The notes under the pieces: generated by a model
Databases searched by the model: none
What the model was told of the DNA's origin: nothing
Seen by the model: only the letters and a program-made list of their open reading frames with translations
From: an uncultured virus (IMG/VR IMGVR_UViG_3300032220_001739)
Taxonomy: Duplodnaviria > Heunggongvirae > Uroviricota > Caudoviricetes
Virus record (IMG/VR): IMGVR_UViG_3300032220_001739
DNA length: 57,495 nt
Direction: 5' to 3' (one strand)
In this document: piece after piece, positions 1 to 57,495 of the stretch
How positions within the stretch are numbered: the stretch's first letter is position 1
Layout of the letters: the number at the start of each line of letters is the position of its first letter
Made by a program: the position numbers and the translations under genes

Positions 1-336
1 TTCGATTCGACACCAAGTCCAATTAGTACGTCCCAAGGCCCATTTCCGTCTGCACCTATCGTTAACTTCACAACAGCAACCGGTGCAACCTCAGGTGTTA
101 CTATTTCTGCAGGTGGAACTGTTTATTTTATTGATGCATCTGTTCAAAGTCCTTCCGCATATAGACCACTTGGATGGATTTGGAATTTTGGTGCAACAGC
201 ATCTCCCACAGGATCTACAGATAGAAAGCAGATAGTTACATACGGAGCTACTGGAGTATATAGCGTTACCCTTACTGCATATAATGCAGGCGGGACTGGA
301 TCCAAAACAAAATCTACATTTGTAACTGTAACATAA
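1..336 (+). CDS. 5'-truncated virion protein ending in a PKD (Ig-like) domain
   Basis: My translation of frame 1 is open to TAA at 334-336: ...PIVNFT...TVYFIDAS...GWIWNFG...VTYGATGVYSVTLTAYNAGG...FVTVT. This matches the PKD pattern WxWxFG...TY..G.Y.VTLT..N..G. Not in the supplied ORF track. Confidence 0.8.
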   Translation, partial: FDSTPSPISTSQGPFPSAPIVNFTTATGATSGVTISAGGTVYFIDASVQSPSAYRPLGWIWNFGATASPTGSTDRKQIVTYGATGVYSVTLTAYNAGGTGSKTKSTFVTVT

Positions 337-337
337 T

Positions 338-1087
338 ATGAGCGGATTTTTAGAAAAATACAACACCGATGAGGTATTCTTAAGAAACCTAATCATATCT
401 TTTATTAGATCCCTGAATGATAAGCTAACTTATATACAGGTAAACGATCAGCAGCAAATACTGGAGGTTTTCGTCCCCTTCTTTTATTCAATGACAGGAG
501 ACGAGAGCTTTCTGCAAGACTTCTTTATAGAATATAAAAACTGCCTTACGGACGAACCCCACGCGGAGGGTAACTATGATGTGGTTCCAAGAGGAATAGT
601 TAAAATGACAGCTAGCAACATAGATGTAGCTGGTATAATGAATCCCAATGTTAGGATGTCATATACCATAGAAGATCTAGACGGTAACATGAAAACATTA
701 TCTGCTTACACCAAGCCGGTTCCCCTTACCATTTCTTTTGATATTAGCATAATAACCGATACTATGCTAGATGCTTTTAAAATTTACCAGGCTGTAATAA
801 CTACTTTCTATAAGACATATACTTTTGCTTTTGAGTTCCAGGGGTTGAGAATACCAGCTATTGCTGGCTTTCCTGAGCAGATAACAAACGACAAGCAGTT
901 TGAGTTCACATATGGTAGTTCTCAGAAGTTTATAACGAGCCAATTCTCAGTTGAGGTTCAGACGTATTTTCCTGAAAAGGATCTAACAACTGAAAGATTC
1001 AGAGGTAATTTGATGCAGGCAGGGATCAGAGCAGTCCAAAAATTGGACGAAAGAAACGTTGATAGAGGAAATAATAGAATAGTCTAA
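338..1087 (+). CDS. T4 gp15-like tail terminator / sheath stabiliser
   Basis: 249 aa. The motifs VFVPFFY..GDESFL, PRG and PVPLTISFDISI...DAFKIYQAV resemble gp15-family proteins, and the gene lies in the structural region. Confidence 0.6.
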   Translation: MSGFLEKYNTDEVFLRNLIISFIRSLNDKLTYIQVNDQQQILEVFVPFFYSMTGDESFLQDFFIEYKNCLTDEPHAEGNYDVVPRGIVKMTASNIDVAGIMNPNVRMSYTIEDLDGNMKTLSAYTKPVPLTISFDISIITDTMLDAFKIYQAVITTFYKTYTFAFEFQGLRIPAIAGFPEQITNDKQFEFTYGSSQKFITSQFSVEVQTYFPEKDLTTERFRGNLMQAGIRAVQKLDERNVDRGNNRIV

Positions 1088-1134
1088 GGTTCTGTATTAC
1101 CAACACGAATATATAGATAAAATATTCGTGTCTT

Positions 1135-1428
1135 ATGAACAGCTCACAGCTCCCATTTAATCCAGAGGAATTTGCAAATAGGATAATCGACGGTAGTAAT
1201 AGCGAAACCCTCGATCAACTTTATTTTGTGGGTAGCGCTAAATCATACATTAAAAAGATTGACACTGGTAATACATTAACTGTGAAAGCATCTGGTAATT
1301 TCTTTAGTAATGTTGCAGGTCAAGAATTCAGAGACATACTAGACGGCGGAACATCTACACCTGGATCATATCAGTATTATGGTGTGATTGTTGGTGGGGT
1401 ATTCCCAACAGAAAAAAATGGAATATAA
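1135..1428 (+). CDS. hypothetical protein, probably structural
   Basis: 97 aa ORF co-oriented with its neighbours and preceded by the ATATATAG late-type motif. Confidence 0.6.
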   Translation: MNSSQLPFNPEEFANRIIDGSNSETLDQLYFVGSAKSYIKKIDTGNTLTVKASGNFFSNVAGQEFRDILDGGTSTPGSYQYYGVIVGGVFPTEKNGI

Positions 1429-1446
1429 AAAATAACAATATAAAAA

Positions 1447-2541
1447 ATGGCATTTAGAATTCAGATTAGAAGAGACACCTCTGTTAAGTGGGCAGTTAAT
1501 AACCCAGTACTACTTTCAGCAGAGTTAGGTTATGAAACTGACACTGATCTCCTTAAGATCGGAGACGGTACTACCTTATGGAATGACCTTGACTACTGGA
1601 ACGGTAATCTAACTATAGAAGTAAACGGCACACAGGTTATACAAGGAGCTGGTACACTTAATTTTACTGGCGGTGTTGCTGCTAGTGCTACCGGTGGCAG
1701 TGTAACACTCGACTTCTCTGGAATTGGTGGCGTAACAGGACCAACGGGACCTAGTACTAGTATTGGAGTTTTTGATGCTACTACATTTGTAGCAGGTGCA
1801 ACGGGCATACAGTTCACCGGTGGTGGTGTTAGCGTGTCTTCTTCTGGAAACGTTGCTGTTGTTTCAGTGAGTGCATTACAAAACTCACTTTATAACGAGA
1901 CTGTAAGGTATCTAATAGATAACACAACAGCACAGTATTCGGGGTCACCTACAATAGGTGGGAATGACAAGATAACTATATGCTCGTCAGGTAACATCTA
2001 TGCAAATAGATCTTGGACTAGATCTGGAACCACGCTAACCGTAAATTCAACAGCGCATGGTCTTCTAGCTGGGGATGGTGTTGTTATAAGAAACGGTGCT
2101 TCGACTGATAGCTATGATTTTTATATACTACAAACAGCAAGTGCAAATTCATTCACTGTGACTGTTGCTAATTCAGGGGGTACGTCAGGAAGCGGATTGA
2201 CCTACATTCCTAGCTTTTCCGTTACATCGTGGACATCTGGAACATCTATGACCTTATCCTCTCCTACAGTGGGTAATGCGCAACTTCTTTCTGTAACTTC
2301 TTGTACGGTTATGACGGGTACTTCTTTTTATGTCACAATAGACGGTGCGGGAATAAGCAACGGTGCTGGTGTTAATGCATCGGTTAGAACGATGAATCCA
2401 CCAGTTGTTTCTGCGCAAACTACCTCTAATGGTAATGATCTAGGAGCATCGTGTAGACTTGATGTAAATTCGCCATATCAAACATTCGAGGTTCAAAGTT
2501 TAACTGCTTCAGTTGAAAATCTAGTAAAAATGGTATTCTAA
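1447..2541 (+). CDS. tail fibre/spike protein with Mtd-N / phage hyaluronidase-type N-terminal anchor domain
   Basis: The N-terminus RIQIRRDTSVKWAVNNPVLLSAELGYETDTDLLKIGDGTTLWNDLDY is the typical Mtd_N motif, followed by Gly/Thr-rich beta modules. Confidence 0.8.
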   Translation: MAFRIQIRRDTSVKWAVNNPVLLSAELGYETDTDLLKIGDGTTLWNDLDYWNGNLTIEVNGTQVIQGAGTLNFTGGVAASATGGSVTLDFSGIGGVTGPTGPSTSIGVFDATTFVAGATGIQFTGGGVSVSSSGNVAVVSVSALQNSLYNETVRYLIDNTTAQYSGSPTIGGNDKITICSSGNIYANRSWTRSGTTLTVNSTAHGLLAGDGVVIRNGASTDSYDFYILQTASANSFTVTVANSGGTSGSGLTYIPSFSVTSWTSGTSMTLSSPTVGNAQLLSVTSCTVMTGTSFYVTIDGAGISNGAGVNASVRTMNPPVVSAQTTSNGNDLGASCRLDVNSPYQTFEVQSLTASVENLVKMVF

Positions 2542-2547
2542 TAATTA

Positions 2548-4515
2548 ATGCTTGTTGATAACCTATTTAGTGGTGTAGTAGATTTTACCGACGGTAGCTT
2601 AAGCAGCTTAGTTGGTATCACCGGTAGTGCGACCTACGGCTCCAGTGTGATAACTGGTGTTGATAGTACTATTATTGCAGGATTGACCGCGGGTCTTTCT
2701 GTTAGAGCATTACCAGAGGGAATTATAGATCCTTCTACAACTATCGTTTCGTTGGGATCTGGCACGATAGAGCTCTCTGATCCTGTGGGTTATACCGGCT
2801 CTGCTAATTTTTATATAGGGTTAAGTAGCGGTAATTATCTTTTAAACAACGCTTTATTTGTTGACGTTAACAACATCTATAATGTTGGTGATATACCGGA
2901 TTATCAAATAGGTGCTTCCGGTGGATCGGGTATTTCCCCTTTTGCGATTTATACACAGGGAAGATATAACGATCAGAAGAACCTTAAAGCAATATATGAA
3001 AAGTACATAATAACAAAAGTACTTTCCAGAAACGCGGTAACTAATAGATTTAGCGCTATAGTCACTTGGGGATTTGTAGGATCTGCACCATCGAGCGTTA
3101 ATACCGGGCAGACCGTTCTACCTATAGTTCAACTATCCCCCATTAATTTATTGCCACCTATAATAGATTATAGAGCATTTAATTATAAAAATCTTCCCGA
3201 AGGACAACCTTTTAACCAGGAGATATTACAGGTCTTAGATTTTGGCGGAAGTGGTGGTGGATCGCCATTGGGTGTTTATGGAACAGGCGGTAATTTATTA
3301 ACTGCTGGTGCTACGGGGATTCAGTTTCTGGGTGTTGGTGTTTCTGCCGGTGCAAGTGGTGATTATGTTACCGTTGAGATCGGACAGTACACATACCCAA
3401 CTGACCTAACTGTTTCGATACAGCCAGGTAAGACGTTCGGTAGATATGAAAATGGCGATACTATACCAGCAGCCGGAAAAACACCGTCGGAGGTTATAGT
3501 ACTAGCTATTAACGAAGCTATAAATCCAACTGTTAATCTAAATGCAACACCTGCTACAGTTCCTTTCTATACAGCTACACAGAACGTATCTGTTAGCTTT
3601 AGTTATATTATAAATACATTAGGTGGAACTGTTGCTAGTGTTTTATTGAGAAGAAGAAGGGGCAATGGAGCTTGGACTACCCTAACAACCAATGTGAATC
3701 TTACCAGTTACACAGATACGATAACAAATTCGCCACCATCAGACACTACGAATATTCAGTATGAATATACAGTTACCGATGATCAAGGTGCAACAGCAAC
3801 AGCAACTGATACAGTGAGTTACATACCATATGTTGCTCCAAGCATTAGCATATCAGTTACTGCAGCTAATACACCATTAGCTAGTCCAGAAACAAACTCA
3901 ACAAGGGAGATCGGCAATATTAGCAGTAACATAACGGGGACCATTACTGCAAACTCTGCTAATGCAACGCTACAATCCTATCAGATACAATATCAGGTAA
4001 ACGGAACGGGATCCTTTACTACTATTGCATCTGGAGCAATAACATCTTCACCGTTTACCGTGCCTAGTTTTAATCACAATGATGTATCTTTAGTTGGATC
4101 TACTTCCCTAACGTACAATATAGTAGTTACCGACGTTTATACTACAAACACTTCAGCAAATTCAACAGTAAGCTTCTATTATCTTATATTCAATGGACCC
4201 TCGGCCACTGTACCTTCAACTTCGGCAAACGTTAGAGCTTTAAGCAGAGTCTTTGTTACCTCTCCTCCATTTAATCTTCTAACTGGAACCACGTATAGCA
4301 AATTCACTGTGGCTATGCCTTCTACAAAAACACTCGTTCAAGTTCTGGATTTAGATGCTTTGAGTGCTAATATAACAGCGAATTATGTTGCTGGTCTAAA
4401 TACATTTAATGTTAATGATTATGCAGGTAATCCGGTAAGCTATAAAGTATATACAATGACTAATGCAATTCCATATAGTGACGGAAGCCATAGACATAAT
4501 ATAACTTTTAATTAA
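2548..4515 (+). CDS. virion fibre/decoration protein with Ig-like beta domains
   Basis: 655 aa, Thr/Ser-rich. It has a GATGIQFxGxGV module and an Ig-like YEYTVTDDQGATATAT segment. The C-terminal domain (FYYLIFNG...YKVY) resembles those of the next two genes. Confidence 0.65.
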   Translation: MLVDNLFSGVVDFTDGSLSSLVGITGSATYGSSVITGVDSTIIAGLTAGLSVRALPEGIIDPSTTIVSLGSGTIELSDPVGYTGSANFYIGLSSGNYLLNNALFVDVNNIYNVGDIPDYQIGASGGSGISPFAIYTQGRYNDQKNLKAIYEKYIITKVLSRNAVTNRFSAIVTWGFVGSAPSSVNTGQTVLPIVQLSPINLLPPIIDYRAFNYKNLPEGQPFNQEILQVLDFGGSGGGSPLGVYGTGGNLLTAGATGIQFLGVGVSAGASGDYVTVEIGQYTYPTDLTVSIQPGKTFGRYENGDTIPAAGKTPSEVIVLAINEAINPTVNLNATPATVPFYTATQNVSVSFSYIINTLGGTVASVLLRRRRGNGAWTTLTTNVNLTSYTDTITNSPPSDTTNIQYEYTVTDDQGATATATDTVSYIPYVAPSISISVTAANTPLASPETNSTREIGNISSNITGTITANSANATLQSYQIQYQVNGTGSFTTIASGAITSSPFTVPSFNHNDVSLVGSTSLTYNIVVTDVYTTNTSANSTVSFYYLIFNGPSATVPSTSANVRALSRVFVTSPPFNLLTGTTYSKFTVAMPSTKTLVQVLDLDALSANITANYVAGLNTFNVNDYAGNPVSYKVYTMTNAIPYSDGSHRHNITFN

Positions 4516-4530
4516 AGGAGCAGTTAGAGA

Positions 4531-6165
4531 ATGCCACTAAACAACGGATTACAATTACCCTTTGGTATACAACCGGTAAACCCATTACCGGTAGACTCCT
4601 GGTCTGGCCCGTATATAGGTACTAGTGAGGCATTAGCTAAGGCATCTGCAAATACTTCTATACCCGGTCCAATTAGGTTTAGAACTATGGAAGTTAGGCT
4701 TCTCATAGGTCCTTCCGGATCTGAGATTGCTTATAAGTATTGGTATTATGGCGGAACTGCAGATTCGGATCTCGTTCCTTTTCTGATAGGAGCAACTGGA
4801 GCAACCGGAGCACAGGTAGCTATTTACGATTCCTCTGATAATCAGCTAACAGCTGGCGCAACAGGTTTAAAATTTACAGGATCGGGGGTAAGCCTTTCTA
4901 ATACTGGAGATTTTGTTACAGTTACAGTACAGGGATCAACTGGATCAACTGGTCCTTCTACTGCAATTTATAATCAATCAGGTGGTTTAGTTAGCTCTGG
5001 CCCAACGGGACTTCAATTCACGGGTAATGGCGTTAATGTAACAGGCGTCGGAAATTTTGTTACTGTGAACGTAACGGGATCCACTGGAAATACGGGACCT
5101 AGCTTAGGCGTCTATAGTGTAGAAGGAACCCAATTAACTACGGGGGCAACCGGTATAAAATTTATCGGAACAGGAGTTACAGTATATGCATCAGATAATT
5201 TTATAACAGTTGGTATTAGCGGGGGTGGCTTAGTAGAAACGAATGCTCCGGTAACTGGCGATGGATCACCATTCGCTCCGGTTGAGCTTCTTTATACTAA
5301 TGACTTTGGATTAACTTCGGATCAGCTTCAACTTAACCTTGATTTCAGCAACGTAACAACACCTCAGATAAATTCTGTTTGGAATATATGGTCCAATGGA
5401 TCGTGGAACGTTACTCCCCTCCCGACTTATACCATAGCGGGGTATGGTACGATAGGAGGTGTAATGTCAGGTAACTCCATACAGGTTCCTAAAGGTATTA
5501 TATTTGATTTTGGAGGGACTGCAACAGCTCCGACTCCAGGTTCTGGACAAATAGCACCTACTAATGCAGCTGGTGATTGGACATGGTCTCCAAATCCTCC
5601 GGTGAATGGGCAAACATCTTTCCTACAGTTTACCGATCAGAATTCTGGCAACACTAATACAAACGAGACATATACGGTCACTTTCACTGCACCCAATACG
5701 GGATTGATAGTTCAGAACGGTAGAGTTGTTAGAGCAGCAACTAGTGGTGATCAATCGTCATTTAGCTCTGCATCCGTAACTTTTAAAGATGTATTTTATT
5801 GGGGGTATTCAAGCTACTGGGGCGCAAATCCAGCTTTAGTAGGAAGTGCAGTCACCTCACTTTCTGGCCCAGCAATGTCTGGGATAGTTAATGGATTAAA
5901 TTCACTCCAGTATAGATTCGGTGGAAAAAACCAAACTTTGTCCAGTGTTCAAGATTCTAGCGGTACCAGATTAGTCATGGCTTATCCAACAGCTCTCGGT
6001 AATCTGACATCGGTTAAATATGCTGGTATATTAGAGATTTTGCCAACTTTTATACAGTATCCAACATTTAACTTTTTAACTATATCTGGTGCAACCGTAC
6101 CATATACTGTATATGTTGCTGCTTCCGATAATGCATACGGAAATGTTACAGTTATAACAACATAA
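4531..6165 (+). CDS. virion fibre protein
   Basis: 544 aa with three G(A/P)TG(L/I)(K/Q)FxGxGV modules. The N-terminal module is shared with 9637..14718. Confidence 0.65.
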   Translation: MPLNNGLQLPFGIQPVNPLPVDSWSGPYIGTSEALAKASANTSIPGPIRFRTMEVRLLIGPSGSEIAYKYWYYGGTADSDLVPFLIGATGATGAQVAIYDSSDNQLTAGATGLKFTGSGVSLSNTGDFVTVTVQGSTGSTGPSTAIYNQSGGLVSSGPTGLQFTGNGVNVTGVGNFVTVNVTGSTGNTGPSLGVYSVEGTQLTTGATGIKFIGTGVTVYASDNFITVGISGGGLVETNAPVTGDGSPFAPVELLYTNDFGLTSDQLQLNLDFSNVTTPQINSVWNIWSNGSWNVTPLPTYTIAGYGTIGGVMSGNSIQVPKGIIFDFGGTATAPTPGSGQIAPTNAAGDWTWSPNPPVNGQTSFLQFTDQNSGNTNTNETYTVTFTAPNTGLIVQNGRVVRAATSGDQSSFSSASVTFKDVFYWGYSSYWGANPALVGSAVTSLSGPAMSGIVNGLNSLQYRFGGKNQTLSSVQDSSGTRLVMAYPTALGNLTSVKYAGILEILPTFIQYPTFNFLTISGATVPYTVYVAASDNAYGNVTVITT

Positions 6166-6195
6166 GCTTTTTAAATCGGGATACATACTTAAGAT

Positions 6196-9100
6196 ATGCC
6201 AGTTTTATTTCCCGATAGGATACAACATAATAACCCCAACTATCCCGTAGTTTATTCTTCGGATGTCAAAGGTGGGTTACAGCAGGTTTCTACGTTTAGC
6301 AACGCTGATCTTAGCGCTACTTTTTCTCAGCAAACCTCTAAGTTTCAGACAGGATCGCTTCTGATTACCCTGGACACTAATGTGGTTTATTTTCTTAGCG
6401 GTAACACATCCGCTGGAAACGACCCGTTGTTCACAACAAGCTGGATACAATTAGCTCAGGGAACAGGTGGAACTGGTGCTACTGGAGCTACCGGTGTAAC
6501 AGGAGCAACCGGACCCGCTGGTGGAACTGGTGCTACTGGAGCTACTGGTGCAGCTGGATCATCTGGTGTTACTGGTGCTACAGGATCATCTGGTGTTACT
6601 GGTGCTACCGGTGCAACCGGAAGCGCTGGAACTACTGGTGCTACTGGTGCTACTGGATCATCTGGATCAACCGGACCCGCTGGTGCAACGGGAGCAACTG
6701 GACCTGCTGGAGCAACAGGTATAATTGGCGGAATCTATGGTCCTACAGGGTTATTAGCGGAGGGAGCTACCGGAATACAATTTTTAGGACCAGGCGTAAC
6801 CTCTGGAGTAGAAGGCTCTTTTGTAAAAGTTTACATATCTGGTGGAATCACAGGTCCGACTGGAGCTACTGGTGGCCTTGGACCTACTGGAGCTACTGGT
6901 ACTTATGGTCCCACCGGAGCGACAGGAGCTACAGGATTAGACGGCGACAGATATTCAACGCAGACAACTGCTCCTGTAACTATACAGCCATCAGGGCCTA
7001 TATCATTTACAGTAGGCTCAGGATTAGCTTACATAATAAATCAAGCAGTAATTATTTCGGTTAGCGCTGGAAATTACATGCAGGGTTTAGTTTCTAGCTA
7101 CGATAGCACTACCGGTGCTATGACTGTTAATGTTACCAGTAGTACAGGGTCTGGTACGGGGACAGGACTTGTTAACTTGGATGGAGCTGCTGGTGGTGAC
7201 GGTACATCTGGTACTTCCGGTACCTCCGGAACTAGTGGGACTTCTGGAACTAGTGGATCGTCCGGAACATCTGGTACTACTGGAACCTCTGGAACATCTG
7301 GCACATCCGGATCCTCCGGAACATCTGGCACATCCGGTACTTCAGGATCGTCTGGTACATCCGGATCTTCAGGAACAAATGGTACTTCTGGAACAACCGG
7401 TACATCTGGATCATCCGGAACTAGCGGAATTGATGGGATATCTGGTACATCGGGATCTTCCGGAACAACTGGTACCTCTGGAACCTCTGGATCCTCTGGG
7501 ACTAGAGGAACATCAGGAACCTCTGGTACTTCAGGGTCATCCGGTACCTCTGGGTCTTCAGGAACAAATGGTACATCCGGTACAACAGGAACATCGGGCT
7601 CGTCTGGTACATCTGGAACTTCTGGATCTAGTGGAACAAGTGGAACCTCAGGTACATCAGGATCTTCCGGAACAACTGGAACGTCAGGAACTTCCGGTAC
7701 ATCGGGAACCTCCGGTACATCTGGTTCGTCTGGTACATCTGGGACTTCTGGCTCTAGTGGAACGAGTGGAACTTCTGGATCAAGCGGTACGTCTGGTTCT
7801 AGCGGAACAAGCGGAATCAATGGTGACAGATATTTTACTTTAACAACGGGATCTATAACCGTACCTTCCTCTGGTAATATTAATTTTACAGTAGCTCCTG
7901 GACTTGCCTATAGTATAAATCAGTTGGTGTTAATTTCAGTTAGCTATGGTAATTATCTTCAAGGAAGTGTAGTTTCGTACAATCCTGCAAACGGAGACAT
8001 GACTGTCAATGTCAGCACCAGCACAGGTGGACCTTCAACCGGGATAGCGACTGTTAATCTTGATGGTGCTGCAGGAGGTGATGGAACTTCAGGAACATCT
8101 GGATCATCTGGAACTTCAGGAACATCAGGTACATCTGGGATATCTGGATCCTCTGGAACCTCCGGTACTTCGGGATCGTCTGGAACTTCGGGATCATCCG
8201 GAACATCTGGGTCAAACGGCACCTCTGGAACTAGCGGTATAGACGGGATATCAGGAACATCTGGATCATCTGGAACTTCAGGATCTTCTGGAACCTCTGG
8301 AACCTCTGGAACCTCTGGATCATCTGGTACATCGGGAACGAGTGGTTCGTCTGGAACATCCGGGTCTTCTGGTACAAGTGGTACATCAGGATCGTCAGGT
8401 ACAAGTGGGGTTAGTTTATCAGTTTATGGAACTAGTGGGAATCTTCTAACAGCTGGCGCAACTGGAATACAATTTACTGGTCCTGGTATTTCTTCAGTCA
8501 CTGCAAGTGGAAATTTCGTAACAGTCAATGTTACAGGTGGGAGCGGAGGTAACACTGCTAATTTTGATTTCCTGCCTAATGCTGGTTTAGCTTGGCTTAA
8601 TGGAACCACCGGTGGAACAGCATATACCATTTATAACAATAATCTTGATCCTACCCTTACCACATCGTGCACTGTTGGTGGTCTTCCCGCTGGGACTACT
8701 GCTGGTATACTTAGTACGTGCACACTAGTTCAGCTCTTTAATAGAATATTATTCCCTACAGTTTTGCCAACCTATACAATTCCTACTATATCGCAATCCT
8801 CTACCGAATCCGGCATAAAAGAGGTTGGTTCATCTATGTCTCAGACTGTATCTGTGACTGGTGTAAATAATGACGCTGCAGCATACACTTGCATGAGAGT
8901 TTGTAGAAATGTTAATAGTGCGGGATATTCACTATTGGGATCCGCTAATACATTCACGCAGACTTTATTATCACCGCTTCCTGCACAATTTGGATACCCT
9001 AACAACAACACACCAAATTGTTCCTATGCATATTCATATCCGGAGGGATCTATAACAGTTTGCTCACCGTCTGGTTCCAATCTTTGCTCTACACTTGTTT

Positions 9101-9609
9101 ATTGCGCAGATGGCGATTATAATGCAGGGACCGCATTAAAAGACAATTACGGTATTTTCGACACTAGAACTCCAGCTGTTAGACAATCTAGTGCACCACA
9201 GGCAGCTTCTAATGGTTTCGCTACATCGGCAACCACAGTTTGTGGATTTTATCCTTTCTTCTATGGTTGTTCATCCACTCAACTGACAGCTAGCCAAATA
9301 CAATCTTGTATAAATGCTGGTATCTATCAATGTAAATGTGTGGCCACTGCAGCGGGATCTATATTAATGAATTTTAATATAACCGGATGTTGGACTTGGT
9401 TTGCAACATATGCATGTAATGCTACAAAAACAACTTGGTCTGAAGTAGGCAATCCACTTAACACCGGAAACATAGGTTCGCCTACGGATTTATTTGCATC
9501 GCCTACAACTTTGCCATGTAATTCTAACGTCTCGTATTGGTCAAGTGTTAACTTTAAGATCTATCCATCTAATAAAGTAACAACGATAAATACAGCATCT
9601 ATATCATAA
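6196..9609 (+). CDS. collagen-like (Gly-X-Y) fibre protein with GAT and GTS/GSS repeats and a Cys-rich C-terminal domain
   Basis: 1137 aa. Uninterrupted Gly-every-third-residue tracts (GATGAT..., GTSGSS...) are separated by two copies of a ~85 aa beta domain. Confidence 0.8.
7198..8409 (+). repeat. 9-bp-period degenerate coding repeats (GGN ACN TCN / GGN TCN TCN), two tracts
   Basis: Directly visible ggtacatct/ggaacttct/ggatcttcc units, interrupted by one beta-domain copy at about 7825-8080. Confidence 0.9.
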
Positions 9610-9636
9610 TAAAAGAAAGAGCAGAAGAGTTAAGAA

Positions 9637-12600
9637 ATGGCAATAAATTTATCGGATAACCTACTAGTACAGACTACGTTTCCCACTGATTCGAGGTATG
9701 GCCCGTATAGTGGAGCTAGTGATACCGCGGCAAAATTAGCTGCTAACACTTTCTTAATTCCTTCTTACAGATACATCGGTCTCACGGTCGGACTAATCAT
9801 AGCTGGTGGACCGATAGTAGAATATTGGTATTATCAAGGAGTATTAGACACAGACCTAGTTCCTAAATTAGGTGGTGGTGGAACATCAGGTACAAGCGGA
9901 ACGTCTGGTACCTCTGGGTCTTCAGGAACCAGTGGAACTAGTGGTATTAGTGGAGATCAATATTTTACCCAAACCACGGGTAGCGTAACAGTTCCCTCGT
10001 CTGGTAATATTAATTTTACAGTAGCGCCAGGACTTGCTTATAGTATAAACCAATCCGTTATAATTTCCGTTAGTTATGGGAATTATATTCAGGGTGATGT
10101 TGTTTCATATGATTCCTCAACTGGTGCAATGACCGTCAATGTCACTAGTAGCACAGGAAGTGGATCTGGAACTGCAACTGTTAATTTGGATGGAGCTGCG
10201 GGTGGCGACGGTACATCTGGTACTTCGGGATCTTCAGGTACATCGGGTACTTCAGGTTCTTCAGGAACTAGAGGAACATCTGGAACATCAGGAACATCTG
10301 GGTCATCAGGAACTACTGGAACCTCCGGTACTTCCGGTACTAGCGGATCGTCAGGAACTTCAGGATCATCTGGAACTAGAGGGACATCCGGAACTAGTGG
10401 ATCATCTGGAACGACAGGTACTTCCGGTACTTCAGGCTCGTCTGGAACATCTGGTTCTAACGGTACCTCGGGAACAAGCGGAACCTCAGGATCCTCTGGA
10501 ACTAATGGTACCTCTGGGACTTCTGGAACATCTGGTACTTCAGGAACCTCCGGTTCGTCCGGAACCTCCGGTTCTAATGGCACGTCGGGCACCTCTGGAA
10601 CTTCCGGATCATCCGGAACTAACGGTACTTCAGGTACAACAGGTACATCTGGTACTTCCGGATCTTCTGGAACATCTGGAACATCCGGATCTTCTGGAAC
10701 ATCTGGGTCTTCAGGAACTAACGGAACATCAGGTACTACTGGTACATCAGGTACTTCTGGTTCTTCTGGTACAAGCGGATACACAGGTGACCGGTATTTA
10801 ACAAGCACAACTGGTAATATAACAATACCCACATCACCTGGTAATATCAGCTTTACCGTTTCGCCGGGATTGTCTTATAGCGTTAACCAGGACATCATCA
10901 TATCTGTTGGGTTTGGAAATTATTTGCAGGGTAGTGTTGATTCTTACGATCCTGTAACAGGAGATATGGTTGTTACTGTTACTACTAGCACAGGAACAGC
11001 CACAGGTATAGCAACTGTTAATCTAGACGGAGCAGCAGGCGGCGACGGAACATCAGGAACATCTGGTATAGATGGGATATCCGGTACGTCAGGATCATCC
11101 GGTACATCAGGATCGAATGGCACATCAGGAACATCTGGGTCTTCTGGAACTAATGGCACATCAGGCACAACCGGTACTTCTGGTACCTCAGGATCTAGTG
11201 GGACATCGGGGACATCCGGAACTTCTGGATCCTCCGGGACATCAGGTTCTTCCGGAACTAACGGTACATCGGGTACATCTGGAACATCCGGTTCTAGCGG
11301 AACCTCGGGATCCTCAGGTACTAGTGGTACTTCTGGAACCACAGGTACTTCGGGAACCTCTGGATCGTCGGGTACCTCTGGTTCTAGCGGAACCTCGGGA
11401 TCTTCCGGAACTAATGGTACATCAGGTACAACAGGTACATCAGGTACATCTGGTTCATCCGGAACTTCTGGATCCTCGGGTACAAGAGGTACATCTGGTA
11501 CATCCGGAACGTCTGGATCTAGTGGAACATCGGGATCATCAGGTACTACTGGTACTTCCGGAACGTCAGGAACTAGCGGATCTTCAGGTACATCGGGATC
11601 TTCTGGAACTAATGGTACATCAGGTACAACAGGTACGTCTGGAACCTCTGGATCATCTGGAACATCAGGTGTTCCTGGAACATCCGGAACATCTGGTACG
11701 TCCGGATCCTCAGGAACTAATGGTACATCAGGCACAACTGGTACATCTGGTACATCTGGAACATCTGGTTCATCTGGAACCTCCGGGTCAAATGGAACTT
11801 CTGGCACATCGGGATCTTCAGGAACTAATGGAACTTCCGGTACGACCGGAACGTCAGGTACATCTGGATCCTCTGGAACGTCTGGATCTAATGGGACATC
11901 TGGAACATCTGGTTCAAACGGAACATCCGGTACATCTGGTTCTTCGGGGACTAACGGAACTTCTGGTACTACTGGAACATCGGGTACATCAGGATCAAAT
12001 GGAACGTCCGGTACCTCAGGTCTAGATGGGGTTTCTGGTACTTCGGGATCCTCGGGTACATCAGGATCCTCCGGAACTAACGGCACGTCAGGTACTAGCG
12101 CAAATGATGGCACATCCGGTACATCGGGTACATCTGGGTCTAACGGTACATCAGGTACATCGGGATCAAATGGAACATCTGGTACTTCTGGATCCTCTGG
12201 TACTAACGGTACTTCTGGCACAACAGGAACATCCGGTACTAGCGGTAATAACGGAACATCTGGTACTTCTGGTACTTCGGGATCTAATGGAACATCTGGC
12301 ACTTCGGGGACATCCGGATCTTCTGGAACTAATGGAACCTCAGGAACAAGCGGAACATCTGGTTCTTCTGGAACTAGTGGTAGAAACGGTACTTCTGGAA
12401 CATCTGGTACTTCTGGCACGTCCGGGTCTCAGGGTAATAAAGCGGGCCTAATATATCAATTTGATGGATATTCTTCAGTAACTACCGGTGGGTTTGTGTA
12501 CACGAATGGTGGATTTGATTACAATCTAACACTTAGCAGCATTTCATACGAGGGAATAGATTACAGTGACTATTTCAATAATATATTAGGACAGAATGGA

Positions 12601-14718
12601 TATGTTTATATTGCGAGTAATCTAAATACTTCTTCGGATTTTGATATTTATTACTTTACAAATGTCACCCAAGTTTCTCCTAATTATTTATTCAGCGGAG
12701 GAGTTTTAACTAATGGCGGATTTACAACTTTTTCAAATGGTGATATAGCAGCTATTACTATAACAATCAATGGTAGTGGAACATCCGGAACATCTGGAAC
12801 ATCTGGGATTAATGGAACTTCAGGGACAAGGGGAACTTCTGGAACTAGCGGTAACGACGGTAGTTCAGGAACATCAGGTACTTCCGGTTCGAATGGATCA
12901 TCCGGGACCTCAGGAACTTCGGGATCTTCAGGAACGAAAGGAACATCAGGAACATCTGGGACATCAGGAACTTCGGGAATCTCGGGATCTTCCGGAACTA
13001 GCGGAACTAGCGGAACTAGCGGAACTAGCGGAAGCAGTGGAACTAGCGGATCTTCAGGTACAAGAGGAACTTCTGGAACTAGTGGATCTTCTGGAACCTC
13101 AGGAACTAGCGGAAGAGACGGAACTAGTGGAACTAGTGGAACCTCTGGTTCATCCGGAACAACGGGTACTTCAGGCTCGTCTGGAACTAGCGGTATTGAT
13201 GGTATATCAGGTACCTCTGGGTCCTCTGGTACTTCAGGTTCTTCCGGTACGAGAGGAACATCAGGTACATCTGGAACTACCGGAACCTCAGGAACATCTG
13301 GATCTTCTGGAACAAGGGGAACTTCAGGTACATCTGGATCTGCAGGAACCTCAGGTACTTCCGTAGATGTTTCGGGTACCCCGCCTAGTATGACCAGATT
13401 GATTACAATTGGTGCAGGTGTTGGTATTACAGCTTCCTCTTATATGACCGAGGCTGGAAGCTCAACCAATGGTTTAACCCAGCATGCTTTAAGCACAGGT
13501 GTTACGGATACCAGATTTGCTATAAGAGACGATTCAAGTAACATTGATCTTGGTTCTATAGGTATACTGGGCCAAAGACAAGGTGATTCTAAATTCTTCT
13601 TTACATTAGCTGGAACTGGATACGTAAAGAATTACTTACACGTTGGAGCAACTGGTACTGATCCATTAAGACTCCTTGGTGTACAAACTTCTACGGACTC
13701 TGATGTTTTAACTATAAGTTCTACCGGAATAGTTACTAAGAGGGATGCTAATTCACTATTTGGCGTTAATCTACAAAGAACTCTCTTTGTAGATCCAAAT
13801 GGAACTAATGCAACAGCTGAAGTCGGTAATATAAGAAAGCCATACTTAACTATAGGTGGTGCACTCAATAAAATAATATCGGATAACCTAAATGGATACA
13901 CGATACATGTATTCAAGGGGTCTTATATAGAGACGACTGGTTATACATTTGGAAACAATCAAGGATTTAACTTATGGTTTGAGGATGGGGTTACCTTAAC
14001 ATTTAATGCGAGTAGTACATATTTCATAACTTGTAATTCTACAAGCAGAATAGAAATATCTATAGCCGGATCAGATAGACCACTAGATGCAGCTATGTCA
14101 ACTGCTTCCTGTAAAATACAGATCAGAGGAAATAGCGGATTGTTAAACAACACGGGTAACCTAGTGTTTAGCTTAAATAGTGTCGGTGTAAACAATAACG
14201 TCAATAGCGGGACATTTGATATGATAAATTGTACAGCTGGAGCTAATTCGTACTATTTCGTTAACGATTGTCATCTTAATTTTAGTCCGTCTACTTCGGG
14301 TACTGCAAGTGTTATACAGGTAAATTCCGGATCCTACATCGAAAGATTTACAATCAATAATAGCGTATTAAAGAATCACGGAACAAGCTCTTCTAATGCA
14401 ACTTTCTTAGCGGTGAGTGAAAAAGTTGATATTAGAATGTATGATAGTTACATTATATCCAAGGCTGGAAGAGGATTGACAGTGGCTGAACCTCAGGTTC
14501 TTGAGATTTCCAACGTCATGTTCTATAATATCTCTTCGCCCACAGCTGTTTATACAATATATGATACAGCTACTACAGGAACAACAGAGATAGACATAGG
14601 AGCTAGATGTATTTCTAACATGCTTCTTCCTGCTTCAGCCGGATCGACGCTGTTGAATAGAACAGGAGGGGATTTGGACTGCTCGCTTAATTTTGCTGAG
14701 CCTTTCATAGATCTGTAA
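9637..14718 (+). CDS. giant collagen-like GTS-repeat fibre protein with a C-terminal putative beta-helix domain
   Basis: 1693 aa with several hundred Gly-Thr/Ser-Ser/Asn triplets. The C-terminal region begins LFVDPNGTNATAEVGNIRKPYLTIGGAL...IHVFKGSY, typical of the N-cap of pectin-lyase-like beta helices. Confidence 0.8.
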   Translation: MAINLSDNLLVQTTFPTDSRYGPYSGASDTAAKLAANTFLIPSYRYIGLTVGLIIAGGPIVEYWYYQGVLDTDLVPKLGGGGTSGTSGTSGTSGSSGTSGTSGISGDQYFTQTTGSVTVPSSGNINFTVAPGLAYSINQSVIISVSYGNYIQGDVVSYDSSTGAMTVNVTSSTGSGSGTATVNLDGAAGGDGTSGTSGSSGTSGTSGSSGTRGTSGTSGTSGSSGTTGTSGTSGTSGSSGTSGSSGTRGTSGTSGSSGTTGTSGTSGSSGTSGSNGTSGTSGTSGSSGTNGTSGTSGTSGTSGTSGSSGTSGSNGTSGTSGTSGSSGTNGTSGTTGTSGTSGSSGTSGTSGSSGTSGSSGTNGTSGTTGTSGTSGSSGTSGYTGDRYLTSTTGNITIPTSPGNISFTVSPGLSYSVNQDIIISVGFGNYLQGSVDSYDPVTGDMVVTVTTSTGTATGIATVNLDGAAGGDGTSGTSGIDGISGTSGSSGTSGSNGTSGTSGSSGTNGTSGTTGTSGTSGSSGTSGTSGTSGSSGTSGSSGTNGTSGTSGTSGSSGTSGSSGTSGTSGTTGTSGTSGSSGTSGSSGTSGSSGTNGTSGTTGTSGTSGSSGTSGSSGTRGTSGTSGTSGSSGTSGSSGTTGTSGTSGTSGSSGTSGSSGTNGTSGTTGTSGTSGSSGTSGVPGTSGTSGTSGSSGTNGTSGTTGTSGTSGTSGSSGTSGSNGTSGTSGSSGTNGTSGTTGTSGTSGSSGTSGSNGTSGTSGSNGTSGTSGSSGTNGTSGTTGTSGTSGSNGTSGTSGLDGVSGTSGSSGTSGSSGTNGTSGTSANDGTSGTSGTSGSNGTSGTSGSNGTSGTSGSSGTNGTSGTTGTSGTSGNNGTSGTSGTSGSNGTSGTSGTSGSSGTNGTSGTSGTSGSSGTSGRNGTSGTSGTSGTSGSQGNKAGLIYQFDGYSSVTTGGFVYTNGGFDYNLTLSSISYEGIDYSDYFNNILGQNGYVYIASNLNTSSDFDIYYFTNVTQVSPNYLFSGGVLTNGGFTTFSNGDIAAITITINGSGTSGTSGTSGINGTSGTRGTSGTSGNDGSSGTSGTSGSNGSSGTSGTSGSSGTKGTSGTSGTSGTSGISGSSGTSGTSGTSGTSGSSGTSGSSGTRGTSGTSGSSGTSGTSGRDGTSGTSGTSGSSGTTGTSGSSGTSGIDGISGTSGSSGTSGSSGTRGTSGTSGTTGTSGTSGSSGTRGTSGTSGSAGTSGTSVDVSGTPPSMTRLITIGAGVGITASSYMTEAGSSTNGLTQHALSTGVTDTRFAIRDDSSNIDLGSIGILGQRQGDSKFFFTLAGTGYVKNYLHVGATGTDPLRLLGVQTSTDSDVLTISSTGIVTKRDANSLFGVNLQRTLFVDPNGTNATAEVGNIRKPYLTIGGALNKIISDNLNGYTIHVFKGSYIETTGYTFGNNQGFNLWFEDGVTLTFNASSTYFITCNSTSRIEISIAGSDRPLDAAMSTASCKIQIRGNSGLLNNTGNLVFSLNSVGVNNNVNSGTFDMINCTAGANSYYFVNDCHLNFSPSTSGTASVIQVNSGSYIERFTINNSVLKNHGTSSSNATFLAVSEKVDIRMYDSYIISKAGRGLTVAEPQVLEISNVMFYNISSPTAVYTIYDTATTGTTEIDIGARCISNMLLPASAGSTLLNRTGGDLDCSLNFAEPFIDL
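10207..13362 (+). repeat. 9-bp-period degenerate coding repeats ([12 protein letters not shown]), three tracts
   Basis: Tracts at about 10207-10780, 11045-12435 and 12772-13360, with synonymous variation between units. Confidence 0.9.
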
Positions 14719-14745
14719 TAAATAGAGTAGGATAAATAGAGTAAT

Positions 14746-17700
14746 ATGGCATTATTTAGAGGAACTTACAATTGGTCTACTGCTACACTTACCGTTTCTA
14801 ACGGATATCAGGCAATTAGGATCACTAACTCAACAGCAGGAGGGGGTACTCTTACTTTACCTGCTGCTACGACCGCTAATTATGTTGGTATCGGGTGGAC
14901 AATCTATGTGATAGACACCGGTGCCTACATAAACGGATTAACCATTCAGACCTCAGGGGGTGAACTTATTAATGGATCGTCCAGCGTCGTATTATCAACT
15001 TCATTCATCAATAATGCGGTTGAGATATCATATCAGGGTGATAGCAGATGGATGCTATCCGCGGGTAATGCAAGTAGCTCAGCAGTTATTATATTAGATT
15101 CCGGTGCGGGGTCTTCTGTAAGATGCGGAAACGCCAACACTGCAATAAGTGATTTCAGTACAGTTTCTGGAGGTGGAAAAAACACTATAGCCGCTTCTTC
15201 AGAATATTCAACGATATCAGGGGGTACAGGAAATAGTTTATCTGGTAAGTTCGCTGTTATAGGGAGCGGAACTAAAAATTCTATTAATACCGGGGATTTC
15301 TCTTCAATATTAGGGGGAACCGCTAATACTATATTCGGTAACTACTCCACAATAGTTGGAGGATCTGATAACACCGCTAACCTTTCTACCTCCTTTATAG
15401 GTGGCGGGGCTGGCAATGTAACATGCTTAAGTGTAACAACCATAGCGGGTGGCGGGTATAACACAGCAGATCTAACCTATGCTACAATTGTAGGAGGATG
15501 TCTGAATTACGCGGGTCCATCGTGCACTTTTATTGGAGCGGGACTTCGAAATAGCATATGCGGGAATAGCGCCGATTCTTTCGGAGTAATAGTAGGTGGA
15601 ATCGGAAATATAATGTCCAAATCGAGGTCCTCGTTTATAGGTGGGGGTACGGGTAACATTATAGATACAGCAGTTTGTGCTGTCATAGTAGGTGGTGCGA
15701 CTGGATATGTAAACGGTGATTATGCTTTCTTAGGTGGAGGCGTAGCAAATACTACAGACTCGTCTCATTCATTTTTAGGTGGTGGGTCAGGTAATCTGAT
15801 AACTGGAGGGACCGCTTCTGTCATAGTTGGGGGATCAACAAATTCTGTTAATAATAGTAGCTGCACATTTACTGGATCCGGGTATAACAATGACATTTGT
15901 AAATCAAGCAGATCTTCTATTGTTAACGGAGAATGCTCTTCAATATACACTACTCAGTCAACAGGAAGTGACAATTTTATAGGTTCAGGCCTCGATAATC
16001 AAATATATTCTTCATCCACTGGAAATCTTTATTATAATGCGGTTGTTAATGGATCAGGTAACAGAATAATTAATGACTTAGCTGGTACATGTTCAGCTAA
16101 TTATAATGCTATAGTTGGGGGATGCGCTAACACTATATCGACATACGGATCTGATTGTGTTGTAAATAACTACATAGGCGGTGGTGAACTAAATAAGATA
16201 ATAGCTAATACCTTAAACGATAACGTCAATAACCATTCGGTTATAGCAGGGGGAAAGAGTAACACGACTTGGATTCCTTGCTCCACTATATCTGGTGGTA
16301 TTTGTAATAATATACTTTCGCCAATACCTGGTAGCCAATGTGCCGGCAGTACTATTGGTGGCGGTATAGGTAACACCATATGTGACACTACAAACCTTTC
16401 TTCCCTGCCTTCACCTAGTGTAATTGGCGGTGGATATTTCAATTTAAGTAATGCTTGGGGTTATGGTGGAAACACCATAGCAGGAGGTGATAGAAACACA
16501 GCATGTGGAACTAATGATTTTATAGGTGGGGGTTATTTGAACTGCACACAAGATTTACAGAATTATCAAACTATAGGTGGCGGTAGGGTGAACACCGTTG
16601 ATGCAGAATATGGATCTATAGTCGGAGGTAGGGGTAATGATAACTGTGGTGACTATGGATTTATAGGAGGTGGTAGGTGTAATACTATTGCTGTTGGAAC
16701 CATAAGCAGTACATATGAGCTCTATAATTTCATAGGTGGCGGGTGCAACAACCAGGTTTACTGTTTTGGTAGCTATAATTTTATAGGCGGTGGAGCTAGT
16801 AACACTCTAACCCTAAGTAATTGCTACAGTTTCATAGGTGGCGGTGGGCTTAACACTATAAATTGTACATCTTTCGCTAGCATAGTAGGAGGATGCTCGA
16901 ATGTCTTATCAGGGAGTCCATTTGGTGCTATATTGTCAGGATTGTCCAATAATCTTGCAAATGGAGCATACGGATCTATAGTCACTGGAAATGCTAATGC
17001 TCTTTCTGGTAACTATAATATAGTTGGTGGTGGACTTACTAATACACTTACAGCTTCAAGCTATTCTGGGGTATTCTCCGGCCACGCCAATCTAGTTAAT
17101 AACGTCTCAAATGGAGCTACCGGTAGTGTTATCCTTGGCGGATTTAATAACTCTATATGTGGATCGAGATATGGTTTGGTTGTCGGGGGGCAGGCAAATT
17201 CTGCCAGATGCTGCAGCCACGCATCTGTAGTTGGTGGCTGTGGTAATATCGCTTGTGCTCAATATTCTTCCATCGTTGGAGGATTTGCTAACGGAATAGT
17301 ATCTGGTGCAACAGCTGGGTTTGTTGGAGCAGGTAATGGTAATAACGTATGCTCTTTATATTCTTCCGTAGTTGGTGGTGGTAGTAATGCTATTCAAATT
17401 ACTGCTTCTTGTAGCTTTATAGGTGGCGGGCAAAGCAACCTAACTGGGTCTGCTTATGGCTCTTGTTGGTCATTCATAGGGGGAGGTAGATCTAATTACG
17501 TTGGTGGCGATTATAGCTCTATAATAGGCGGGCAAACTAACTGCCTAGATGGTGGAGTAGTATGGTCAGTCATAGGAGGTGGTATGTGCAATACCGTGAT
17601 TGGCAAGTCAAGCCTGGCAGTTAGAGGTGCTTTCATAGGCGGTGGGTTTAATAACATAATACCGCCGGGAGCGGATTACTCATCTATCGTCGGTGGTACA

Positions 17701-18546
17701 GGTAACTGTTTGTCATCTGGGAGACCTGGTAACTTTATAGGCGGTGGTGATAGAAATTCAGCAGGCGGTGACGGATATACTGTTCTGGTCGGCGGACAAG
17801 TAAATAGAATTACTGGCTGTTATAATTTTATTGGAGGTGGATGTAAGAATTATACTGATGGAATTTATGCATCTGTCGTAGGTGGGGATACTAATAGAGG
17901 TGCAACTGCTTATAGTTTTGTTGGTGGTGGGGGATCTAACACAGCATGCGGACCATATTCTTCTGTTCTTGGTGGATTCAATAATACAACCACCGGTGCT
18001 TGCTCTTCCATATTAGGCGGGCTTTATAACATATCTTGCGGTTCCTTCTCGTCCATAATAGGCGGGTTATGCGGGGTTACTACAAGATATGGACAAAGAA
18101 GTCACTCGTCCGGATCTTATTCAATTAAAGGTACTAACGGAATTTCGTCGCAGCAGATAGATCTTGTAGCTAGGATATCAACGATGGGTACCTCTACATT
18201 CACTGAAATGTTTCTTGATGGCGACACAGGGACACAGAGAATTACTCTTCCTAATAACACAGCTCTTTTTGTTACTGTTAATATAGGCGGTATTACAGAT
18301 TCCATGCAATACGGGGCTCATTATATCAGAAAAGTTGCAATAAAAAATGCTGCAGGAACTACCTCTCTAATAGGTACTGTTTCAACAATAGGTAGTGATG
18401 TCGAGGATATCGGAACGTGGGATGTGCAGATAACAGCGGATAACACAAACGATTCACTGAAAATTGAGGTTAAAGGAGCGGGTGAGGATATAAGATGGAC
18501 TGCTCATATAGAGGGTGTTGAAATAGCGGTTCCTATAGCTCAGTAA
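14746..18546 (+). CDS. Gly-rich repeat (S/F-I-x-G-G-x-x-N) beta-solenoid fibre/adhesin-like protein
   Basis: 1266 aa with dozens of ~14-18 aa repeats such as SFIGGGxxNxx and SSIVGGxxN, many containing Cys. The N- and C-terminal domains are non-repetitive. Confidence 0.75.
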   Translation: MALFRGTYNWSTATLTVSNGYQAIRITNSTAGGGTLTLPAATTANYVGIGWTIYVIDTGAYINGLTIQTSGGELINGSSSVVLSTSFINNAVEISYQGDSRWMLSAGNASSSAVIILDSGAGSSVRCGNANTAISDFSTVSGGGKNTIAASSEYSTISGGTGNSLSGKFAVIGSGTKNSINTGDFSSILGGTANTIFGNYSTIVGGSDNTANLSTSFIGGGAGNVTCLSVTTIAGGGYNTADLTYATIVGGCLNYAGPSCTFIGAGLRNSICGNSADSFGVIVGGIGNIMSKSRSSFIGGGTGNIIDTAVCAVIVGGATGYVNGDYAFLGGGVANTTDSSHSFLGGGSGNLITGGTASVIVGGSTNSVNNSSCTFTGSGYNNDICKSSRSSIVNGECSSIYTTQSTGSDNFIGSGLDNQIYSSSTGNLYYNAVVNGSGNRIINDLAGTCSANYNAIVGGCANTISTYGSDCVVNNYIGGGELNKIIANTLNDNVNNHSVIAGGKSNTTWIPCSTISGGICNNILSPIPGSQCAGSTIGGGIGNTICDTTNLSSLPSPSVIGGGYFNLSNAWGYGGNTIAGGDRNTACGTNDFIGGGYLNCTQDLQNYQTIGGGRVNTVDAEYGSIVGGRGNDNCGDYGFIGGGRCNTIAVGTISSTYELYNFIGGGCNNQVYCFGSYNFIGGGASNTLTLSNCYSFIGGGGLNTINCTSFASIVGGCSNVLSGSPFGAILSGLSNNLANGAYGSIVTGNANALSGNYNIVGGGLTNTLTASSYSGVFSGHANLVNNVSNGATGSVILGGFNNSICGSRYGLVVGGQANSARCCSHASVVGGCGNIACAQYSSIVGGFANGIVSGATAGFVGAGNGNNVCSLYSSVVGGGSNAIQITASCSFIGGGQSNLTGSAYGSCWSFIGGGRSNYVGGDYSSIIGGQTNCLDGGVVWSVIGGGMCNTVIGKSSLAVRGAFIGGGFNNIIPPGADYSSIVGGTGNCLSSGRPGNFIGGGDRNSAGGDGYTVLVGGQVNRITGCYNFIGGGCKNYTDGIYASVVGGDTNRGATAYSFVGGGGSNTACGPYSSVLGGFNNTTTGACSSILGGLYNISCGSFSSIIGGLCGVTTRYGQRSHSSGSYSIKGTNGISSQQIDLVARISTMGTSTFTEMFLDGDTGTQRITLPNNTALFVTVNIGGITDSMQYGAHYIRKVAIKNAAGTTSLIGTVSTIGSDVEDIGTWDVQITADNTNDSLKIEVKGAGEDIRWTAHIEGVEIAVPIAQ

Positions 18547-18595
18547 TAAACGAAACAAAGATATCCCTTAATTATAGAATAAGGAAAGGTACTTT

Positions 18596-21500
18596 GTGAA
18601 GAAATTATTGATAATAACATCTCATCTGTCAACTGGTGGACTACCGCAAGTTGTGTGTAAGAAAATAGAACTTTTAAAAGACGAATTCGAGATAAAGTGC
18701 ATAGAATGGGATTTCCTATCTCCTGATTATGTGGTGCAAAGAAATCTTATAATTGAGTACCTAGGGGATTCCTTAGTCACTGCATCCGGTGATAAGAAGG
18801 ATTTTCTTTCCAATATATTGAACGAATACTCCCCTGATATTGTTTCTCTGGAGGAATTCCCTGAGCTTTTCATGGACGACGATTGTACATCGGTAATCTA
18901 TTCTGAGAACAGAACTTGGTCGATCACAGAAACAACCCACACTTCAACTTTCCCTACTGTTTCAAAAAGATGGCTTCCTGATAGATTCGTTTTCGTGTCA
19001 GAATTTACTAGAAGAAACTATGAGCACTTAGGAATACCTATCGATCTTATAGAATACCCTGTCGATAAAAAAGAAAGGGACCAGCACAAAGCTCAGTTGG
19101 ATCTTTCTCTAGATCCAGATTACAAACACGTTGTAATAGTTGGACTGTTTACTAGAAATAAAAATCAGGGATATGCATTCGATATAGCTAGGAAGCTAAG
19201 CGAAGAAAGGGTAAGATTTCACTTCTTAGGGAACCAAGCGGGAAATTTTGAGGAATATTGGGGACCTCTTATGCAGAACAAGCCTGACAATTGTGTGGTT
19301 TGGGGTGAAAGATCTGACGTTGATACATTTTTAAGGGCTGCCGATATTTTTCTATTCCCATCAATATTGGAATTAAATCCCCTTTGCGTGAAGGAAGCTA
19401 TGGAATATTCTCTTCCTATAATGCTCTTTCAACTTGACACATATTGCGGTAAATATAAAGGACTCGATAATGTGTACGACCTGACTGGTAACCCTTCTAA
19501 GGATGCATCTTTACTGATGACCATCCTCTCGAATAATCAATCTGAAGCGAAAAAACAGGTATTACCATTATTAAATGATCCTGCTATAAAAATGGTTCAC
19601 TTGCTTTTGAATCCTGATTACCAAGCAGATATACCCGATGAATCTTGGGGGTCTACAATCGATAAACAGAGAAGATCTATTGAGTATTTCAGAAAGATCT
19701 CGCATAAATTCTCTGCCCACTCGCAAATATTCTCGAATATAAATAGAACCGAGTTACCTGTTGAGTCGTGTGCTTCGCCCAGTAATCTGTATCATAATAA
19801 GGATCTTGAGGTTAAACCACACACTCTTTCATACGGCCACTATGGAGCATATGTTGCACATAAAAGAGGAATAACACAGGAGTTTACAGAAGAGTGTGAT
19901 TGCCTATTAGTTTTAGAAGCTGATGCTTATTCAAATCTAGATCCTATGGATTTCTATGAAAAGGTAATGGAAGCATATAGACTAGGGGTTGAAAGAAATG
20001 CTAGCATGGTTAGCTTAGCTGGTCCTTATTTTTTATCGGGTGAAGACTATTGGTCACAAATAGAAAATGTTGAAGGATATCCTGACTTTATAAAGGTACC
20101 TCATTTTCTGATGGGCACTGCTTATCTTGTATTCAAAAAAGAGAGAAATTCAATAATAGAAAAATTTGAAACGAGAGGCTGGCAATCCCCTGATATATGG
20201 TTAGCATGGAATCACAATAAGCAGGGTGACGTTTTCTGTTCAAGAGAATATTTTGCTTATCAGGTTTCTGGATACTCACTATTGGACTTTCACGAAAAAG
20301 ACGATCAGCCAGCTTACATCCCTGCTAAAAAAAAACATTTGAGCGAGAAGCAATCTAGATCTCGTATTGGTGTTTTAGTGGTGAATCTTAACAATCTTGG
20401 TTTTACAAAGAATTGCATAAATGATCTTTTAGAACAGGACATTGACTTTGACCTGTGCTTGATCGACCAAAATAGTTCAGAACCTGGAACTAGAGAATAT
20501 CTGGAGGAGATTGGTAAAATGCAGGATTCCCGTATTAAGAATATTGATATAATATTGAACAATAGCAACGAGCCACTGAATCATCTCTGGAATAATTTTG
20601 TAGAAAAATATGATAACGATTTTCTTTGTATATTAAACAATGACGTTAGGATATCTCCGAATTTTCTTTCTAGCGCTCTAGATGTATTTGAAAGAGAACC
20701 TGGTGTTGGTTTTGTTAACCATGCTACTAATAGCTCGAATCTTACAGAATGGTCATACGATCTGAATTATAGTATAATAGATTCACCATATAGGCAGGGG
20801 TGGGATTTTATATTCAGAAGAGAAGCATATAGTAGAATACCTGACACTTTAAAATTCTTCTATGGTGATGATTACATATATTCCAAGTTATATTCAGCAG
20901 GAATGAAAGGAGCTTATGTTTTAAATTCTCCTATGATTCATTACGAGAGAAGTACTACTGTGGAAAAAGGTGGGCAAAGAGATGCTTCTCCTGATGGTGA
21001 TTCTTTTCACAGATTGGATCTAGAATATAAGGGTCTAAGTTTTGTGGATGAATTTAGCAAATGGAAACCTGAGTTTAACCAAATTAGTGAAAAAAAATTA
21101 ATTTCGCAAGAACCAGAAATTAATTCTGATAAGATAGACCTTTCTATTCTAATATGTTCTCTTTTGGAAAGAAGAAACTCATTTCTCAACGATCTTCTTG
21201 ATAATCTCGAAAGACAAGTCGGTGACAGAAAAAATGTTGAAATTATAGTACTCTCAGATAACGCTAGGAGGAAAATAGGTGGAAAAAGAAACGATGCTAT
21301 TAGTATAGCAAGGGGTGAGTATATTTGTTTTATAGACGATGATGATAAAATATCTGAGGATTACGTGGACCTAATACTTAAGGAAATAAAAGAATGGAAA
21401 CCTGATGTTGTAGTTTTTGATGCAATAATCACTAATAATGGTCAAAATCCAAAGCTAGTTAAGTATGGAAGAGAATTTGACCATTGTGAAAAAGAAGAAG

Positions 21501-21694
21501 CTTATTACAGAAGGCCTAATCATTTAATGGTTCATAGAAAATCTAACATCAAAGAGTATTTCATGGATGTTAAAACAGGAGAAGATGACGAATGGGCTTC
21601 AAGAATGTTGGACAGAATAGTCACACAACAGAGAATAGAAAAGGTGCTCTATTTTTATGACTACAGAACTACAACTAAGAAATATTTTAGCTAA
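18596..21694 (+). CDS. multidomain glycosyltransferase (GT4/GT-B + GT25-like + two GT2/GT-A domains)
   Basis: GT4 motifs: HLSTGG, VGLFTRNKNQ, FLFPSILELNPLCVKEAM. Middle domain: GHYGAYVAH...LVLEADA. First GT2: LIDQNS...ILNND...YGDD. Second GT2: IGGKRN...ARGEYICFIDDDD...GED. GTG start. Confidence 0.85.
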   Translation: MKKLLIITSHLSTGGLPQVVCKKIELLKDEFEIKCIEWDFLSPDYVVQRNLIIEYLGDSLVTASGDKKDFLSNILNEYSPDIVSLEEFPELFMDDDCTSVIYSENRTWSITETTHTSTFPTVSKRWLPDRFVFVSEFTRRNYEHLGIPIDLIEYPVDKKERDQHKAQLDLSLDPDYKHVVIVGLFTRNKNQGYAFDIARKLSEERVRFHFLGNQAGNFEEYWGPLMQNKPDNCVVWGERSDVDTFLRAADIFLFPSILELNPLCVKEAMEYSLPIMLFQLDTYCGKYKGLDNVYDLTGNPSKDASLLMTILSNNQSEAKKQVLPLLNDPAIKMVHLLLNPDYQADIPDESWGSTIDKQRRSIEYFRKISHKFSAHSQIFSNINRTELPVESCASPSNLYHNKDLEVKPHTLSYGHYGAYVAHKRGITQEFTEECDCLLVLEADAYSNLDPMDFYEKVMEAYRLGVERNASMVSLAGPYFLSGEDYWSQIENVEGYPDFIKVPHFLMGTAYLVFKKERNSIIEKFETRGWQSPDIWLAWNHNKQGDVFCSREYFAYQVSGYSLLDFHEKDDQPAYIPAKKKHLSEKQSRSRIGVLVVNLNNLGFTKNCINDLLEQDIDFDLCLIDQNSSEPGTREYLEEIGKMQDSRIKNIDIILNNSNEPLNHLWNNFVEKYDNDFLCILNNDVRISPNFLSSALDVFEREPGVGFVNHATNSSNLTEWSYDLNYSIIDSPYRQGWDFIFRREAYSRIPDTLKFFYGDDYIYSKLYSAGMKGAYVLNSPMIHYERSTTVEKGGQRDASPDGDSFHRLDLEYKGLSFVDEFSKWKPEFNQISEKKLISQEPEINSDKIDLSILICSLLERRNSFLNDLLDNLERQVGDRKNVEIIVLSDNARRKIGGKRNDAISIARGEYICFIDDDDKISEDYVDLILKEIKEWKPDVVVFDAIITNNGQNPKLVKYGREFDHCEKEEAYYRRPNHLMVHRKSNIKEYFMDVKTGEDDEWASRMLDRIVTQQRIEKVLYFYDYRTTTKKYFS

Positions 21695-23283
21695 TGAATA
21701 GGTCAGAGATAATTAATTATCTTATATCAGTAAACGGGTATAAGTCTTTTCTAGAAATAGGTGTACAGGAGAAAATTAATTTTGGATCCATTCAGATTGA
21801 TAAAAAAGTATGCGTTGATCCTGATGCATCCAGAGGGGCTGATTTTATAATGACCTCGGATGAATTTTTCAAAAGAAACAGGGATAAATTCGACATTATT
21901 TTTGTAGACGGGCTACATCATGCTGATTTTTGTTATAGGGATGTAATAAATTCTCTAAAAATATTGAATATAGGTGGATGTGTAGTAGTGCATGATGTTA
22001 TTCCCTATACATACGAATCCCAATTGATACCGTTTGATAAATCCTACTCATCAGGATCCGATGCTTGGAACGGTGACGTATGGAAAGCATGGATAAGATT
22101 AAGGGAGGAGAGAAAAGATCTTTTGATGCATTGTGTTGATGACGACTGGGGGTGTGGAATCATTAGTTTTTCTAATAGTCCATGTAATATGGATATAGAT
22201 GTTTTCAATGGCGGGTATTATGTGTATGACAAAGATTTAATATTGGAAAATTCAAACGTTATCTCTGTAGATCAATTCAAAGAAATATACTCCGAAAGGA
22301 TTATGAAAGCTGTTGATTCTCAGAAGAAAAGATGCTTCATAACACACACGGATAAAAACTACATACCTGTAGCTATCAATTTGGTCAAATCGCTATCAAT
22401 ATTTTCAGAGATTAAGATAATTGTTTATTGTGTAAATTGTACATCTGAAGAAACTCAGCCACTTCTTGAATTTGAAAATGCAATTGTTAGGGACATAAGA
22501 ATAGAAGATCTTATAGAATCCCATAATATAAACTTTGGTGATAATGGTAATTTCTACGTCGAGAGAGCAAACAAGAGGACATATCAAATACTATGTGCTA
22601 AAGTAAAGGCTATGCAATCCGCTTTATCTGAAGGATGGACAGAGATTTGCTATCTCGATTCTGATTGTCTCGCAACACCTATAATTAACGAGATATTTAA
22701 CTGGGGAGATTCTATTACCGATTATCCTTTGGGCACAGAGGGAATACACAATTATATGTTGATAATAAAAGACGGTAAGCAAATAGGTAATCCCTTTGAG
22801 AATTCTTGGCCTGAACCGGATAATAAACTGTGTTTAGAATGGCCACTTATGGAAATGCTGGGTGTTGGAACTGGAGATAGAGGAACATATAGAACAACCG
22901 GGATTATGTTAATGAATAGTAATTGTATCAATTTTGTTAATCAATGGAACGATGTGTGTGATCTCATCGGAAGAAATTATAACGATCCTTCCAATATAGC
23001 TCCTTTTCACGAGGAGACTGTATTCAATGTCTTACTTTGGAAGAAGGGTAATAACGGTTTGCCTCTTTGCTACATTAATATAGCCGAAGGTGTTAAAACT
23101 GTTAAGGATTTCTATAGCGATTCGGTATCTGCTGGTACAAGATCTTGGGATGAAGAGGAACACGATAAGAGATTTTTTGCTATACCGAATGACAAAAGCC
23201 ACGTAAAAGTTCTTCATGGAGAGAAAAGGAAGGATGAGGCCAATTTAATAATAGATTTTTTATCCAGTAAGAATGAGAAATAG
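21694..23283 (+). CDS. class I SAM methyltransferase (Methyltransf_24-like) fused to a GT-A glycosyltransferase-like domain
   Basis: Methyltransferase motifs FLEIGV, VCVDP, FDIIFVDGLH and GGCVVVHD. The C-terminal half has a DxD motif (YLDSD), plus TTGIML and EETVFN. Confidence 0.8.
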   Translation: MNRSEIINYLISVNGYKSFLEIGVQEKINFGSIQIDKKVCVDPDASRGADFIMTSDEFFKRNRDKFDIIFVDGLHHADFCYRDVINSLKILNIGGCVVVHDVIPYTYESQLIPFDKSYSSGSDAWNGDVWKAWIRLREERKDLLMHCVDDDWGCGIISFSNSPCNMDIDVFNGGYYVYDKDLILENSNVISVDQFKEIYSERIMKAVDSQKKRCFITHTDKNYIPVAINLVKSLSIFSEIKIIVYCVNCTSEETQPLLEFENAIVRDIRIEDLIESHNINFGDNGNFYVERANKRTYQILCAKVKAMQSALSEGWTEICYLDSDCLATPIINEIFNWGDSITDYPLGTEGIHNYMLIIKDGKQIGNPFENSWPEPDNKLCLEWPLMEMLGVGTGDRGTYRTTGIMLMNSNCINFVNQWNDVCDLIGRNYNDPSNIAPFHEETVFNVLLWKKGNNGLPLCYINIAEGVKTVKDFYSDSVSAGTRSWDEEEHDKRFFAIPNDKSHVKVLHGEKRKDEANLIIDFLSSKNEK

Positions 23284-24016
23284 TGTTTCGCTTTTAGTAC
23301 ACACCTGTGATGCTTATATGAAATTCTGGGGTGGTATGTTATACACTCTTGATTTTTATTGGGACTATGACAGGATCCCTGTTTACTTTTCCTCTGAGGA
23401 TGTAAGCGTGGATTCGGTTAAATTTGATTGTAAGGGGATAGAATATCACATTGACGAAAGGATCAATACGATACTAACAGGTGCTGGGGAATTCTCTGAT
23501 AGATTCATCAAATCTCTAGAGAACATAGATACAAAATGGGTTATTTATATTCAGGAGGATATGTGGTTAAGAGGACATCTTAGTCCTGACCTAGTGGATC
23601 TTCTCATAGATGAGGCTGAAAAAGACGGTGCCGATGCGGTCAAAATACACGCAGCCCTTTATTATTATAATGGATATCGTTTAGAAAAAACTGGTAAGTA
23701 TATCCAGGATAAACAAATTTTGAAATATTCGCAGGGAGACAATTTTCTATTAACCCATAATGCTACGATATGGAATAGGGAATACCTATTAAAATACCAG
23801 TTAAAGGGTGAGGACCCCTGGTCTAATGAGATTAATGGAAGTTCTAGAATGTCAAGTGAGCCTCACAATCACCTACACTATAATATAAATTGGTATTGCC
23901 AGCCAGGATTGGCTGATAAAGGTGGGTACTCTAGTGAATTTCATGTTTATGCACATATAGTTGATCATATGAAATATGTGGATCTTAAATTTGGAAGAGA
24001 TGAAATTTTAGGATGA
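23273..24016 (+). CDS. putative GT-A fold glycosyltransferase
   Basis: LLVHTCDAY, FSDR and YIQEDMWL resemble phage GT-A-like proteins, and the gene sits inside the GT cluster. Confidence 0.55.
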   Translation: MRNSVSLLVHTCDAYMKFWGGMLYTLDFYWDYDRIPVYFSSEDVSVDSVKFDCKGIEYHIDERINTILTGAGEFSDRFIKSLENIDTKWVIYIQEDMWLRGHLSPDLVDLLIDEAEKDGADAVKIHAALYYYNGYRLEKTGKYIQDKQILKYSQGDNFLLTHNATIWNREYLLKYQLKGEDPWSNEINGSSRMSSEPHNHLHYNINWYCQPGLADKGGYSSEFHVYAHIVDHMKYVDLKFGRDEILG

Positions 24017-24041
24017 ACCCGAACTATTATTAGAAAAGAAT

Positions 24042-25220
24042 ATGGAAAGCAAATTAGTAAGAGAAAAATACATAGAATCCATAGGGAATGCTCTTTCTGG
24101 ACCTAGAATAGCTAGAAGATTCTCGAATAATTCTAAAAGCATTGCCTCTTTTACTCATAATTTTATAGATGGGCCTTTCTTTGAAATAAAAAATGGACAG
24201 GATGGTCAAAAATATAGAGTTGAGTTTAGGGATGGCAACGGACATCTACATTACACATCTGACCTTTCTAATAATATGTGGGCAAAGTCTTCTATAAAGT
24301 ATTACACAAAGTGGAATATAAAGGCAATAAGCGAGGGTAACTGCGTATATGATTACACTCTGGATTATACGAATAAAAGGGTGTACATATCTATAGAATC
24401 ATCCTCCATAGGGGATAATCTAGCCTGGATACCGTATATTGACGAGTTTAGAAAGAAGCACAATTGTCATGTAATAGTGTCAACTTTCCATAATTCTATA
24501 TTTGAAAGCAGTTATCAGGATCTTGAATTTATTAACCCTGGTGAAACTGCACATAATATAACTGGCCAATATACGATTGGGTGGTTTTATGATGAAACTA
24601 AAGAACCAGTTTTACCCAATACTGTGGCCCTTCAGAAAGCTGCAACCAATATATTGGGACTTGAATTTGAAGAGATTAGACCTAGACTTTCTTTTGATAG
24701 ATCCAATAGACCACATGACAAAAAATACGTAGTGATCTCAACTAGCTCCACGTCTGGTTGCAAGGAATGGGAACATGATAAATGGCAGGATCTTGTTAAT
24801 TTTTTGAAATCAAACGAATATGATGTTGCTGTGGTTCAAAAGGACGGGACTAGTCTAGACGGAGTAATAGATTGGACTGGACCTGATCCTTTAGAAAAAA
24901 GGATGAATCAGATATACCATGCTGATTTTTTCATAGGACTTGGTTCTGGTGTGAGCTGGCTTTCGTGGGCAGTTGGAACACATGTGGTTATGCTCGCTAA
25001 TTTTTCCGAGGATGGCCACGAGTTTACGGGTAACACCACACGTATAACAAATAAGAGTGTTTGTAATTCGTGCTGGAATAACAAGAATTTTAAATTTGAT
25101 AAGGGTGATTGGTACTGGTGCCCGATAAACAAAGGTACTGATAAACAATTTGAATGTCATAAGTCAATATCTGTAGATATGGTGACAAGTATAATTAAAG
25201 AAAAAGGATTAATAAAATGA
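24042..25220 (+). CDS. Aah/TibC-family (autotransporter O-heptosyltransferase-like) GT-B protein glycosyltransferase
   Basis: N-terminal beta domain, SSIGDNLAWIPY (catalytic Asp region), FFIGLGSGVSWLSWAVG, and the four-Cys iron finger VCNSCWN...WCP...FECHKSI that marks this family. Confidence 0.85.
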   Translation: MESKLVREKYIESIGNALSGPRIARRFSNNSKSIASFTHNFIDGPFFEIKNGQDGQKYRVEFRDGNGHLHYTSDLSNNMWAKSSIKYYTKWNIKAISEGNCVYDYTLDYTNKRVYISIESSSIGDNLAWIPYIDEFRKKHNCHVIVSTFHNSIFESSYQDLEFINPGETAHNITGQYTIGWFYDETKEPVLPNTVALQKAATNILGLEFEEIRPRLSFDRSNRPHDKKYVVISTSSTSGCKEWEHDKWQDLVNFLKSNEYDVAVVQKDGTSLDGVIDWTGPDPLEKRMNQIYHADFFIGLGSGVSWLSWAVGTHVVMLANFSEDGHEFTGNTTRITNKSVCNSCWNNKNFKFDKGDWYWCPINKGTDKQFECHKSISVDMVTSIIKEKGLIK

Positions 25221-25486
25221 AAAATGTAAATTTACCAGAGGAGATTCTATTAGAAATTCAGGATCTATTATCTAGGATTAACTATTCTAAAATGGATCTA
25301 GGTGAAGCTCATCTAGCGGTTTCTAATTTCGAGAAAGAATTGGAAAATTTAAAATCGGAAAGAGAAAAAAAGATAGCTATCTGCGTAGATCTAGAGCAAG
25401 AGAAGACTAGGTTAGTGATGAGAATAGTTGAGACCTATGGGGAAGGTGATCTAGATCTTAATAGTGGCAAATATTTCATAAAGTAA
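25217..25486 (+). CDS. small coiled-coil hypothetical protein
   Basis: 89 aa, heptad-rich, ending YGEGDLDLNSGKY. The start overlaps the upstream stop codon. Confidence 0.65.
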   Translation: MKNVNLPEEILLEIQDLLSRINYSKMDLGEAHLAVSNFEKELENLKSEREKKIAICVDLEQEKTRLVMRIVETYGEGDLDLNSGKYFIK

Positions 25487-25505
25487 ATCGGCAACTCTGG
25501 AGGGT

Positions 25506-25514
25506 GATATATAG
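25506..25514 (+). promoter_or_regulatory. putative late promoter GATATATAG (neck-terminase operon)
   Basis: The motif recurs in intergenic gaps before structural genes and resembles the T4 late box TATAAATA. Confidence 0.6.
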
Positions 25515-25544
25515 AGAAATCACTATAAAATAAGACCAGAGTCA

Positions 25545-28052
25545 ATGAGTTTCAATCCGGAGGATAGGCTACCCAAGCCAGTTAATAAAGTTCTGAATAC
25601 TAATGGTGAGCAATACGACCTCACCAATCCAAGGTTCACAACTGCTGATGGGCTTGAGAATACTGCGAAGATCCCGTTCTCCTCAACGGATGACTATTTT
25701 TCTACACAGGAGGCTGCTGAAGCTAGAGCCCAACAGATAGGATGTGGCGGATACCATACAGTCATTGTGGAGGGTAAGCTTTATTACAGACCCTGCGAAA
25801 CCGCTAATTACTATTCTATCAGAAAGCAGCAGTTAGACTCTGCTCTTAACTTTCAATATATCGGGAATTATCGTGTCTTAACATGGGACACGCCTTTCAT
25901 TGGTGTTAGTAGATATAAGGGATGGATAATAGATGCTTCATATAGCAATAATTCAGGTCCTAGTATAAATCCTAATGATGTCCTTGTTGAGTTTAGATAT
26001 TCTATAGATGGTGAATCTTGGTCACTATGGTCAACGGTAGGGACTGCTATGAATAACTTCTCCAATACGGAGGCTGCTATTTTCGTAATAGACTTGGATC
26101 CTGCTGATAAATTCTACCCAGAGTTTAGGTTTACTTCCGTACTAATCAATCCAGATGGGACATTGGGATATGAAACTAACGAACCTGTAGACCCTAATGT
26201 AACTATAGTCGATTTCCAGCTTGATCTAGAGTATGATCTGGTTTACTTGTCTAACGCATCGTTAGATAATAGAGTTATAGCTCCTGGACTGAGATGCTCT
26301 AATGAGTATACAAATAGACCCGTAGTATTTGACGATTGTAGATTTACATTCAATCCTTATGCTGTTAACAGAGCTCTTAATCTTTATCAGGATTTGAGTA
26401 AAATAGTAAATAAGGTATTTGGCCTCGACGTTAATTATTATTCCGTTCAGCCTCAGGCTAGAGGGAAGGATGTGATATTAAAAGAATACACGCTATTTAA
26501 CGTTGTCGATGAGAAGTGTATAAAAGTTCTAGTTAATCAGAACCAATTCCCCGACAATAAAATTAACTATGATCCATTTGGTCTACAGTTCGATGAGCCT
26601 TTTGAGATTCAAATAGATCGGAGATATTTTGAGGGCATATTTGGAAATGGATCGCAACCTAGAAAAAGGGACATAATCTATTTCCCGATAACCAATAGAA
26701 TCTATGAGATAAACTCTACTTATCTTTTCAGAGATTTCATGAACGCTCCTGTTTATTATAAGATTGAGCTGAAGAAATACCAGCCAAAGAGCAACACATA
26801 TTTCCAAGATCCAGCATACAAAGAGGAATTAGATGGCATTTCACTCACAACACAGGAATTATTCGGTGCTGAAGTAACTAGTGAGGAAGAAAAAGTAACA
26901 AAGAGACAACAATACAACGAGACAACATATGTTAGATCACAGGACCCTATTAGATCCTATATCTATTACAATTTGGCTATTATTGGATATGATCTCAATA
27001 ATAACTGGACGATAGTTCTTAACAACTATTATGATCTTGAATCCTCATTTGTTGACAATTCAGAATTTACATCCGATCCATTCAAATACAGGAATGCCAT
27101 AAGATATAAGGATCTTCCTAAGCTTGGACTTAAGGAAGAATTATCTCTGACATCTTGGTGGAATCTAAGAAATGCTTACGATGATACGAAGCTTAGAAAG
27201 ATAGGATTCCCTGTTATAAACGTAAATGTTTCTTCATATACTGAATCGTATGTTGTTTACTCTACCTATCCGGTAAAGCACAATCTTACAGCATGGAATA
27301 GCTACGCAGATAATCCTAATGGATATGTTGCAATACAGGGAGATGCTTCCCACAGTGGAGGATATTTAGTAAGAAGTGTAATAGATGAATACACATTCAC
27401 CACAATAAATCAGAGCGTTGAATTCGACCCTGGTGTTACAGTATGGAGAATGCAAAAGGCCCAATCCCGTAACTTCCTTAGTGGACTTTATATAGAGGGA
27501 TTAGAATACAGGGGATTCAGATTTGATATGATCCATTCTGGTTCTATAGAGCAAGATGCTACAAACTATATCCAGCAGGGAAGCTTTTATTTGAGGCTTA
27601 ATAATGACATAGAAATTAACTCACCACTTCAGTTCACTGCTAAACACGGCGAATGGTATGCTATTGTAGTAAACGTTTCAAATAAGTATAAGCAGATTTC
27701 AATAAATGCTTGGCAGTTATCCTACGATCCCGTTAATCCTCAAGCGCAGTCTAGTGAATTGATTAAGGTGCACGAGTACGTTCAAAGCTTGGATTTACCT
27801 GTTCTATTCGATGCTCCTTCTGTTCCGGTGACCGATGTTAGCAGTCCTTTTTATGGAACAGATCAGAATTCTTATAAGGTATTTACTTCCCCTTTATATT
27901 TGTCCAATATAAGATTGTTCAAGAATATGATAGATATAGATAACCAATCAACCGTCTTAAACCAAAATATTGTAAGGGACACACAACTTGCACACATTAT
28001 AGACAACGCTAAACCGCTTCTGAACGTTCCTAGATTTGTTCGTAGTCGTTAA
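25545..28052 (+). CDS. T4 gp14-like neck/head-closure protein with large N- and C-terminal extensions
   Basis: The central FGLQFDEPFEIQIDRRYF...PRKRDIIYFPITNRIYEI...YYKIEL segment matches the gp14 pattern FG...DE..F.I...F...P..GD.IYFP....FEI. Confidence 0.65.
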   Translation: MSFNPEDRLPKPVNKVLNTNGEQYDLTNPRFTTADGLENTAKIPFSSTDDYFSTQEAAEARAQQIGCGGYHTVIVEGKLYYRPCETANYYSIRKQQLDSALNFQYIGNYRVLTWDTPFIGVSRYKGWIIDASYSNNSGPSINPNDVLVEFRYSIDGESWSLWSTVGTAMNNFSNTEAAIFVIDLDPADKFYPEFRFTSVLINPDGTLGYETNEPVDPNVTIVDFQLDLEYDLVYLSNASLDNRVIAPGLRCSNEYTNRPVVFDDCRFTFNPYAVNRALNLYQDLSKIVNKVFGLDVNYYSVQPQARGKDVILKEYTLFNVVDEKCIKVLVNQNQFPDNKINYDPFGLQFDEPFEIQIDRRYFEGIFGNGSQPRKRDIIYFPITNRIYEINSTYLFRDFMNAPVYYKIELKKYQPKSNTYFQDPAYKEELDGISLTTQELFGAEVTSEEEKVTKRQQYNETTYVRSQDPIRSYIYYNLAIIGYDLNNNWTIVLNNYYDLESSFVDNSEFTSDPFKYRNAIRYKDLPKLGLKEELSLTSWWNLRNAYDDTKLRKIGFPVINVNVSSYTESYVVYSTYPVKHNLTAWNSYADNPNGYVAIQGDASHSGGYLVRSVIDEYTFTTINQSVEFDPGVTVWRMQKAQSRNFLSGLYIEGLEYRGFRFDMIHSGSIEQDATNYIQQGSFYLRLNNDIEINSPLQFTAKHGEWYAIVVNVSNKYKQISINAWQLSYDPVNPQAQSSELIKVHEYVQSLDLPVLFDAPSVPVTDVSSPFYGTDQNSYKVFTSPLYLSNIRLFKNMIDIDNQSTVLNQNIVRDTQLAHIIDNAKPLLNVPRFVRSR

Positions 28053-28062
28053 TTTTTTATTT

Positions 28063-28842
28063 ATGCCACGCAGAAAACCAAAGATGAACAAGGTCGTCGA
28101 GGAAAAAATCAAAGAAACCCTCGATTCGATAATACTCAATGAAAATTTAGATTCAGTAGAAACTGGAACTGGAGAATTACCGAGATTAAAAACAACGGTG
28201 CAGATGGATTTCGAGGAGGAAAAAATATCCGCTGCAAGGGATGCTAAGTCTTTGCTAGATTCTTTAGCTCTGTTCTATCTTGATGATTCTGGTGCAGATA
28301 GTAACCCTTATCTTGAATACCGTAAGAAAATAGATTCCATGAACATCTCATCTATGACGTTTCAGCTTAAGAGTGCACAGCATGCGATAACTAAGTTATT
28401 GGAAGAAATAGACATGGGAAATATGACACCTAGACTTTTCGAGGTTTTAGCTCAACTGCAGGGACAGGTTATTCAGATATCTAAGGATCATCAGGCTTAT
28501 TTGGATAAAATGGAAAAAAGCTACAAGGTGATGAAGGGGGACATGGACCAGAAGAATTACAACGGAGCTGTTAGAATAGGACCAGACGGGAATTACACAG
28601 AACCCGCGAAAGGATTAGGTGATGGTTCGGGGATTAAGGTACGGGGAACAAGAGGATTGATGGAGAATCTGAGAGATCTAATAGGTGCTGAAATAGTAGA
28701 CGTTAAACCAGAGGAGATCAAGCCAGGAGCTGTTGTTAATGCTAGGGATAAGATAAGGATGGACGCTGAAGAGAAAGGATACGAGGGTGAAATACCAGAG
28801 GGTGGGGACGATCTTCAGATAGAGGATGATCTTTTTAATTAA
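28063..28842 (+). CDS. putative terminase small subunit (T4 gp16-like)
   Basis: TPRLFEVLAQLQGQ resembles the gp16 PR..EV.A.L motif, and the gene lies directly upstream of TerL. I prefer the ATG at 28063 over the TTG at 28036. Confidence 0.55.
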   Translation: MPRRKPKMNKVVEEKIKETLDSIILNENLDSVETGTGELPRLKTTVQMDFEEEKISAARDAKSLLDSLALFYLDDSGADSNPYLEYRKKIDSMNISSMTFQLKSAQHAITKLLEEIDMGNMTPRLFEVLAQLQGQVIQISKDHQAYLDKMEKSYKVMKGDMDQKNYNGAVRIGPDGNYTEPAKGLGDGSGIKVRGTRGLMENLRDLIGAEIVDVKPEEIKPGAVVNARDKIRMDAEEKGYEGEIPEGGDDLQIEDDLFN

Positions 28843-28847
28843 TTTTT

Positions 28848-30692
28848 ATGGTGGAAGAAACAAACAAGAATCAGTCTGAGCTAAATGATGGTAATTATTG
28901 GAGCACGGCTAAAGTTAACGAGTTACTCAGAAAAGCAGACGAGGAAGGGCTAGACTTCAAGAGCGTAGACAACCCTTTTCATGACAATAACCCGGAGCTA
29001 AGAAGATCCAATGTACTATTCGAGTACACGCAGGAGGAGATAATAGAAATTGACAAGTGCGCAAGAGACGTCATCTATTTTGCAAAATATTGTCAGGTCA
29101 TGACCGATACCGGTCTTGCTTATATTACTCTGAGAGAATATCAAGAATCGGTATTAAGAGAATATCAGGCCAATAGATTTAATATATTTCTAGCACCCCG
29201 GCAGGTTGGTAAATCTATAATGTCCGCTGTTTTTCTGGTGTGGTTTTTACTTTTCAATCACGATAAAAATGCGATGATCCTGGCAAACGTTGGTGACACA
29301 GCAGAGGAATTGATGGATAAGATAAAGGCCATAATAAAAGGATTGCCTTTTTTCTTGAAGCCCGGAATGATGGTCAATAATGTGATGTCTGTGCGTTTTG
29401 ATAACGGATGTAGGGTTATTGCTAAAACGACCACTAAGACATCCGGTATCGGTTTTACTATTCATTTTTTATACATGGACGAGTTTGCTCACATTAATTC
29501 GTCCTTTATGGAAGCTTTCTTCAGGTCCACATACCCCACAGTATCCTCCTCGAGGGTGTCCCGAATTATTATAACATCTACCCCAAATGGAATGAATAAG
29601 TTCTATGAGATGTATATGAGCGCTGTTAAAAAGGAGAACACATTCAATCCAATTAGGGTTGATTGGTGGCAGGTACCGGGAAGGGATGATGTGTGGAAAA
29701 ATAATGAAATATCTAACCTTGGGTCGGAGGAGCTATTTAATCAGGAGTATGGTAATCAGTTCTTAAGCTCCTCTACTTTGCTACTTGGATCACAGGAGTT
29801 ACAGAAGATAAAAAGAAACGAGGTAGAGTACTTATGGAGGGAGATTGATGAATTTCATTACTCTGACGTAAATTATGAGAATTTTCTATGGCATCCTAAA
29901 TTTGATATAGATAGCGCTGCAGAAGGGAATAAAAAATATGTTGTATCCGTCGATCTCTCAGGTGGAAACAAGGGTGATTTTACCGTCATTAATGTTTTCA
30001 AGGTCTCTCCTCTTCCAAAGAAAGTGATAGAAAGAATAGGTGAATTTGAGGACGAGGGCGATTTCTTTGGTCTTATCCAGGTTGGTATATTAAGGGACAA
30101 CGAGATAAAACTGGAGGATGTAGTTAAGATACTTAGAATACTGGTAAAGAATGTACTGGGTGTCGAATCTGTGAAAATAGCTCTTGAGATAAATTACAAG
30201 GGAGAGCTTCTGGTTGATAAGTTTCTTGCTGACGAGGATCTTTTTGAGGAAATTTTTGTTTACACTAAGCATTCTGAATCTGCTAGATCTTCTAAAGCTG
30301 GTATAAAATACAATGAAAAGAACAAGATGAAAAACTGTGAGCAGCTCAGAACACTTGTTAGAGCAGACAGAATATTGGTGAATGATAAGAAATGGACAGT
30401 GCCTGAACTATTCACATTTGGTCTGAATTCAAGAGGAACATATTCCAGCCAAACAGGTCATGATGACGTTGCTATGTCCCTGGTTAATCTCTCCTCTGCT
30501 TTTGAAAGTGGAGATTTCTACCAGCTGGTCGGAGAACTTTTTGATGTGATGGAAACCCCATATAAAGGATTAATATTAAATAAAATGGGGGAAACCGGAC
30601 AATCCCAATCTTCCGAAGAATTTGGATTCGGGAGTCAGGGTCCTTCTACCAAGGACGGAAAAAGCTTTAGGGACTTTAGTTCCATGATGTAG
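28848..30692 (+). CDS. terL: terminase large subunit (T4 gp17-like)
   Basis: LREYQ Q-motif, Walker A APRQVGKS, Walker B LYMDEFAH, ITSTPNGMNKFY, FNQEY, nuclease motifs VDLSGG and HDDVAM. Confidence 0.95.
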   Translation: MVEETNKNQSELNDGNYWSTAKVNELLRKADEEGLDFKSVDNPFHDNNPELRRSNVLFEYTQEEIIEIDKCARDVIYFAKYCQVMTDTGLAYITLREYQESVLREYQANRFNIFLAPRQVGKSIMSAVFLVWFLLFNHDKNAMILANVGDTAEELMDKIKAIIKGLPFFLKPGMMVNNVMSVRFDNGCRVIAKTTTKTSGIGFTIHFLYMDEFAHINSSFMEAFFRSTYPTVSSSRVSRIIITSTPNGMNKFYEMYMSAVKKENTFNPIRVDWWQVPGRDDVWKNNEISNLGSEELFNQEYGNQFLSSSTLLLGSQELQKIKRNEVEYLWREIDEFHYSDVNYENFLWHPKFDIDSAAEGNKKYVVSVDLSGGNKGDFTVINVFKVSPLPKKVIERIGEFEDEGDFFGLIQVGILRDNEIKLEDVVKILRILVKNVLGVESVKIALEINYKGELLVDKFLADEDLFEEIFVYTKHSESARSSKAGIKYNEKNKMKNCEQLRTLVRADRILVNDKKWTVPELFTFGLNSRGTYSSQTGHDDVAMSLVNLSSAFESGDFYQLVGELFDVMETPYKGLILNKMGETGQSQSSEEFGFGSQGPSTKDGKSFRDFSSMM

Positions 30693-30716
30693 ACCCTTCT
30701 TTTTCTAATTTGGTTT

Positions 30717-30725
30717 GATATATAG
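30717..30725 (+). promoter_or_regulatory. putative late promoter GATATATAG (sheath)
   Basis: Same motif about 30 nt upstream of the sheath ATG. Confidence 0.6.
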
Positions 30726-30754
30726 ACAAAGAAGAAAAAAATCATAAAGAAATA

Positions 30755-33700
30755 ATGGCACAAAAAATTAAAATCGACTATTCACAATTTAGAGCATCAG
30801 GCGTTTACACCCTGGAATTTGACAGTTCCGCTAGTGTGATATTAACGTCTACCACTATAAGATTGGTAGTTGGATTCTCTAACAAGGGCCCATTCAACAC
30901 ACCGGTTTACATACCGGATGCATCTACAATGATCTCGATTTTTGGTGATATTGACAGATCACTAGAAAATAGAGGATCTTTCTTCCAAAGATCTATACTA
31001 ACCTGCTTGAATGCGGGACCGGTTTTTGCTTTAAATTTATTGAAGCTTAATGATGATTTAGACAGTGCTACCCCCGATGTTGTTGATTACAGATCTTATT
31101 CTGTTGATACCGAACAGTTTAATGGTATTTTAACAAGTAAACTATACTCGTCTTTTTATAACAAAGAGAGATTTTGGTTTGCTTCAACTGAATACTTCTT
31201 GGCCACATTGAGCTTACTGGATCAAGGAAGATTACTCAACCTTGTTAATCTTGGTCAACAGCCAATGAGTGTTATCATAAGAAAGTCCACTGACTCGACA
31301 ACGCCAATAAAGGGATATAATATCTTCGCTATAGATTGGTATGGTGCTGATAATGTGCCTAGTTTTATGCACCCTTATGATTACATCCAGGATTATTTCA
31401 TTGATGTTATTGCAGTTTCTGGTAGTTGGACTAATTACCCACAACTTTCTGTGGATCCTCAATGGAGCCAATATTTTACATCCAATGGGTTTATTAAGAG
31501 CCAGATGGATAATTTCCTTAATAATCCTAATGTTCAGCTTCTTGTTTATCAAACAGGATGTATTATACCTGATTTTACCGATTTGAATGGGGTTAACCAG
31601 TACATCCAAACGTTGGTCAATAGTAATACTGCTTCAACCGGTTTATTCTGTGCCGTAGACGAAAAGGCATTTGATGATATTTGTAATAATACCTACAGGA
31701 TAGATCTTGTAGGTAATAACCTTATCGACGAATTAACATCAGATAGAGACCTACTAAGCCCAAGACTTGATTTCTTAAGTTACGATCAAGCTTTATTGGC
31801 TGATTATTTATACACTGAAGCAAATTACGGAGTTACTGGTGCATCCGGTGCAACTGGTGGTAATATGTACGTTGGTACTTTATTCGACCCGATCACATTC
31901 GGAGCTACCGGTGGTACAACGGATAAGGGTCTTTACTCAAATACATTCCAGGCTTACGATCCGAATGCATTTGATGGTGGATATCACTATATCATTACAG
32001 GTACAGGTGGAGCACCTCCTTTATCGACATCTCAGAAATCTTCTCTTAAAACATTCTGTGATATTTCTTCTTCGGCTGATCAGAAATTTATTATAGGTAA
32101 AGCTACTATACCAGCTGGTGTAACTGGATCTGTCCCCTCAAGTTTCGGAGGTCCAAACACAACCCAACTAGTTAAGCTTAAGATAGCTTTAACTAAGACT
32201 TCTAATTCGGAAGTTAAAATTCTATGGCAACATCCGTTGGATACTGCTTACTATAGATCTCAAGGTATTACAGTTGAGCCTTGGGCTTATCTGCAACAAG
32301 TTCCTATCGATCCAGATATCGCATTCCTGAATTCAGGTGTTGGTGTATATCAATTTGGATGGGCTGATAGAGTAGGTGAGGAGTCTATACTAAACCCAGA
32401 CGGAGCAGGAGTAACAGGATCAGGATTCCCAAATGGATATTCTAACTCTTTGATAGCGTATTCTATGTCTAACCCTTATATTGATTTTCAATATAACGAG
32501 ACCGCAGATGGAGATATTATTTGGAAAAATTCAGACGGAACGGACATTCAATATCTGGATTACCAAAGCTTGGTTGATGTAGATGGATTTCCTTATGTAG
32601 CGGTTAGATCTTTTAGTAATACTTCTAGAGACATTACTAGCCTAGAAGATATTGCTGCCTTTGGTGCTTCTTATGCCTCAGATAATGTGGGTCTCCCAGT
32701 TTCTGCAGATAAGATAGACATCATATCACAAAATGGAAACATAAACGAATACCTTAATGTTATAACTAGGGTAGATGCCACAACGTTTACTATAGGTTTA
32801 GACGCCCTTGGCAACGTTCCTTTATCAGTGGGTGATTGGATAGTTTCTACTGACCTTAATATATGTTTAGATGCTGCAGGGACAAGACAGTCTAGACTAG
32901 GAAAGATCACTACAGTTTCTGCTACAACAACTAGCGGTGTCTACAGAGTAACTTGTGCTAGACCAGTACTTTATTACTCAGGAACACCTCTAAGAGTTCA
33001 GAAGTTCACATCGATTGAGGATTTCACTACATCTTTTGATTTCACATACTTCCAAGGTTTCACTATGACTGAAAGGCATAGACCAAATGGAACTGATGCT
33101 AGACTAACTGAGATATTAGATGTACTTTACAATACAGATCTTGCTATAGCACTTGCTAATAAGGACGCTATAACTTACAGATACATTATTGATACATTCG
33201 GTGGACAAATACTTCCTAATTCTAAGTATCAATTGAGTAAGTTGGCGATGATGAGACAGCAATCTCTTGCTATCATCAATGCGCCTTCTACTGCTCAATT
33301 CCAGGCTTCTACAGATCCTAGATTTACTGATGCACCTACAGCTACTAATCCTAAGCCGTTGTTAAATACTGCTTATATAGCTTCCGGAGGTAATCTATCC
33401 TTGAATCCTACATACACATTCAGTCTTCCTTCCGAAGCTGATGGAGCTAAATTCTGTGCATTCTACTCACCTTATATCACTATAAGGGAGTCAAACAGAA
33501 ACGTAAACGTTCCACCGGCAGCTTTAGTTTCTAATAATTTCATTAGAAAATTTGCGACAGGTGAACCTTATGCAATCGTAGCAGGTCAAAAAAGAGGGGT
33601 TCTTTCAGGGCAAACTATAGTAGGTGTTGAATATGATTATAGTGATGCAGACAGAGGAAATTTAGAGCCATTCGGAATAAATCCTATCATCAGAAGAAAA

Positions 33701-34096
33701 GGAGTTGGTGTAGTTATATTCGGTAACGGAACTGCTTACCAACAAGTTAACTCTGCATTTAGTCTTGTTCACGTTAGAGATTTGCTCATCAGCATTGAAA
33801 CTGACACCAATCAAATTCTTTCTAACTATCTGTTTGACTTCAACGAGGATTCAATCAGACTTGAAATTAAGACTTTGGTTGATAATTACTTAGATGGAGT
33901 AAGAGCAGGAGGTGGTATTTATGCTTATAAGACCATCATGGATGCTACTAACAATACACCAGCGATCATTGATATGAACATGGGCGTTATTGACATCATC
34001 ATCGAGCCTGCAAGAGGTATACAGAAATTCATAAACAGAATCACTGTAACTAGAACAGGCGGTATAGCTGCTGGAGGATTCATACAGTTTGTATAA
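30755..34096 (+). CDS. gp18: contractile tail sheath protein (T4 gp18-like), enlarged
   Basis: SGVYTLEFD, VGFSNKGPFNTPV, VPPA, AGQKRG, GINPI, VIFGN, VRDLL, FDFN and DIIIEPARGIQKF motifs; 1113 aa. Confidence 0.93.
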   Translation: MAQKIKIDYSQFRASGVYTLEFDSSASVILTSTTIRLVVGFSNKGPFNTPVYIPDASTMISIFGDIDRSLENRGSFFQRSILTCLNAGPVFALNLLKLNDDLDSATPDVVDYRSYSVDTEQFNGILTSKLYSSFYNKERFWFASTEYFLATLSLLDQGRLLNLVNLGQQPMSVIIRKSTDSTTPIKGYNIFAIDWYGADNVPSFMHPYDYIQDYFIDVIAVSGSWTNYPQLSVDPQWSQYFTSNGFIKSQMDNFLNNPNVQLLVYQTGCIIPDFTDLNGVNQYIQTLVNSNTASTGLFCAVDEKAFDDICNNTYRIDLVGNNLIDELTSDRDLLSPRLDFLSYDQALLADYLYTEANYGVTGASGATGGNMYVGTLFDPITFGATGGTTDKGLYSNTFQAYDPNAFDGGYHYIITGTGGAPPLSTSQKSSLKTFCDISSSADQKFIIGKATIPAGVTGSVPSSFGGPNTTQLVKLKIALTKTSNSEVKILWQHPLDTAYYRSQGITVEPWAYLQQVPIDPDIAFLNSGVGVYQFGWADRVGEESILNPDGAGVTGSGFPNGYSNSLIAYSMSNPYIDFQYNETADGDIIWKNSDGTDIQYLDYQSLVDVDGFPYVAVRSFSNTSRDITSLEDIAAFGASYASDNVGLPVSADKIDIISQNGNINEYLNVITRVDATTFTIGLDALGNVPLSVGDWIVSTDLNICLDAAGTRQSRLGKITTVSATTTSGVYRVTCARPVLYYSGTPLRVQKFTSIEDFTTSFDFTYFQGFTMTERHRPNGTDARLTEILDVLYNTDLAIALANKDAITYRYIIDTFGGQILPNSKYQLSKLAMMRQQSLAIINAPSTAQFQASTDPRFTDAPTATNPKPLLNTAYIASGGNLSLNPTYTFSLPSEADGAKFCAFYSPYITIRESNRNVNVPPAALVSNNFIRKFATGEPYAIVAGQKRGVLSGQTIVGVEYDYSDADRGNLEPFGINPIIRRKGVGVVIFGNGTAYQQVNSAFSLVHVRDLLISIETDTNQILSNYLFDFNEDSIRLEIKTLVDNYLDGVRAGGGIYAYKTIMDATNNTPAIIDMNMGVIDIIIEPARGIQKFINRITVTRTGGIAAGGFIQFV

Positions 34097-34136
34097 AATT
34101 TGATCACTCAGAAGCAAATAGATAAATAGTTAGTAT

Positions 34137-34691
34137 ATGGCAGGCTTACCACATTTTTCAAACTCGATCGCATCGATGAATAACTTCGAACCGGTTTACT
34201 TAAACCAGTTTGAGGTAGTAATAAATCCACCAGCTGCTGTAGCTGGTGGACCTATTCTTTTACAGCACGTAACGAAGGTTTCTGGTATGGATGTAGATAA
34301 AAATCCAGCACCTGTAGCTCAGAAGTACAAGTTTGCAAAAAGAAACTACGCGGGAGCTAAACCAGATACTACTGGGATGACCGTTTCAATGAGCTTCACT
34401 GTGAACTTGAACGATGCTAATTCTATGTATGTTTTTAAAACACTAAGACAATGGACGGATCTTATCTATAATCCATTAACCGGAGCAATGGGTGTTAAAA
34501 ATGACTATGTAGGGTCAATAGTTATTTCAATCTTTAATAAAAACGGTGACGTTTTTAAAAGAGTAGTTTGTAAAGACTGCTTCCCACTTAGCGCAATTTC
34601 GCCAATGAACATAAGTTATGCAGCAGAAGAGGTTTGGAAGATAGACAATATGGAATGGGCAGTTGATTATTGGGAAGATCTATTCCTATAA
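34137..34691 (+). CDS. tail tube protein (gp19-like), paralogue 1
   Basis: Follows the sheath gene. NQFEV, LRQWTDLIYNPLTG, DCFP and DYWE are tube-family motifs. Confidence 0.8.
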   Translation: MAGLPHFSNSIASMNNFEPVYLNQFEVVINPPAAVAGGPILLQHVTKVSGMDVDKNPAPVAQKYKFAKRNYAGAKPDTTGMTVSMSFTVNLNDANSMYVFKTLRQWTDLIYNPLTGAMGVKNDYVGSIVISIFNKNGDVFKRVVCKDCFPLSAISPMNISYAAEEVWKIDNMEWAVDYWEDLFL

Positions 34692-34707
34692 AAAAATTTA
34701 AGAAGAA

Positions 34708-35283
34708 ATGTCAGGATTACCACACTATACTAATTCTCAAGCTGCTATACAGCTTTACGAACCAGTTTATCTTAACCAGTTCGAGGTTATTATTAATACC
34801 CCAGCGGGTGTTCAGCAGTTACCTGGTTTAAATGGAGAATTGATACTGACCCAGCAGGTTAAATCTATATCCGGTATGACCGTTGATATACAGCCATCTG
34901 GACCAGTTGAGCAATTCTATAAGTTCGCTACTAGAAGATATGCGGGGGGTGAACCCTCCCAGACTGACATGGATTTAACCATGGAATTCGAGGTTAACCT
35001 TAACGAATCCAATTCGATGACTGTGTACAGGAGTCTTAGACAATGGTCGGATCTTATCTATAATCCATTGACTGGTGCTATGGGACTTAAGCGTGATTAT
35101 GTTGGATCTATGGTTATATCTATATTCAATAAGCAGGGTGATGTTTTTAGAAGAATAAGAATACCGGTTTGCTTTATAAGTACGCCAATACCAGCTTTGG
35201 AGTTAGATTATGACCAGGGAGCTAATATCTATAGTATTAGTATTTCTTGGAAATGCGATTACTGGGAAGATCTTTTCTTGTAA
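34708..35283 (+). CDS. tail tube-like protein (gp19/gp54-like), paralogue 2
   Basis: Collinear with the previous gene: GLPH, EPVYLNQFEV, LRQWSDLIYNPLTGAMG, SIFNKQGDVF, DYWEDLFL. Confidence 0.8.
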   Translation: MSGLPHYTNSQAAIQLYEPVYLNQFEVIINTPAGVQQLPGLNGELILTQQVKSISGMTVDIQPSGPVEQFYKFATRRYAGGEPSQTDMDLTMEFEVNLNESNSMTVYRSLRQWSDLIYNPLTGAMGLKRDYVGSMVISIFNKQGDVFRRIRIPVCFISTPIPALELDYDQGANIYSISISWKCDYWEDLFL

Positions 35284-35302
35284 AATAAAGGAACTTAAAG
35301 GG

Positions 35303-35332
35303 AAAGGACGCTATAAATTGTGTCCTTTTTTT
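35303..35332 (+). terminator. intrinsic terminator after the tube genes
   Basis: AAAGGACGC-tataaatt-GTGTCCTTT hairpin (one G-U pair) running into a T tract. Confidence 0.7.
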
Positions 35333-35372
35333 GTGGACCGTTATATAATTTATAACATAAGATCTTAATATT

Positions 35373-36512
35373 ATGAAGAATTTATCGCCCGAGGAAATCC
35401 TCAGAAATAAAGAAGCAGCTAGTGGATTCGTCTATGATGATCCTAAAGATGAAGTAGCTGTAACAAATACCGAGAATCCGGTTACACTAAACGAGAATCC
35501 GGTTACCCTAAGTGAAAATGCTTACACTGCCCAGGAACACATTTCTGCTAAAGCCCCTATTGAAGAGCAGACTGTTCAGAACCCTCCTAATTCGTTAGGC
35601 AGGGTCGAAAGAAAGCATCCTTACTTCCAACAGGAAGCTCAATCTACTCATCCCCATAATAGTGCTCAAAAACAACCTGGTGAGTTAGGCTGGAAGAATA
35701 TACCAATGAGTATACTTCCATCAAAGGGTATGTACTACCCAGATGGTACTAGAATAGCTATTAGAGCTGCGGAGGTAAAGGAAATCAGACATTTCTCAAC
35801 AATAGACGACGAGGATAGAATAGACATAGAGGAAAAATTAGGCTATATCCTCGATAAGTGTATGAGAATGGATTTTCCGACACAGGGTATAGTTTCTTAT
35901 CAGGACCTAAAATCCGAGGATAGATTTTTCATAACACTAGCAATAAGAGATCTAACTTTCACTAGAGGTGAGAATAGTGTAATATTAATTCCCAACAATC
36001 CTTGTGAATCTAAGGAATGCCCGTTAAGAGACGGATTTGAACTTAGAACCGGTGTTTTGTCAATGTATGAGATTGAAGATAAGATACTGGAATATTATGA
36101 CAGCGAAAGAAGATGTTTTTCTTTTGATATAAAGAAGCTGGATAAAAATATTAAGATGTTTGTTCCTAGTATAGGAGTTACTAAAAGAATATCCGATTTT
36201 ATAATATCCCTTGCCAAGAGAGGCGTTGAAATAGATGATGCTTTTGTACAGATATCACCTTTCATATTTGAGGATTGGAGAACCCTAACTGAGGGGTCAT
36301 TCCAGTCAAGATTAAAAGACAGTGATTCCTGGTCAAAAGAGGAATTCAGCTTACTGTTTGAATTATCTGAAAAAATAAAAATAGGTACAAAGTCCAAGGC
36401 ATTGGTAAAGTGCCCTAAGTGCGGTGGAAGGGAGGTCACCGCCGACATTACCTTTCCCAAAGGGCTTAGATCCCTTTTCGTTATTTCAGATATCATTGGA
36501 GAACTTCTTTGA
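35373..36512 (+). CDS. T4 gp26-like baseplate hub / tail assembly chaperone
   Basis: LPSKGMYY..IAIRAAEVKE, DRFFITLAIRDLT, and a C-terminal CPKCG...FPKGLRSLF. Located between the tube genes and the tape-measure-like gene. Confidence 0.6.
   Translation: MKNLSPEEILRNKEAASGFVYDDPKDEVAVTNTENPVTLNENPVTLSENAYTAQEHISAKAPIEEQTVQNPPNSLGRVERKHPYFQQEAQSTHPHNSAQKQPGELGWKNIPMSILPSKGMYYPDGTRIAIRAAEVKEIRHFSTIDDEDRIDIEEKLGYILDKCMRMDFPTQGIVSYQDLKSEDRFFITLAIRDLTFTRGENSVILIPNNPCESKECPLRDGFELRTGVLSMYEIEDKILEYYDSERRCFSFDIKKLDKNIKMFVPSIGVTKRISDFIISLAKRGVEIDDAFVQISPFIFEDWRTLTEGSFQSRLKDSDSWSKEEFSLLFELSEKIKIGTKSKALVKCPKCGGREVTADITFPKGLRSLFVISDIIGELL
35471..35512 (+). repeat. 21-bp in-frame tandem duplication (ENPVTL x2)
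   Basis: cgagaatccggttacactaaa followed by cgagaatccggttaccctaag. Confidence 0.85.
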
Positions 36513-36684
36513 TCTGAAGTTTAGACTATGGAAGGAGCACGGTCTTGATCCTGAATGGGTAGAGGGAATACCTTATTATGAATACCAGATATGGATAGAT
36601 AAGCTTAATCTCGCTATTGATGCTGATAATCAAGAAGTACTTGCAGATTCAGGAAAGAGCACAGTTTTCTCTTTTAGGAAGTAA
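36496..36684 (+). CDS. small tail/baseplate assembly chaperone-like ORF overlapping the gp26-like gene in the +1 frame
   Basis: SLENFFDLKFRLWKEHGLDPEWVEGIPYYEYQIWIDKL resembles the small ORF that follows gp26-like genes in T4-like phages. It has no ATG; possible starts are TTG 36496, GTG 36424, or a frameshift. Confidence 0.6.
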   Translation: MENFFDLKFRLWKEHGLDPEWVEGIPYYEYQIWIDKLNLAIDADNQEVLADSGKSTVFSFRK

Positions 36685-36726
36685 AATTGAAACCAAAATA
36701 TATAGAAATAAAGAATTATTTCATAA

Positions 36727-38181
36727 ATGTCATCTACCGAAAGTGAAAAACAGTTCATTGACCTATCGAGAAGTTTAGAGGGTCTCGTTGGTGAATTGAA
36801 AAAAATGAACATATCGTCTATCAAGGACGATATTAAGAAACAGGGTGATGTTATAGAGAGATCACTGGGTAACGTAAAGGGTAGCTTTAGAAGAGGCGGT
36901 AAAACTAAGGATGATGGAAACTATTTAGTTGGTGAGAATGGACCAGAAGTGGTTTCGCTTCCTACCGGATCCTCAATAATACCTTTAGATGTTTCAGATT
37001 TAATAGAGGGATTAAAAAATGTTTCTAAGCTCAAGGACGATCTTGATGATAAGATTTTAAACTATGACAAGGATAAGGGTGTTGTAGTTACGCCAACGGG
37101 TGATTACGATATTGGTTTTATAAAAAAACAACTCGAAAAGCAAATAGCTGACGATGCTGCTTCGGATGTTTCCGATGGTGGTAAAAGTGCAGAGGCTGTG
37201 GTTGCTCTTGAAAAATTACAGGATAAGATAAAAAATGTTAAACCCGAAAGCAAAGAGGGAAGCATGGATGAAAAAATTGGTAAATCAGCGGGTCCGAGTG
37301 CAGAGGAAATAAAAGCGGAGAGAGAAAGATTATTAGCAGAAGACTATGAATTCTATACAGAATATCCTAAAAGCCTGCAGGATGATCTAGATTCCTATAT
37401 AAGCAGTTACAGTTCTGGACCTGCCTCTTCTCTCAATGAATTTTTAACTGCCGGGCCAGAATTAGCAGGGAAGGAAAAACCTAGTTCTAAAGAGGAAAGC
37501 GGGGGAAAGGAAAAAGATAATTCAAAAGAGGAAAGCGTAGAGAAGATCACAAAAAATAGAAAAGAAAAAGAAAAGGGGAGTACTGGAGAGGGCCTATTCT
37601 CCAAAGGAAAATTGTTAGAATCTAAGAAAAATTCAGGTGCTGGTATTGCAACTACTGGACTTTCTCTTTTGGAAAAAAAATCAGGTCTAACAGATAAAGC
37701 TGTTAACTTGGGGTCTAAATTTGGTATATCTGGCGATAAAACCAAAAAGTTAATCAACACGGCTAAACAGAAAGCTGTAAGTAAAGTTCAGAATTTGGGT
37801 AAAAAATCACCCAAGGAAAATGAAGATAAGGAAGATACCAAAAGCAAAGCAGTAAACGAGAAGCCTGAATTAAATCCACCGCCTAAGCCAGCGCCACCAC
37901 CCGAGCCCAAGCCGGCTCCAACCGCAGCCCCTGCCCCGGAGAAGAGCAAATCAGCAAATCCGGAGGCTAGCCCAAAATCAGAAACTACTGAGACACCTAG
38001 CAAATCGGGGACACCTGAGCCCGCGTCTAGTGGAGCTTCTAATTCTGCCTCTGGCGCATCCCTGTCTAACGAGGATGCTAAAGACATCAAAAGCCTTCTT
38101 AGTAAGATAGCAAATACACTAGCTGGACCACTAAATATTAGTTCACCTGATCCTTTTAGACCAGATTCTAGAAGAATTTAA
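36727..38181 (+). CDS. tape-measure-like / baseplate hub protein
   Basis: GG......YLVGENGPEVV.LP.GS.IIP is a motif common in tape-measure proteins. The rest is K/E/S-rich with a Pro-rich linker, and the synteny fits. Confidence 0.45.
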   Translation: MSSTESEKQFIDLSRSLEGLVGELKKMNISSIKDDIKKQGDVIERSLGNVKGSFRRGGKTKDDGNYLVGENGPEVVSLPTGSSIIPLDVSDLIEGLKNVSKLKDDLDDKILNYDKDKGVVVTPTGDYDIGFIKKQLEKQIADDAASDVSDGGKSAEAVVALEKLQDKIKNVKPESKEGSMDEKIGKSAGPSAEEIKAERERLLAEDYEFYTEYPKSLQDDLDSYISSYSSGPASSLNEFLTAGPELAGKEKPSSKEESGGKEKDNSKEESVEKITKNRKEKEKGSTGEGLFSKGKLLESKKNSGAGIATTGLSLLEKKSGLTDKAVNLGSKFGISGDKTKKLINTAKQKAVSKVQNLGKKSPKENEDKEDTKSKAVNEKPELNPPPKPAPPPEPKPAPTAAPAPEKSKSANPEASPKSETTETPSKSGTPEPASSGASNSASGASLSNEDAKDIKSLLSKIANTLAGPLNISSPDPFRPDSRRI

Positions 38182-38215
38182 TTTAAATCCTCGGGTTTCC
38201 TGCGGATTTTTGTAT

Positions 38216-38223
38216 TACATTTG
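38216..38223 (+). promoter_or_regulatory. Bacteroidota-type -7 promoter element (TAnnTTTG)
   Basis: TACATTTG in the intergenic gap just upstream of the dCMP deaminase start. Confidence 0.45.
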
Positions 38224-38240
38224 AGGTATATTAAACTGGA

Positions 38241-38789
38241 ATGCCTATGTCAGAAAAGATACTCTTTAAAGATCTATCTTTCATAAATGAAGAATTTATA
38301 GAAAAAAACATCTCCTGGAGAGTTATACCACAGTCAGATTCAACGTATTTACTTTTAACTGGCGATAACTTATATTTAAACGAAAAAGAGGAGAGAATGG
38401 ATTCCGTGTATCTCGAGATGGCTGAATCCTGGGGAAAGAATTCCCATTGTAAAAGAGCACAGGTTGGATGTTTAATGGTTAAAAATAAGTCTATTATATC
38501 GGATGGGTATAACGGATCACCAACGGGATTTCCTAATGTATGTGAGGATGAGAAAGGTGATACGCTATCCTGGGTTTTGCATGCGGAGGCAAACGCTATA
38601 ACAAAGTTAGCTAAGAGCACTCAGAGCTCTGATGGCTCTACGATTTACGTAACTCTTTCCCCTTGCTTCGAATGCTCAAAACTAATCATTCAATCCGCTA
38701 TAAAGAGAGTAGTTTTTACCGAGCTATATAGGAAGCATGATTCGTTGTCCTTTCTTTTAAGAGGCGGGATTGAATTAATGAAATTATAA
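38241..38789 (+). CDS. dCMP deaminase
   Basis: SHCKRAQVGC, DGYNG, and Zn ligands HAEANAI and PCFEC. Confidence 0.92.
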   Translation: MPMSEKILFKDLSFINEEFIEKNISWRVIPQSDSTYLLLTGDNLYLNEKEERMDSVYLEMAESWGKNSHCKRAQVGCLMVKNKSIISDGYNGSPTGFPNVCEDEKGDTLSWVLHAEANAITKLAKSTQSSDGSTIYVTLSPCFECSKLIIQSAIKRVVFTELYRKHDSLSFLLRGGIELMKL

Positions 38790-38809
38790 TTTGTAAATAT
38801 ATTTATATA

Positions 38810-39424
38810 ATGATAGAACAGAAAGAGAAGGTTGAGAAAAACATCCAAAAACTTGCAGGGAATTTCCTATTCGAGAAGAACGAGAAATCATTCAAAGAAC
38901 TTTTTGAGAGATTGAGACCCGGTGTATTGAATCACTGCTACGTTATTCTAAAAGACAGGGAATTAGCGGAGGATGCTTTCATTAACACAATGACCAAGAT
39001 CTGGACTAAAATAGATCAATATGACGATGAGAGAGGTAATTTCTCTACGTGGTGTTATAATATTGCACGTAATGAGAGCTTATTGCTAATTAAATCTAGG
39101 AACAAATACGTTTCACAGAATGAAAAGGAATTGGATTTTCATTCAATTAAGCACGATTCAATCATGGGCGAGCATTATGTTCTAGAAAATTCAATTGATT
39201 ATGCTTTTTTCAATGAAGAGAACACTGTTGATGCCGTATATGAGGCGGTCATAGACGAAATAAGAACATTACCTGAACTCTACCGAGACATTATGGTAGA
39301 CCGAGAGATAAATGGTATGAAATACAAGGACATAGCGATCAAATATGGTATCAAGAAAAGATCCATAGCTACGAGAATAAGAAGAGCAAGAGCTAAGATC
39401 AAGAAAAAAATGGGGAAACCTTAA
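38810..39424 (+). CDS. ECF-type sigma-70 family RNA polymerase sigma factor
   Basis: Region 2: AEDAFINTMTKIW...FSTWCYNIARN. Region 4 HTH: LPELYR...GMKYKDIA...SIATRIRRARAKI. Confidence 0.9.
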   Translation: MIEQKEKVEKNIQKLAGNFLFEKNEKSFKELFERLRPGVLNHCYVILKDRELAEDAFINTMTKIWTKIDQYDDERGNFSTWCYNIARNESLLLIKSRNKYVSQNEKELDFHSIKHDSIMGEHYVLENSIDYAFFNEENTVDAVYEAVIDEIRTLPELYRDIMVDREINGMKYKDIAIKYGIKKRSIATRIRRARAKIKKKMGKP

Positions 39425-39458
39425 TGGAATAATACGATATAAATTAAAAGTTAACATC

Positions 39459-39872
39459 ATGTTTGGAGCACTAAAGGAATTTTACATCTACCTTAAATAT
39501 CGTAAGATGGTCAAGAGCGAGGCTGCAAGCGATATAATTTGGACCAGAAGGGGACTTAGATACGATTGGCTTTGCCGAATTTATACCGTGGTTAATCTTC
39601 CACCGCAGGTGACATTATCCAAGGATTTGCCTCTGGAGTCTAGACCATCTTTTGTTTTTGAAACGATTAAACCTATTAATGAATATTTAGGAAAGGTTGG
39701 GCTGGAAGAGATGATATCTGTTTCACTTGATCCTATCCAGACAACTAACAATGAATCATACCTTGTCGTGTATTATTTTGTTTTCCGTAAGATGACTTGG
39801 TTTTGGTTTATTTTCTATTCCATACTTTTGCCCATTTCATCAATTTGGGCCACAATTCACTTTCTCTTTTAA
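39459..39872 (+). CDS. hypothetical protein with a C-terminal hydrophobic segment
   Basis: 137 aa ORF ending in WFWFIFYSILLPISSIWATIHFLF. Confidence 0.65.
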   Translation: MFGALKEFYIYLKYRKMVKSEAASDIIWTRRGLRYDWLCRIYTVVNLPPQVTLSKDLPLESRPSFVFETIKPINEYLGKVGLEEMISVSLDPIQTTNNESYLVVYYFVFRKMTWFWFIFYSILLPISSIWATIHFLF

Positions 39873-39883
39873 ATTATAATATC

Positions 39884-40690
39884 ATGAAAGAAATACTGCT
39901 AAAAGAGAAAGATGAAATAGAGAAGAGACTTAAAGTGTTTAATGATGCTAATTTTATTTTTGACGAGCCTTCACATACCTACACATACTCGGGTAAAAAA
40001 TTCGATTCAGTTACAACTTTCCTGAAGAATTTTAAAGAACCGTTCCAGAGGGACTATTGGGTAAGAGAAAAAGCAAGGCAGAGAGGGGTTGATCCATCTG
40101 TCATAGAGAACGAGTGGAAGGAAAAAGCTGACAAATCTACTGTTCTTGGTACAAACGTACATAAATGGATAGAGGATTTTTGGACTGGACTTAATCCAGA
40201 AATGCCTGAACCAGAGGAGGAGATGGAGAGAGTTTTGAAGTTTAAGGAATTGTACGAGCAAAAATTAAAAGATCTAGTTCCACTGCCTTCTGAGCTAAAA
40301 ATATTCTCTAAGAAATGGAGATTAGCTGGAACTATAGATCAGCCATTTCTAATGTGGGACGAGAAGAGAAATAAGATTTTAATTTTAATAGGCGACTGGA
40401 AAACAAACAAAGAATTTAAGCACGACGATCATCCAAAGGGAAGATATAAAAAATTGCTTAGACCTTTTCATACTCTTTACGAGAATCAGCATAATGAATA
40501 TTCTATACAGCTTTCCATGTATAGACTGATACTAGAGGAAGCTATTGGTTTGGAGACCGAAAGCGGATTCCTAGTTCATATAGGACCAGATGGACCCGCT
40601 AGAATATTCCCAGCGAGAGATCTTCGAGCTCCTCTTAGAGCCTACCTAGATCAAAATAGAGCAGAGTCTGATATCTTCGATATTGAATAA
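39884..40690 (+). CDS. PD-(D/E)xK family exonuclease
   Basis: HTYTY, SVTT, GTNVHKWIE, LAGTIDQ, IGDWKTN and QLSMY motifs. I prefer the ATG at 39884 over the TTG at 39797. Confidence 0.85.
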   Translation: MKEILLKEKDEIEKRLKVFNDANFIFDEPSHTYTYSGKKFDSVTTFLKNFKEPFQRDYWVREKARQRGVDPSVIENEWKEKADKSTVLGTNVHKWIEDFWTGLNPEMPEPEEEMERVLKFKELYEQKLKDLVPLPSELKIFSKKWRLAGTIDQPFLMWDEKRNKILILIGDWKTNKEFKHDDHPKGRYKKLLRPFHTLYENQHNEYSIQLSMYRLILEEAIGLETESGFLVHIGPDGPARIFPARDLRAPLRAYLDQNRAESDIFDIE

Positions 40691-40740
40691 AATAGTGAAA
40701 CTTATTACTAAAAAGAAGTATAAATTAAAAAAATAACAAA

Positions 40741-41277
40741 ATGGCTAGACAAAAGGAAAAAAACGAAGAATTGAATTTAGCATCCTCAGCTAATTTAGAT
40801 AGATTACCGGGTGAGATTGAAACTATGGAATTTGGGGGTATGCATATTTCGGTTGATGAAGAAAAAGTTCAAAGAATTGAAAAAGAACTAGAGGAAAAAA
40901 TAGAGGAGTCCAGAAAAAAAGTATATGCTGTTTCTATGGATACCGAAGCATTCCAAGCTTTTAAAAAATACATAACCGAGAGTGCTGAATGGAGCTCCAC
41001 CGAGTCTATTGGTATTGTAGAGATTAGCAAATCTATCTCTAAGATTGAAAAAGAAGGAATTAAAGACAACATGGTTTATATGAGCTCTTTGACTCTTGAG
41101 GCTAGTCACTATTTCATTTCTAAGTCAAGAGGTAAAGGACTAGATGAAGCAAAGAACTTCATTAAGCTATACAAGCCTATTGATATTGCATTAAATGATG
41201 TAAAAGAGGACAATAGAAATATCGAGGAGATTAGAAAAAGATTAAACGCAGCTCAACAAGGTATAGAGCTAGTGTAA
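40741..41277 (+). CDS. hypothetical protein
   Basis: 178 aa helical ORF with an A-rich upstream region and a terminator downstream. Confidence 0.7.
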   Translation: MARQKEKNEELNLASSANLDRLPGEIETMEFGGMHISVDEEKVQRIEKELEEKIEESRKKVYAVSMDTEAFQAFKKYITESAEWSSTESIGIVEISKSISKIEKEGIKDNMVYMSSLTLEASHYFISKSRGKGLDEAKNFIKLYKPIDIALNDVKEDNRNIEEIRKRLNAAQQGIELV

Positions 41278-41298
41278 TTAATTTTTAAATAGCATCTA

Positions 41299-41328
41299 AA
41301 AAAGCCGGGTTTCCGGCTTTTTCTTTTT
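41299..41328 (+). terminator. intrinsic terminator (potentially bidirectional)
   Basis: AAAAAGCCGG-gttt-CCGGCTTTTT perfect hairpin with a T tract. Confidence 0.85.
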
Positions 41329-41374
41329 CCAAAATAATATTAGATAAATACTTAGTGCTTTAAAACAATAAAAC

Positions 41375-41668
41375 ATGAAAACATTAGAAAAAATTAAGGA
41401 ATATTCCTGGGCTATTACTCTTTTCTTACTTTTAGTTGTATTTTTAAAACAATGTGGAGTAAACAGAGAGGTCGATAGAATAGACAAAGAGATTAAGAAA
41501 ATAACACAATCCACCGATTCTATACAAGAGTCGCTTATAACTAAGGATCAGATGGATAATGCTCTTAAGCAGAACATGTTCAATTTCCTTATCTACGAAG
41601 ACGATTTTGATAAAGGAAAAACTTCTTTGTCTGACATAAAATCAAAAATAGAAAACCCTAATAAGTAA
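41375..41668 (+). CDS. small membrane-anchored coiled-coil protein
   Basis: N-terminal hydrophobic WAITLFLLLVVFLKQC followed by a charged helix. Confidence 0.65.
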   Translation: MKTLEKIKEYSWAITLFLLLVVFLKQCGVNREVDRIDKEIKKITQSTDSIQESLITKDQMDNALKQNMFNFLIYEDDFDKGKTSLSDIKSKIENPNK

Positions 41669-41672
41669 TCGC

Positions 41673-42431
41673 ATGGAGAAAGGATGGCTAAAATACTTTA
41701 TAATAGGAACTTTCGTTTCCCTTTACCTTGTAGTGTCCGTAATCTCTACGATACACGTTATCCAATTCTTTGATCTTACGAATCCAAAGTGGCTTTCAGT
41801 GTCACTTGCTATAGCTTTTGAACTTGGTGCAGCTGCTTCCCTTGCTTCCCTTATAGCTCTAGATAAGATGAATAAATTCCTAGTTTGGATACTTTTTATA
41901 ACACTTACTGCTATGCAAGCTATGGGAAATACCTACTATGCATATACAAACATACAGGATTTTCAGGGATGGAGCGAGCTATTTGGCTTAATAGAAGAGG
42001 ATATTATATTTCAAAAACGTATATTATCGATAATCAGCGGTGCAATACTTCCTCTCGTAGCTCTGGGCTTTATAAAATCTCTAGTTGATTACATAAAGCC
42101 AGAGGATCCGGAGCAGATACTGAAACCTGACGTTATCGGGAAAGAAGATGATGCTTCACCTATGGTGGATCTAGAGATCGTGGCATCTAGCGATAAATCC
42201 AAGGTTCCTTTGGAAAATAATGTGGATGTTATAAGTATATCTGAGATGAAAGAGGAGGATCCTGCTATCCAAATTGAGGAATCTAGCGATTTACCAGATT
42301 TGCAGTATGTAAACGTTGGACAGGATCATCCTGAATCTAATAATCAGATTTTACCACAGACCTTCAACGAAATAACGAACGCTAACTCCAACAGGAAATC
42401 ATCGAAGCAAGGCGTTCCTCCTTTTGTATAA
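41673..42431 (+). CDS. multi-pass membrane protein with an acidic C-terminal tail
   Basis: About four hydrophobic segments in the first ~140 aa. Confidence 0.7.
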   Translation: MEKGWLKYFIIGTFVSLYLVVSVISTIHVIQFFDLTNPKWLSVSLAIAFELGAAASLASLIALDKMNKFLVWILFITLTAMQAMGNTYYAYTNIQDFQGWSELFGLIEEDIIFQKRILSIISGAILPLVALGFIKSLVDYIKPEDPEQILKPDVIGKEDDASPMVDLEIVASSDKSKVPLENNVDVISISEMKEEDPAIQIEESSDLPDLQYVNVGQDHPESNNQILPQTFNEITNANSNRKSSKQGVPPFV

Positions 42432-42452
42432 GGATAAATAAAAGAATAAGAA

Positions 42453-43142
42453 ATGGCAGATTACCCACAGATCCAACAGGAGTCAAATAACTTAAATTAC
42501 GACGGAGGAGGTAGTACAGGCGGTACATATACCCAAACTGTACAGGGTGGATCTAATAGTGCGCCAGTTTTCACACCTGGTGCTTGTACTTTTACTGCTA
42601 GATACACTAACGTTGCTCGAACAAGGGAAGCATTACCGCTGATAGATTGGACGTTTAAGTATAAGAACCAACCTGCTTTTTTTAAATACTTCAAGTCCTC
42701 TTTTAATGTGTGTTTGCAGTCAAATGTGATGGATACCCTGAGCTTAGCTTCTTTTTTCCATCCTTTTCTTTCTTTCTCTAGTTACCAAAAGCAAACATTT
42801 GTAATAGGCCCGAATACTTCAATCGATGTAGATACCGGTAATTTTGCCAACACATTAAACGAGGTTAGCTTTATATTGGCAAGAGCTTATTATCTGCCAA
42901 CACAAAAGGGAGCTGCTAGAGTATTATTTTGGGACTATGACGGAAACACTAGATACCCGATGGGTGAAATAATGGTTTTAACTGGCGCTGTAAAAGAGGA
43001 TCAGAATTGGAGGGGGTGGAATATAAGTTCTTTCTCTAATATAGGTCACACAGGTCCTGTATCCAATCCTAGTTTGGGTGGCATCACCTTTACAAACCCA
43101 ACCGAATCGCCAGTTAAACTGGTAGTAATAACAGCAAACTAA
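42453..43142 (+). CDS. hypothetical protein (paralogue of the next gene)
   Basis: Shares VSFI..A.Y, W.Y.GN, MGE..VL.G, GWN and GGIT..NP with 43144..43629. Confidence 0.7.
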   Translation: MADYPQIQQESNNLNYDGGGSTGGTYTQTVQGGSNSAPVFTPGACTFTARYTNVARTREALPLIDWTFKYKNQPAFFKYFKSSFNVCLQSNVMDTLSLASFFHPFLSFSSYQKQTFVIGPNTSIDVDTGNFANTLNEVSFILARAYYLPTQKGAARVLFWDYDGNTRYPMGEIMVLTGAVKEDQNWRGWNISSFSNIGHTGPVSNPSLGGITFTNPTESPVKLVVITAN

Positions 43143-43143
43143 T

Positions 43144-43629
43144 ATGGCAACAAGACCCGTTATATGTCCCTATATAGAACCAGAGGGATTGAAATTCGAA
43201 AGAACTAACCTGGTTATAGATTCAAACAGCATGATGAATCCTCAAATAGTGCTTATGTTAGAGGATTTGTTATTTGATGTTCCTGCATATTCAAAATCCA
43301 CAATAAATCTTAAAGCTGAATCCTGCGCACTGATAAGCCAATCGGACATAGCTGATCCTGGAGGGTACGTTAGCTTTATAGCTATTAAAGCAGTATACCC
43401 AGCTGGGACTTTAGAAAAAGACAAGTTCATTACATGGGAGTACAGGGGTAATGAATATTTTATGGGTGAACTTACTGTATTGAGCGGTGTTAATATTACA
43501 ACTTTTGATTCTGAGCAATATGGATGGAATCTGGCTAAACCTGGACCAGTATACCAGGACGGAGGTATAACGGTGTGTAATCCACACTTAGACAAAAGGG
43601 TAATTTTAGAGATATTGGTTTGCAGATAA
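43144..43629 (+). CDS. hypothetical protein (paralogue of the previous gene)
   Basis: Same shared motifs as the previous gene; 161 aa. Confidence 0.7.
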   Translation: MATRPVICPYIEPEGLKFERTNLVIDSNSMMNPQIVLMLEDLLFDVPAYSKSTINLKAESCALISQSDIADPGGYVSFIAIKAVYPAGTLEKDKFITWEYRGNEYFMGELTVLSGVNITTFDSEQYGWNLAKPGPVYQDGGITVCNPHLDKRVILEILVCR

Positions 43630-43630
43630 T

Positions 43631-43669
43631 GATATATAGACCAAAAAGTACTCTGAAAAAGATATATAG
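43631..43669 (+). promoter_or_regulatory. two tandem putative late promoters GATATATAG
   Basis: Copies at 43631 and 43661, upstream of the core-like gene. Confidence 0.6.
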
Positions 43670-43691
43670 AATACAAAAAAATTATTAACTC

Positions 43692-46373
43692 ATGGACTTC
43701 ATTAACAAAGTACAAAAATTAAAAGAAACTACTACCTCACCGGAGGTTAAATCTCTATGTGAGAACTTCTTAAACGAGGCATTAAATAAAAATACCCTTA
43801 TAGAGGGACTTAAAAATTCTAATGATGCTGAGGTTTCTGGTTTCTTAAGAGAAAATACATCAAACATCTGGAACGATTTCAGAAATCAAGAAATGGAAGC
43901 TTCCAAAAGAGCAGCTTCTTCACTTTTGGAATCTTGGAGCCAGAATACATCTAAAGGAGATAATTCTGGAACTTGGATTACGCCTTCTAAAGAAAAATCA
44001 GGTGATAAAGAGATGAGTTCTTTAAACGAGTCCCTTTCCCACATAAAAGGTGATAAATCTGTTAATTCTTTTTTAACCTCTGAGTCCATTAAAAATCTAG
44101 GTGTTCTTGAGTCTGTTAAGTCTCTTCTTAGTTCACCTGTTGCCGATCACATGAAGGCTAAGATCATGTTAGAGAATTATAAAAATATCCTTGTTAATAA
44201 GAATATACCAGAGTACGCAGTTATTGAAAATTTTGTTAATGATTTAAGCCAATTGACATGGGATGCTAAATCTAAGGAGGTCTTTGAATCACTTCTAGGT
44301 AAAGCTAATACTTACAACAGAGAGATATACGTTTCTAAAGTGATAGATTCTATTAAGGGATCTGGATCTAGAGAATTTTATTCTGATCTTTATGAGTGTT
44401 TAAATGAGTGGATGGTATCTAAAGACAAGTCAAACGGTCTACTAGTTAATCAAATCTCTAAATATTCTTTCAATCCTGTAGTTAAAAACCTTATAAACTA
44501 TTTGAATCTTAACGAAAGCCGAAAAGATTCAAGCAGACTTTCTATCCCTGAGACTAATCAAGGTGAATCGTATGTAGAGAGAGCTTATTCCGCAATGGCA
44601 ACTAACGAGGATCAAAATTTCGCATTTGGTCTTGGTGGATTCATTTTCGAAGCAACAGAGAATGGCGTACAGAGAATAGACGCTAAGACTGCAGCTTCGT
44701 CATACGGTAGTACATTTGTTAATCTATTGGGAATTACTTCTAGACCTGATGTTAAGATAAATGAAGCGGGTGTTCATTTCTCAATCGGCAAGAAAGTAGT
44801 TAGTATAACAGAAGGAACGGAGAATAGTCCTAATGTATTTGTTGGTAGAAATAAATTAGCTTTCTCTAATGTTAACGAAATGGCTAAGATAATAGGATTG
44901 GAAGTATCCTCTTATATGGGATATAACGATATGTCTCTTGTAAAAGATATAGCTACCGTTTATGAAAATTACAATTCTTTTGTAGAGCTTGATTTTGCTA
45001 AGTCTATCGTATCTAGAATTTACGAGGGACTTTCTGTTAATCTGTTCAAATGGAACGATAAGATCTACCTTCAAAGAATAAATGAAGCTATGAGAGAGAA
45101 TTCAATATTCTCTGTTAATAGCATGCAAGCTGTTAAGTTAGTAAAAGACACATTAAGATATGATATTTCTGAGGGTCTAAGCGAATTCTTGGTTGGCGAA
45201 TTAAGAACTAAATCGGTTCTTCTAAATGACAGATCTAGTCTTCTTGAAAACATACAAAATGTTGAGGAACAGTTGGCCAAAGTTCAATCCTTGATAGAGC
45301 ATCCTAACTACTCCCATTCGTCTGAGCTTAAAGAAGCAGAGAAAATGCTAAAAAGGGAATTGAAGGTTTTAAGAAATAAATGGACTAGCATCAACGAGGA
45401 GATTGAGAAAATTGAAAATGTTGATTTAGATCCTAGTATGTACCTTATAGAGGATGCTAAATTTAATATAGGAGACTATGTTAAAATAAAAGAATCCGGA
45501 GAAACTGGTAAAATCGTTTCAATAGACGGTACTTCGGGAAGATATACAATTTTAACCGATGCAGGTAGAACAGAGGATCATAGAGTAAATGATATTCAAG
45601 ATTTAGAGGAAGCTATGTCAGATGCAGCAGAAAAAAATGCTGAAAAGACAAGTGATTTCGATAAAGACTATTTCGACAATGATCCTGCTAGTGATATAGA
45701 AAGTGACGAGTCTGAAGAAGAGGATGGCACTGAGGAAGTAAAGGAATCAAATACTACTTTATCTAAAGCACCTACAAGAACTAAAAATGTTAAAGAAAAG
45801 CAAGCACAGCCAACATATGCTAAAGCTCCTAGGTCTAAAGATCAGGAGAAACCAATGGCTCACGACCTAAAGAATCCTAAAGCTGCCCATTATGCGGAAG
45901 GAATTAAAGGACAAAAGCCAACAGATTTCGATGTTGCTGGATATGCTATTGGTTATAATATCGACGAAGCTAGCGAAGTAAAGGACGGATCACAAGGATT
46001 AGCAGAAGCTCCTAATTTCGGTAAAATCGAGAGAATGCATGATAAAAATGCTTTAGCTGGTATGGCACAGAAACACGGATACGCGAAAGCTCCTGGTGGG
46101 AATGACAAAATAGATCTTTCATTGGATCTACTACACGGATATAGAAAGGTACAGGAAGGGGTAAAAGGCGATGTTGCTAAAACGGATCCAAATCTTGCTG
46201 TAGCACCTTCTTTTAAAGGTGAGGAGAAAAGCATCATGGCTCATGACATTAAAAACGAAAAGGCTTTTAATTTCGCTACCGCACCAAGCAAGCACAGAGA
46301 TGCTATAGACTTTGGAATAAATGACGAGATCGGTTATAACGTAGACGAATCTGAATTGCAAAAAAAAAAGTAA
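43692..46373 (+). CDS. large prohead core/scaffold-like internal head protein
   Basis: 893 aa with many L/I-x-E sites (LNEA, LIEG, LLES, LNES) like T4 gp21 protease sites, a coiled coil, an SH3/KOW-like FNIGDYVKIKESGETGKIVSID segment, and C-terminal xAKAP repeats. Two late motifs lie upstream. The function is inferred. Confidence 0.45.
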   Translation: MDFINKVQKLKETTTSPEVKSLCENFLNEALNKNTLIEGLKNSNDAEVSGFLRENTSNIWNDFRNQEMEASKRAASSLLESWSQNTSKGDNSGTWITPSKEKSGDKEMSSLNESLSHIKGDKSVNSFLTSESIKNLGVLESVKSLLSSPVADHMKAKIMLENYKNILVNKNIPEYAVIENFVNDLSQLTWDAKSKEVFESLLGKANTYNREIYVSKVIDSIKGSGSREFYSDLYECLNEWMVSKDKSNGLLVNQISKYSFNPVVKNLINYLNLNESRKDSSRLSIPETNQGESYVERAYSAMATNEDQNFAFGLGGFIFEATENGVQRIDAKTAASSYGSTFVNLLGITSRPDVKINEAGVHFSIGKKVVSITEGTENSPNVFVGRNKLAFSNVNEMAKIIGLEVSSYMGYNDMSLVKDIATVYENYNSFVELDFAKSIVSRIYEGLSVNLFKWNDKIYLQRINEAMRENSIFSVNSMQAVKLVKDTLRYDISEGLSEFLVGELRTKSVLLNDRSSLLENIQNVEEQLAKVQSLIEHPNYSHSSELKEAEKMLKRELKVLRNKWTSINEEIEKIENVDLDPSMYLIEDAKFNIGDYVKIKESGETGKIVSIDGTSGRYTILTDAGRTEDHRVNDIQDLEEAMSDAAEKNAEKTSDFDKDYFDNDPASDIESDESEEEDGTEEVKESNTTLSKAPTRTKNVKEKQAQPTYAKAPRSKDQEKPMAHDLKNPKAAHYAEGIKGQKPTDFDVAGYAIGYNIDEASEVKDGSQGLAEAPNFGKIERMHDKNALAGMAQKHGYAKAPGGNDKIDLSLDLLHGYRKVQEGVKGDVAKTDPNLAVAPSFKGEEKSIMAHDIKNEKAFNFATAPSKHRDAIDFGINDEIGYNVDESELQKKK

Positions 46374-46579
46374 GTCGTAACTATTATTTTGCTCCTGAGA
46401 ACCCAGAACAAAATAAATCAGGTAAGCCTTTCGTAGATTCCCTAAAGGGAAAGTTCGCAAAGGCTCCGACTAAGCCGATAAACAAACACGTAGAGGACAG
46501 CGAGGAAGACGAGGCCGAAACAAACAAGTAAAAGCTTAATATAAAGATAAATTCTAAAATTTAAGCACAGAGATAAAAT

Positions 46580-46615
46580 ATCCCCTGTTTCTAATAAGAA
46601 TGGGGGATTTTTTTT
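46580..46615 (+). terminator. intrinsic terminator
   Basis: ATCCCCTG...TGGGGGAT imperfect hairpin followed by a T tract. Confidence 0.65.
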
Positions 46616-46636
46616 GCATATAAAAAACCCCACAGA

Positions 46637-46996
46637 ATGGCAAAAGTTTATGTTAAAAACAGTGAGCTCCTTAGAGCTGTATCCGAATCTAAAGAGAAGG
46701 GTCAGCTAACAAGAGAGACGATCGATATGTTTACCCTCATGATAGAAGGTATTTCTAAGAAGATGGCTTACAAGGATCCTGACGATAAGGACGATTGTAT
46801 GGCTTTTGCCATGGAGGATCTTTGCAAATATTGGAATAGATTTGACCCTGCTAAATCTAATAATCCATTTGCCTACTTTACGCAGGTTGCAAAGAATGGA
46901 TTTGCTAAGGGATGGAAGAAATTACACCCACCAAAGAATCCCAAAACTATACCCTTCAGTTATATAACAGGAGAGGATAATAGTTACAACGTTTAA
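46637..46996 (+). CDS. gp55: T4 gp55-like late transcription sigma factor
   Basis: YVKNSELL and DDCMAFAMEDLCKYWNRFDPAKSNNPFAYFTQVAKNGF carry the gp55 signature FDP.KS.NPFAYFTQ. Confidence 0.85.
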   Translation: MAKVYVKNSELLRAVSESKEKGQLTRETIDMFTLMIEGISKKMAYKDPDDKDDCMAFAMEDLCKYWNRFDPAKSNNPFAYFTQVAKNGFAKGWKKLHPPKNPKTIPFSYITGEDNSYNV

Positions 46997-46997
46997 T

Positions 46998-47483
46998 ATG
47001 TCCATAAAAAAGGTTAAACCTAACGGAAAACACAAACATGGGCTTTATAGTCCACAGAATCCCGATAAGTACATAGGTGATATACATAATATCATTTATA
47101 GATCTTCGTGGGAGCAGAGATTCTGTGCATATTGCGATAGAAACGAAAGGATAGTTAAATGGAGCTCTGAACCTCTTTTTATAGATTACTGGAATCCATT
47201 AGATAAGAAAATGCACAAATACTATGTGGATTTTTACATAAAGACTCTAAAAGAAGACGACACCTATCAGGAGTGGATAATAGAGGTTAAGCCAGAGTCA
47301 CAAACTCAAAAGCCGATATACGAGGGTAAAAATATGACTCTTAAAAAACTGGAGAGTTATAACTATAATATGAAAATATGGATAACAAATCAGGCAAAAT
47401 TTAAAGCTGCTAAAGAATGGGCTATCCAAAGAGGTTTTAGATTTGGTGTAGTTGACGAGAAATTTCTTTTTAATAGTAAATGA
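46998..47483 (+). CDS. gp4: T4 gp4-like head completion nuclease (TnsA-like fold)
   Basis: NPDKYIGD..IIYRSSWE..FC.YCD.N..I.KWSSE...YYVDF...IEVKP...NQAKFKAA. Confidence 0.88.
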   Translation: MSIKKVKPNGKHKHGLYSPQNPDKYIGDIHNIIYRSSWEQRFCAYCDRNERIVKWSSEPLFIDYWNPLDKKMHKYYVDFYIKTLKEDDTYQEWIIEVKPESQTQKPIYEGKNMTLKKLESYNYNMKIWITNQAKFKAAKEWAIQRGFRFGVVDEKFLFNSK

Positions 47484-48124
47484 GTTTTTCTGAAAAAATA
47501 AAATCATACAAGGACGGATTCATATCCCAATCTGAGGTTGTTTCTAAAACTGACGAGTATTTTATAAGCTCCTATATAAAGTTATCGAACAGGGATTTTC
47601 GACCTGAAAAGTTCGACGGCCAATTTCTTCCTGGTAAGATCTATATTTTTAGATATAATCCTAAGCAGAAACCCGATGACGGTAAAAAAAAGGAGAAGGA
47701 GTTCATAAACAGACTGCCGATAGTTTTAGCTTTTGATGTTAAGAAATCAAAAGATCTAAACAACATCCTATATGGATCGGATTTAATAGCTACCCCACCT
47801 GACGAAAGAGTTAAGATATTGGAGAGGGTCTATGATTTTTCAGAGAGCATAATAGATTCTAATAAAAAATCGGGAAGCCAATCTCCCGTGAACCTAAGTG
47901 GTGATAATGTAAAGTCTTTATTGAAAGGTACTGGATATATTGGAAGCACTAAAGGATTCGATATTTCATCAATGTCCGAAGTCTATGTTATAGGCTATGA
48001 TGATTGGAAAAAAATACCATATCTTAGTGTAGCCCTTCTTCAAGGGTCTTCTCCGATTGAGATATATAATTCCTATAGATCGAAATTAAAAGATAATTCT
48101 GGTCTAGAAAATAAAAATAAGTAG
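47480..48124 (+). CDS. T4 gp2-like DNA end protector
   Basis: PGKIYIFRYNPK...NRLPIVL motif, and position directly after gp4 as in T4-like phages. Confidence 0.55.
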   Translation: MSFSEKIKSYKDGFISQSEVVSKTDEYFISSYIKLSNRDFRPEKFDGQFLPGKIYIFRYNPKQKPDDGKKKEKEFINRLPIVLAFDVKKSKDLNNILYGSDLIATPPDERVKILERVYDFSESIIDSNKKSGSQSPVNLSGDNVKSLLKGTGYIGSTKGFDISSMSEVYVIGYDDWKKIPYLSVALLQGSSPIEIYNSYRSKLKDNSGLENKNK

Positions 48125-48127
48125 TGA

Positions 48128-49702
48128 ATGGCTGGTTTTATAGATAACGAAAATGGTAATCCGGTATTTCAGAGGATTAGGGAATCTGTTAAGTCGATCT
48201 CTAAGTTCGGTATGAAATACGAGGACATGGTGATTAAGAACTCCATGGCTGTTGGTGCTACTGAAGCTGCTTTCATTAATCAGAACAAAACAAACGTTCC
48301 TGATGAGAATATGATGTATAGTCTTGCGAAGCAAGATACTATGGTCAAACAGTATATCTCTTATTTCGACAAGGATTATAAGGGAAAGAGGGATTATCTT
48401 AGGAAATTCTCCCTTAACCCAGAGATAGAAGGAGTTCTTGATATTGTTTGTGACGAATCCATAAACTACGACCCCTCTAATTATTACGCATATCCCGATT
48501 TTCTAGATATAACTACTCTAAAAGAAAAAACAAGAGAAAAGGTTTATGATGTTTTTAGAAAAATATATGACATCTGGGGATTTAGCGATGATATAACAGC
48601 ATGGCAATTCTTTAGACAATTCATGGTGGATGGATTCCTTGCATTTGAAATAATCTGGGACAATAGGGGGAAAGAGATAATTGGATTTAAAGAATTGGAC
48701 GCTACTTCTTTAATACCTAGCGTAGAAAAACAACCAGACGGAAGACATGTCAACGTTTGGATACAATTTCCGAATGACCCTAAAAAGACAAGAATGCTAT
48801 ATGACTCACAGATCATATACATGTCTTATGCTAAGGGAAATTCAGTTTCCAGATTAAGCTACGTTGAGAGATTAATTAGACCTTATAATACCCTAAGAAT
48901 TATAGAATACACTAGGGTAATTTGGTCAGTGATGAATGCTTCATTCAAGCTTAAAATGACCGTTCCTGTTGGATCAAGATCACCTCAGAAAGCTATGCAG
49001 ACCTTGGGTGAACTTATGAGTATCTATAAGGAGGATATTAGCTTGAGCGATGATACTGGTGAATTGCTAGTTGACGGAGCGCCTAAGATACAATTCTATA
49101 AGAATTATCTGATACCACAAGGCCAAAACGGTCAACCTACAATTGAGCCCTTGACAATGGAGGGACCAAACTTAAATGATCCTGCCCCTCTTGCATATTT
49201 CTACGATAGATTCATAGAGGAATCTAAAATACCTGCTACAAGATTTAAGGGATTAGATGGATCTTCTAGTGCAACATATTCCAACACTGCGGATGGACTG
49301 GACAAGGAAGAGGTAAGATTTAGTAAGTTCATAAGTAGATTGAGAACCAATTTTCAGGATATCATTATAAAGCCACTTTGGTTACAAATATGTAAAGACA
49401 ATCCGGAATTAGAAAAAGATCTAGTTTTTAAGAGCCAACTTGGACTTAAGTACATCAGTGAGAACCCTTTTAGGGTAAACCAGGAGATGGAATTGATCAC
49501 TAAGAGAAAAGAAAGCGTAGATTCATTGGCTGCTATAATGGAAGACGGGGATAAACCTTATTTTTCACAGACTTACTTAATTGAGAATTTTCTCGGACTT
49601 ACACCTGCAGACATTAAAGCTAACAAGATAGCAAAAGAAAAGAATGCCAAGAAGAAAGAGAAGGAAGGCGGAGAGGAAGAAGCACCAGAAGTTACTTTAT
49701 AA
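48128..49702 (+). CDS. gp20: portal protein (T4 gp20-like), paralogue 1
   Basis: PEIEGVLDIVCDESI, FRQFMVDG, SYVERLIRPYNTLRIIE, KIPATRF and EEVRFSKFISRLRTNF are gp20 motifs. Confidence 0.9.
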   Translation: MAGFIDNENGNPVFQRIRESVKSISKFGMKYEDMVIKNSMAVGATEAAFINQNKTNVPDENMMYSLAKQDTMVKQYISYFDKDYKGKRDYLRKFSLNPEIEGVLDIVCDESINYDPSNYYAYPDFLDITTLKEKTREKVYDVFRKIYDIWGFSDDITAWQFFRQFMVDGFLAFEIIWDNRGKEIIGFKELDATSLIPSVEKQPDGRHVNVWIQFPNDPKKTRMLYDSQIIYMSYAKGNSVSRLSYVERLIRPYNTLRIIEYTRVIWSVMNASFKLKMTVPVGSRSPQKAMQTLGELMSIYKEDISLSDDTGELLVDGAPKIQFYKNYLIPQGQNGQPTIEPLTMEGPNLNDPAPLAYFYDRFIEESKIPATRFKGLDGSSSATYSNTADGLDKEEVRFSKFISRLRTNFQDIIIKPLWLQICKDNPELEKDLVFKSQLGLKYISENPFRVNQEMELITKRKESVDSLAAIMEDGDKPYFSQTYLIENFLGLTPADIKANKIAKEKNAKKKEKEGGEEEAPEVTL

Positions 49703-49716
49703 ATAAAAAAATAAAA

Positions 49717-51366
49717 ATGGCAGGATTTATAGATCCCATACAACCAAATAGTGCATTCGGAACGATACTGAGAAGTCTTTCTCAGATATCTAGGTTTGGT
49801 ATGAAGTACGAGGATATGGTTGTTAGGAATTCACAGGCCATAGGTAAGACCGAATCAGAATTCTTCAACGAGCAAGGAACCGGATTTACTGAAAGCGATG
49901 CTTTCTATTGGACAGTTTCTCATTCCGATACAAAAGTAAGAAAGTACATAGCTTATTTTGATAAGGATTACATAGACAAAAGAAACTTTCTTAGGAAGTT
50001 TTCGCTAAACGGTGAGATTGAGTTTATACTCGATACGGTAACTGATGAAGCTGTGGTTTACGACGAGAAGAATTATTTTGCATATCCCGAGATCAAGAAT
50101 TTGGACGTAAGTGATAAGGTGAAAGATAAACTGATGGAGAATTTTTACCGGATCTATCATCTTTTTAATTTTCAGGAAAGTATATTAGCTTGGCAGGTAT
50201 TTAGGCAGCTCCTAATTGATGGGTTTCTAGCTTATGAGATAATCTACGATAGCAGAGGCAAGCAAGTTATTGGATTTAAAGAACTCGATGCAACATCACT
50301 TCAGCCTATGGTTGAAAAAGTTGGCGAAAATGATTTTCAGCAGGTTTGGGTTCAGTATCCAAAGAATCCCCAGATGACAAGAAAGCTTAAGAATGAGCAG
50401 GTTATCTACATATCATATGCTAAAGGTAATTCAATTTCCAGGGTAAGTTATGTTGAGAGATTAGTTAGATCCTATAACATCCTGAAAATAATGGAGAACA
50501 GTAGGATTATATGGAATGTCATGAACGCTTCATATAGATTGAAGTTTGTTATACCTATAGGTACACAGTCACCGCAAAAGGCCATGCAAACGCTAGGGCA
50601 AATAATGTCTTATCATAAAGAGGAGATATCTATAAACGACAATTCAGGGGAATTGACTGTTAACGGAAGACCAAAAATTCAGTTCTATAAAAACTATCTT
50701 TTCCCTGAGAAGGATGGTGTTTCTCCTACCATAGAAACACTAAATGCAGCTGGACCTGATTTTAATATCATGGACAACGTGCTTTACTTCTTCAATAAAC
50801 TAAAGCAAGATTCTAAAATACCGTATGCGAGATTTGCTTATAGAGGTGGAACACCTGCAAACAACCAAATTAGCATTGATTCTTTAGAAAGAGATGAGAT
50901 AAGGTTCGAGAAGTTTCTTTCCAGATTGAGATCGATTTATCAGGAAATCATAGTTAAGCCTCTTTATATACAAATGTGTCTTGATTATCCTGAGCTTGTA
51001 AAAGATAGAAGCTTTAAAACTAATCTTGGAATTAATTTCGTAAGGGAAAGCGAATTCAACGATCTGGTTGAACTTGCTAATCTAGTTAAAAGAGGGGATT
51101 TTATAAAATCTCTTGCTGACATGAAAGTTAAAGTTGGTGAAGAAGAGCAGCCTTATTTTGATAAAGATTTCCTTGTTCAGAGATTTTTAGGTCTAACACC
51201 GGAGCAGATAGAGGGCAATGCTTCATACAAAGAGCTTGAAGCTAAATCTGCTAAAAAGGAAAGCTCTACTAGCGGAGCTGAGGGCGAGGCAGCTCCAGCG
51301 GAAGAAGAAGCGGCAGCTCCAGCGGAAGAAGAAGCGGCAGCACCCGCTGAGGAAAAGACTGCATAG
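49717..51366 (+). CDS. gp20: portal protein (T4 gp20-like), paralogue 2
   Basis: EIEFILDTVTDEAVV, FRQLLIDG, SYVERLVRSYNILKIME, KIPYARF and RDEIRFEKFLSRLR. Confidence 0.9.
   Translation: MAGFIDPIQPNSAFGTILRSLSQISRFGMKYEDMVVRNSQAIGKTESEFFNEQGTGFTESDAFYWTVSHSDTKVRKYIAYFDKDYIDKRNFLRKFSLNGEIEFILDTVTDEAVVYDEKNYFAYPEIKNLDVSDKVKDKLMENFYRIYHLFNFQESILAWQVFRQLLIDGFLAYEIIYDSRGKQVIGFKELDATSLQPMVEKVGENDFQQVWVQYPKNPQMTRKLKNEQVIYISYAKGNSISRVSYVERLVRSYNILKIMENSRIIWNVMNASYRLKFVIPIGTQSPQKAMQTLGQIMSYHKEEISINDNSGELTVNGRPKIQFYKNYLFPEKDGVSPTIETLNAAGPDFNIMDNVLYFFNKLKQDSKIPYARFAYRGGTPANNQISIDSLERDEIRFEKFLSRLRSIYQEIIVKPLYIQMCLDYPELVKDRSFKTNLGINFVRESEFNDLVELANLVKRGDFIKSLADMKVKVGEEEQPYFDKDFLVQRFLGLTPEQIEGNASYKELEAKSAKKESSTSGAEGEAAPAEEEAAAPAEEEAAAPAEEKTA
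51289..51336 (+). repeat. 24-bp perfect tandem repeat x2 (AAPAEEEA) plus a degenerate third copy in the portal-2 tail
   Basis: gcagctccagcggaagaagaagcg occurs twice, followed by gcagcacccgctgaggaa. Confidence 0.9.
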
Positions 51367-51411
51367 TCCAGCCTAACACTCTAATACGTAATTATATTTA
51401 TCATTCTCCAT

Positions 51412-51439
51412 AAACCGTCGGAATACCTACGGTTTTTTT
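51412..51439 (+). terminator. intrinsic terminator after the portal genes
   Basis: AAACCGTcGG-aata-CCtACGGTTT hairpin (one mismatch) plus a T tract. Confidence 0.7.
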
Positions 51440-51442
51440 ATT

Positions 51443-51450
51443 TATATTTG
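51443..51450 (+). promoter_or_regulatory. Bacteroidota-type -7 promoter element (TAnnTTTG)
   Basis: TATATTTG between the terminator and the ligase start. Confidence 0.45.
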
Positions 51451-51473
51451 TATTATAACTAAATAGAAGTAAA

Positions 51474-52796
51474 ATGATTAAAGAACTAAGAATCTTAAAG
51501 GAATTAGAGGAACTTACTGGAGAGGGATCACAGAAGAAAAAGCAGGAAATAATCAAACAAAATTGGACCTCTGAATTAGCTTACGTTTTTGACGTGTGCT
51601 TCAATCCATTTGTTACTACCAAGCTACATAAGCTTAATTTTTCAGAGGATCCGAGCGATTCTTTTGGACTGGATAACTTCAAAGAGCTCGTTGAAAAATT
51701 AAAATCAGCTCCTGCAGCTAATAATTCTATAAGGTTAGAAGCTAATCAGATGGTAAACACCAGAATTACCGATGATAGTGACGACGCTGACCTTAGAAAG
51801 ATTCTAATGAAGGTGCTAACCAAGAGAATGAACGTTGGGGTTGGTGCGAAGCTGATCAACAAGGCTATTGGTAGAGAGGTGATACCTGATCCATCCGTTA
51901 TGTTAGCAACCGACGACCAAGATTCGCTTCTAAACTGGGATAAGATCTATTGTGAGGAAAAGTATGATGGCGTAAGAGTAATAGCTATTTATAAGGAAGG
52001 TGGATTTAGTTACTTTACCAGAGCTTTTAATGAACTTGATGCAGATAAGCTGCACAAGATTACATTTTCTCTTAAACAGATAATGAACTTTTCAGGATTG
52101 AAAGGCTCTTGGTTCTTTGATGGTGAATTAACAGATCACAATAGGAAATCAGTAAGTGGCAAGGTTACGCAGATACTGAAGGGGACTGCCCCTGACAATA
52201 TTGGGGATAGTATTATATTTAATGTATTTGATCTTGAAGAATATGATACATTAAGAGCCGGTGTAGGTATCATACCTTACTCAGTAAGAAGACAGACGCT
52301 AGAATCTGTTATGAAAAATGTCGAAGAGAACGAGCCGGTAAAATTAGCTACAATGTGGGAACTTGAAGATCCCTCCCAGATTGCTTCAATCTATCAAAAA
52401 ATAGTAGATGCAGGAGGAGAGGGAGTTATCTGTAAAAAAGATAGCGTTTATCAATGTTCTCGATCAAAGAATTGGATAAAATTCAAAGAGGTTAATGATT
52501 GTGATCTAGAAATAATCGGATGGTATCCTGGAGAGGGGAAGAGGGAGGGATATATCGGAGGATTTATGTGTTCTTCCTCTTGTAGAAAACTTAATGTGAA
52601 CGTTGGCTCCGGATTTACTGATGCCTTTATAAAGTCAATACGCGGAAATGAGGATAGCTACATCGGTAAAATACTAAAAGTTGAATATAATGTTAGAATA
52701 ACGGATAAAAATGACTCGGAAAGTTTATTTCTCCCCCGTATGAAGGAAGTTAGACCTGATAAATTTATTGCTAATTCCATTAACGAAATTAGGTAA
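51474..52796 (+). CDS. lig: ATP-dependent DNA ligase
   Basis: Motif I EEKYDGVR, FDGEL, VFDL, EGVICK, WIKFK, VGSGF and LFLPR...RPDK. Confidence 0.95.
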   Translation: MIKELRILKELEELTGEGSQKKKQEIIKQNWTSELAYVFDVCFNPFVTTKLHKLNFSEDPSDSFGLDNFKELVEKLKSAPAANNSIRLEANQMVNTRITDDSDDADLRKILMKVLTKRMNVGVGAKLINKAIGREVIPDPSVMLATDDQDSLLNWDKIYCEEKYDGVRVIAIYKEGGFSYFTRAFNELDADKLHKITFSLKQIMNFSGLKGSWFFDGELTDHNRKSVSGKVTQILKGTAPDNIGDSIIFNVFDLEEYDTLRAGVGIIPYSVRRQTLESVMKNVEENEPVKLATMWELEDPSQIASIYQKIVDAGGEGVICKKDSVYQCSRSKNWIKFKEVNDCDLEIIGWYPGEGKREGYIGGFMCSSSCRKLNVNVGSGFTDAFIKSIRGNEDSYIGKILKVEYNVRITDKNDSESLFLPRMKEVRPDKFIANSINEIR

Positions 52797-52857
52797 TTTG
52801 AATTCTGACCAGATATTAGACCTTTTTATTGATATATAATTTAAAAATATATTAAAA

Positions 52858-53742
52858 ATGGTTGTATACAGAGTAACAAATCTAATAAACGGAAAAATTT
52901 ACATCGGAAAAGATTCTAGGAACGATCCAAATTATTATGGCTCTGGTATTCTTATAAAAAAATCAATTATAAAATATGGGATTTCCAATTTTATTAAAGA
53001 AATTCTTGGTGTGTACACTTCGGAAGATGAGCTTAACGAGGGGGAAATATACTGGATTAAAGAGCTAGATTCTAGAAATCCTATGATAGGGTATAATATT
53101 TCAGAAGGCGGTGAAGGATTTAATTTAAAAAATCTGCCAAATTACGATGAAATTAAAGAGAAAATGGATAAATCTCCCCATCTTAGAAAAAGCTATATTG
53201 AAAAGTATGGGCAGGAAAGGTCTAAAGAGATAATTAAAAAAAAATCGGAAACTTATAAAAGGAATTCAAAAACATCTGGGGATCTTAACTCTTCTAAAAG
53301 ACTAGAAGTTAGAGAAAAAATATCAAGAGGTGTTAAAAAATATATTGAAGAAAATCCTAACGTAATTGAGGAATTTAAGAACAGACAGAAAAAAATTATT
53401 GATAATAGAAGGGGAAAAAATTTTGCAGAGATATTCGGAGAACGTATGGCAGAGAGAATAAGAATAAAAATTTCGGAAAGTAAAATGGGTGATTCCAATC
53501 CATCTAAAAGGAGTGACGTAAGGGAAAAAATAAAGGAGGGTGTCAGAAGACATATAGAAAATATGTCATTGATTCCTGCGTGGTCTTTTTTAGAAATTGA
53601 ATCAGGTAAGAAACATATCATAGGGAGGGGTAAATTAAAGGAATTTTGCGAATCACACGGATTGTCACTCAGTAAAATAAAGTACAGGCTATCGAAATCG
53701 TCTTTCTTTACTTTTTCTGGCTGGATGATAGAAAAATTATAA
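52858..53742 (+). CDS. free-standing GIY-YIG homing endonuclease (Seg-like) with NUMOD-type repeats
   Basis: VYRVTNLINGKIYIGK...YYGSG...KYG..NF.KEIL...E..WI...GYNISEGGEG, plus repeated GD.N.SKR..VREKI. Visibly more A-rich than its neighbours. Confidence 0.9.
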   Translation: MVVYRVTNLINGKIYIGKDSRNDPNYYGSGILIKKSIIKYGISNFIKEILGVYTSEDELNEGEIYWIKELDSRNPMIGYNISEGGEGFNLKNLPNYDEIKEKMDKSPHLRKSYIEKYGQERSKEIIKKKSETYKRNSKTSGDLNSSKRLEVREKISRGVKKYIEENPNVIEEFKNRQKKIIDNRRGKNFAEIFGERMAERIRIKISESKMGDSNPSKRSDVREKIKEGVRRHIENMSLIPAWSFLEIESGKKHIIGRGKLKEFCESHGLSLSKIKYRLSKSSFFTFSGWMIEKL

Positions 53743-53775
53743 GAAACAACTAATAAAACTAAGTCTAAAATAAGT

Positions 53776-54726
53776 ATGATGCAGGAATTATTAACAGAGA
53801 AATTAAGGCCCAAGGAAATTAGGCATATGATATTGCCTCAGAGAATAAGAAAGATCTTTGAGACCAACGGGCTCAATCATAATGTTCTTTTATCGGGTAG
53901 CCCCGGTAGCGGTAAGACCACGCTTGCTAAAATATTAGCAGCACCATACCCGCACCTTTTTATAAACGTTTCGGATGAGAGTTCTGTTGAGACAATACGG
54001 ACTAAAATTAATGATTTTTGTTCAACCATGTCGATTATGGACGGTGCTTCTTCAAAGAAAGTGGTTGTACTGGATGAGTTCGACGGTGCATCCGATCAGT
54101 TCTATAAGGCTTTAAGGGGAACTGTAGAGAAGTTTGCAGTGAATACCAGATTCATTGCTACTTGTAACTGGATAAATAAGGTTCCTGATGCCATACAGAG
54201 CAGATTCGAAGTGATTGACTTCGATCCTGTTTCTCCGGAGGAGGAAACCGAAGTAAAATCAGAATGGAAAAAGAGAATAAATCTTATCCTGAATAAGGTC
54301 TCTATTGAAATAGACGAAGAATCTCTCCTGGAATTTGAGAGAAATTTCTATCCTGATTTGAGATCCTCCCTTAACAAGATCCAAACCTGGATGCTAGAGG
54401 GAACTACTAAGGTTGATCTAGCAAAAGTTAGGGAGATAGGATGGAGTTACGAGTCACTCTACAATTTACTTTTTTCTCCACCAGACCCAATTGGTAACTA
54501 TCAGAACTTAGTTGGAGAATATAACGGAAAGACCGACGACATAATGAGTGCCTTAGGTGATGAATTTATACAATGGGTTATTAAAAACAAAAAATCACAT
54601 TCTAAGATTATCCCTGGCGTGATAGTTCTAGTGGCTGAACATCAGGCACAAAGACTTCAGGTTATCGACCCGATGGTTTCTCTTCTCTCACTATTTTTCC
54701 AGATACAAAAACTTATACAGGCATGA
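53776..54726 (+). CDS. gp44: sliding clamp loader ATPase subunit (T4 gp44 / RFC-like)
   Basis: LLTEKLRP, Walker A GSPGSGKT, Walker B VVLDEFD, FIATCN, AIQSRF and PDLR. Confidence 0.92.
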   Translation: MMQELLTEKLRPKEIRHMILPQRIRKIFETNGLNHNVLLSGSPGSGKTTLAKILAAPYPHLFINVSDESSVETIRTKINDFCSTMSIMDGASSKKVVVLDEFDGASDQFYKALRGTVEKFAVNTRFIATCNWINKVPDAIQSRFEVIDFDPVSPEEETEVKSEWKKRINLILNKVSIEIDEESLLEFERNFYPDLRSSLNKIQTWMLEGTTKVDLAKVREIGWSYESLYNLLFSPPDPIGNYQNLVGEYNGKTDDIMSALGDEFIQWVIKNKKSHSKIIPGVIVLVAEHQAQRLQVIDPMVSLLSLFFQIQKLIQA

Positions 54727-55034
54727 AAGAATTAGCAGAAGTTATTAATAGAAACGGATACATCTATAAACAATTAAAGAGGACGGATAAAGCTGCGATG
54801 TATTCTCAATCTGATGCGGAAGATCTGGAAGCAGATTTCAAGGCGTTTGAGGTTTTTAAGATAAAAATAGGAAAAGCTAAGGTTGTTTTTGGAGTCGAAT
54901 TACCAGAAAAGGAAAAGTTTCCCAGTGATGAGGATTTTGGTAAATGGGCTTGGACGTATACCGATTACGAGAAAGCTATTGATAGATTCAATAAAATAGA
55001 GAACGGAATAGAAGACGATGAAGACAATGAGTAA
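54723..55034 (+). CDS. hypothetical protein
   Basis: 103 aa with an ATGA overlap on the upstream stop and an FPSDEDFGKWAW segment. Confidence 0.7.
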   Translation: MKELAEVINRNGYIYKQLKRTDKAAMYSQSDAEDLEADFKAFEVFKIKIGKAKVVFGVELPEKEKFPSDEDFGKWAWTYTDYEKAIDRFNKIENGIEDDEDNE

Positions 55035-55560
55035 AAAAAGAGTTATAATAGCAGGAAAGGGAGCTTCTGGCAAGGATCACTTGCGAAAGATGATGGTTGA
55101 GGATGGGTTTAACTACTGCGTTTCACATACAACTAGACCTATGAGATCTGATGAGGAGGAAGGCATAGACTATTATTTTGTAAAAGAGGAGGAGGCATAT
55201 AGGATGATATTGGAAGATCTTTTTCTCGAGCATACAAACTTTAATGGGTGGATCTACGGAACAAGCAAAGATGAATTTCATAAGTCAAATCTATTTATAA
55301 TGACCCCCTCTGGAATATCACAATTGTCCAAGGAGGACAGGGAAGAGTCTATAATTGTGTATGTTAACGTTCCAGAATCCATCAGAAGAGAAAGGATGAG
55401 TAAAAGAAGAGATGCTGACGATGTTGTAAGAAGAATAAAAGCGGACGAGATTGACTTTGAAAACTTTAATGATTACGATCACGTCATTGCGGATCCTTTC
55501 TTTAATAAAGTTCCTCGTGAATTATTTAGTGTATTGAAAAAAATAGAACAGAATGATTAA
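55018..55560 (+). CDS. gmk: guanylate kinase-like nucleotide kinase
   Basis: P-loop GKGASGKD, VSHTTRPMRSDEEEGIDYYF and WIYGT. The start may be the ATG at 55027. Confidence 0.85.
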   Translation: MKTMSKKRVIIAGKGASGKDHLRKMMVEDGFNYCVSHTTRPMRSDEEEGIDYYFVKEEEAYRMILEDLFLEHTNFNGWIYGTSKDEFHKSNLFIMTPSGISQLSKEDREESIIVYVNVPESIRRERMSKRRDADDVVRRIKADEIDFENFNDYDHVIADPFFNKVPRELFSVLKKIEQND

Positions 55561-56689
55561 TATTTGTGTGGATGGAAACTACATATTTCACAAAACCTTT
55601 GGGGTTTTTGCTGGTTATGGTAATGTGGATCCCGGTAAGGTTTTTTCTAAAAAATCAGACCAGACTATGTTTATTAGAAAAGTAGCGACTGACTTGTGCT
55701 CCTCATTAAACAATTTGCCTTCAGGTGGAAGACTTATTTTTACAGCCGATAGCAAAAGCTGGAGAAGAGAAATTGAGATTGAAAATGGCGGATATAAGTC
55801 AAATAGAACAAAGGATGAGAATGTCGATTGGACTATTTTCTTCGATCTTATGGATTCTTTTGGTCGCCAACTGGAGAAAATGGGATTCATTTATTCTAAA
55901 GTATCCGGAGCGGAGGGTGACGACCTTCTCTATATGTGGTCGAAGTACTTTAATAATAACGGAGAAGATTGTATAGTGGTATCTGGTGATAAAGATTTAC
56001 ATCAGCTAGCTAGATTTGAAGGATCGAATTGGACTATAACGTGGAATAGCAACAATAAAAAGAATATAGTAACTACTCCTATCGGATGGAAGTCCAATTG
56101 GTTGGAAAAAGAGGAGGAAGCTAGCATTTTTAATATGGGTTCTGTTATATCACCGGATAAGGGTAAATTAAAGACGCTGCTTTCCAAGTGCGAATTAAAT
56201 GAGGTTGATCGTGAATTTTTCGTTCTGAATAAGATGTTTGTGGGTGATAAAGGTGATGCGGTACCATCTGTTTGGGAAATCCCGCAGAATGGCAAGAAAA
56301 TGGGGTTCACGCCTAGAAAAAGCGAGTCTTTAATAGAAGCGATGAACACATCGGAGCAATGGAAGAATATACAGCCAAAAGAGCTACTAAATAGTAATGA
56401 ATTTCTTAATTGGGCTTCTGGATTTATATTGAGAGCCATGAAGGATGTAGACTCCTCAGAGAATAGAAATAAGGTTTCTGATAACATCAGAAGAAATTAC
56501 AAGCTCATGTGGCTGGATGATACAGTATTTCCTGATAAAGTTGTTTCTGATTCAGAAGCGGAGATAGAAAGAGGAATTTCACTAGAAAGAAAATCAATAA
56601 CATTAGACAGAATAAAAATACTAGAGGGTACAAATTGGATATCGCCTAATTACAGCCCATCCTCATTTGATCCTTTTGCAAATCTATAA
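55553..56689 (+). CDS. rnh: 5'-3' exonuclease / T4 RNase H-like (FEN family)
   Basis: VDGNY, SWRR, YKSNR, EGDD, SGDKD and GDKGDAVP acidic motifs. Confidence 0.9.
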   Translation: MINICVDGNYIFHKTFGVFAGYGNVDPGKVFSKKSDQTMFIRKVATDLCSSLNNLPSGGRLIFTADSKSWRREIEIENGGYKSNRTKDENVDWTIFFDLMDSFGRQLEKMGFIYSKVSGAEGDDLLYMWSKYFNNNGEDCIVVSGDKDLHQLARFEGSNWTITWNSNNKKNIVTTPIGWKSNWLEKEEEASIFNMGSVISPDKGKLKTLLSKCELNEVDREFFVLNKMFVGDKGDAVPSVWEIPQNGKKMGFTPRKSESLIEAMNTSEQWKNIQPKELLNSNEFLNWASGFILRAMKDVDSSENRNKVSDNIRRNYKLMWLDDTVFPDKVVSDSEAEIERGISLERKSITLDRIKILEGTNWISPNYSPSSFDPFANL

Positions 56690-56691
56690 AG

Positions 56692-57120
56692 ATGGAACTT
56701 TTTGACGTAGTAAAGAAAATATTCGAAAAAAAAGAGTCAAAGTGGGCTGATGTAGCTAAGGTAGACAAGAACAGGAATTTTTTCATGCTTAATAGAATAA
56801 TGTCCATTCAATTCCCGGTTCAGGCTAATCAGTTCAATAAATTAAAGATAACACCACATAATGTTATAGATTGGTGGCACGATACACTGAGTCCTAGATT
56901 CACCTCCCCTCCTAAATGGATCTATACAAAGACTAAAAAATCTTCCGAGAAAAAAGATAGCTCTAAAAAGGATCACAATTTTGAGGAGGCTGAGAAGTTC
57001 ATAAGAGAAAAATTCGAGGTTTCTAAAAGGGATCTTGACCAGATTAAGAAGTTCTATCCGGATAGATATAATGCTTGGCTATCCTCCGTATCGGATCAAT
57101 TGGGTGTCAAAAGTAAGTAA
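56692..57120 (+). CDS. possible clamp loader small subunit (T4 gp62-like)
   Basis: MELFDVVKKI...FFMLNRIMS...ANQFN resembles the gp62 pattern F..NR.LS...AN.MN, and the size is similar. Confidence 0.45.
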   Translation: MELFDVVKKIFEKKESKWADVAKVDKNRNFFMLNRIMSIQFPVQANQFNKLKITPHNVIDWWHDTLSPRFTSPPKWIYTKTKKSSEKKDSSKKDHNFEEAEKFIREKFEVSKRDLDQIKKFYPDRYNAWLSSVSDQLGVKSK

Positions 57121-57144
57121 ATATATAGAGGATACACTATAATT

Positions 57145-57495
57145 ATGAGGAAAGAGCATTCAAAACTTATCGATAAAGTTATATCCAGTTTAGATTGGGA
57201 TTCTATTTTTGATGTCTATAAAGCATTCAAAATGGGAATAGGTGAGGGTAGCAATGTTATACCTGGCATTAAAAGAAAACCTTTTAGCGATTCTCTTACC
57301 AAAAATGACATAAAGGGAGAGCTTAAGACTATACTAAAACAGGTAGTAGACGGGGATATATCCGACATAACATACGGTCCTTGGATCATAAACTGGGACA
57401 ATGGCGACTGGGAGCCTGTTGAGGATGAGATGGACGAGGATATCGATGACCAGGAGGAGGAAAATATTGAAGATCCTAATATAGTAAACTCGAGA
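57145..57495 (+). CDS. 3'-truncated hypothetical protein
   Basis: MRKEHSKLIDKVISSFDWDSIF... is open to the window end and is preceded by ATATATAG. Confidence 0.65.
   Translation, partial: MRKEHSKLIDKVISSLDWDSIFDVYKAFKMGIGEGSNVIPGIKRKPFSDSLTKNDIKGELKTILKQVVDGDISDITYGPWIINWDNGDWEPVEDEMDEDIDDQEEENIEDPNIVNSR

What the first reader, a model, noticed from the sequence alone, without database searches (positions are those of the whole stretch)
6196..25220. Candidate phage-encoded virion O-glycosylation system: Aah/TibC-type transferase cassette next to giant Ser/Thr repeat fibres
Seen: three consecutive huge structural-type genes carrying many hundreds of Ser/Thr in repeats are followed directly by four glyco-genes (~7 GT-like domains plus a methyltransferase). 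The last retains the GD catalytic motif and the CxxC...C...C iron finger. Known: Aah/TibC enzymes processively O-heptosylate Ser/Thr in repeats of bacterial autotransporter adhesins using ADP-heptose. Inference: the phage builds a densely glycosylated, possibly methyl-capped, glycan coat on its own fibres, with the TibC-like enzyme priming and the multi-domain GTs extending. Possible roles are fibre stability, adhesion or shielding. The sugar donor is unknown and need not be heptose.
Basis: partly seen in the sequence, partly recalled or inferred. Interest (0 to 1): 0.9.

Follow-up and report, generated by a model that had tools for sequence, protein, structure and literature searches.

The report
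Phage fibre sugar-coating gene cassette
A giant phage carries, directly after its huge collagen-like fibre genes, a block of sugar-adding enzymes led by a relative of the enzyme that glycosylates bacterial adhesins, and the same pairing recurs in many other phages and some bacteria, which suggests that these fibres are sugar-coated.

Summary
Two giant collagen-like genes are built of Gly-Thr-Ser triplets (6196-9609, 9637-14718). A 15-residue-repeat beta-solenoid gene follows (14746-18546). Four tightly packed soluble glyco-genes come next, with about 7 GT-like modules and one methyltransferase. The last gene (24042-25220) scores above NCBIfam's curated cut-off for the Aah/TibC family (TIGR04414, 273.8 vs 200 bits). 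It keeps TibC's catalytic Asp, phosphate and sugar contacts, adenine-contact Arg and all four iron-finger Cys.

New here:
- The enzyme falls on one side of a well-supported split in the family tree. Every locus with G-[ST]-[ST] repeat proteins lies on that side. The other side lies next to AIDA-type autotransporters.
- 16 of 20 related viral loci hold a GTS-collagen or beta-solenoid giant gene 0.7-5.5 kb from the enzyme gene.
- TibC-like genes occur in 18 of 43 records with GTS-collagen, against 1 of 42 records with Pro-type collagen.
- The enzyme is usually fused to GT4 and GT8-like modules. The rest of the cassette is swapped in a close relative.

Best reading (about 0.7): a phage-encoded O-glycosylation system for virion fibres. 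No biochemical test was possible and the donor sugar is unproven. It is a new variant of known kinds.

The parts
338..1087 (+). T4 gp15-like tail sheath stabiliser; left boundary of the fibre and glyco insert
   Evidence: Pfam T4-gp15_tss, E 6.5e-07
1447..2541 (+). Fibre-type protein with an Mtd_N domain; first gene of the fibre cluster (context)
   Evidence: Pfam Mtd_N, E 5.3e-13
4531..6165 (+). 544-aa fibre-module protein. It shares an N-terminal domain with 9637-14718 and an 'ATG.QF.G.GV...FVTV.V.G' motif with 6196-9609. It has no collagen run.
   Evidence: Direct reading of the translations; no Pfam or PHROG hit
6196..9609 (+). GTS-type collagen-like giant fibre protein 1 (1137 aa). Collagen segments are broken by small beta domains, and the C-terminal part is Cys-rich.
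   Evidence: PF01391, E 1.6e-54. PHROG tail-fibre families. 137 triplets: 64 GTS, 29 GSS; Pro 0.03/0.00. S+T = 410.
9637..14718 (+). GTS-type collagen-like giant fibre protein 2 (1693 aa)
   Evidence: PF01391, E 1e-115. 293 triplets: 172 GTS, 54 GSS; no Pro. S+T = 710.
14746..18546 (+). Beta-solenoid fibre protein built of about 15-residue 'S-x-I-x-G-G-x-x-N' repeats (1266 aa)
   Evidence: 50 motifs, modal spacing 15. AF2 model of aa 100-600: pLDDT 80, all-beta. VIA-align hits are beta-solenoids, including glycosylated TibA55-350 at Z 14.8, rmsd 3.8. Homologous segments lie inside the giant genes next to TibC-like genes in 9 of 20 viral loci.
18596..19585 (+). GT4 (GT-B) module of the 1032-aa multi-GT protein; the conserved partner of the TibC-like module
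   Evidence: Pfam Glycos_transf_1 / Glyco_trans_1_4. aa 1-~285 match the N-terminal or central part of the TibC-fusion proteins of 16 distant loci at 36-42% identity.
19598..20365 (+). Middle module (aa 335-590), GT25-like (a lead only)
   Evidence: No Pfam hit even at E 5. Atlas feature search: a cluster with PF01755 Glyco_transf_25 in 75% of members, score 0.96, 193 shared features. BLAST to a 239-aa ORF of G001.
20372..21691 (+). Two GT2 (GT-A) modules (aa ~593-785 and ~841-1027)
   Evidence: Pfam Glycos_transf_2, E 1.7e-21, 2 stretches. PHROG glycosyltransferase families 8858 and 14775.
21694..22218 (+). SAM methyltransferase module (Methyltransf_24)
   Evidence: Pfam PF13578, E 6e-07, 30.8 bits against a cut-off of 26.3. 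A separate MT24 gene stands at the same place in L015, E 9.8e-18.
22225..23283 (+). GT8-like module with a D-S-D motif; the second conserved partner
   Evidence: BLAST E 3e-29 to L015:5902-7485, whose N-terminal half hits Pfam Glyco_transf_8 (E 2.3e-05, 24.5 bits against 24.3). Homologues occur in 10 of 18 distant loci, 6 of them inside the TibC fusion protein. No direct Pfam hit.
23273..24016 (+). 247-aa GT-A-fold protein of an unnamed viral family, with an invariant Q-E-D motif
   Evidence: AF2 on 28 sequences: pLDDT 91.8, pTM 0.90. The Foldseek top hits were GT-A glycosyltransferases, with a single Kdo-cytidylyltransferase row among those listed; E 1.6e-07, prob 1.0, TM 0.44-0.52.
24042..25220 (+). 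TibC/Aah-family (BAHT-like) protein O-glycosyltransferase; the presumed priming enzyme
   Evidence: TIGR04414, 2e-81, 273.8 bits against 200. TibC 4rap, 4e-48. D125, T237, K241, R287, W306, C341, C344, C360 and C372 align with TibC D110, T226, K230, R286, W305, C339, C342, C358 and C370.
25545..28052 (+). Neck protein (T4 gp13/14-like); right boundary after a 324-bp gap
   Evidence: Pfam T4_neck-protein. 95-97% identical in the relatives L005 and G001, whose cassettes differ.

Best explanation
The region is a virion-fibre O-glycosylation system of a T4-like jumbo phage.

Proposed mechanism:
- Late in infection the giant fibre proteins are made in the cytoplasm. These are two Pro-free, uncharged (Gly-Thr-Ser)n collagen-like proteins and one beta-solenoid protein.
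- The TibC-like enzyme (24042-25220) transfers a first sugar to Ser/Thr hydroxyls of the G-[ST]-[ST] tracts. In this phage the donor is probably ADP-linked, with ADP-heptose the default guess. The beta-solenoid may also be modified.
- The conserved GT4 and GT8-like modules extend this to a short core, and the methyltransferase caps it.
- The variable modules (GT25-like, two GT2, the GT-A protein) add a strain-specific outer part.
- The result is a dense glycan brush on fibres that lack every usual collagen stabiliser. The glycan therefore probably stabilises or stiffens the triple helix and sets the fibre's surface properties (adsorption, protection, antigenicity).

Shown: gene content, family membership by HMM, kept functional residues, solubility, gene linkage and its clade restriction.

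Inferred: that glycosylation happens, the acceptor, the donor, the order of the enzymes and the biological role.
For: (1) Enzyme identity. TIGR04414 scores above the curated cut-off in the window and in relatives: L008 244.7, G001 293, Mel-JY01 317.4 bits. TibC's catalytic Asp, beta-phosphate contacts (Thr, Lys), heptose-O4 Trp and four Fe-Cys are invariant in 22 of 22 phage sequences. In the 111 tree rows D, K and W are invariant, the Thr position is T or S, and one row has a gap at two Cys. Their roles come from PMC4358343.

(2) Forward linkage. 16 of 20 IMG/VR loci found through the enzyme hold a GTS-collagen (13) and/or GGxxN (9) giant ORF 744-5527 bp away. The other four are cut by contig ends. 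Partners carry the Peptidase_S74 fibre chaperone in 3 of the 7 loci scanned. Their triplets are always GTS > GSS/GTT with Pro and charge near zero. The cultured Microcystis phage Mel-JY01 has the same pair.

(3) Reverse linkage with control. TibC-like genes are in 18 of 43 viral records chosen by a GTS DNA pattern: 3 of 3 at >=90% completeness and 4 of 5 at >=80%. 24 of the 25 negatives are under 40% complete. Only 1 of 42 records chosen by a Pro-type collagen pattern has one (1 of 16 at >=80%). Fisher p = 1e-5 and 0.004.

(4) Clade restriction. In a tree of 111 rows a 99% SH-aLRT split puts 62 bacterial rows with no G[ST][ST] neighbour on one side. All viral rows and all 12 bacterial rows with such a neighbour are on the other. 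In the first clade 7 of 16 sampled loci have AIDA-repeat or autotransporter neighbours, the known substrates.

(5) Independent context. In gammaproteobacterial and Bdellovibrio-like chromosomes the neighbour is a small lipoprotein or secreted protein. It shares only the (GSS/GTS/GTT)n tail with the phage fibres.

(6) Rosetta-stone fusions. GT4-TibC, or MT/GT8-like-GT4-TibC, is one polypeptide in 16 of 18 distant loci.

(7) The cassette is swapped in G001 while the flanks stay 97-98% identical and the TibC part stays 73% identical.

(8) All cassette proteins lack TM segments, with a maximum KD19 of 1.58. Genes overlap or lie 25-49 bp apart.

(9) Background from PMC11923368: (Gly-Pro-Thr)10 folds as a triple helix only when the Thr is glycosylated, and viral collagens otherwise rely on KGD/KGE salt bridges. 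The collagen region of BclA carries O-glycans (PMC12357932).
Against: - No biochemical or proteomic evidence exists, and nothing here shows a sugar on any fibre.
- LR756504 (636 kb) has a stand-alone TibC-like gene but no GTS pattern anywhere in the record.
- One 84%-complete GTS-collagen record (G011) has no TibC-like gene. Twenty-five of the 43 GTS records lack it, though 24 of those are fragments.
- In several records the two genes are 10-40 kb apart, and about 475 kb apart in LR756501. Adjacency is therefore frequent but not obligatory.
- The GTS and control record sets differ in phage type and size, so shared descent could inflate the association.
- The beta-hairpin thumb needed for TibC's dodecamer is about 9 residues shorter.
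- The adenine-contact Arg is kept in only 17 of 49 rows of this clade, so the donor is uncertain across the clade.
- No ADP-heptose pathway gene lies in the 57-kb window, and the host is unknown.
- Known BAHTs act on beta-helices, not on collagen-like tracts.
Confidence: 0.7

Rival explanations
1. The system glycosylates virion fibres, but the TibC-like enzyme's acceptor is the beta-solenoid (GGxxN) protein or other beta-helical fibre domains, as in classical BAHTs. The collagen tracts would then be unmodified or handled by other enzymes.
For: Known BAHTs act on beta-helix passengers (PMC4358343). The GGxxN model is a beta-solenoid that aligns with the glycosylated TibA fragment 4q1q_B at Z 14.8, rmsd 3.8, 223 residues. 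Its gene lies directly before the cassette. GGxxN segments occur in the partner genes of 9 of 20 viral loci. Each repeat has a conserved Ser.
Against: Seven viral loci have GTS-collagen partners without GGxxN repeats. A search found no GGxxN homologue in Mel-JY01 or LR756501, which have the enzyme and GTS collagen, but that search had no positive control. The bacterial neighbours of this clade are small lipoproteins with (GSS)n tails and no solenoid. The Z scores lie in the range that any solenoid reaches (note).
Confidence: 0.12
2. The cassette does not act on the virion. It would remodel the host envelope (LPS core, exopolysaccharide) or glycosylate host proteins during infection, for example for superinfection exclusion. 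Its position beside the fibre genes would be incidental.
For: GT9-family relatives are LPS heptosyltransferases, with weak hits to TIGR02193 and TIGR02201. PHROGs files the GT modules under 'moron, auxiliary metabolic gene and host takeover'. G001's cassette resembles an O-antigen locus, with DegT, epimerases, an acetyltransferase and FkbM.
Against: The best model by far is the protein-modifying TIGR04414 (273.8 bits against 20.6 for LPS heptosyltransferase I). The iron finger is kept. The cassette has no TM segment, flippase, polymerase or initiating phosphoglycosyl transferase. The linkage to GTS genes survives rearrangement and holds in both directions.
Confidence: 0.08
3. The glycosyltransferases hypermodify phage DNA (glycosylated bases) to evade restriction.
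For: Phage GT-A and GT-B enzymes that glycosylate DNA are known (reviewed in passages of PMC12619734). A dCMP deaminase gene lies in the window at 38241-38789.
Against: No base hydroxymethylase or DNA-binding module is in the cassette. The cassette sits in the structural-gene block, not in the nucleotide-metabolism block. The TibC family is a protein O-glycosyltransferase family. The specific association with GTS proteins would be left unexplained.
Confidence: 0.03

Closest known systems
Bacterial autotransporter heptosyltransferases (BAHT: TibC, Aah; NCBIfam TIGR04414; PDB 4rap/4rb4)
   Same: Homologous over residues 52-386, above the curated HMM cut-off. It has the same catalytic Asp, Thr/Lys phosphate contacts, sugar-contact Trp, adenine-contact Arg (in this phage) and 4-Cys iron finger. 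It is a soluble cytoplasmic enzyme encoded beside a long Ser/Thr-bearing repeat protein that ends up on a surface.
   Different: It sits in a separate clade (99% SH-aLRT split). The region that holds the beta-hairpin thumb is 38-39 residues in 39 of 49 rows, against 47-48 in 62 of 62 classical rows. The Arg is kept in only 17 of 49 rows of the clade. It is usually fused to GT4, with or without a GT8-like or MT module. Its neighbours are G-[ST]-[ST] collagen-like tracts rather than AIDA-type beta-helix autotransporters. It is encoded by phages.
BclA-type collagen-like exosporium glycoproteins of the Bacillus cereus group
   Same: A collagen-like G-X-Y stalk rich in Thr/Ser that carries short O-glycans, with a glycosyltransferase gene nearby (passages of PMC12357932).
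   Different: BclA repeats are GPT-type; that detail is recalled and was not seen in a call. The glycosyltransferases there are not of the BAHT family as far as the passages read show. The host structure is a spore, not a virion.
Mycobacteriophage virion glycosylation (Freeman et al. 2023)
   Same: Phage-encoded glycosyltransferases modify the phage's own structural proteins. This is known to me only as cited in PMC12619734; the paper itself was not read.
   Different: There the targets are the C-termini of capsid and tail-tube subunits, as stated in the citing passage. Here the presumed targets are giant collagen-like fibres with hundreds of potential sites. The lead enzyme is a BAHT relative, and the cassette is far larger.
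Mimivirus collagen and its collagen-modifying glycosyltransferases (L230, R699)
   Same: A virus encodes both collagen-like proteins and enzymes that glycosylate them (titles and abstracts of PMC9546862 and PMC12279948). R699 appears among the GT-A fold matches of 23273-24016, at rank 29.
   Different: The mimivirus chemistry is hydroxylysine-linked as in animals, according to those titles. Here there is no Lys or hydroxylase, and the route would be direct Ser/Thr O-glycosylation by a GT-B BAHT relative.
Hypervariable O-antigen / capsule gene cassettes
   Same: A conserved anchor gene sits beside a swappable set of GTs and sugar-modifying enzymes between conserved flanks (G001 against the window).
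   Different: There is no membrane step (no Wzx, Wzy or initiating transferase, and no TM segments). The presumed carrier is a protein, not a lipid.

Membership tests
BAHT / TIGR04414 (Aah-TibC autotransporter O-heptosyltransferases) | Full-length match to the family HMM above the curated cut-off | tested here: met
   273.8 bits against a cut-off of 200, E 2e-81, covering residues 52-386 of the protein and positions 27-372 of the 374-position profile
BAHT / TIGR04414 | Catalytic base Asp-110 and donor contacts Thr-226, Lys-230, Arg-286 and Trp-305 of TibC | tested here: met
   D125, T237, K241, R287 and W306 align with them. Across the clade the Arg is kept in only 17 of 49 rows.
BAHT / TIGR04414 | Four-Cys iron-finger motif (Cys-339, 342, 358, 370) | tested here: met
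   C341, C344, C360 and C372 align with them. They are invariant in 22 of 22 phage sequences, and 110 of 111 tree rows have all four. Iron binding itself could not be tested.
BAHT / TIGR04414 | [quoted passage not shown] | tested here: not met
   There is a 9-residue gap against TibC exactly at the thumb. The V262-L300 segment is 38-39 residues in 39 of 49 rows of this clade, against 47-48 in 62 of 62 classical rows. I therefore file it as a divergent sister clade, not as an Aah/TibC-type enzyme. The oligomeric state is unknown.
BAHT / TIGR04414 | Encoded beside an AIDA-type beta-helix autotransporter substrate | tested here: not met
   No Autotransporter or AIDA Pfam domain was found in the window ORFs scanned. 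In the classical clade 7 of 16 sampled loci have one.
BAHT / TIGR04414 | Transfers heptose from ADP-heptose to Ser of the substrate | not testable with these tools
   Only residue conservation is available. No ADP-heptose pathway gene was seen in the window.
Collagen-like (PF01391) trimeric phage fibres | Long uninterrupted G-X-Y runs matching the collagen HMM | tested here: met
   E 1.6e-54 and 1e-115. The longest runs are 210 and 351 residues.
Collagen-like (PF01391) trimeric phage fibres | A usual triple-helix stabiliser (Pro/Hyp or KGD/KGE-type charge pairs) | tested here: not met
   Pro is 0.00-0.03 and charged residues 0.01-0.05 per position. The usual viral pattern is described in PMC11923368.
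Collagen-like (PF01391) trimeric phage fibres | A trimerisation or chaperone module of fibres | tested here: inconclusive
   Peptidase_S74 was found in the partner proteins of L008, L014 and L023 but not in the window's own proteins.
Phage virion glycosylation systems | Glycan demonstrated on a virion protein | not testable with these tools
   No proteomic or RNA data were examined.

The most novel reading that the evidence does not exclude
A whole clade of BAHT-like enzymes, spread through aquatic jumbo phages and some bacteria, would act as 'collagen-tract O-glycosyltransferases'. They would replace hydroxyproline and salt bridges as the stabiliser of Pro-free (Gly-Thr-Ser)n triple helices, so the phage's giant fibres could fold only after glycosylation. 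The swappable outer part of the cassette, which includes sulfation genes in some relatives, would give each phage lineage its own fibre glycan. That glycan would be a viral counterpart of an O-antigen, shaping adsorption and escape from host or grazer recognition.
Probability: 0.4. Interest if true: 0.9.

Novelty: new variant of a known kind. Interest (0 to 1): 0.78.

Why it matters
Giant collagen-like fibre genes are common in environmental phages. The first 151 pattern hits alone gave 63 contigs. How Pro-free, uncharged collagen could fold has no explanation.

If these fibres are glycoproteins made by a phage-borne BAHT-like system:
- Protein glycosylation of virions would be widespread outside mycobacteriophages.
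- The BAHT family would gain a second substrate class. The Gly-Ser/Thr tracts include those of bacterial lipoproteins.
- Host-range studies and structural work on jumbo-phage fibres would have to take the glycan into account.
- The enzymes would be candidate tools for dense O-glycosylation of designed repeat proteins.

A cultured phage (Mel-JY01) carries the pair, so the question can be tested directly.

Tried and rejected
- Megablast of 18596-30692 against phage records found no match.
- Promoter and terminator scans over 1-31000 gave counts at chance level and no clear operon boundary.
- Pfam at E<=5 on the middle module, the GT8-like half, the 247-aa protein and the N-terminus of the TibC-like protein gave nothing.
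- Foldseek of the GGxxN model against the PDB gave no match at E<=0.001. Only the wider VIA-align search showed solenoids.
- The first genome-contig scan with the single protein found no relative. The scan with the alignment did.
- A search for GGxxN homologues in Mel-JY01, LR756501 and LR756504 was empty and had no positive control, so it is weak evidence.
- I tested whether small nucleotidyltransferase genes near the enzyme in relatives (L008, L020, Mel-JY01) could make ADP-heptose. They gave only weak, below-cut-off NMN-adenylyltransferase-type hits, so no conclusion follows.
- Earlier findings of the scan were not open, and the window's own assembly is not held.
- Literature searches found no description of a phage BAHT-like enzyme or of heptosylated or glycosylated collagen-like phage fibres in the held library. 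Subscription-only papers are not covered.
- I did not run complex prediction, sequencing-run look-ups or the representative-protein search.

Full report
**What is there.** All large ORFs of the window lie on the + strand. The context is the structural block of a T4-like jumbo phage:
- gp15-like protein, 338-1087
- neck protein, 25545-28052
- large terminase, 28848-30692
- sheath, 30755-34096
- two portal paralogues, 48128-51366

The terminase is nearest to uncultured huge phages, Sphingomonas phage PAU and Tenacibaculum phage PTm1, at 33-39% identity. Six fibre-type genes (1447-18546) and four glyco-genes (18596-25220) are inserted between the gp15-like and neck genes. From 4531 onwards the genes overlap or lie 25-49 bp apart, and a 324-bp gap follows 25220.

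**The fibre genes.**
- 6196-9609 and 9637-14718 match Pfam Collagen at E 1.6e-54 and 1e-115.
- They hold 137 and 293 in-register triplets. GTS (64 and 172) and GSS (29 and 54) dominate. Pro is 0-3% and charged residues 1-5% per position.
- The coding DNA repeats are degenerate, at 61-81% matches, so the protein repeat is what is conserved.
- 14746-18546 matches no family. It is made of about 50 'S-x-I-x-G-G-x-x-N' units, mostly 15-17 residues apart.
- An AlphaFold model of residues 100-600 (7-row alignment) is an all-beta solenoid with pLDDT 80. Foldseek found nothing.
- VIA-align ranks solenoids highest:

| Match | Z | rmsd |
|---|---|---|
| CsgA | 18.7 | 8.3 |
| UspA1 head | 17.4 | 8.0 |
| A beta-helical antifreeze protein | 15.9 | 3.7 |
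| Cyanophage tailspike | 15.8 | 3.4 |
| TibC-glycosylated TibA fragment 4q1q_B (223 aligned) | 14.8 | 3.8 |
| Ag43 | 13.1 | 5.3 |

For repeat proteins such Z values show a common architecture only.

**The glyco-genes.**
- 18596-21694 has GT4, GT2 and GT2 domains. Its middle module has no Pfam hit and a GT25 lead from the protein atlas.
- 21694-23283 has a Methyltransf_24 domain. Its C-terminal half matches, at BLAST E 3e-29, a protein of locus L015 that just passes Pfam GT8.
- 23273-24016 belongs to an unnamed viral family of 50 hits. It models with pLDDT 91.8 as a GT-A fold.
- None of the four proteins has a hydrophobic stretch of transmembrane strength.
- 24042-25220 scores 273.8 bits on TIGR04414 against a cut-off of 200, and E 4e-48 against solved TibC.

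Using the residue roles given in the TibC structure paper (PMC4358343; abstract, section 11 and passages read), the phage protein keeps all of the following:
- the catalytic Asp
- the beta-phosphate contacts Thr and Lys
- the adenine-N1 contact Arg
- the heptose-O4 contact Trp
- all four iron-finger Cys

The stereoselectivity position (Pro-300 in TibC, Ser in Aah) is Gly. The beta-hairpin thumb, which builds TibC's dodecamer, is 9 residues shorter.

**Linkage, forward direction.**
- A scan of IMG/VR with the enzyme gave 20 loci.
- In 16 of them an ORF with GTS-type collagen runs (13 loci) and/or GGxxN repeats (9 loci) lies 744-5527 bp from the enzyme gene. It is usually convergent with it.
- The other four loci are limited by contig ends. 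One of them (G001) begins inside a collagen-like gene.
- The partner proteins of L008, L014 and L023 carry the Peptidase_S74 chaperone typical of trimeric phage fibres. The partners of the other four loci scanned did not.
- In every partner the triplets are GTS > GSS/GTT, without Pro or charge.
- The upstream flanks of the same loci hold a collagen-like ORF once in 20.
- In the GenBank phage set only four records have the enzyme.
  - Mel-JY01, a cultured Microcystis phage, has a GTS-collagen ORF two genes upstream.
  - The two LR756501/LR756503 records give identical hits. LR756501 has 834 GTS pattern matches, about 475 kb away from the enzyme gene.
  - LR756504 has none, which is a true exception.

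**Linkage, reverse direction, with a control.**
These fall into 63 contigs.
- I took the 45 contigs with at least 50 in-register G[ST][ST] triplets in one ORF. That dropped 18 weaker contigs, two of which do have the enzyme in the locus.
- Of the 43 records that could be searched, 18 hold a TibC-like gene. That is 3 of 3 at >=90% completeness and 4 of 5 at >=80%. Of the 25 negatives, 24 are under 40% complete.
- As a control I took 46 contigs hit by a Gly-Pro-type collagen pattern, which I chose for longer length. Of the 42 searched, one holds the gene, and 1 of 16 does at >=80% completeness.
- Fisher p is 1e-5 and 0.004.
- The two sets differ in phage type, so common descent is not excluded by this test alone.

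**Clade restriction and an independent context.**
- A profile scan of bacterial genomes found at least 605 relatives, and 80 loci were kept.
- Twelve of the 80 have an ORF with at least 10 G[ST][ST] triplets in the locus. They are exactly the ones most similar to the phage enzymes.
- I built a tree of 111 rows with IQ-TREE (quick search, LG+G4). The rows were:

| Rows | Number |
|---|---|
| The window plus viral loci found by the enzyme | 19 |
| GenBank phage records | 3 |
| Viral loci found by the GTS pattern | 9 |
| Bacterial loci | 80 |

- I left out duplicates of a contig and matches under 280 residues.
- A split with 99% SH-aLRT support puts 62 bacterial rows, none with such a neighbour, on one side. 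All viral rows and all 12 positive bacterial rows are on the other.
- Among bacterial rows the count is 12 of 18 against 0 of 62 (p = 3e-10). The root is not known.
- As a positive control of the logic I sampled 16 loci of the 62-row side. Seven have an AIDA-repeat or autotransporter gene next to the enzyme gene, and four more have type-I secretion genes.
- On the phage side, the bacterial neighbours in Arenicellales, other Gammaproteobacteria and a Pseudobdellovibrionaceae genome are not fibres. They are small lipoprotein-like or secreted proteins whose only common feature with the phage fibres is a (GSS/GTS/GTT)n tail (Collagen hits).
- The two sides also differ in the enzyme itself. The thumb-bearing segment is 47-48 residues in 62 of 62 classical rows, against 38-39 in 39 of 49 rows. 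The adenine-contact Arg is kept in 61 of 62 classical rows, against 17 of 49.

**Modules that travel together.**
- In 16 of the 18 distant viral loci the TibC-like module is the C-terminal part of a protein that also holds a homologue of the window's GT4 module. In six of them the fusion also holds the GT8-like module, with or without a methyltransferase.
- Mel-JY01 has a 1226-aa GT4...TibC fusion, annotated only as 'methyltransferase FkbM'.
- In G001 the neck, terminase and sheath proteins are 97-99% identical to the window's. The cassette between the last collagen-like gene and the neck gene is nonetheless different and larger. It holds DegT aminotransferase, two epimerase/dehydratases, a hexapeptide acetyltransferase, FkbM methyltransferases and further GTs.
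- The TibC part in G001 remains 73% identical and is fused to GT2 and GT4 modules.
- L005 has the window's cassette. Its glyco and fibre proteins are 59-86% identical to the window's, while the flanking proteins are 92-95% identical.

**Reading.** The simplest account is a conserved core (TibC-like, GT4, GT8-like and a methyltransferase) that builds a short glycan on G[ST][ST] tracts of the fibres, plus a variable outer set.
- Enzymes of this family act in the cytoplasm on the protein before export or assembly (PMC4358343), and the absence of membrane modules fits this.
- Pro-free, uncharged collagen has no known stabiliser.
- A paper on collagen folding reports that viral collagens rely on KGD/KGE salt bridges. 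It also reports that (Gly-Pro-Thr)10 is triple-helical only when the Thr is glycosylated (PMC11923368, passages).
- BclA shows that bacterial collagen-like stalks carry O-glycans (PMC12357932, passages).
- That the glycan stabilises the helix here is an inference.
- The donor is open. The window's enzyme keeps the adenine contact, which favours an ADP-sugar. I saw no heptose pathway gene in the window, and much of the clade has lost that Arg.

**Novelty.**
- JGI's automatic annotation already names some of these proteins 'autotransporter strand-loop-strand O-heptosyltransferase'.
- Six literature searches found no discussion of a phage-borne member or of its link to collagen-like fibres. The library lacks most subscription papers.
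- I rate it a new variant of known kinds: the BAHT family, collagen-like glycoproteins and phage virion glycosylation.

Noticed in passing
window 48128-49702 and 49717-51366: Two adjacent T4-type portal (gp20) paralogues of 524 and 549 aa, both strong Pfam Portal_T4 matches (1.1e-56 and 3.6e-64). A tandem portal duplication is unusual.
   Followed up: no
L008 10965-12217 and L020 7247-8419, 11113-11931: In distant relatives a sulfotransferase, an APS-kinase-like gene and a small nucleotidyltransferase lie near the GT4-TibC gene. In L008 they sit between it and the fibre gene; in L020 only the sulfotransferase does, with the other two upstream. The fibre glycan may be sulfated there.
   Followed up: partly
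L390 7738-9999 and L025 2-3052 (Mel-JY01, PP395634: record bases 187738-190001 and 2-3052): An unannotated + strand ORF runs off the end of the linear record and continues in frame at its start. Together the pieces give a giant protein of about 1770 aa with 199 GTS-type triplets. The record annotates two minus-strand CDSs and one short plus-strand CDS across this stretch instead.
   Followed up: partly
window 7098-7820(-), 10089-10832(-), 10944-12419(-), 11072-12025(+): Long ORFs in other frames or on the opposite strand of the collagen repeats ('PEVPDVP...' and similar). They are mirror frames of the GTS repeat, not genes.
   Followed up: no
L002 985-15423 (G001): The glyco cassette of a near-identical phage is replaced by a larger one with amino-sugar and deoxy-sugar enzymes. 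This is an O-antigen-like swap between 97-99% identical flanks.
   Followed up: yes
L314-L322, L371, L323 (bacterial chromosomes and MAG contigs): Stand-alone TibC-like genes sit next to small lipobox-bearing or secreted proteins with (GSS/GTS/GTT)n tails that end in acidic residues. This is a possible unrecognised bacterial lipoprotein glycosylation pair.
   Followed up: partly
L310, L311 (MAG contigs titled Sediminibacterium and Chitinophaga): The bacterial-genome hits nearest to the phage enzymes (50% identity) are short contigs in Chitinophagaceae MAGs, and L310 carries an 1131-aa fusion like the viral ones. They are probably binned phage DNA, which gives a weak hint at a Bacteroidota host.
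   Followed up: no
L014 13935-14519, L017 5434-6222, L020 11960-12649, L023 6620-7198, 8526-9008 and 11047-11784: Homing-endonuclease-type genes (GIY-YIG, HNH, NUMOD) are repeatedly inserted around the TibC-like and fibre genes of relatives.
   Followed up: no
window 38241-39424, 46637-47483: A dCMP deaminase, two sigma-70/ECF-like factors (one short) and a TnsA-like endonuclease domain protein lie within the structural region.
   Followed up: no
window 1447-2541: The first fibre-cluster protein has the N-terminal domain of the Bordetella phage major tropism determinant (Mtd_N, E 5.3e-13). I did not look for a diversity-generating retroelement.
   Followed up: no

What the first reader, a model, noticed from the sequence alone, without database searches (positions are those of the whole stretch)
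46359..46531. Candidate -1 frameshift (A AAA AAG) extending the core-like protein by 53 aa
Seen: the 893 aa ORF ends CAA AAA AAA AAG TAA (A10G). The -1 frame continues without any ATG as VSRNYYFAPENPEQNKSGKPFVDSLKGKFAKAPTKPINKHVEDSEEDEAETNK to TAA at 46529-46531. This fills the otherwise empty gap before the terminator and continues the protein's own xAKAP repeat (LSKAP, YAKAP, YAKAP, then FAKAP). Known: A AAA AAG is the efficient dnaX/IS-type slippery heptamer, and runs of 9 or more A also permit transcriptional slippage. Inference: two isoforms of a head protein are made at a fixed ratio.
Basis: partly seen in the sequence, partly recalled or inferred. Interest (0 to 1): 0.7.

Follow-up and report, generated by a model that had tools for sequence, protein, structure and literature searches.

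The report
Conserved poly-A frame switch, jumbo phage
A run of ten A's at the end of a late gene of an uncultured freshwater jumbo phage is a real, deeply conserved frame-switch signal that most likely yields a short protein and a form 53 residues longer, probably through RNA-polymerase slippage rather than the ribosomal frameshift first proposed.

Summary
Confirmed; not an assembly error. The 893-aa ORF ends C-A10-G-TAA, and a start-less -1 frame of 53 codons follows. Of 47 homologue representatives (<90% identity), 44 carry the extension, and all 44 have a run of 9 or 10 A's before it: 42 need -1, one is in frame, one is a separate gene. The extension is under purifying selection. Two distant subfamilies use exactly A9 in front of unrelated extensions.

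The dnaX/IS-type reading is weaker than proposed. A_AAA_AAG occurs in only 17 of 42, and no conserved stem-loop or SD was found. What is conserved is run length, which fits transcriptional slippage (0.55) better than -1 ribosomal frameshifting (0.3). No RNA reads were tested.

The protein is an uncharacterised late product rich in gp21-type cleavage motifs, but it is not gp22. A cleavage motif always sits just before the run, so the long form may release a ~60-residue peptide. This is a known trick in an undescribed family. This scan noted the family before on other DNA.

The parts
43631..43668 (+). Two GATATATA boxes (43631-43638, 43661-43668): putative late promoter
   Evidence: GATATATA within 80 nt upstream in 44 of 45 representatives, 41 of them 29-34 nt before the start (shuffled upstream 0.10); GATA[AT]ATA-type boxes also precede the neck, sheath, one tube and both portal genes of the window, not ligase, clamp loader, dCMP deaminase or the sigma genes. 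Promoter function inferred.
43692..46373 (+). 893-aa ORF (short isoform, 99.8 kDa), uncharacterised late protein
   Evidence: no PHROG family, only a sub-threshold SH3-type Pfam hit (PF20297, E 0.0018, residues 593-621)
43992..45641 (+). Folded part (residues 101-650): helical region, mixed beta/alpha region, coiled-coil hairpin, SH3-like domain
   Evidence: mean pLDDT 92.6; fold matches to uncharacterised jumbo-phage proteins incl. Tenacibaculum phage PTm1 A0A5S9HXP5
45738..46370 (+). Low-confidence, probably disordered repeat tail (xAP repeats separated by [ILV]xE motifs); length varies between relatives
   Evidence: (pLDDT <50 over most of 654-893)
46341..46352 (+). VDES: last putative prohead-protease site ([ILVM]xE) before the run
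   Evidence: an [ILVM]xE lies within 8 residues before the run in 43 of 43 representatives vs 0.26 background; T4 gp21 cuts after L/I-X-E (PMC9026906, passage). Cleavage inferred.
46360..46369 (+). A10 recoding site
   Evidence: A9 or A10 in all 174 locus records with the extension
46371..46373 (+). 0-frame stop TAA, overlapping the first two codons of the extension
46370..46531 (+). -1 frame extension, 53 codons: conserved RN[YF]YFAP...Q...F...KAP block, then an acidic tail (long isoform 946 aa, 105.8 kDa)
   Evidence: (8 residues invariant in 39 of 39 with free third positions)
46580..46615 (+). Intrinsic-terminator-like hairpin and T run after the extension
46637..46996 (+). Context: gp55-like late sigma gene; the family keeps this position directly upstream of it
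   Evidence: phrog_234, E 2.7e-15; synteny

Best explanation
Programmed transcriptional slippage. The gene is transcribed late (inferred from the GATATATA box). On the A10 tract RNA polymerase sometimes adds an untemplated A; such mRNAs are read by ordinary decoding straight into the former -1 frame and give a 946-aa form, while unslipped mRNA gives the 893-aa form ending KKK; other slips end within a few codons. Shown: sequence layout, conservation of run length, coding selection on the extension. Inferred: that slippage is transcriptional, that the long form is the minority, and that both forms are needed. Function (inferred, weaker, about 0.5): a prohead-internal precursor cut by the gp21-type protease at [ILVM]xE sites; the last site sits just before the run and the conserved block of the extension has none, so the long form would release a protease-resistant peptide of about 60 residues in sub-stoichiometric amount, or carry it as a docking tail on a minority of molecules.
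For: Run is 9 (147) or 10 (27) in all 174 locus records with the extension, never 8 or fewer, never 11 or more (records include repeat fetches of one contig; 44 of 44 representatives at <90%, 19 of 19 at <70%). A search by the extension motif alone, blind to the run, gave A9/A10 in 54 of 56 loci; the other 2 lack the gene. The codon before KK changes (Leu, Val, Gln, Glu, Ser, Gly) but always ends in A; elsewhere in these genes only 4 of 22 xKK[KN] stretches are coded as A9. A heptamer needs only 6-7 A's; nine is the length at which bacterial RNA polymerase slips efficiently in vivo (PMC5009743, passage; PMC1088944, Background). The run keeps length 9 when its codon phase changes (L037), when the extension is in frame (L058, L092, L103, L113) and when it is a separate gene (L061), across synonymous divergence pS 0.5-0.75 between these states; in all 5 of those in-frame or separate cases the -1 frame meets a stop within 1-3 codons of the run, the inverted polarity seen in tssM1 vs tssM3 (PMC4256274). 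Two distant subfamilies use exactly A9 with unrelated extensions: 22 of 22 loci inside the SH3-like domain, 34 of 37 analysed loci at the end of the repeats. No consensus RNA structure in 20 sequences; SD-like words 15 of 42 vs 0.33 background; no ATG/GTG/TTG in the -1 frame in 42 of 42.
Against: No RNA reads were examined, so mRNA heterogeneity is not shown. Every out-of-frame case needs the same shift (-1 or +1 A); no lineage needing the other frame was found, which ribosomal -1 frameshifting explains equally. A_AAA_AAA is present in the 0 frame in every case, and that motif and A_AAA_AAC are used by IS elements (PMC4066793, passages). In the two distant subfamilies the run is followed by G in 30 of 31 distinct junctions, i.e. 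the best bacterial heptamer. 7 of 43 downstream segments fold at z < -2, more than chance would give. Two other A9 runs lie in ORFs of the window with no sign of use. Three distant relatives (L135, L137, L138), three loci of subfamily B, a Lak phage and LR756500 lack run and extension, so the device is not universal. Virion location and cleavage are not shown.
Confidence: 0.55

Rival explanations
1. Programmed -1 ribosomal frameshifting by tandem tRNA-Lys slippage on A_AAA_AAA or A_AAA_AAN, helped by the adjacent stop codon and overlapping heptamers rather than by an RNA structure. Same two products.
For: X_XXY_YYZ present in the 0 frame in all cases; shift always -1; AAG in 17 of 42 main-family representatives and 30 of 31 distinct junctions of the distant subfamilies; some tailed-phage frameshifts lack stimulators (PMC5009743, passage); stop directly after the AAN codon in 40 of 42.
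Against: Does not explain why the run is never shorter than 9; AAC/AAU (23 of 42) are poor in E. coli (PMC4066793: A_AAA_AAC low efficiency; best heptamers about 0.3% without stimulator); no conserved stem-loop (window z -0.84) or SD; synonymous sites right after the site vary freely; L037 has the stop 12 codons later.
Confidence: 0.3
2. Ribosome sliding on the lysine-coding poly-A run, alone or together with polymerase slippage, produces the out-of-frame product.
For: E. coli ribosomes slide on iterated AAA codons and emerge out of frame (PMC4363877, passages); this too depends on run length and needs no stimulator; a stop next to the run could slow decoding.
Against: The same paper reports sliding as slow relative to normal elongation and termination (section heading); most relatives have only two full AAA codons plus AAN.
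Confidence: 0.1
3. DNA-level phase variation: the tract changes length during replication and only rare +1 genomes make the long form.
For: Single records with the shifted run exist in both directions: P0318 (continuous, 1 of 15 listed in its cluster) and P0007 (other frame, singleton).
Against: The out-of-frame state is fixed in nearly all records of each lineage (15 of 15 listed in the window's cluster); strong purifying selection on the extension is hard to keep if it is read only in rare mutants; the shorter-run variant of the window's lineage was found in 0 viral contigs.
Confidence: 0.03
4. The extension is a separate small gene with its own non-canonical start, or the break is an assembly error.
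For: In L061 the extension is a separate ORF with ATG; 10 of 42 have a rare start-like codon (ATT/ATC/ATA/CTG) in the -1 frame, ATT in the window.
Against: 32 of 42 have no common or rare start codon; the -1 frame is open for only 5-16 codons before the motif; independent contigs and 37%-identical relatives share the break.
Confidence: 0.02

Closest known systems
Thermus thermophilus dnaX (tau/gamma by transcriptional slippage on nine A's; PMC1088944 Background, PMC5009743 passage)
   Same: Nine-A run in the sense strand near the 3' end, two products with different C-termini, nearby out-of-frame stop, no stimulator needed.
   Different: Cellular gene; slippage gives the shorter product (as in the in-frame relatives here, opposite to the window); mechanism proven there, inferred here.
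tssM1 of Citrobacter rodentium (A11) and tssM3 of Yersinia pseudotuberculosis (A9) (PMC4256274: abstract, Results part 1, section on tssM3)
   Same: Poly-A tract giving two length variants of a structural component; both polarities in one family (slip to long vs slip to short).
   Different: Bacterial secretion-system membrane protein; extension is a large folded domain; ratio measured (15-25%).
Recoded C-terminal extensions of phage head proteins: T7/T3 gene 10, Lactobacillus phage A2 major head, Listeria phages A118/A500/PSA (PMC5009743 passages)
   Same: Phage late gene, frame switch near the stop, minority product with a C-terminal extension.
   Different: Those are major capsid or tail proteins recoded by ribosomal frameshifting, often adding an Ig-like domain; this protein is not the capsid protein and adds a short repeat-like peptide after a strict A9-10 run.
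E. coli dnaX and IS1/IS3-family -1 frameshift signals (PMC4066793 passages)
   Same: A_AAA_AAG in the 0 frame in the window.
   Different: AAG not conserved in the main family; no conserved 3' structure or SD-like element found.
T4 prohead core and internal proteins (gp22, gp67, gp68, IPs with capsid-targeting sequence; PMC9026906 passages and section 2.6)
   Same: Many L/I-X-E-type motifs, late expression signal, acidic disordered tail; L061's stand-alone extension has a short leader ending in INE, like a cleavable propeptide.
   Different: No sequence or fold homology to gp22 detected; different genome position; relatives already have a protease-scaffold fusion; no recoding in the T4 genes that I know of (recalled).

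Membership tests
Programmed transcriptional slippage on A9/T9 (T. thermophilus dnaX, tssM type) | Homopolymer of at least 9 A or T in the coding region | tested here: met
   A10 in the window; A9/A10 in 174 of 174 records with the extension
Programmed transcriptional slippage on A9/T9 (T. thermophilus dnaX, tssM type) | Run conserved at nucleotide level beyond amino-acid need, and regardless of reading frame | tested here: met
   Background 4 of 22 xKK[KN] coded as A9; run kept in shifted phase, in-frame and split-gene lineages at pS 0.5-0.75
Programmed transcriptional slippage on A9/T9 (T. thermophilus dnaX, tssM type) | mRNA population heterogeneous in run length | not testable with these tools
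   All 24 listed runs are kept as contigs; the 5 RNA or RNA-guessed runs hold 0.05-0.10 of the words; only DNA runs were laid
dnaX/IS-type -1 ribosomal frameshift | X_XXY_YYZ heptamer in the 0 frame before the stop | tested here: met
   A_AAA_AAG and A_AAA_AAA in the window; A_AAA_AAA in all 42 -1 representatives
dnaX/IS-type -1 ribosomal frameshift | Efficient A_AAA_AAG motif conserved | tested here: not met
   17 of 42 in the main family; but 30 of 31 distinct junctions in the two distant subfamilies
dnaX/IS-type -1 ribosomal frameshift | Conserved 3' stem-loop or pseudoknot 5-8 nt downstream | tested here: not met
   RNAalifold: 0 pairs in 20 sequences; single folds mean z -0.7, 7 of 43 below -2; pseudoknots not modelled
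dnaX/IS-type -1 ribosomal frameshift | SD-like sequence shortly upstream | tested here: not met
   15 of 42 vs 0.33 background
Recoded major capsid proteins (T7/T3 gene 10, A2 head) | Recoded gene is the major capsid protein | tested here: not met
   No capsid family hit for the 893-aa protein; a Gp23 gene lies elsewhere in 3 of 3 complete relatives
Lambda G/GT-type tail assembly chaperone frameshift | Gene lies between major tail and tape-measure genes | tested here: not met
   Gene lies directly upstream of the gp55-like sigma, head-closure, gp2 and portal genes
T4 prohead core/scaffold (gp22, gp67, gp68) | Homology to gp22-type scaffold | tested here: inconclusive
   No PHROG or Pfam hit and no informative PDB match; a long protease ORF (642-647 aa) with a scaffold-like repeat tail exists separately, which argues against orthology
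T4 prohead core/scaffold (gp22, gp67, gp68) | Multiple gp21-type L/I-X-E sites and late expression | tested here: met
   21 [ILVMF]xE[SAG] motifs, 2.35 per 100 aa, highest of 43 window ORFs scored; 13-15 in the protease ORFs and LNES-A at 41-45 of the capsid protein; late-type box in 44 of 45. Motifs only.
T4 prohead core/scaffold (gp22, gp67, gp68) | Present in proheads and cleaved on maturation | not testable with these tools
   Needs particle proteomics

The most novel reading that the evidence does not exclude
A family of jumbo myophages, probably of Bacteroidota, uses RNA-polymerase slippage on a portable nine-A module as a stoichiometry dial for head assembly. The module has been placed at different points of one late gene in three subfamilies, in front of unrelated cargo (a repeat-like peptide, a coiled hairpin, the second half of an SH3-like domain plus further domains). 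It works in either polarity. Together with a flanking prohead-protease site it turns one gene into a polyprotein that releases a minor internal peptide, which one lineage instead expresses as its own gene with a capsid-targeting-like leader.
Probability: 0.3. Interest if true: 0.75.

Novelty: new variant of a known kind. Interest (0 to 1): 0.55.

Why it matters
Standard annotation misses the long form in a widespread family of freshwater jumbo phages (complete relatives of 290-430 kb), so public protein records are systematically truncated (110 of 120 homologues end in KKx). The phage structural-protein frame switches described in the review passages I read are ribosomal; a conserved, strict A9-10 signal would be a case of productive transcriptional slippage in a dsDNA phage late gene, which my searches did not find in print. 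The natural variants (out of frame, in frame, split gene, absent; AAG/AAC/AAU) form a ready-made series for testing mechanism, ratio and the role of the peptide.

Tried and rejected
Homopolymer assembly error: rejected. Independent start for the extension: rejected for 32 of 42. Conserved RNA stimulator: none; Rfam gave only 5 sub-threshold matches. The idea that P0130 (ends KKSK) marks a lineage needing the +1 frame: loci of that subgroup (L253-L255) have no run and no extension, so rejected; P0132 DNA was not obtained. P0007 as a real shorter-run lineage: singleton, 0 matches in viral contigs. Naming the protein: PHROGs, Pfam, ESM Atlas (one unnamed cluster at 0.81), PDB by sequence, Foldseek PDB and VIA wide search gave nothing beyond a generic coiled-coil hairpin; domains were not folded singly, so a known fold is not excluded. 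bS21-phage membership: no bS21 in 4 records. AAGTAAG resembling a spliceosomal donor: dismissed, C and T variants break it. No complex prediction was run, as no binding claim is made. No whole genome is held for the window. Rows dropped before counts: L143, L144, L181, L197 (short or chimeric contigs, chance pattern hits; L143 had run and extension, L144 neither); 34 of 71 loci (29 main family, 3 run off the contig, 2 without anchor); 12 loci (11 run off, 1 no anchor).
Full report
Observation. The sequence is as reported. The 893-aa ORF at 43692-46373 ends with C46359, ten A's (46360-46369), G and TAA. The -1 frame is closed by a TGA four codons before the run, has no ATG, GTG or TTG, and is open for 53 codons to TAA 46529-46531. 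A terminator-like hairpin follows. The run is the longest A run on the + strand of the window and the only run of nine or more in the nearest held relative, G001, 62 kb. The heptamer AAAAAAG alone is at chance level (24 vs 21.9).

Setting. The window is part of a T4-like jumbo myophage: terminase, sheath, two tubes, neck, gp55-like sigma, head closure, gp2 and two portals. Complete relatives are 290-430 kb and encode Gp23 and a gp21-type protease. Runs that hold the stretch are freshwater, lake and estuary metagenomes where labelled. Distant homologues occur in Prevotella Lak phages and, by fold, in Tenacibaculum phage PTm1, so a Bacteroidota host is likely but inferred.

Not an assembly error. 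Contigs of runs X2, X5 and X6 cross the run without an indel; X1 may be the source and is not counted (contigs only). Of 120 homologous proteins down to about 40% identity, 110 end in KK[KNSA], 3 carry the extension in frame and 7 end otherwise. All 15 listed members of the window's 90% cluster end in KKx. Single records with a shifted run do exist: P0318 (continuous, 1 of 15 listed in its cluster) and P0007 (singleton).

Conservation of the signal. Among 177 locus records with the gene anchor and a stop (these include the window and repeat fetches of the same contigs; four records were left out, see Tried and rejected), 158 have the extension in the -1 frame, 10 in frame, 6 as a separate ORF and 3 lack it. 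The run is A9 in 147 and A10 in 27, never another length. After thinning to <90% identity the count is 42 / 1 / 1 / 3 of 47; at <70% it is 19 of 21 with -1 and 2 without. A search with the extension motif alone, blind to the run, found A9 or A10 in 54 of 56 loci; the other two lack the gene. The codon before the lysines changes among six amino acids but always ends in A. Elsewhere in the same genes AAA makes up 73% of lysine codons and only 4 of 22 xKK[KN] stretches are coded as nine A's.

The extension is coding. In 39 representatives eight residues are invariant while third positions vary (mean entropy 0.81, 0.60, 1.40 bits by codon position). All-pairs pS is 0.73 against pN 0.29. dN/dS is 0.055 for the 63 pairs chosen for pN below 0.15, a choice that biases it downward. 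Both other frames hold stops in 42 of 42. No common start codon precedes it in 42 of 42, and no rare one in 32. Its profile matches internal repeats of family members (best E 1.3e-5, 19.2 bits; reversed control at most 1.7 bits; only 7.7 bits on the window's own protein), so it is a diverged repeat unit followed by an acidic tail.

Natural variants. In one clade the arrangement varies while the run stays: -1 with A10 then GCT (L045), -1 with the run in another codon phase and the stop 12 codons later (L037), in frame (L058, L092, L103, L113), and a separate 74-aa ORF with its own ATG and a short leader ending in INE (L061). Synonymous sites between these states are at pS 0.5-0.75, so the run is not simply recent. 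In all five in-frame or separate cases the -1 frame reaches a stop within three codons of the run; this is suggestive only, since stops are frequent in that frame. Two distant subfamilies use exactly A9 with different cargo. In one, 22 of 22 loci (13 distinct junctions) have the run at the start of the SH3-like domain and a -1 frame of 159-222 codons. In the other, 34 of 37 analysed loci (18 of 20 junctions) have it after the repeats, before an 82-87-codon frame; the three loci without the run also lack the extension. L135, L137, L138, Lak-C1 and LR756500 have neither.

Mechanism. For transcriptional slippage: the invariant feature is a length of 9-10, the length at which bacterial RNA polymerase slips efficiently in vivo and which T. 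thermophilus dnaX uses (PMC5009743, passages; PMC1088944, Background section). A heptamer would need six or seven A's. The 0-frame motif is A_AAA_AAG in 17, AAC in 18, AAU in 5 and neither in 2 of 42, and A_AAA_AAC is weak in E. coli (PMC4066793, passages). RNAalifold finds no pair in 20 sequences, the window's downstream and upstream segments fold at z -0.84 and -0.01, and SD-like words are at background. Both polarities in one family parallel tssM1 and tssM3 (PMC4256274, abstract, Results part 1 and tssM3 section). Against: no RNA was examined; every out-of-frame case is -1; A_AAA_AAA is always present and is used by IS elements; G follows the run in 30 of 31 junctions of the distant subfamilies; 7 of 43 downstream segments fold at z below -2; and ribosome sliding on AAA runs (PMC4363877, passages) also depends on length. 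I put real recoding at about 0.95: slippage 0.55, ribosomal -1 0.3, sliding or mixed 0.1.

The protein. Residues 101-650 fold confidently (pLDDT 92.6) into helical, beta/alpha, coiled-coil and SH3-like parts; the rest is low-confidence. No library names it, and PDB fold searches return only generic hairpins. A GATATATA box lies upstream in 44 of 45 representatives, and related boxes precede the neck, sheath, tube and portal genes but not the replication genes checked, so it is probably late. It has the highest density of [ILVMF]xE[SAG] motifs among 43 window ORFs (21), like the protease-scaffold ORFs of relatives (13-15) and the capsid N-terminus (LNES-A at 41-45). T4 gp21 cuts after L/I-X-E and fragments core proteins (PMC9026906, passages and section 2.6). 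An [ILVM]xE lies within eight residues before the run in 43 of 43 representatives (background 0.26), and none lies in the first 34 residues of the extension in 44 of 44. I infer a prohead-internal precursor whose long form releases a peptide of about 60 residues; L061, which encodes that peptide separately behind a propeptide-like leader, fits this. It is an inference from motifs; the protein is not shown to be in the head and is not a recognisable gp22.

Prior art and novelty. Recoded extensions of phage capsid and tail proteins and slippage on A9 in bacterial genes are known. I found no description of this family or signal in six searches: (56 papers, 25 listed; 5; 0; 1, unrelated; 102, 10 listed; 174, 20 listed), seen as listings and abstract starts. 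Term look-ups for frameshift and slippage gave none in PMC9723584, PMC12363816, PMC7824862 and PMC11165621 (the last returned nothing for any term, so it is a weak check). No supplements were read, and subscription papers are not covered. Earlier notes of this scan describe the same family on other DNA; they are unchecked AI notes and add no support. Verdict: real, new variant of a known kind, interest 0.55.

Noticed in passing
window 48128-49702 and 49717-51366: Two tandem T4-like portal paralogues (524 and 549 aa), both strong phrog_213 hits.
   Followed up: no
window 34137-34691 and 34708-35283: Two tandem tail-tube paralogues with near-identical ends.
   Followed up: no
window 20327-20335 and 53236-53244: Two other A9 runs inside ORFs (glycosyltransferase, homing endonuclease); the nearest held relative G001 has no such runs, so probably incidental, but they would slip if the mechanism is transcriptional.
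   Followed up: partly
L061 5808-6032: The extension is a separate 74-aa ORF with its own ATG and a short leader ending in INE, still holding A9; similar short leaders (...SFxEF...) start ORFs next to the capsid gene in L225/L226 and after the extension in L069.
   Followed up: partly
P0105, P0114, P0115 (residues about 95-190): The in-frame lineage has a peptidoglycan-binding domain (PF01471) inserted near the N-terminus of the protein.
   Followed up: no
L203-L224: Distant subfamily: exactly A9 splits the SH3-like domain; the -1 frame adds 159-222 codons that complete it and add further domains.
   Followed up: yes
L234-L270, L291, L293, L296: Another subfamily: A9 at the end of the repeats leads to an unrelated helical-looking extension of 82-87 codons; L253-L255 lack both.
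   Followed up: yes
L201 3257-8320 (Lak-C1): Lak homologue is one open frame of 1687 codons under table 15 with a very long acidic region and no A8+ run.
   Followed up: partly
window 43631-43668, and upstream of 25545, 30755, 34137, 42453, 48128, 49717: GATA[AT]ATA late-promoter-like box, a variant of the T4 late box TATAAATA (recalled).
   Followed up: partly
L049/L133; L070/L121: L049's extension runs to 75 codons past the usual stop; in L070/L121 the main ORF is only 473 aa, so it may be broken upstream.
   Followed up: no
G002, G003, G004 (L228-L230): A second, weaker Gp23-family match (open frames of about 300 aa) far from the capsid gene, possibly a vertex protein.
   Followed up: no
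window 18596-25220: Cluster with a glycosyltransferase and a methyltransferase-like gene between the tail-fibre and neck genes.
   Followed up: no

Follow-up and report, generated by a model that had tools for sequence, protein, structure and literature searches.

Two tandem T4 gp20-type portal genes in a clade of large aquatic phages, possibly encoding one alternating ring

Two portal genes in tandem

The DNA analysed here (the window, 57,495 nucleotides from an uncultured tailed phage) carries two adjacent genes, A and B, which an initial annotation had taken for tandem, intact and full-length portal paralogues. They lie on the same strand:

48128..49702, + strand: portal copy A, 524 aa, T4 gp20 family (PF07230 193 bits, phrog_213)
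49703..49716, + strand: A/B spacer, 14 nt, A-rich
49717..51366, + strand: portal copy B, 549 aa, T4 gp20 family (PF07230 218 bits, phrog_213)

That description holds, as both reading frames are open and each matches PF07230 (cut-off 22.9) and phrog_213 along nearly the full profile length, A covering PF07230 positions 7-427 and B positions 6-427 of 433. Copy B carries an acidic Ala/Pro/Glu repeat tail. By BLASTP, residues 1-515 of A align with residues 1-517 of B, with 258/521 positions identical (50%) and 10 gaps, and all eight motifs named beforehand as signs of an end-to-end alignment fall inside it. At the DNA level, identity is 57% over 1548 aligned bases and the longest exact run is 15 nt, which rules out an assembly repeat and bears out the divergence claimed for the pair; the A/B junction is also spanned by contigs of three other sequencing runs (X2, 49630-49860; X3, 49439-49958; X4, 48997-49931). 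A tRNA search of the window found none, and an NCBIfam search gave no useful matches.

Copy B matched the T4 gp20 structures PDB 3JA7/6UZC/9LU6 with a phmmer E value of 4e-19. The top Foldseek matches of both predicted models were T4 gp20 chains (A, E 6e-14; B, E 2e-18), followed by other portals, with TM values of only 0.4-0.5 and a mean pLDDT of 58 in both models, below 50 in the clip. Judged by these matches, the modelled A and B show the wing, stem, clip and crown of a portal. Helices 7 and 8 are joined by a flexible tunnel loop, whose core has 13-16 residues in A, B and single-copy portals and whose pLDDT is low in both models. Residues 291-296 of T4 gp20 are described as terminase-docking (PMC4493910), and they correspond to the following segments:

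48974..48991, + strand: clip tip of A, residues 283-288, aligned to T4 gp20 291-296 via B
50563..50580, + strand: clip tip of B, residues 283-288, by alignment to T4 gp20

Q287-K288 is invariant in 42/42 A and 42/42 B sequences, with K288 aligning to T4 K296; a basic clip tip at the predicted terminase-docking site is kept by both copies.

The genes just before A also have T4 counterparts:

46637..48124, + strand: upstream context, with genes for a gp55-like late sigma factor, a gp4-like head completion nuclease and a gp2-like DNA end protector (phrog_234, phrog_218, phrog_429)

The DNA end protector gene directly precedes A in 67/75 pairs, and terminase, neck, sheath and tube genes are also present in the window; gp55, gp4, gp2, terminase, sheath and tube are neighbours common to T4 and this phage. 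In one relative (G003), protease and capsid genes lie ~12-14 kb downstream. The portal pair sits in a T4-type virion-morphogenesis context. (An 893-aa upstream gene was considered as a paralogue of the 863-aa gene that precedes the protease in G003, and comparison showed no paralogy.) By profile, fold match, clip tip, tunnel loop and morphogenesis context, A and B are T4 gp20-type portals, sharing with T4 gp20 (PF07230; PDB 3JA7, 6UZC, 9MKB, 9LU6/9LU7) the profile, fold, domain order and basic clip-tip residue.

Origin and retention of the pair

Portals of tailed phages and herpesviruses are regarded as rings made of twelve copies of one subunit. T4 builds its ring of twelve gp20 molecules from one portal gene (PMC4493910; PMC12929629), whereas the present phage has two such genes, with products that are 50% identical. 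Among GenBank phages, 2108 of 2110 matching records match at one place. A 735-kb phage matches at two, and its second PF07230 match is only a short, weak piece (58 positions, 22 bits); for the bS21 phages, whose abstract speaks of 'portal vertex proteins' in the plural, the matches listed (62 of 231) hold one portal gene per scaffold. The nearest portal homologues come from LR756500, LR756501, LR756504, the Lak phages, Sphingomonas phage PAU, Tenacibaculum phage PTm1 and IMG/VR sister lineages, the last of which share terminase, neck, tube and capsid homologues with the two-portal phages. The portals of these single-portal large phages are 30-51% identical to A and B and branch outside the A+B clade. 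On whole-genome counts taken from relatives' records, one PF07230 gene is present in 5/5 sister genomes, one full-length gene in 4/4 GenBank records, and exactly two in 5/5 two-portal genomes (245-430 kb), with two also in the nearest record. The rule of one portal gene per genome is broken in the two-portal clade. A literature search found no described two-gene or heteromeric phage portal.

Both genes are present, A always first, at 186/197 fetched loci with an A- or B-type gene, and in the remaining 11 contig ends cut the portal locus; these aside, no relative with either copy alone was found. The 197 loci overlap, leaving 33 pairs below 90% identity, and the 186 two-portal loci span orthologues down to ~53% identity. 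There are 96 distinct complete A/B pairs, and in 75/75 distinct complete pairs of clade 1 the spacer measures -1 to 22 nt. Trees indicate a single duplication common to two deep clades (support for A+B, 96/96 and 96/97; for A, 100/99; for B, 99/99 and 100/97); in the larger tree 0/33 single-copy portals nest within A or B, and a topology with separate duplications is rejected (p-AU 0.0016). The A and B trees mirror each other. Distances of the two copies correlate at 0.93, with a partial correlation of 0.76 after ligase and clamp loader are taken into account (19/25 representatives), values that linkage and shared fold explain equally.

A and B are under strong and equal purifying selection. 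Over 32 genome pairs dN/dS is ~0.015 for A and ~0.010 for B, the dN ratio B/A is 1.02 (2775 pairs), and conservation is about even between the two copies in wing, stem, clip, tunnel and crown, with a relaxed domain in neither. Relaxed selection in one copy and relatives with one copy alone had been named beforehand as grounds for refutation; both tests were run and left the reading unrefuted. The initial annotation had called the duplication old and retained; one origin, mirrored trees, dN/dS near 0.01 and the lack of any single-copy relative with room for both agree with it. An in-frame TAG inside A at one locus (L036) is what an assembly artefact, a recent duplication or a decaying pseudogene could claim, a reading to which we assign next to no probability and which is refuted by the DNA divergence and short exact runs, the junction contigs of other runs, the many distinct complete pairs and the low dN/dS.

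The pair lies behind one promoter-like motif:

48061..48068, + strand: GATATATA, promoter-like motif that precedes A and lies within the end of the gene before it

In the window, 8/9 ATATATA sites on the + strand fall within 90 nt of a gene start. The motif occurs no more than 80 nt upstream of A in 25/25 clade-1 representatives and upstream of B in 0/25; in clade 2, read by eye, it lies upstream of A in 8/8 representatives. From its placement, GATATATA is probably the late promoter of the phage. A separate promoter for B was sought in the T4-type TATAAATA over the A stop (49698-49705) and rejected, as the window holds 9 of these sites where 7.8 are expected, and the site is present in 1/25 representatives. 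A sigma-70 scan gave 12 sites against 17.3 expected. The RNA runs X1 and X2 (5-7% of words) yielded short contigs at depth 2-6 on both genes, possibly from DNA carry-over.

Copy-specific changes and the number of partner genes

The two copies have diverged in complementary places: the changes of A lie in the clip, those of B in helix 7 and in the DNA-facing channel and tunnel loops. The segments concerned include:

49112..49150, + strand: A-specific clip segment, residues 329-341
49247..49291, + strand: tunnel-loop core of A, residues 374-388, net charge 0
50836..50877, + strand: tunnel-loop core of B, residues 374-387, net charge +1

In the clip segment, N334-G335 of A stands in place of the G-E/Q, and P341 in place of the T/S/V, found in B and single-copy portals; residue 329 is I in the window's own A and M in most A copies. 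P341 had also been read as replacing T4 T349, a claim dropped because two alignments disagree (T349 through B versus V347). The tunnel-loop core is neutral or negative in 33/33 A representatives and 27/27 single-copy portals, and positive in 33/33 B representatives and 0/27 single-copy portals. Single-copy portals, which presumably form homo-rings, have tunnel loops just as neutral or acidic as that of A, so charge sets no bar to a ring of A alone. Under a strict test for fixed A-versus-B differences in the alignment, only seven columns pass, plus one indel column. A C-terminal hydrophobic motif is absent from many single-copy portals; of the 33 representative pairs, 11 have it in both copies, 9 only in A, 9 only in B and 4 in neither copy, as if one copy sufficed to supply it.

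Equal rates, the common promoter-like motif and the same length and domain order would suit interchangeable copies kept for dosage or robustness, with rings of random composition. We regard this as decidedly improbable, since neither copy is lost in 186 loci whose orthologues diverge to ~53% identity and the copy-specific residues and loop charge are fixed across both clades. One phage head needs only about twelve portal subunits, which makes dosage a weak reason for two copies.

Other head and tail genes were counted in the same records:

25545..28052, + strand: gp14-like neck gene, single, 835 aa (PF11649, phrog_679)
28848..30692, + strand: large terminase gene, single (PF03237)
34137..35283, + strand: tandem pair of tail-tube genes (184 and 191 aa) with 55% identity

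There is one terminase match in each of 2/2 two-portal genomes searched, one PF11649 match in each of 3/3, and one full-length capsid gene in 3/3, so that two portal proteins seemingly face one motor and one neck. The tail-tube gene is present in two copies in 7/7 two-portal records; among single-portal records, five have one copy and in three more none was found.

This doubling in the same lineage also fits two particle types, and A and B could form separate homo-rings that serve distinct particles or vertices, such as two kinds of virion that each have a dedicated portal and tail tube, or one vertex for packaging and another for ejection. Specialization of this kind might also predict the changes in the clip of A, the part in contact with motor and neck, and in the DNA-facing loops of B, and retention under purifying selection is equally expected with separate A and B rings. 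The single terminase, neck and capsid genes of the genomes searched and the clip-tip Q-K kept by both copies make a two-vertex arrangement less likely, and one common promoter-like motif and equal rates also argue against separate rings. Paralogues expressed together would have had to acquire mutually exclusive interfaces, yet A and B still share 75-85% identity in stem helix 5. In PMC12484599, phage G is mentioned with two tail-tube subunits and one portal gene is named. Overall, we consider separate rings unlikely.

One copy might instead be the mature portal and the other a portal-fold assembly accessory, absent from virions or minor in them, with a part in procapsid nucleation, membrane recruitment or a transient second ring. 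A gp13-type adaptor, sought as a test of a 12:6 neck mismatch or of a lost adaptor behind the duplication, was not identified in these genomes, so an assembly role may be vacant, and the channel loops of B depart from the ancestral state. An accessory would, however, be expected to lose constraint somewhere, and no domain of either copy has done so; the neck gene is shared with the single-portal relatives, so nothing observed calls for a replacement. The accessory role appears distinctly unlikely to us.

A probable ring of two subunit kinds

The conserved pair suggests a ring built of two subunit kinds, the better supported of the two readings offered by the initial annotation (a hetero-oligomeric portal, or two functionally distinct vertices). 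Proteasome and CCT rings are heteromers of paralogues that arose from duplicated homomers. In yeast, heteromers are described as frequent after homomer duplication (PMC6711710). The route here would be the same, a self-assembling ring subunit duplicating and both products being kept, with the heteromer inferred from sequence. On balance, A and B are likely to be two subunit types of one portal ring, whatever their arrangement.

One tandem duplication preceded the split of two deep clades of large T4-like phages. We propose that A and B, which lie behind one promoter-like motif, would be made together late in infection and would assemble through inherited common ring interfaces into one ring at a single tail-bearing vertex. 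Each copy would then have diverged at sites left unchanged in the other (the clip in A; helix 7, the channel loop and the now basic tunnel loop in B), and owing to these complementary changes neither could now be lost. The simplest geometry would be an alternating A6B6 dodecamer with six-fold symmetry; strict alternation is a plausible arrangement, at somewhat under an even chance. Labour would be divided between a remodelled A clip on the motor and neck side and basic tunnel and channel loops of B that hold the DNA, the six basic B tunnel loops doing most of the gripping during headful retention. For this aquatic clade of ~245-430 kb phages as a whole, an obligate, alternating, six-fold A6B6 portal with such a division of labour is a tentative reading.

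The portal is placed between the five-fold capsid vertex with its motor and the six-fold tail. If the mixed ring is real, it would be the first tailed-phage portal made from two gene products and would share its branch of origin with a two-subunit tail tube, and a natural two-gene portal would mean that the ring can do without twelve identical subunits. The two halves could be mutated independently of each other, making DNA grip, motor firing, full-head sensing and the ring size of twelve testable. The two genes together also mark a widespread uncultured phage clade, in which marker-gene pipelines assuming one portal per genome will mix paralogues. Recombinant T4 portal is described as forming ~10% 13-mers (PMC4493910); strict A/B alternation would allow only even subunit numbers.

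The tandem portal pair and its distribution

The window is a piece of a large T4-like phage, in which the genes run neck gene, large terminase, sheath, two tube genes, gp55, gp4, gp2, A, B, ligase, GIY-YIG endonuclease and clamp loader. The initial annotation had read an old, retained portal duplication here, and both ORFs were confirmed:

48128-49702, + strand: portal A, 524 aa (PF07230, phrog_213)
49717-51366, + strand: portal B, 549 aa (PF07230, phrog_213)

The genes lie 14 nt apart on a common strand, and their products can be aligned from residue 1 as far as the crown, with 258 identities in 521 positions. Both match the T4 gp20 profiles PF07230 and phrog_213 as well as T4 gp20 chains in the PDB, and T4 gp20 is the best fold match of both AlphaFold2 models, which were built from 42-sequence alignments and whose confidence is modest (mean pLDDT 58). 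An assembly artefact is excluded by the 57% DNA identity of A and B, with exact runs of at most 15 nt, and by contigs of three other sequencing runs that span the junction. Compared with T4-like phages, each protein belongs to the known gp20 family; what is new is the two-gene system. A full-text literature search, covering mostly work outside subscription journals, returned no description of a duplicated, second, paralogous or hetero-oligomeric phage portal, and the pair may stand unremarked in huge-phage annotation tables. Two portal genes go unmentioned in the available portions of PMC9723584, PMC10914622, PMC7824862, PMC13573597, PMC13282480, PMC9958956, PMC12929629, PMC12929587, PMC12484599 and PMC7162821, and in the accessible 62 of 231 'portal' hits in the PMC9723584 supplementary table.

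Viral, metagenome and genome contigs were scanned, most scans taking the best 80 among as many as several hundred matches; with six GenBank records added, this yielded at least 489 loci, classified by best hit and including overlaps on some contigs. Among the matches listed, 197 of the 489 carry an A- or B-type gene, and the remaining 292 a portal of single-copy type. A is followed by B in 185 of the 197; the only loci with one gene (11) each run out at a contig edge. Locus L036 also holds both genes, with an in-frame TAG at codon 201 of A (L036:4373-5989), a sequencing error or a real stop, and the sole broken copy among 186 loci with both. A sister-lineage single-copy portal (L308:4001-5650) is broken into two ORFs about 180 nt apart, possibly by an intron. 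Distinct complete pairs number at least 75 in clade 1 (window counted) and at least 21 in clade 2, the two deep clades carrying both copies; 25 and 8 pairs, respectively, stand below 90% identity. When whole records were searched, each of five two-portal records had exactly two PF07230 genes and each of five sister records had one, and 2108 of 2110 matching GenBank phage records matched at one place. The nearest GenBank portals (30-45% identity) are those of uncultured 462-735 kb phages, Lak phages, PTm1 and PAU; complete or near-complete relatives measure 245-430 kb. The duplication is old, real and clade-wide; nearly all of the other T4-like phages examined carry one copy of this gene.

Descent and constraint

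Trees were built from chosen representatives, a subset of the loci. With 63 proteins, the A copies of both clades group together (100/99), as do the B copies (99/99), and A and B form one clade (96/96) that includes none of the 33 single-copy portals. A mixture-model tree of 23 proteins gave the same result (96/97, 100/99, 100/97), and branching within A largely mirrors that within B. Separate duplications, with the clade-1 copies A1 and B1 held together, were rejected (p-AU 0.0016).

Clade-1 identities fall as low as 62% within A and within B and are 47-56% between A and B. By the Nei-Gojobori method on core codons, mean dN/dS was 0.015 for A and 0.010 for B over the 32 of 2775 clade-1 genome pairs, non-independent, with dS of 0.1-1.5 in both genes; the mean dN ratio B/A across all 2775 pairs was 1.02. 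Region-wise conservation is alike in both, and relaxed selection was found on neither copy. With constraint shared in this way, it is improbable that one copy is an assembly accessory. The A+B clade in both trees, the rejection of separate duplications, retention in both clades and dN/dS near 0.01 thus uphold the old, retained duplication; the hetero-oligomeric portal proposed with it is a putative one, though the likeliest of the readings.

Copy-specific residues, partner genes and expression signals

T4 domain limits and residue roles were taken from the available text of PMC4493910. The clip tip aligning to the terminase-docking residues is kept in both copies, and Q287 and K288 are invariant in 42/42 A and 42/42 B sequences. 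Q75, M329, G335 and P341, three of them clip residues, are fixed in A in both clades but seldom seen in B or in 21 near single-copy portals; A is further marked by K461 and a crown deletion. In B the ancestral D351 and L355 are gone, and V355 and E391 have become fixed. Beside such differences, the possibility that A and B are interchangeable copies appears slim. The tunnel-loop core has a positive net charge in 33/33 B representatives and a zero or negative one in 33/33 A and 27/27 single-copy portals. Because A shares its charge with the single-copy portals, the derived state is B's and not A's; the 33 cases may reflect one or two events. T4 tunnel loops hold back the last packaged DNA (PMC4493910, PMC12929629). 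The copies may divide labour.

A short hydrophobic C-terminal motif, also present in the nearest single-copy portals (L359-L361, L384), occurs among 33 pairs in A alone in 9 (2 clade 1, 7 clade 2), in B alone in 9, in both in 11 and in neither in 4. The window has it in A only; its B is without the motif retained by close relatives L006 and L008, and ends (51280-51366) in a short Ala/Pro/Glu tandem repeat of variable length among close strains.

Terminase is single in both two-portal records searched, and the full-length capsid gene and gp14-like neck gene are each single in 3/3. No gp13-type adaptor was identified in these genomes. The tail tube is encoded twice:

34137-34691 and 34708-35283: tandem tail-tube genes, 55% identical

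Two copies occur in 7/7 two-portal records and one in five single-portal records; none was found in three further single-portal records. In the neck protein (25545-28052, 835 aa), long extensions at both termini flank a gp14-like middle part, and homologues of 650-833 aa are present in one-portal and two-portal relatives. Clade-1 genomes G002 and G003 (loci L495, L496) have a second, short Gp23-family match (~300 aa), distant from the capsid gene. In the single-portal genome G007, terminase-matching regions lie at C1:100888-104319 and 255769-256548: the match is split in two, with about 1.7 kb between the parts, and an extra 319-aa partial homologue lies elsewhere. A conserved phrog_36119 protein, a putative nucleotidyltransferase from its motif, is encoded two genes ahead of the prohead protease (L497:8402-9214, L502:18557-19300).

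The motif ATATATA was chosen from the sequence before A and afterwards tested on other genes and genomes. On the + strand of the window it occurs nine times, eight of them no more than 90 nt from a gene start (stretches making up ~7% of the window); these eight sites serve seven genes, including neck, sheath and portal A. Within 80 nt upstream, it precedes A in 25/25 clade-1 representatives and B in 0/25, and by eye it lies ahead of A in 8/8 clade-2 representatives. Since the motif stands before A only and A-B spacers are -1 to 22 nt, we infer that one late transcript would carry both genes; RNA-library contigs on the locus are too weak to count as expression evidence.

Co-expressed paralogues of a ring-forming protein would begin by co-assembling. 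In yeast, homomers that duplicate frequently yield heteromers (PMC6711710). The most economical reading, which we hold to be moderately probable, is one ring containing A and B, because there seems to be one motor and one neck, constraint is equal across all domains, no loss is observed and the changes are complementary. Alternation of A and B would be its simplest arrangement and stoichiometry, though a tentative one. Separate homo-rings, in different particles or at different vertices, are unlikely beside an apparently single motor and neck.

Neighbouring genes

The GIY-YIG-type homing endonuclease (52858-53742), between ligase and clamp loader, has its own GATATATA at 52831. It resembles a mobile insert missing in close strains, since two other sequencing runs (X3, X4) give no cover here and the X3 contigs show loose ends at 52866 and 53775. 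Two ATATATA motifs stand upstream of the gene for an 893-aa protein of no known family (43692-46373); this protein, whose C-terminal part is repetitive, probably belongs to the late structural proteins. A third tandem paralogue pair (42453-43142 and 43144-43629; 229 and 161 aa) shares 28% identity across 147 residues (E 2e-11), with no match in Pfam, PHROG or NCBIfam. For the 268-aa gene preceding the large terminase (28036-28842), the Atlas lead is small terminase (PF11053 on 21% of one cluster, score 0.92). Glycosyltransferase and methyltransferase genes come after two long collagen-repeat fibre genes (6196-14718 and 18596-25220; 1137 and 1693 aa), which suggests that the virion fibres are glycosylated.
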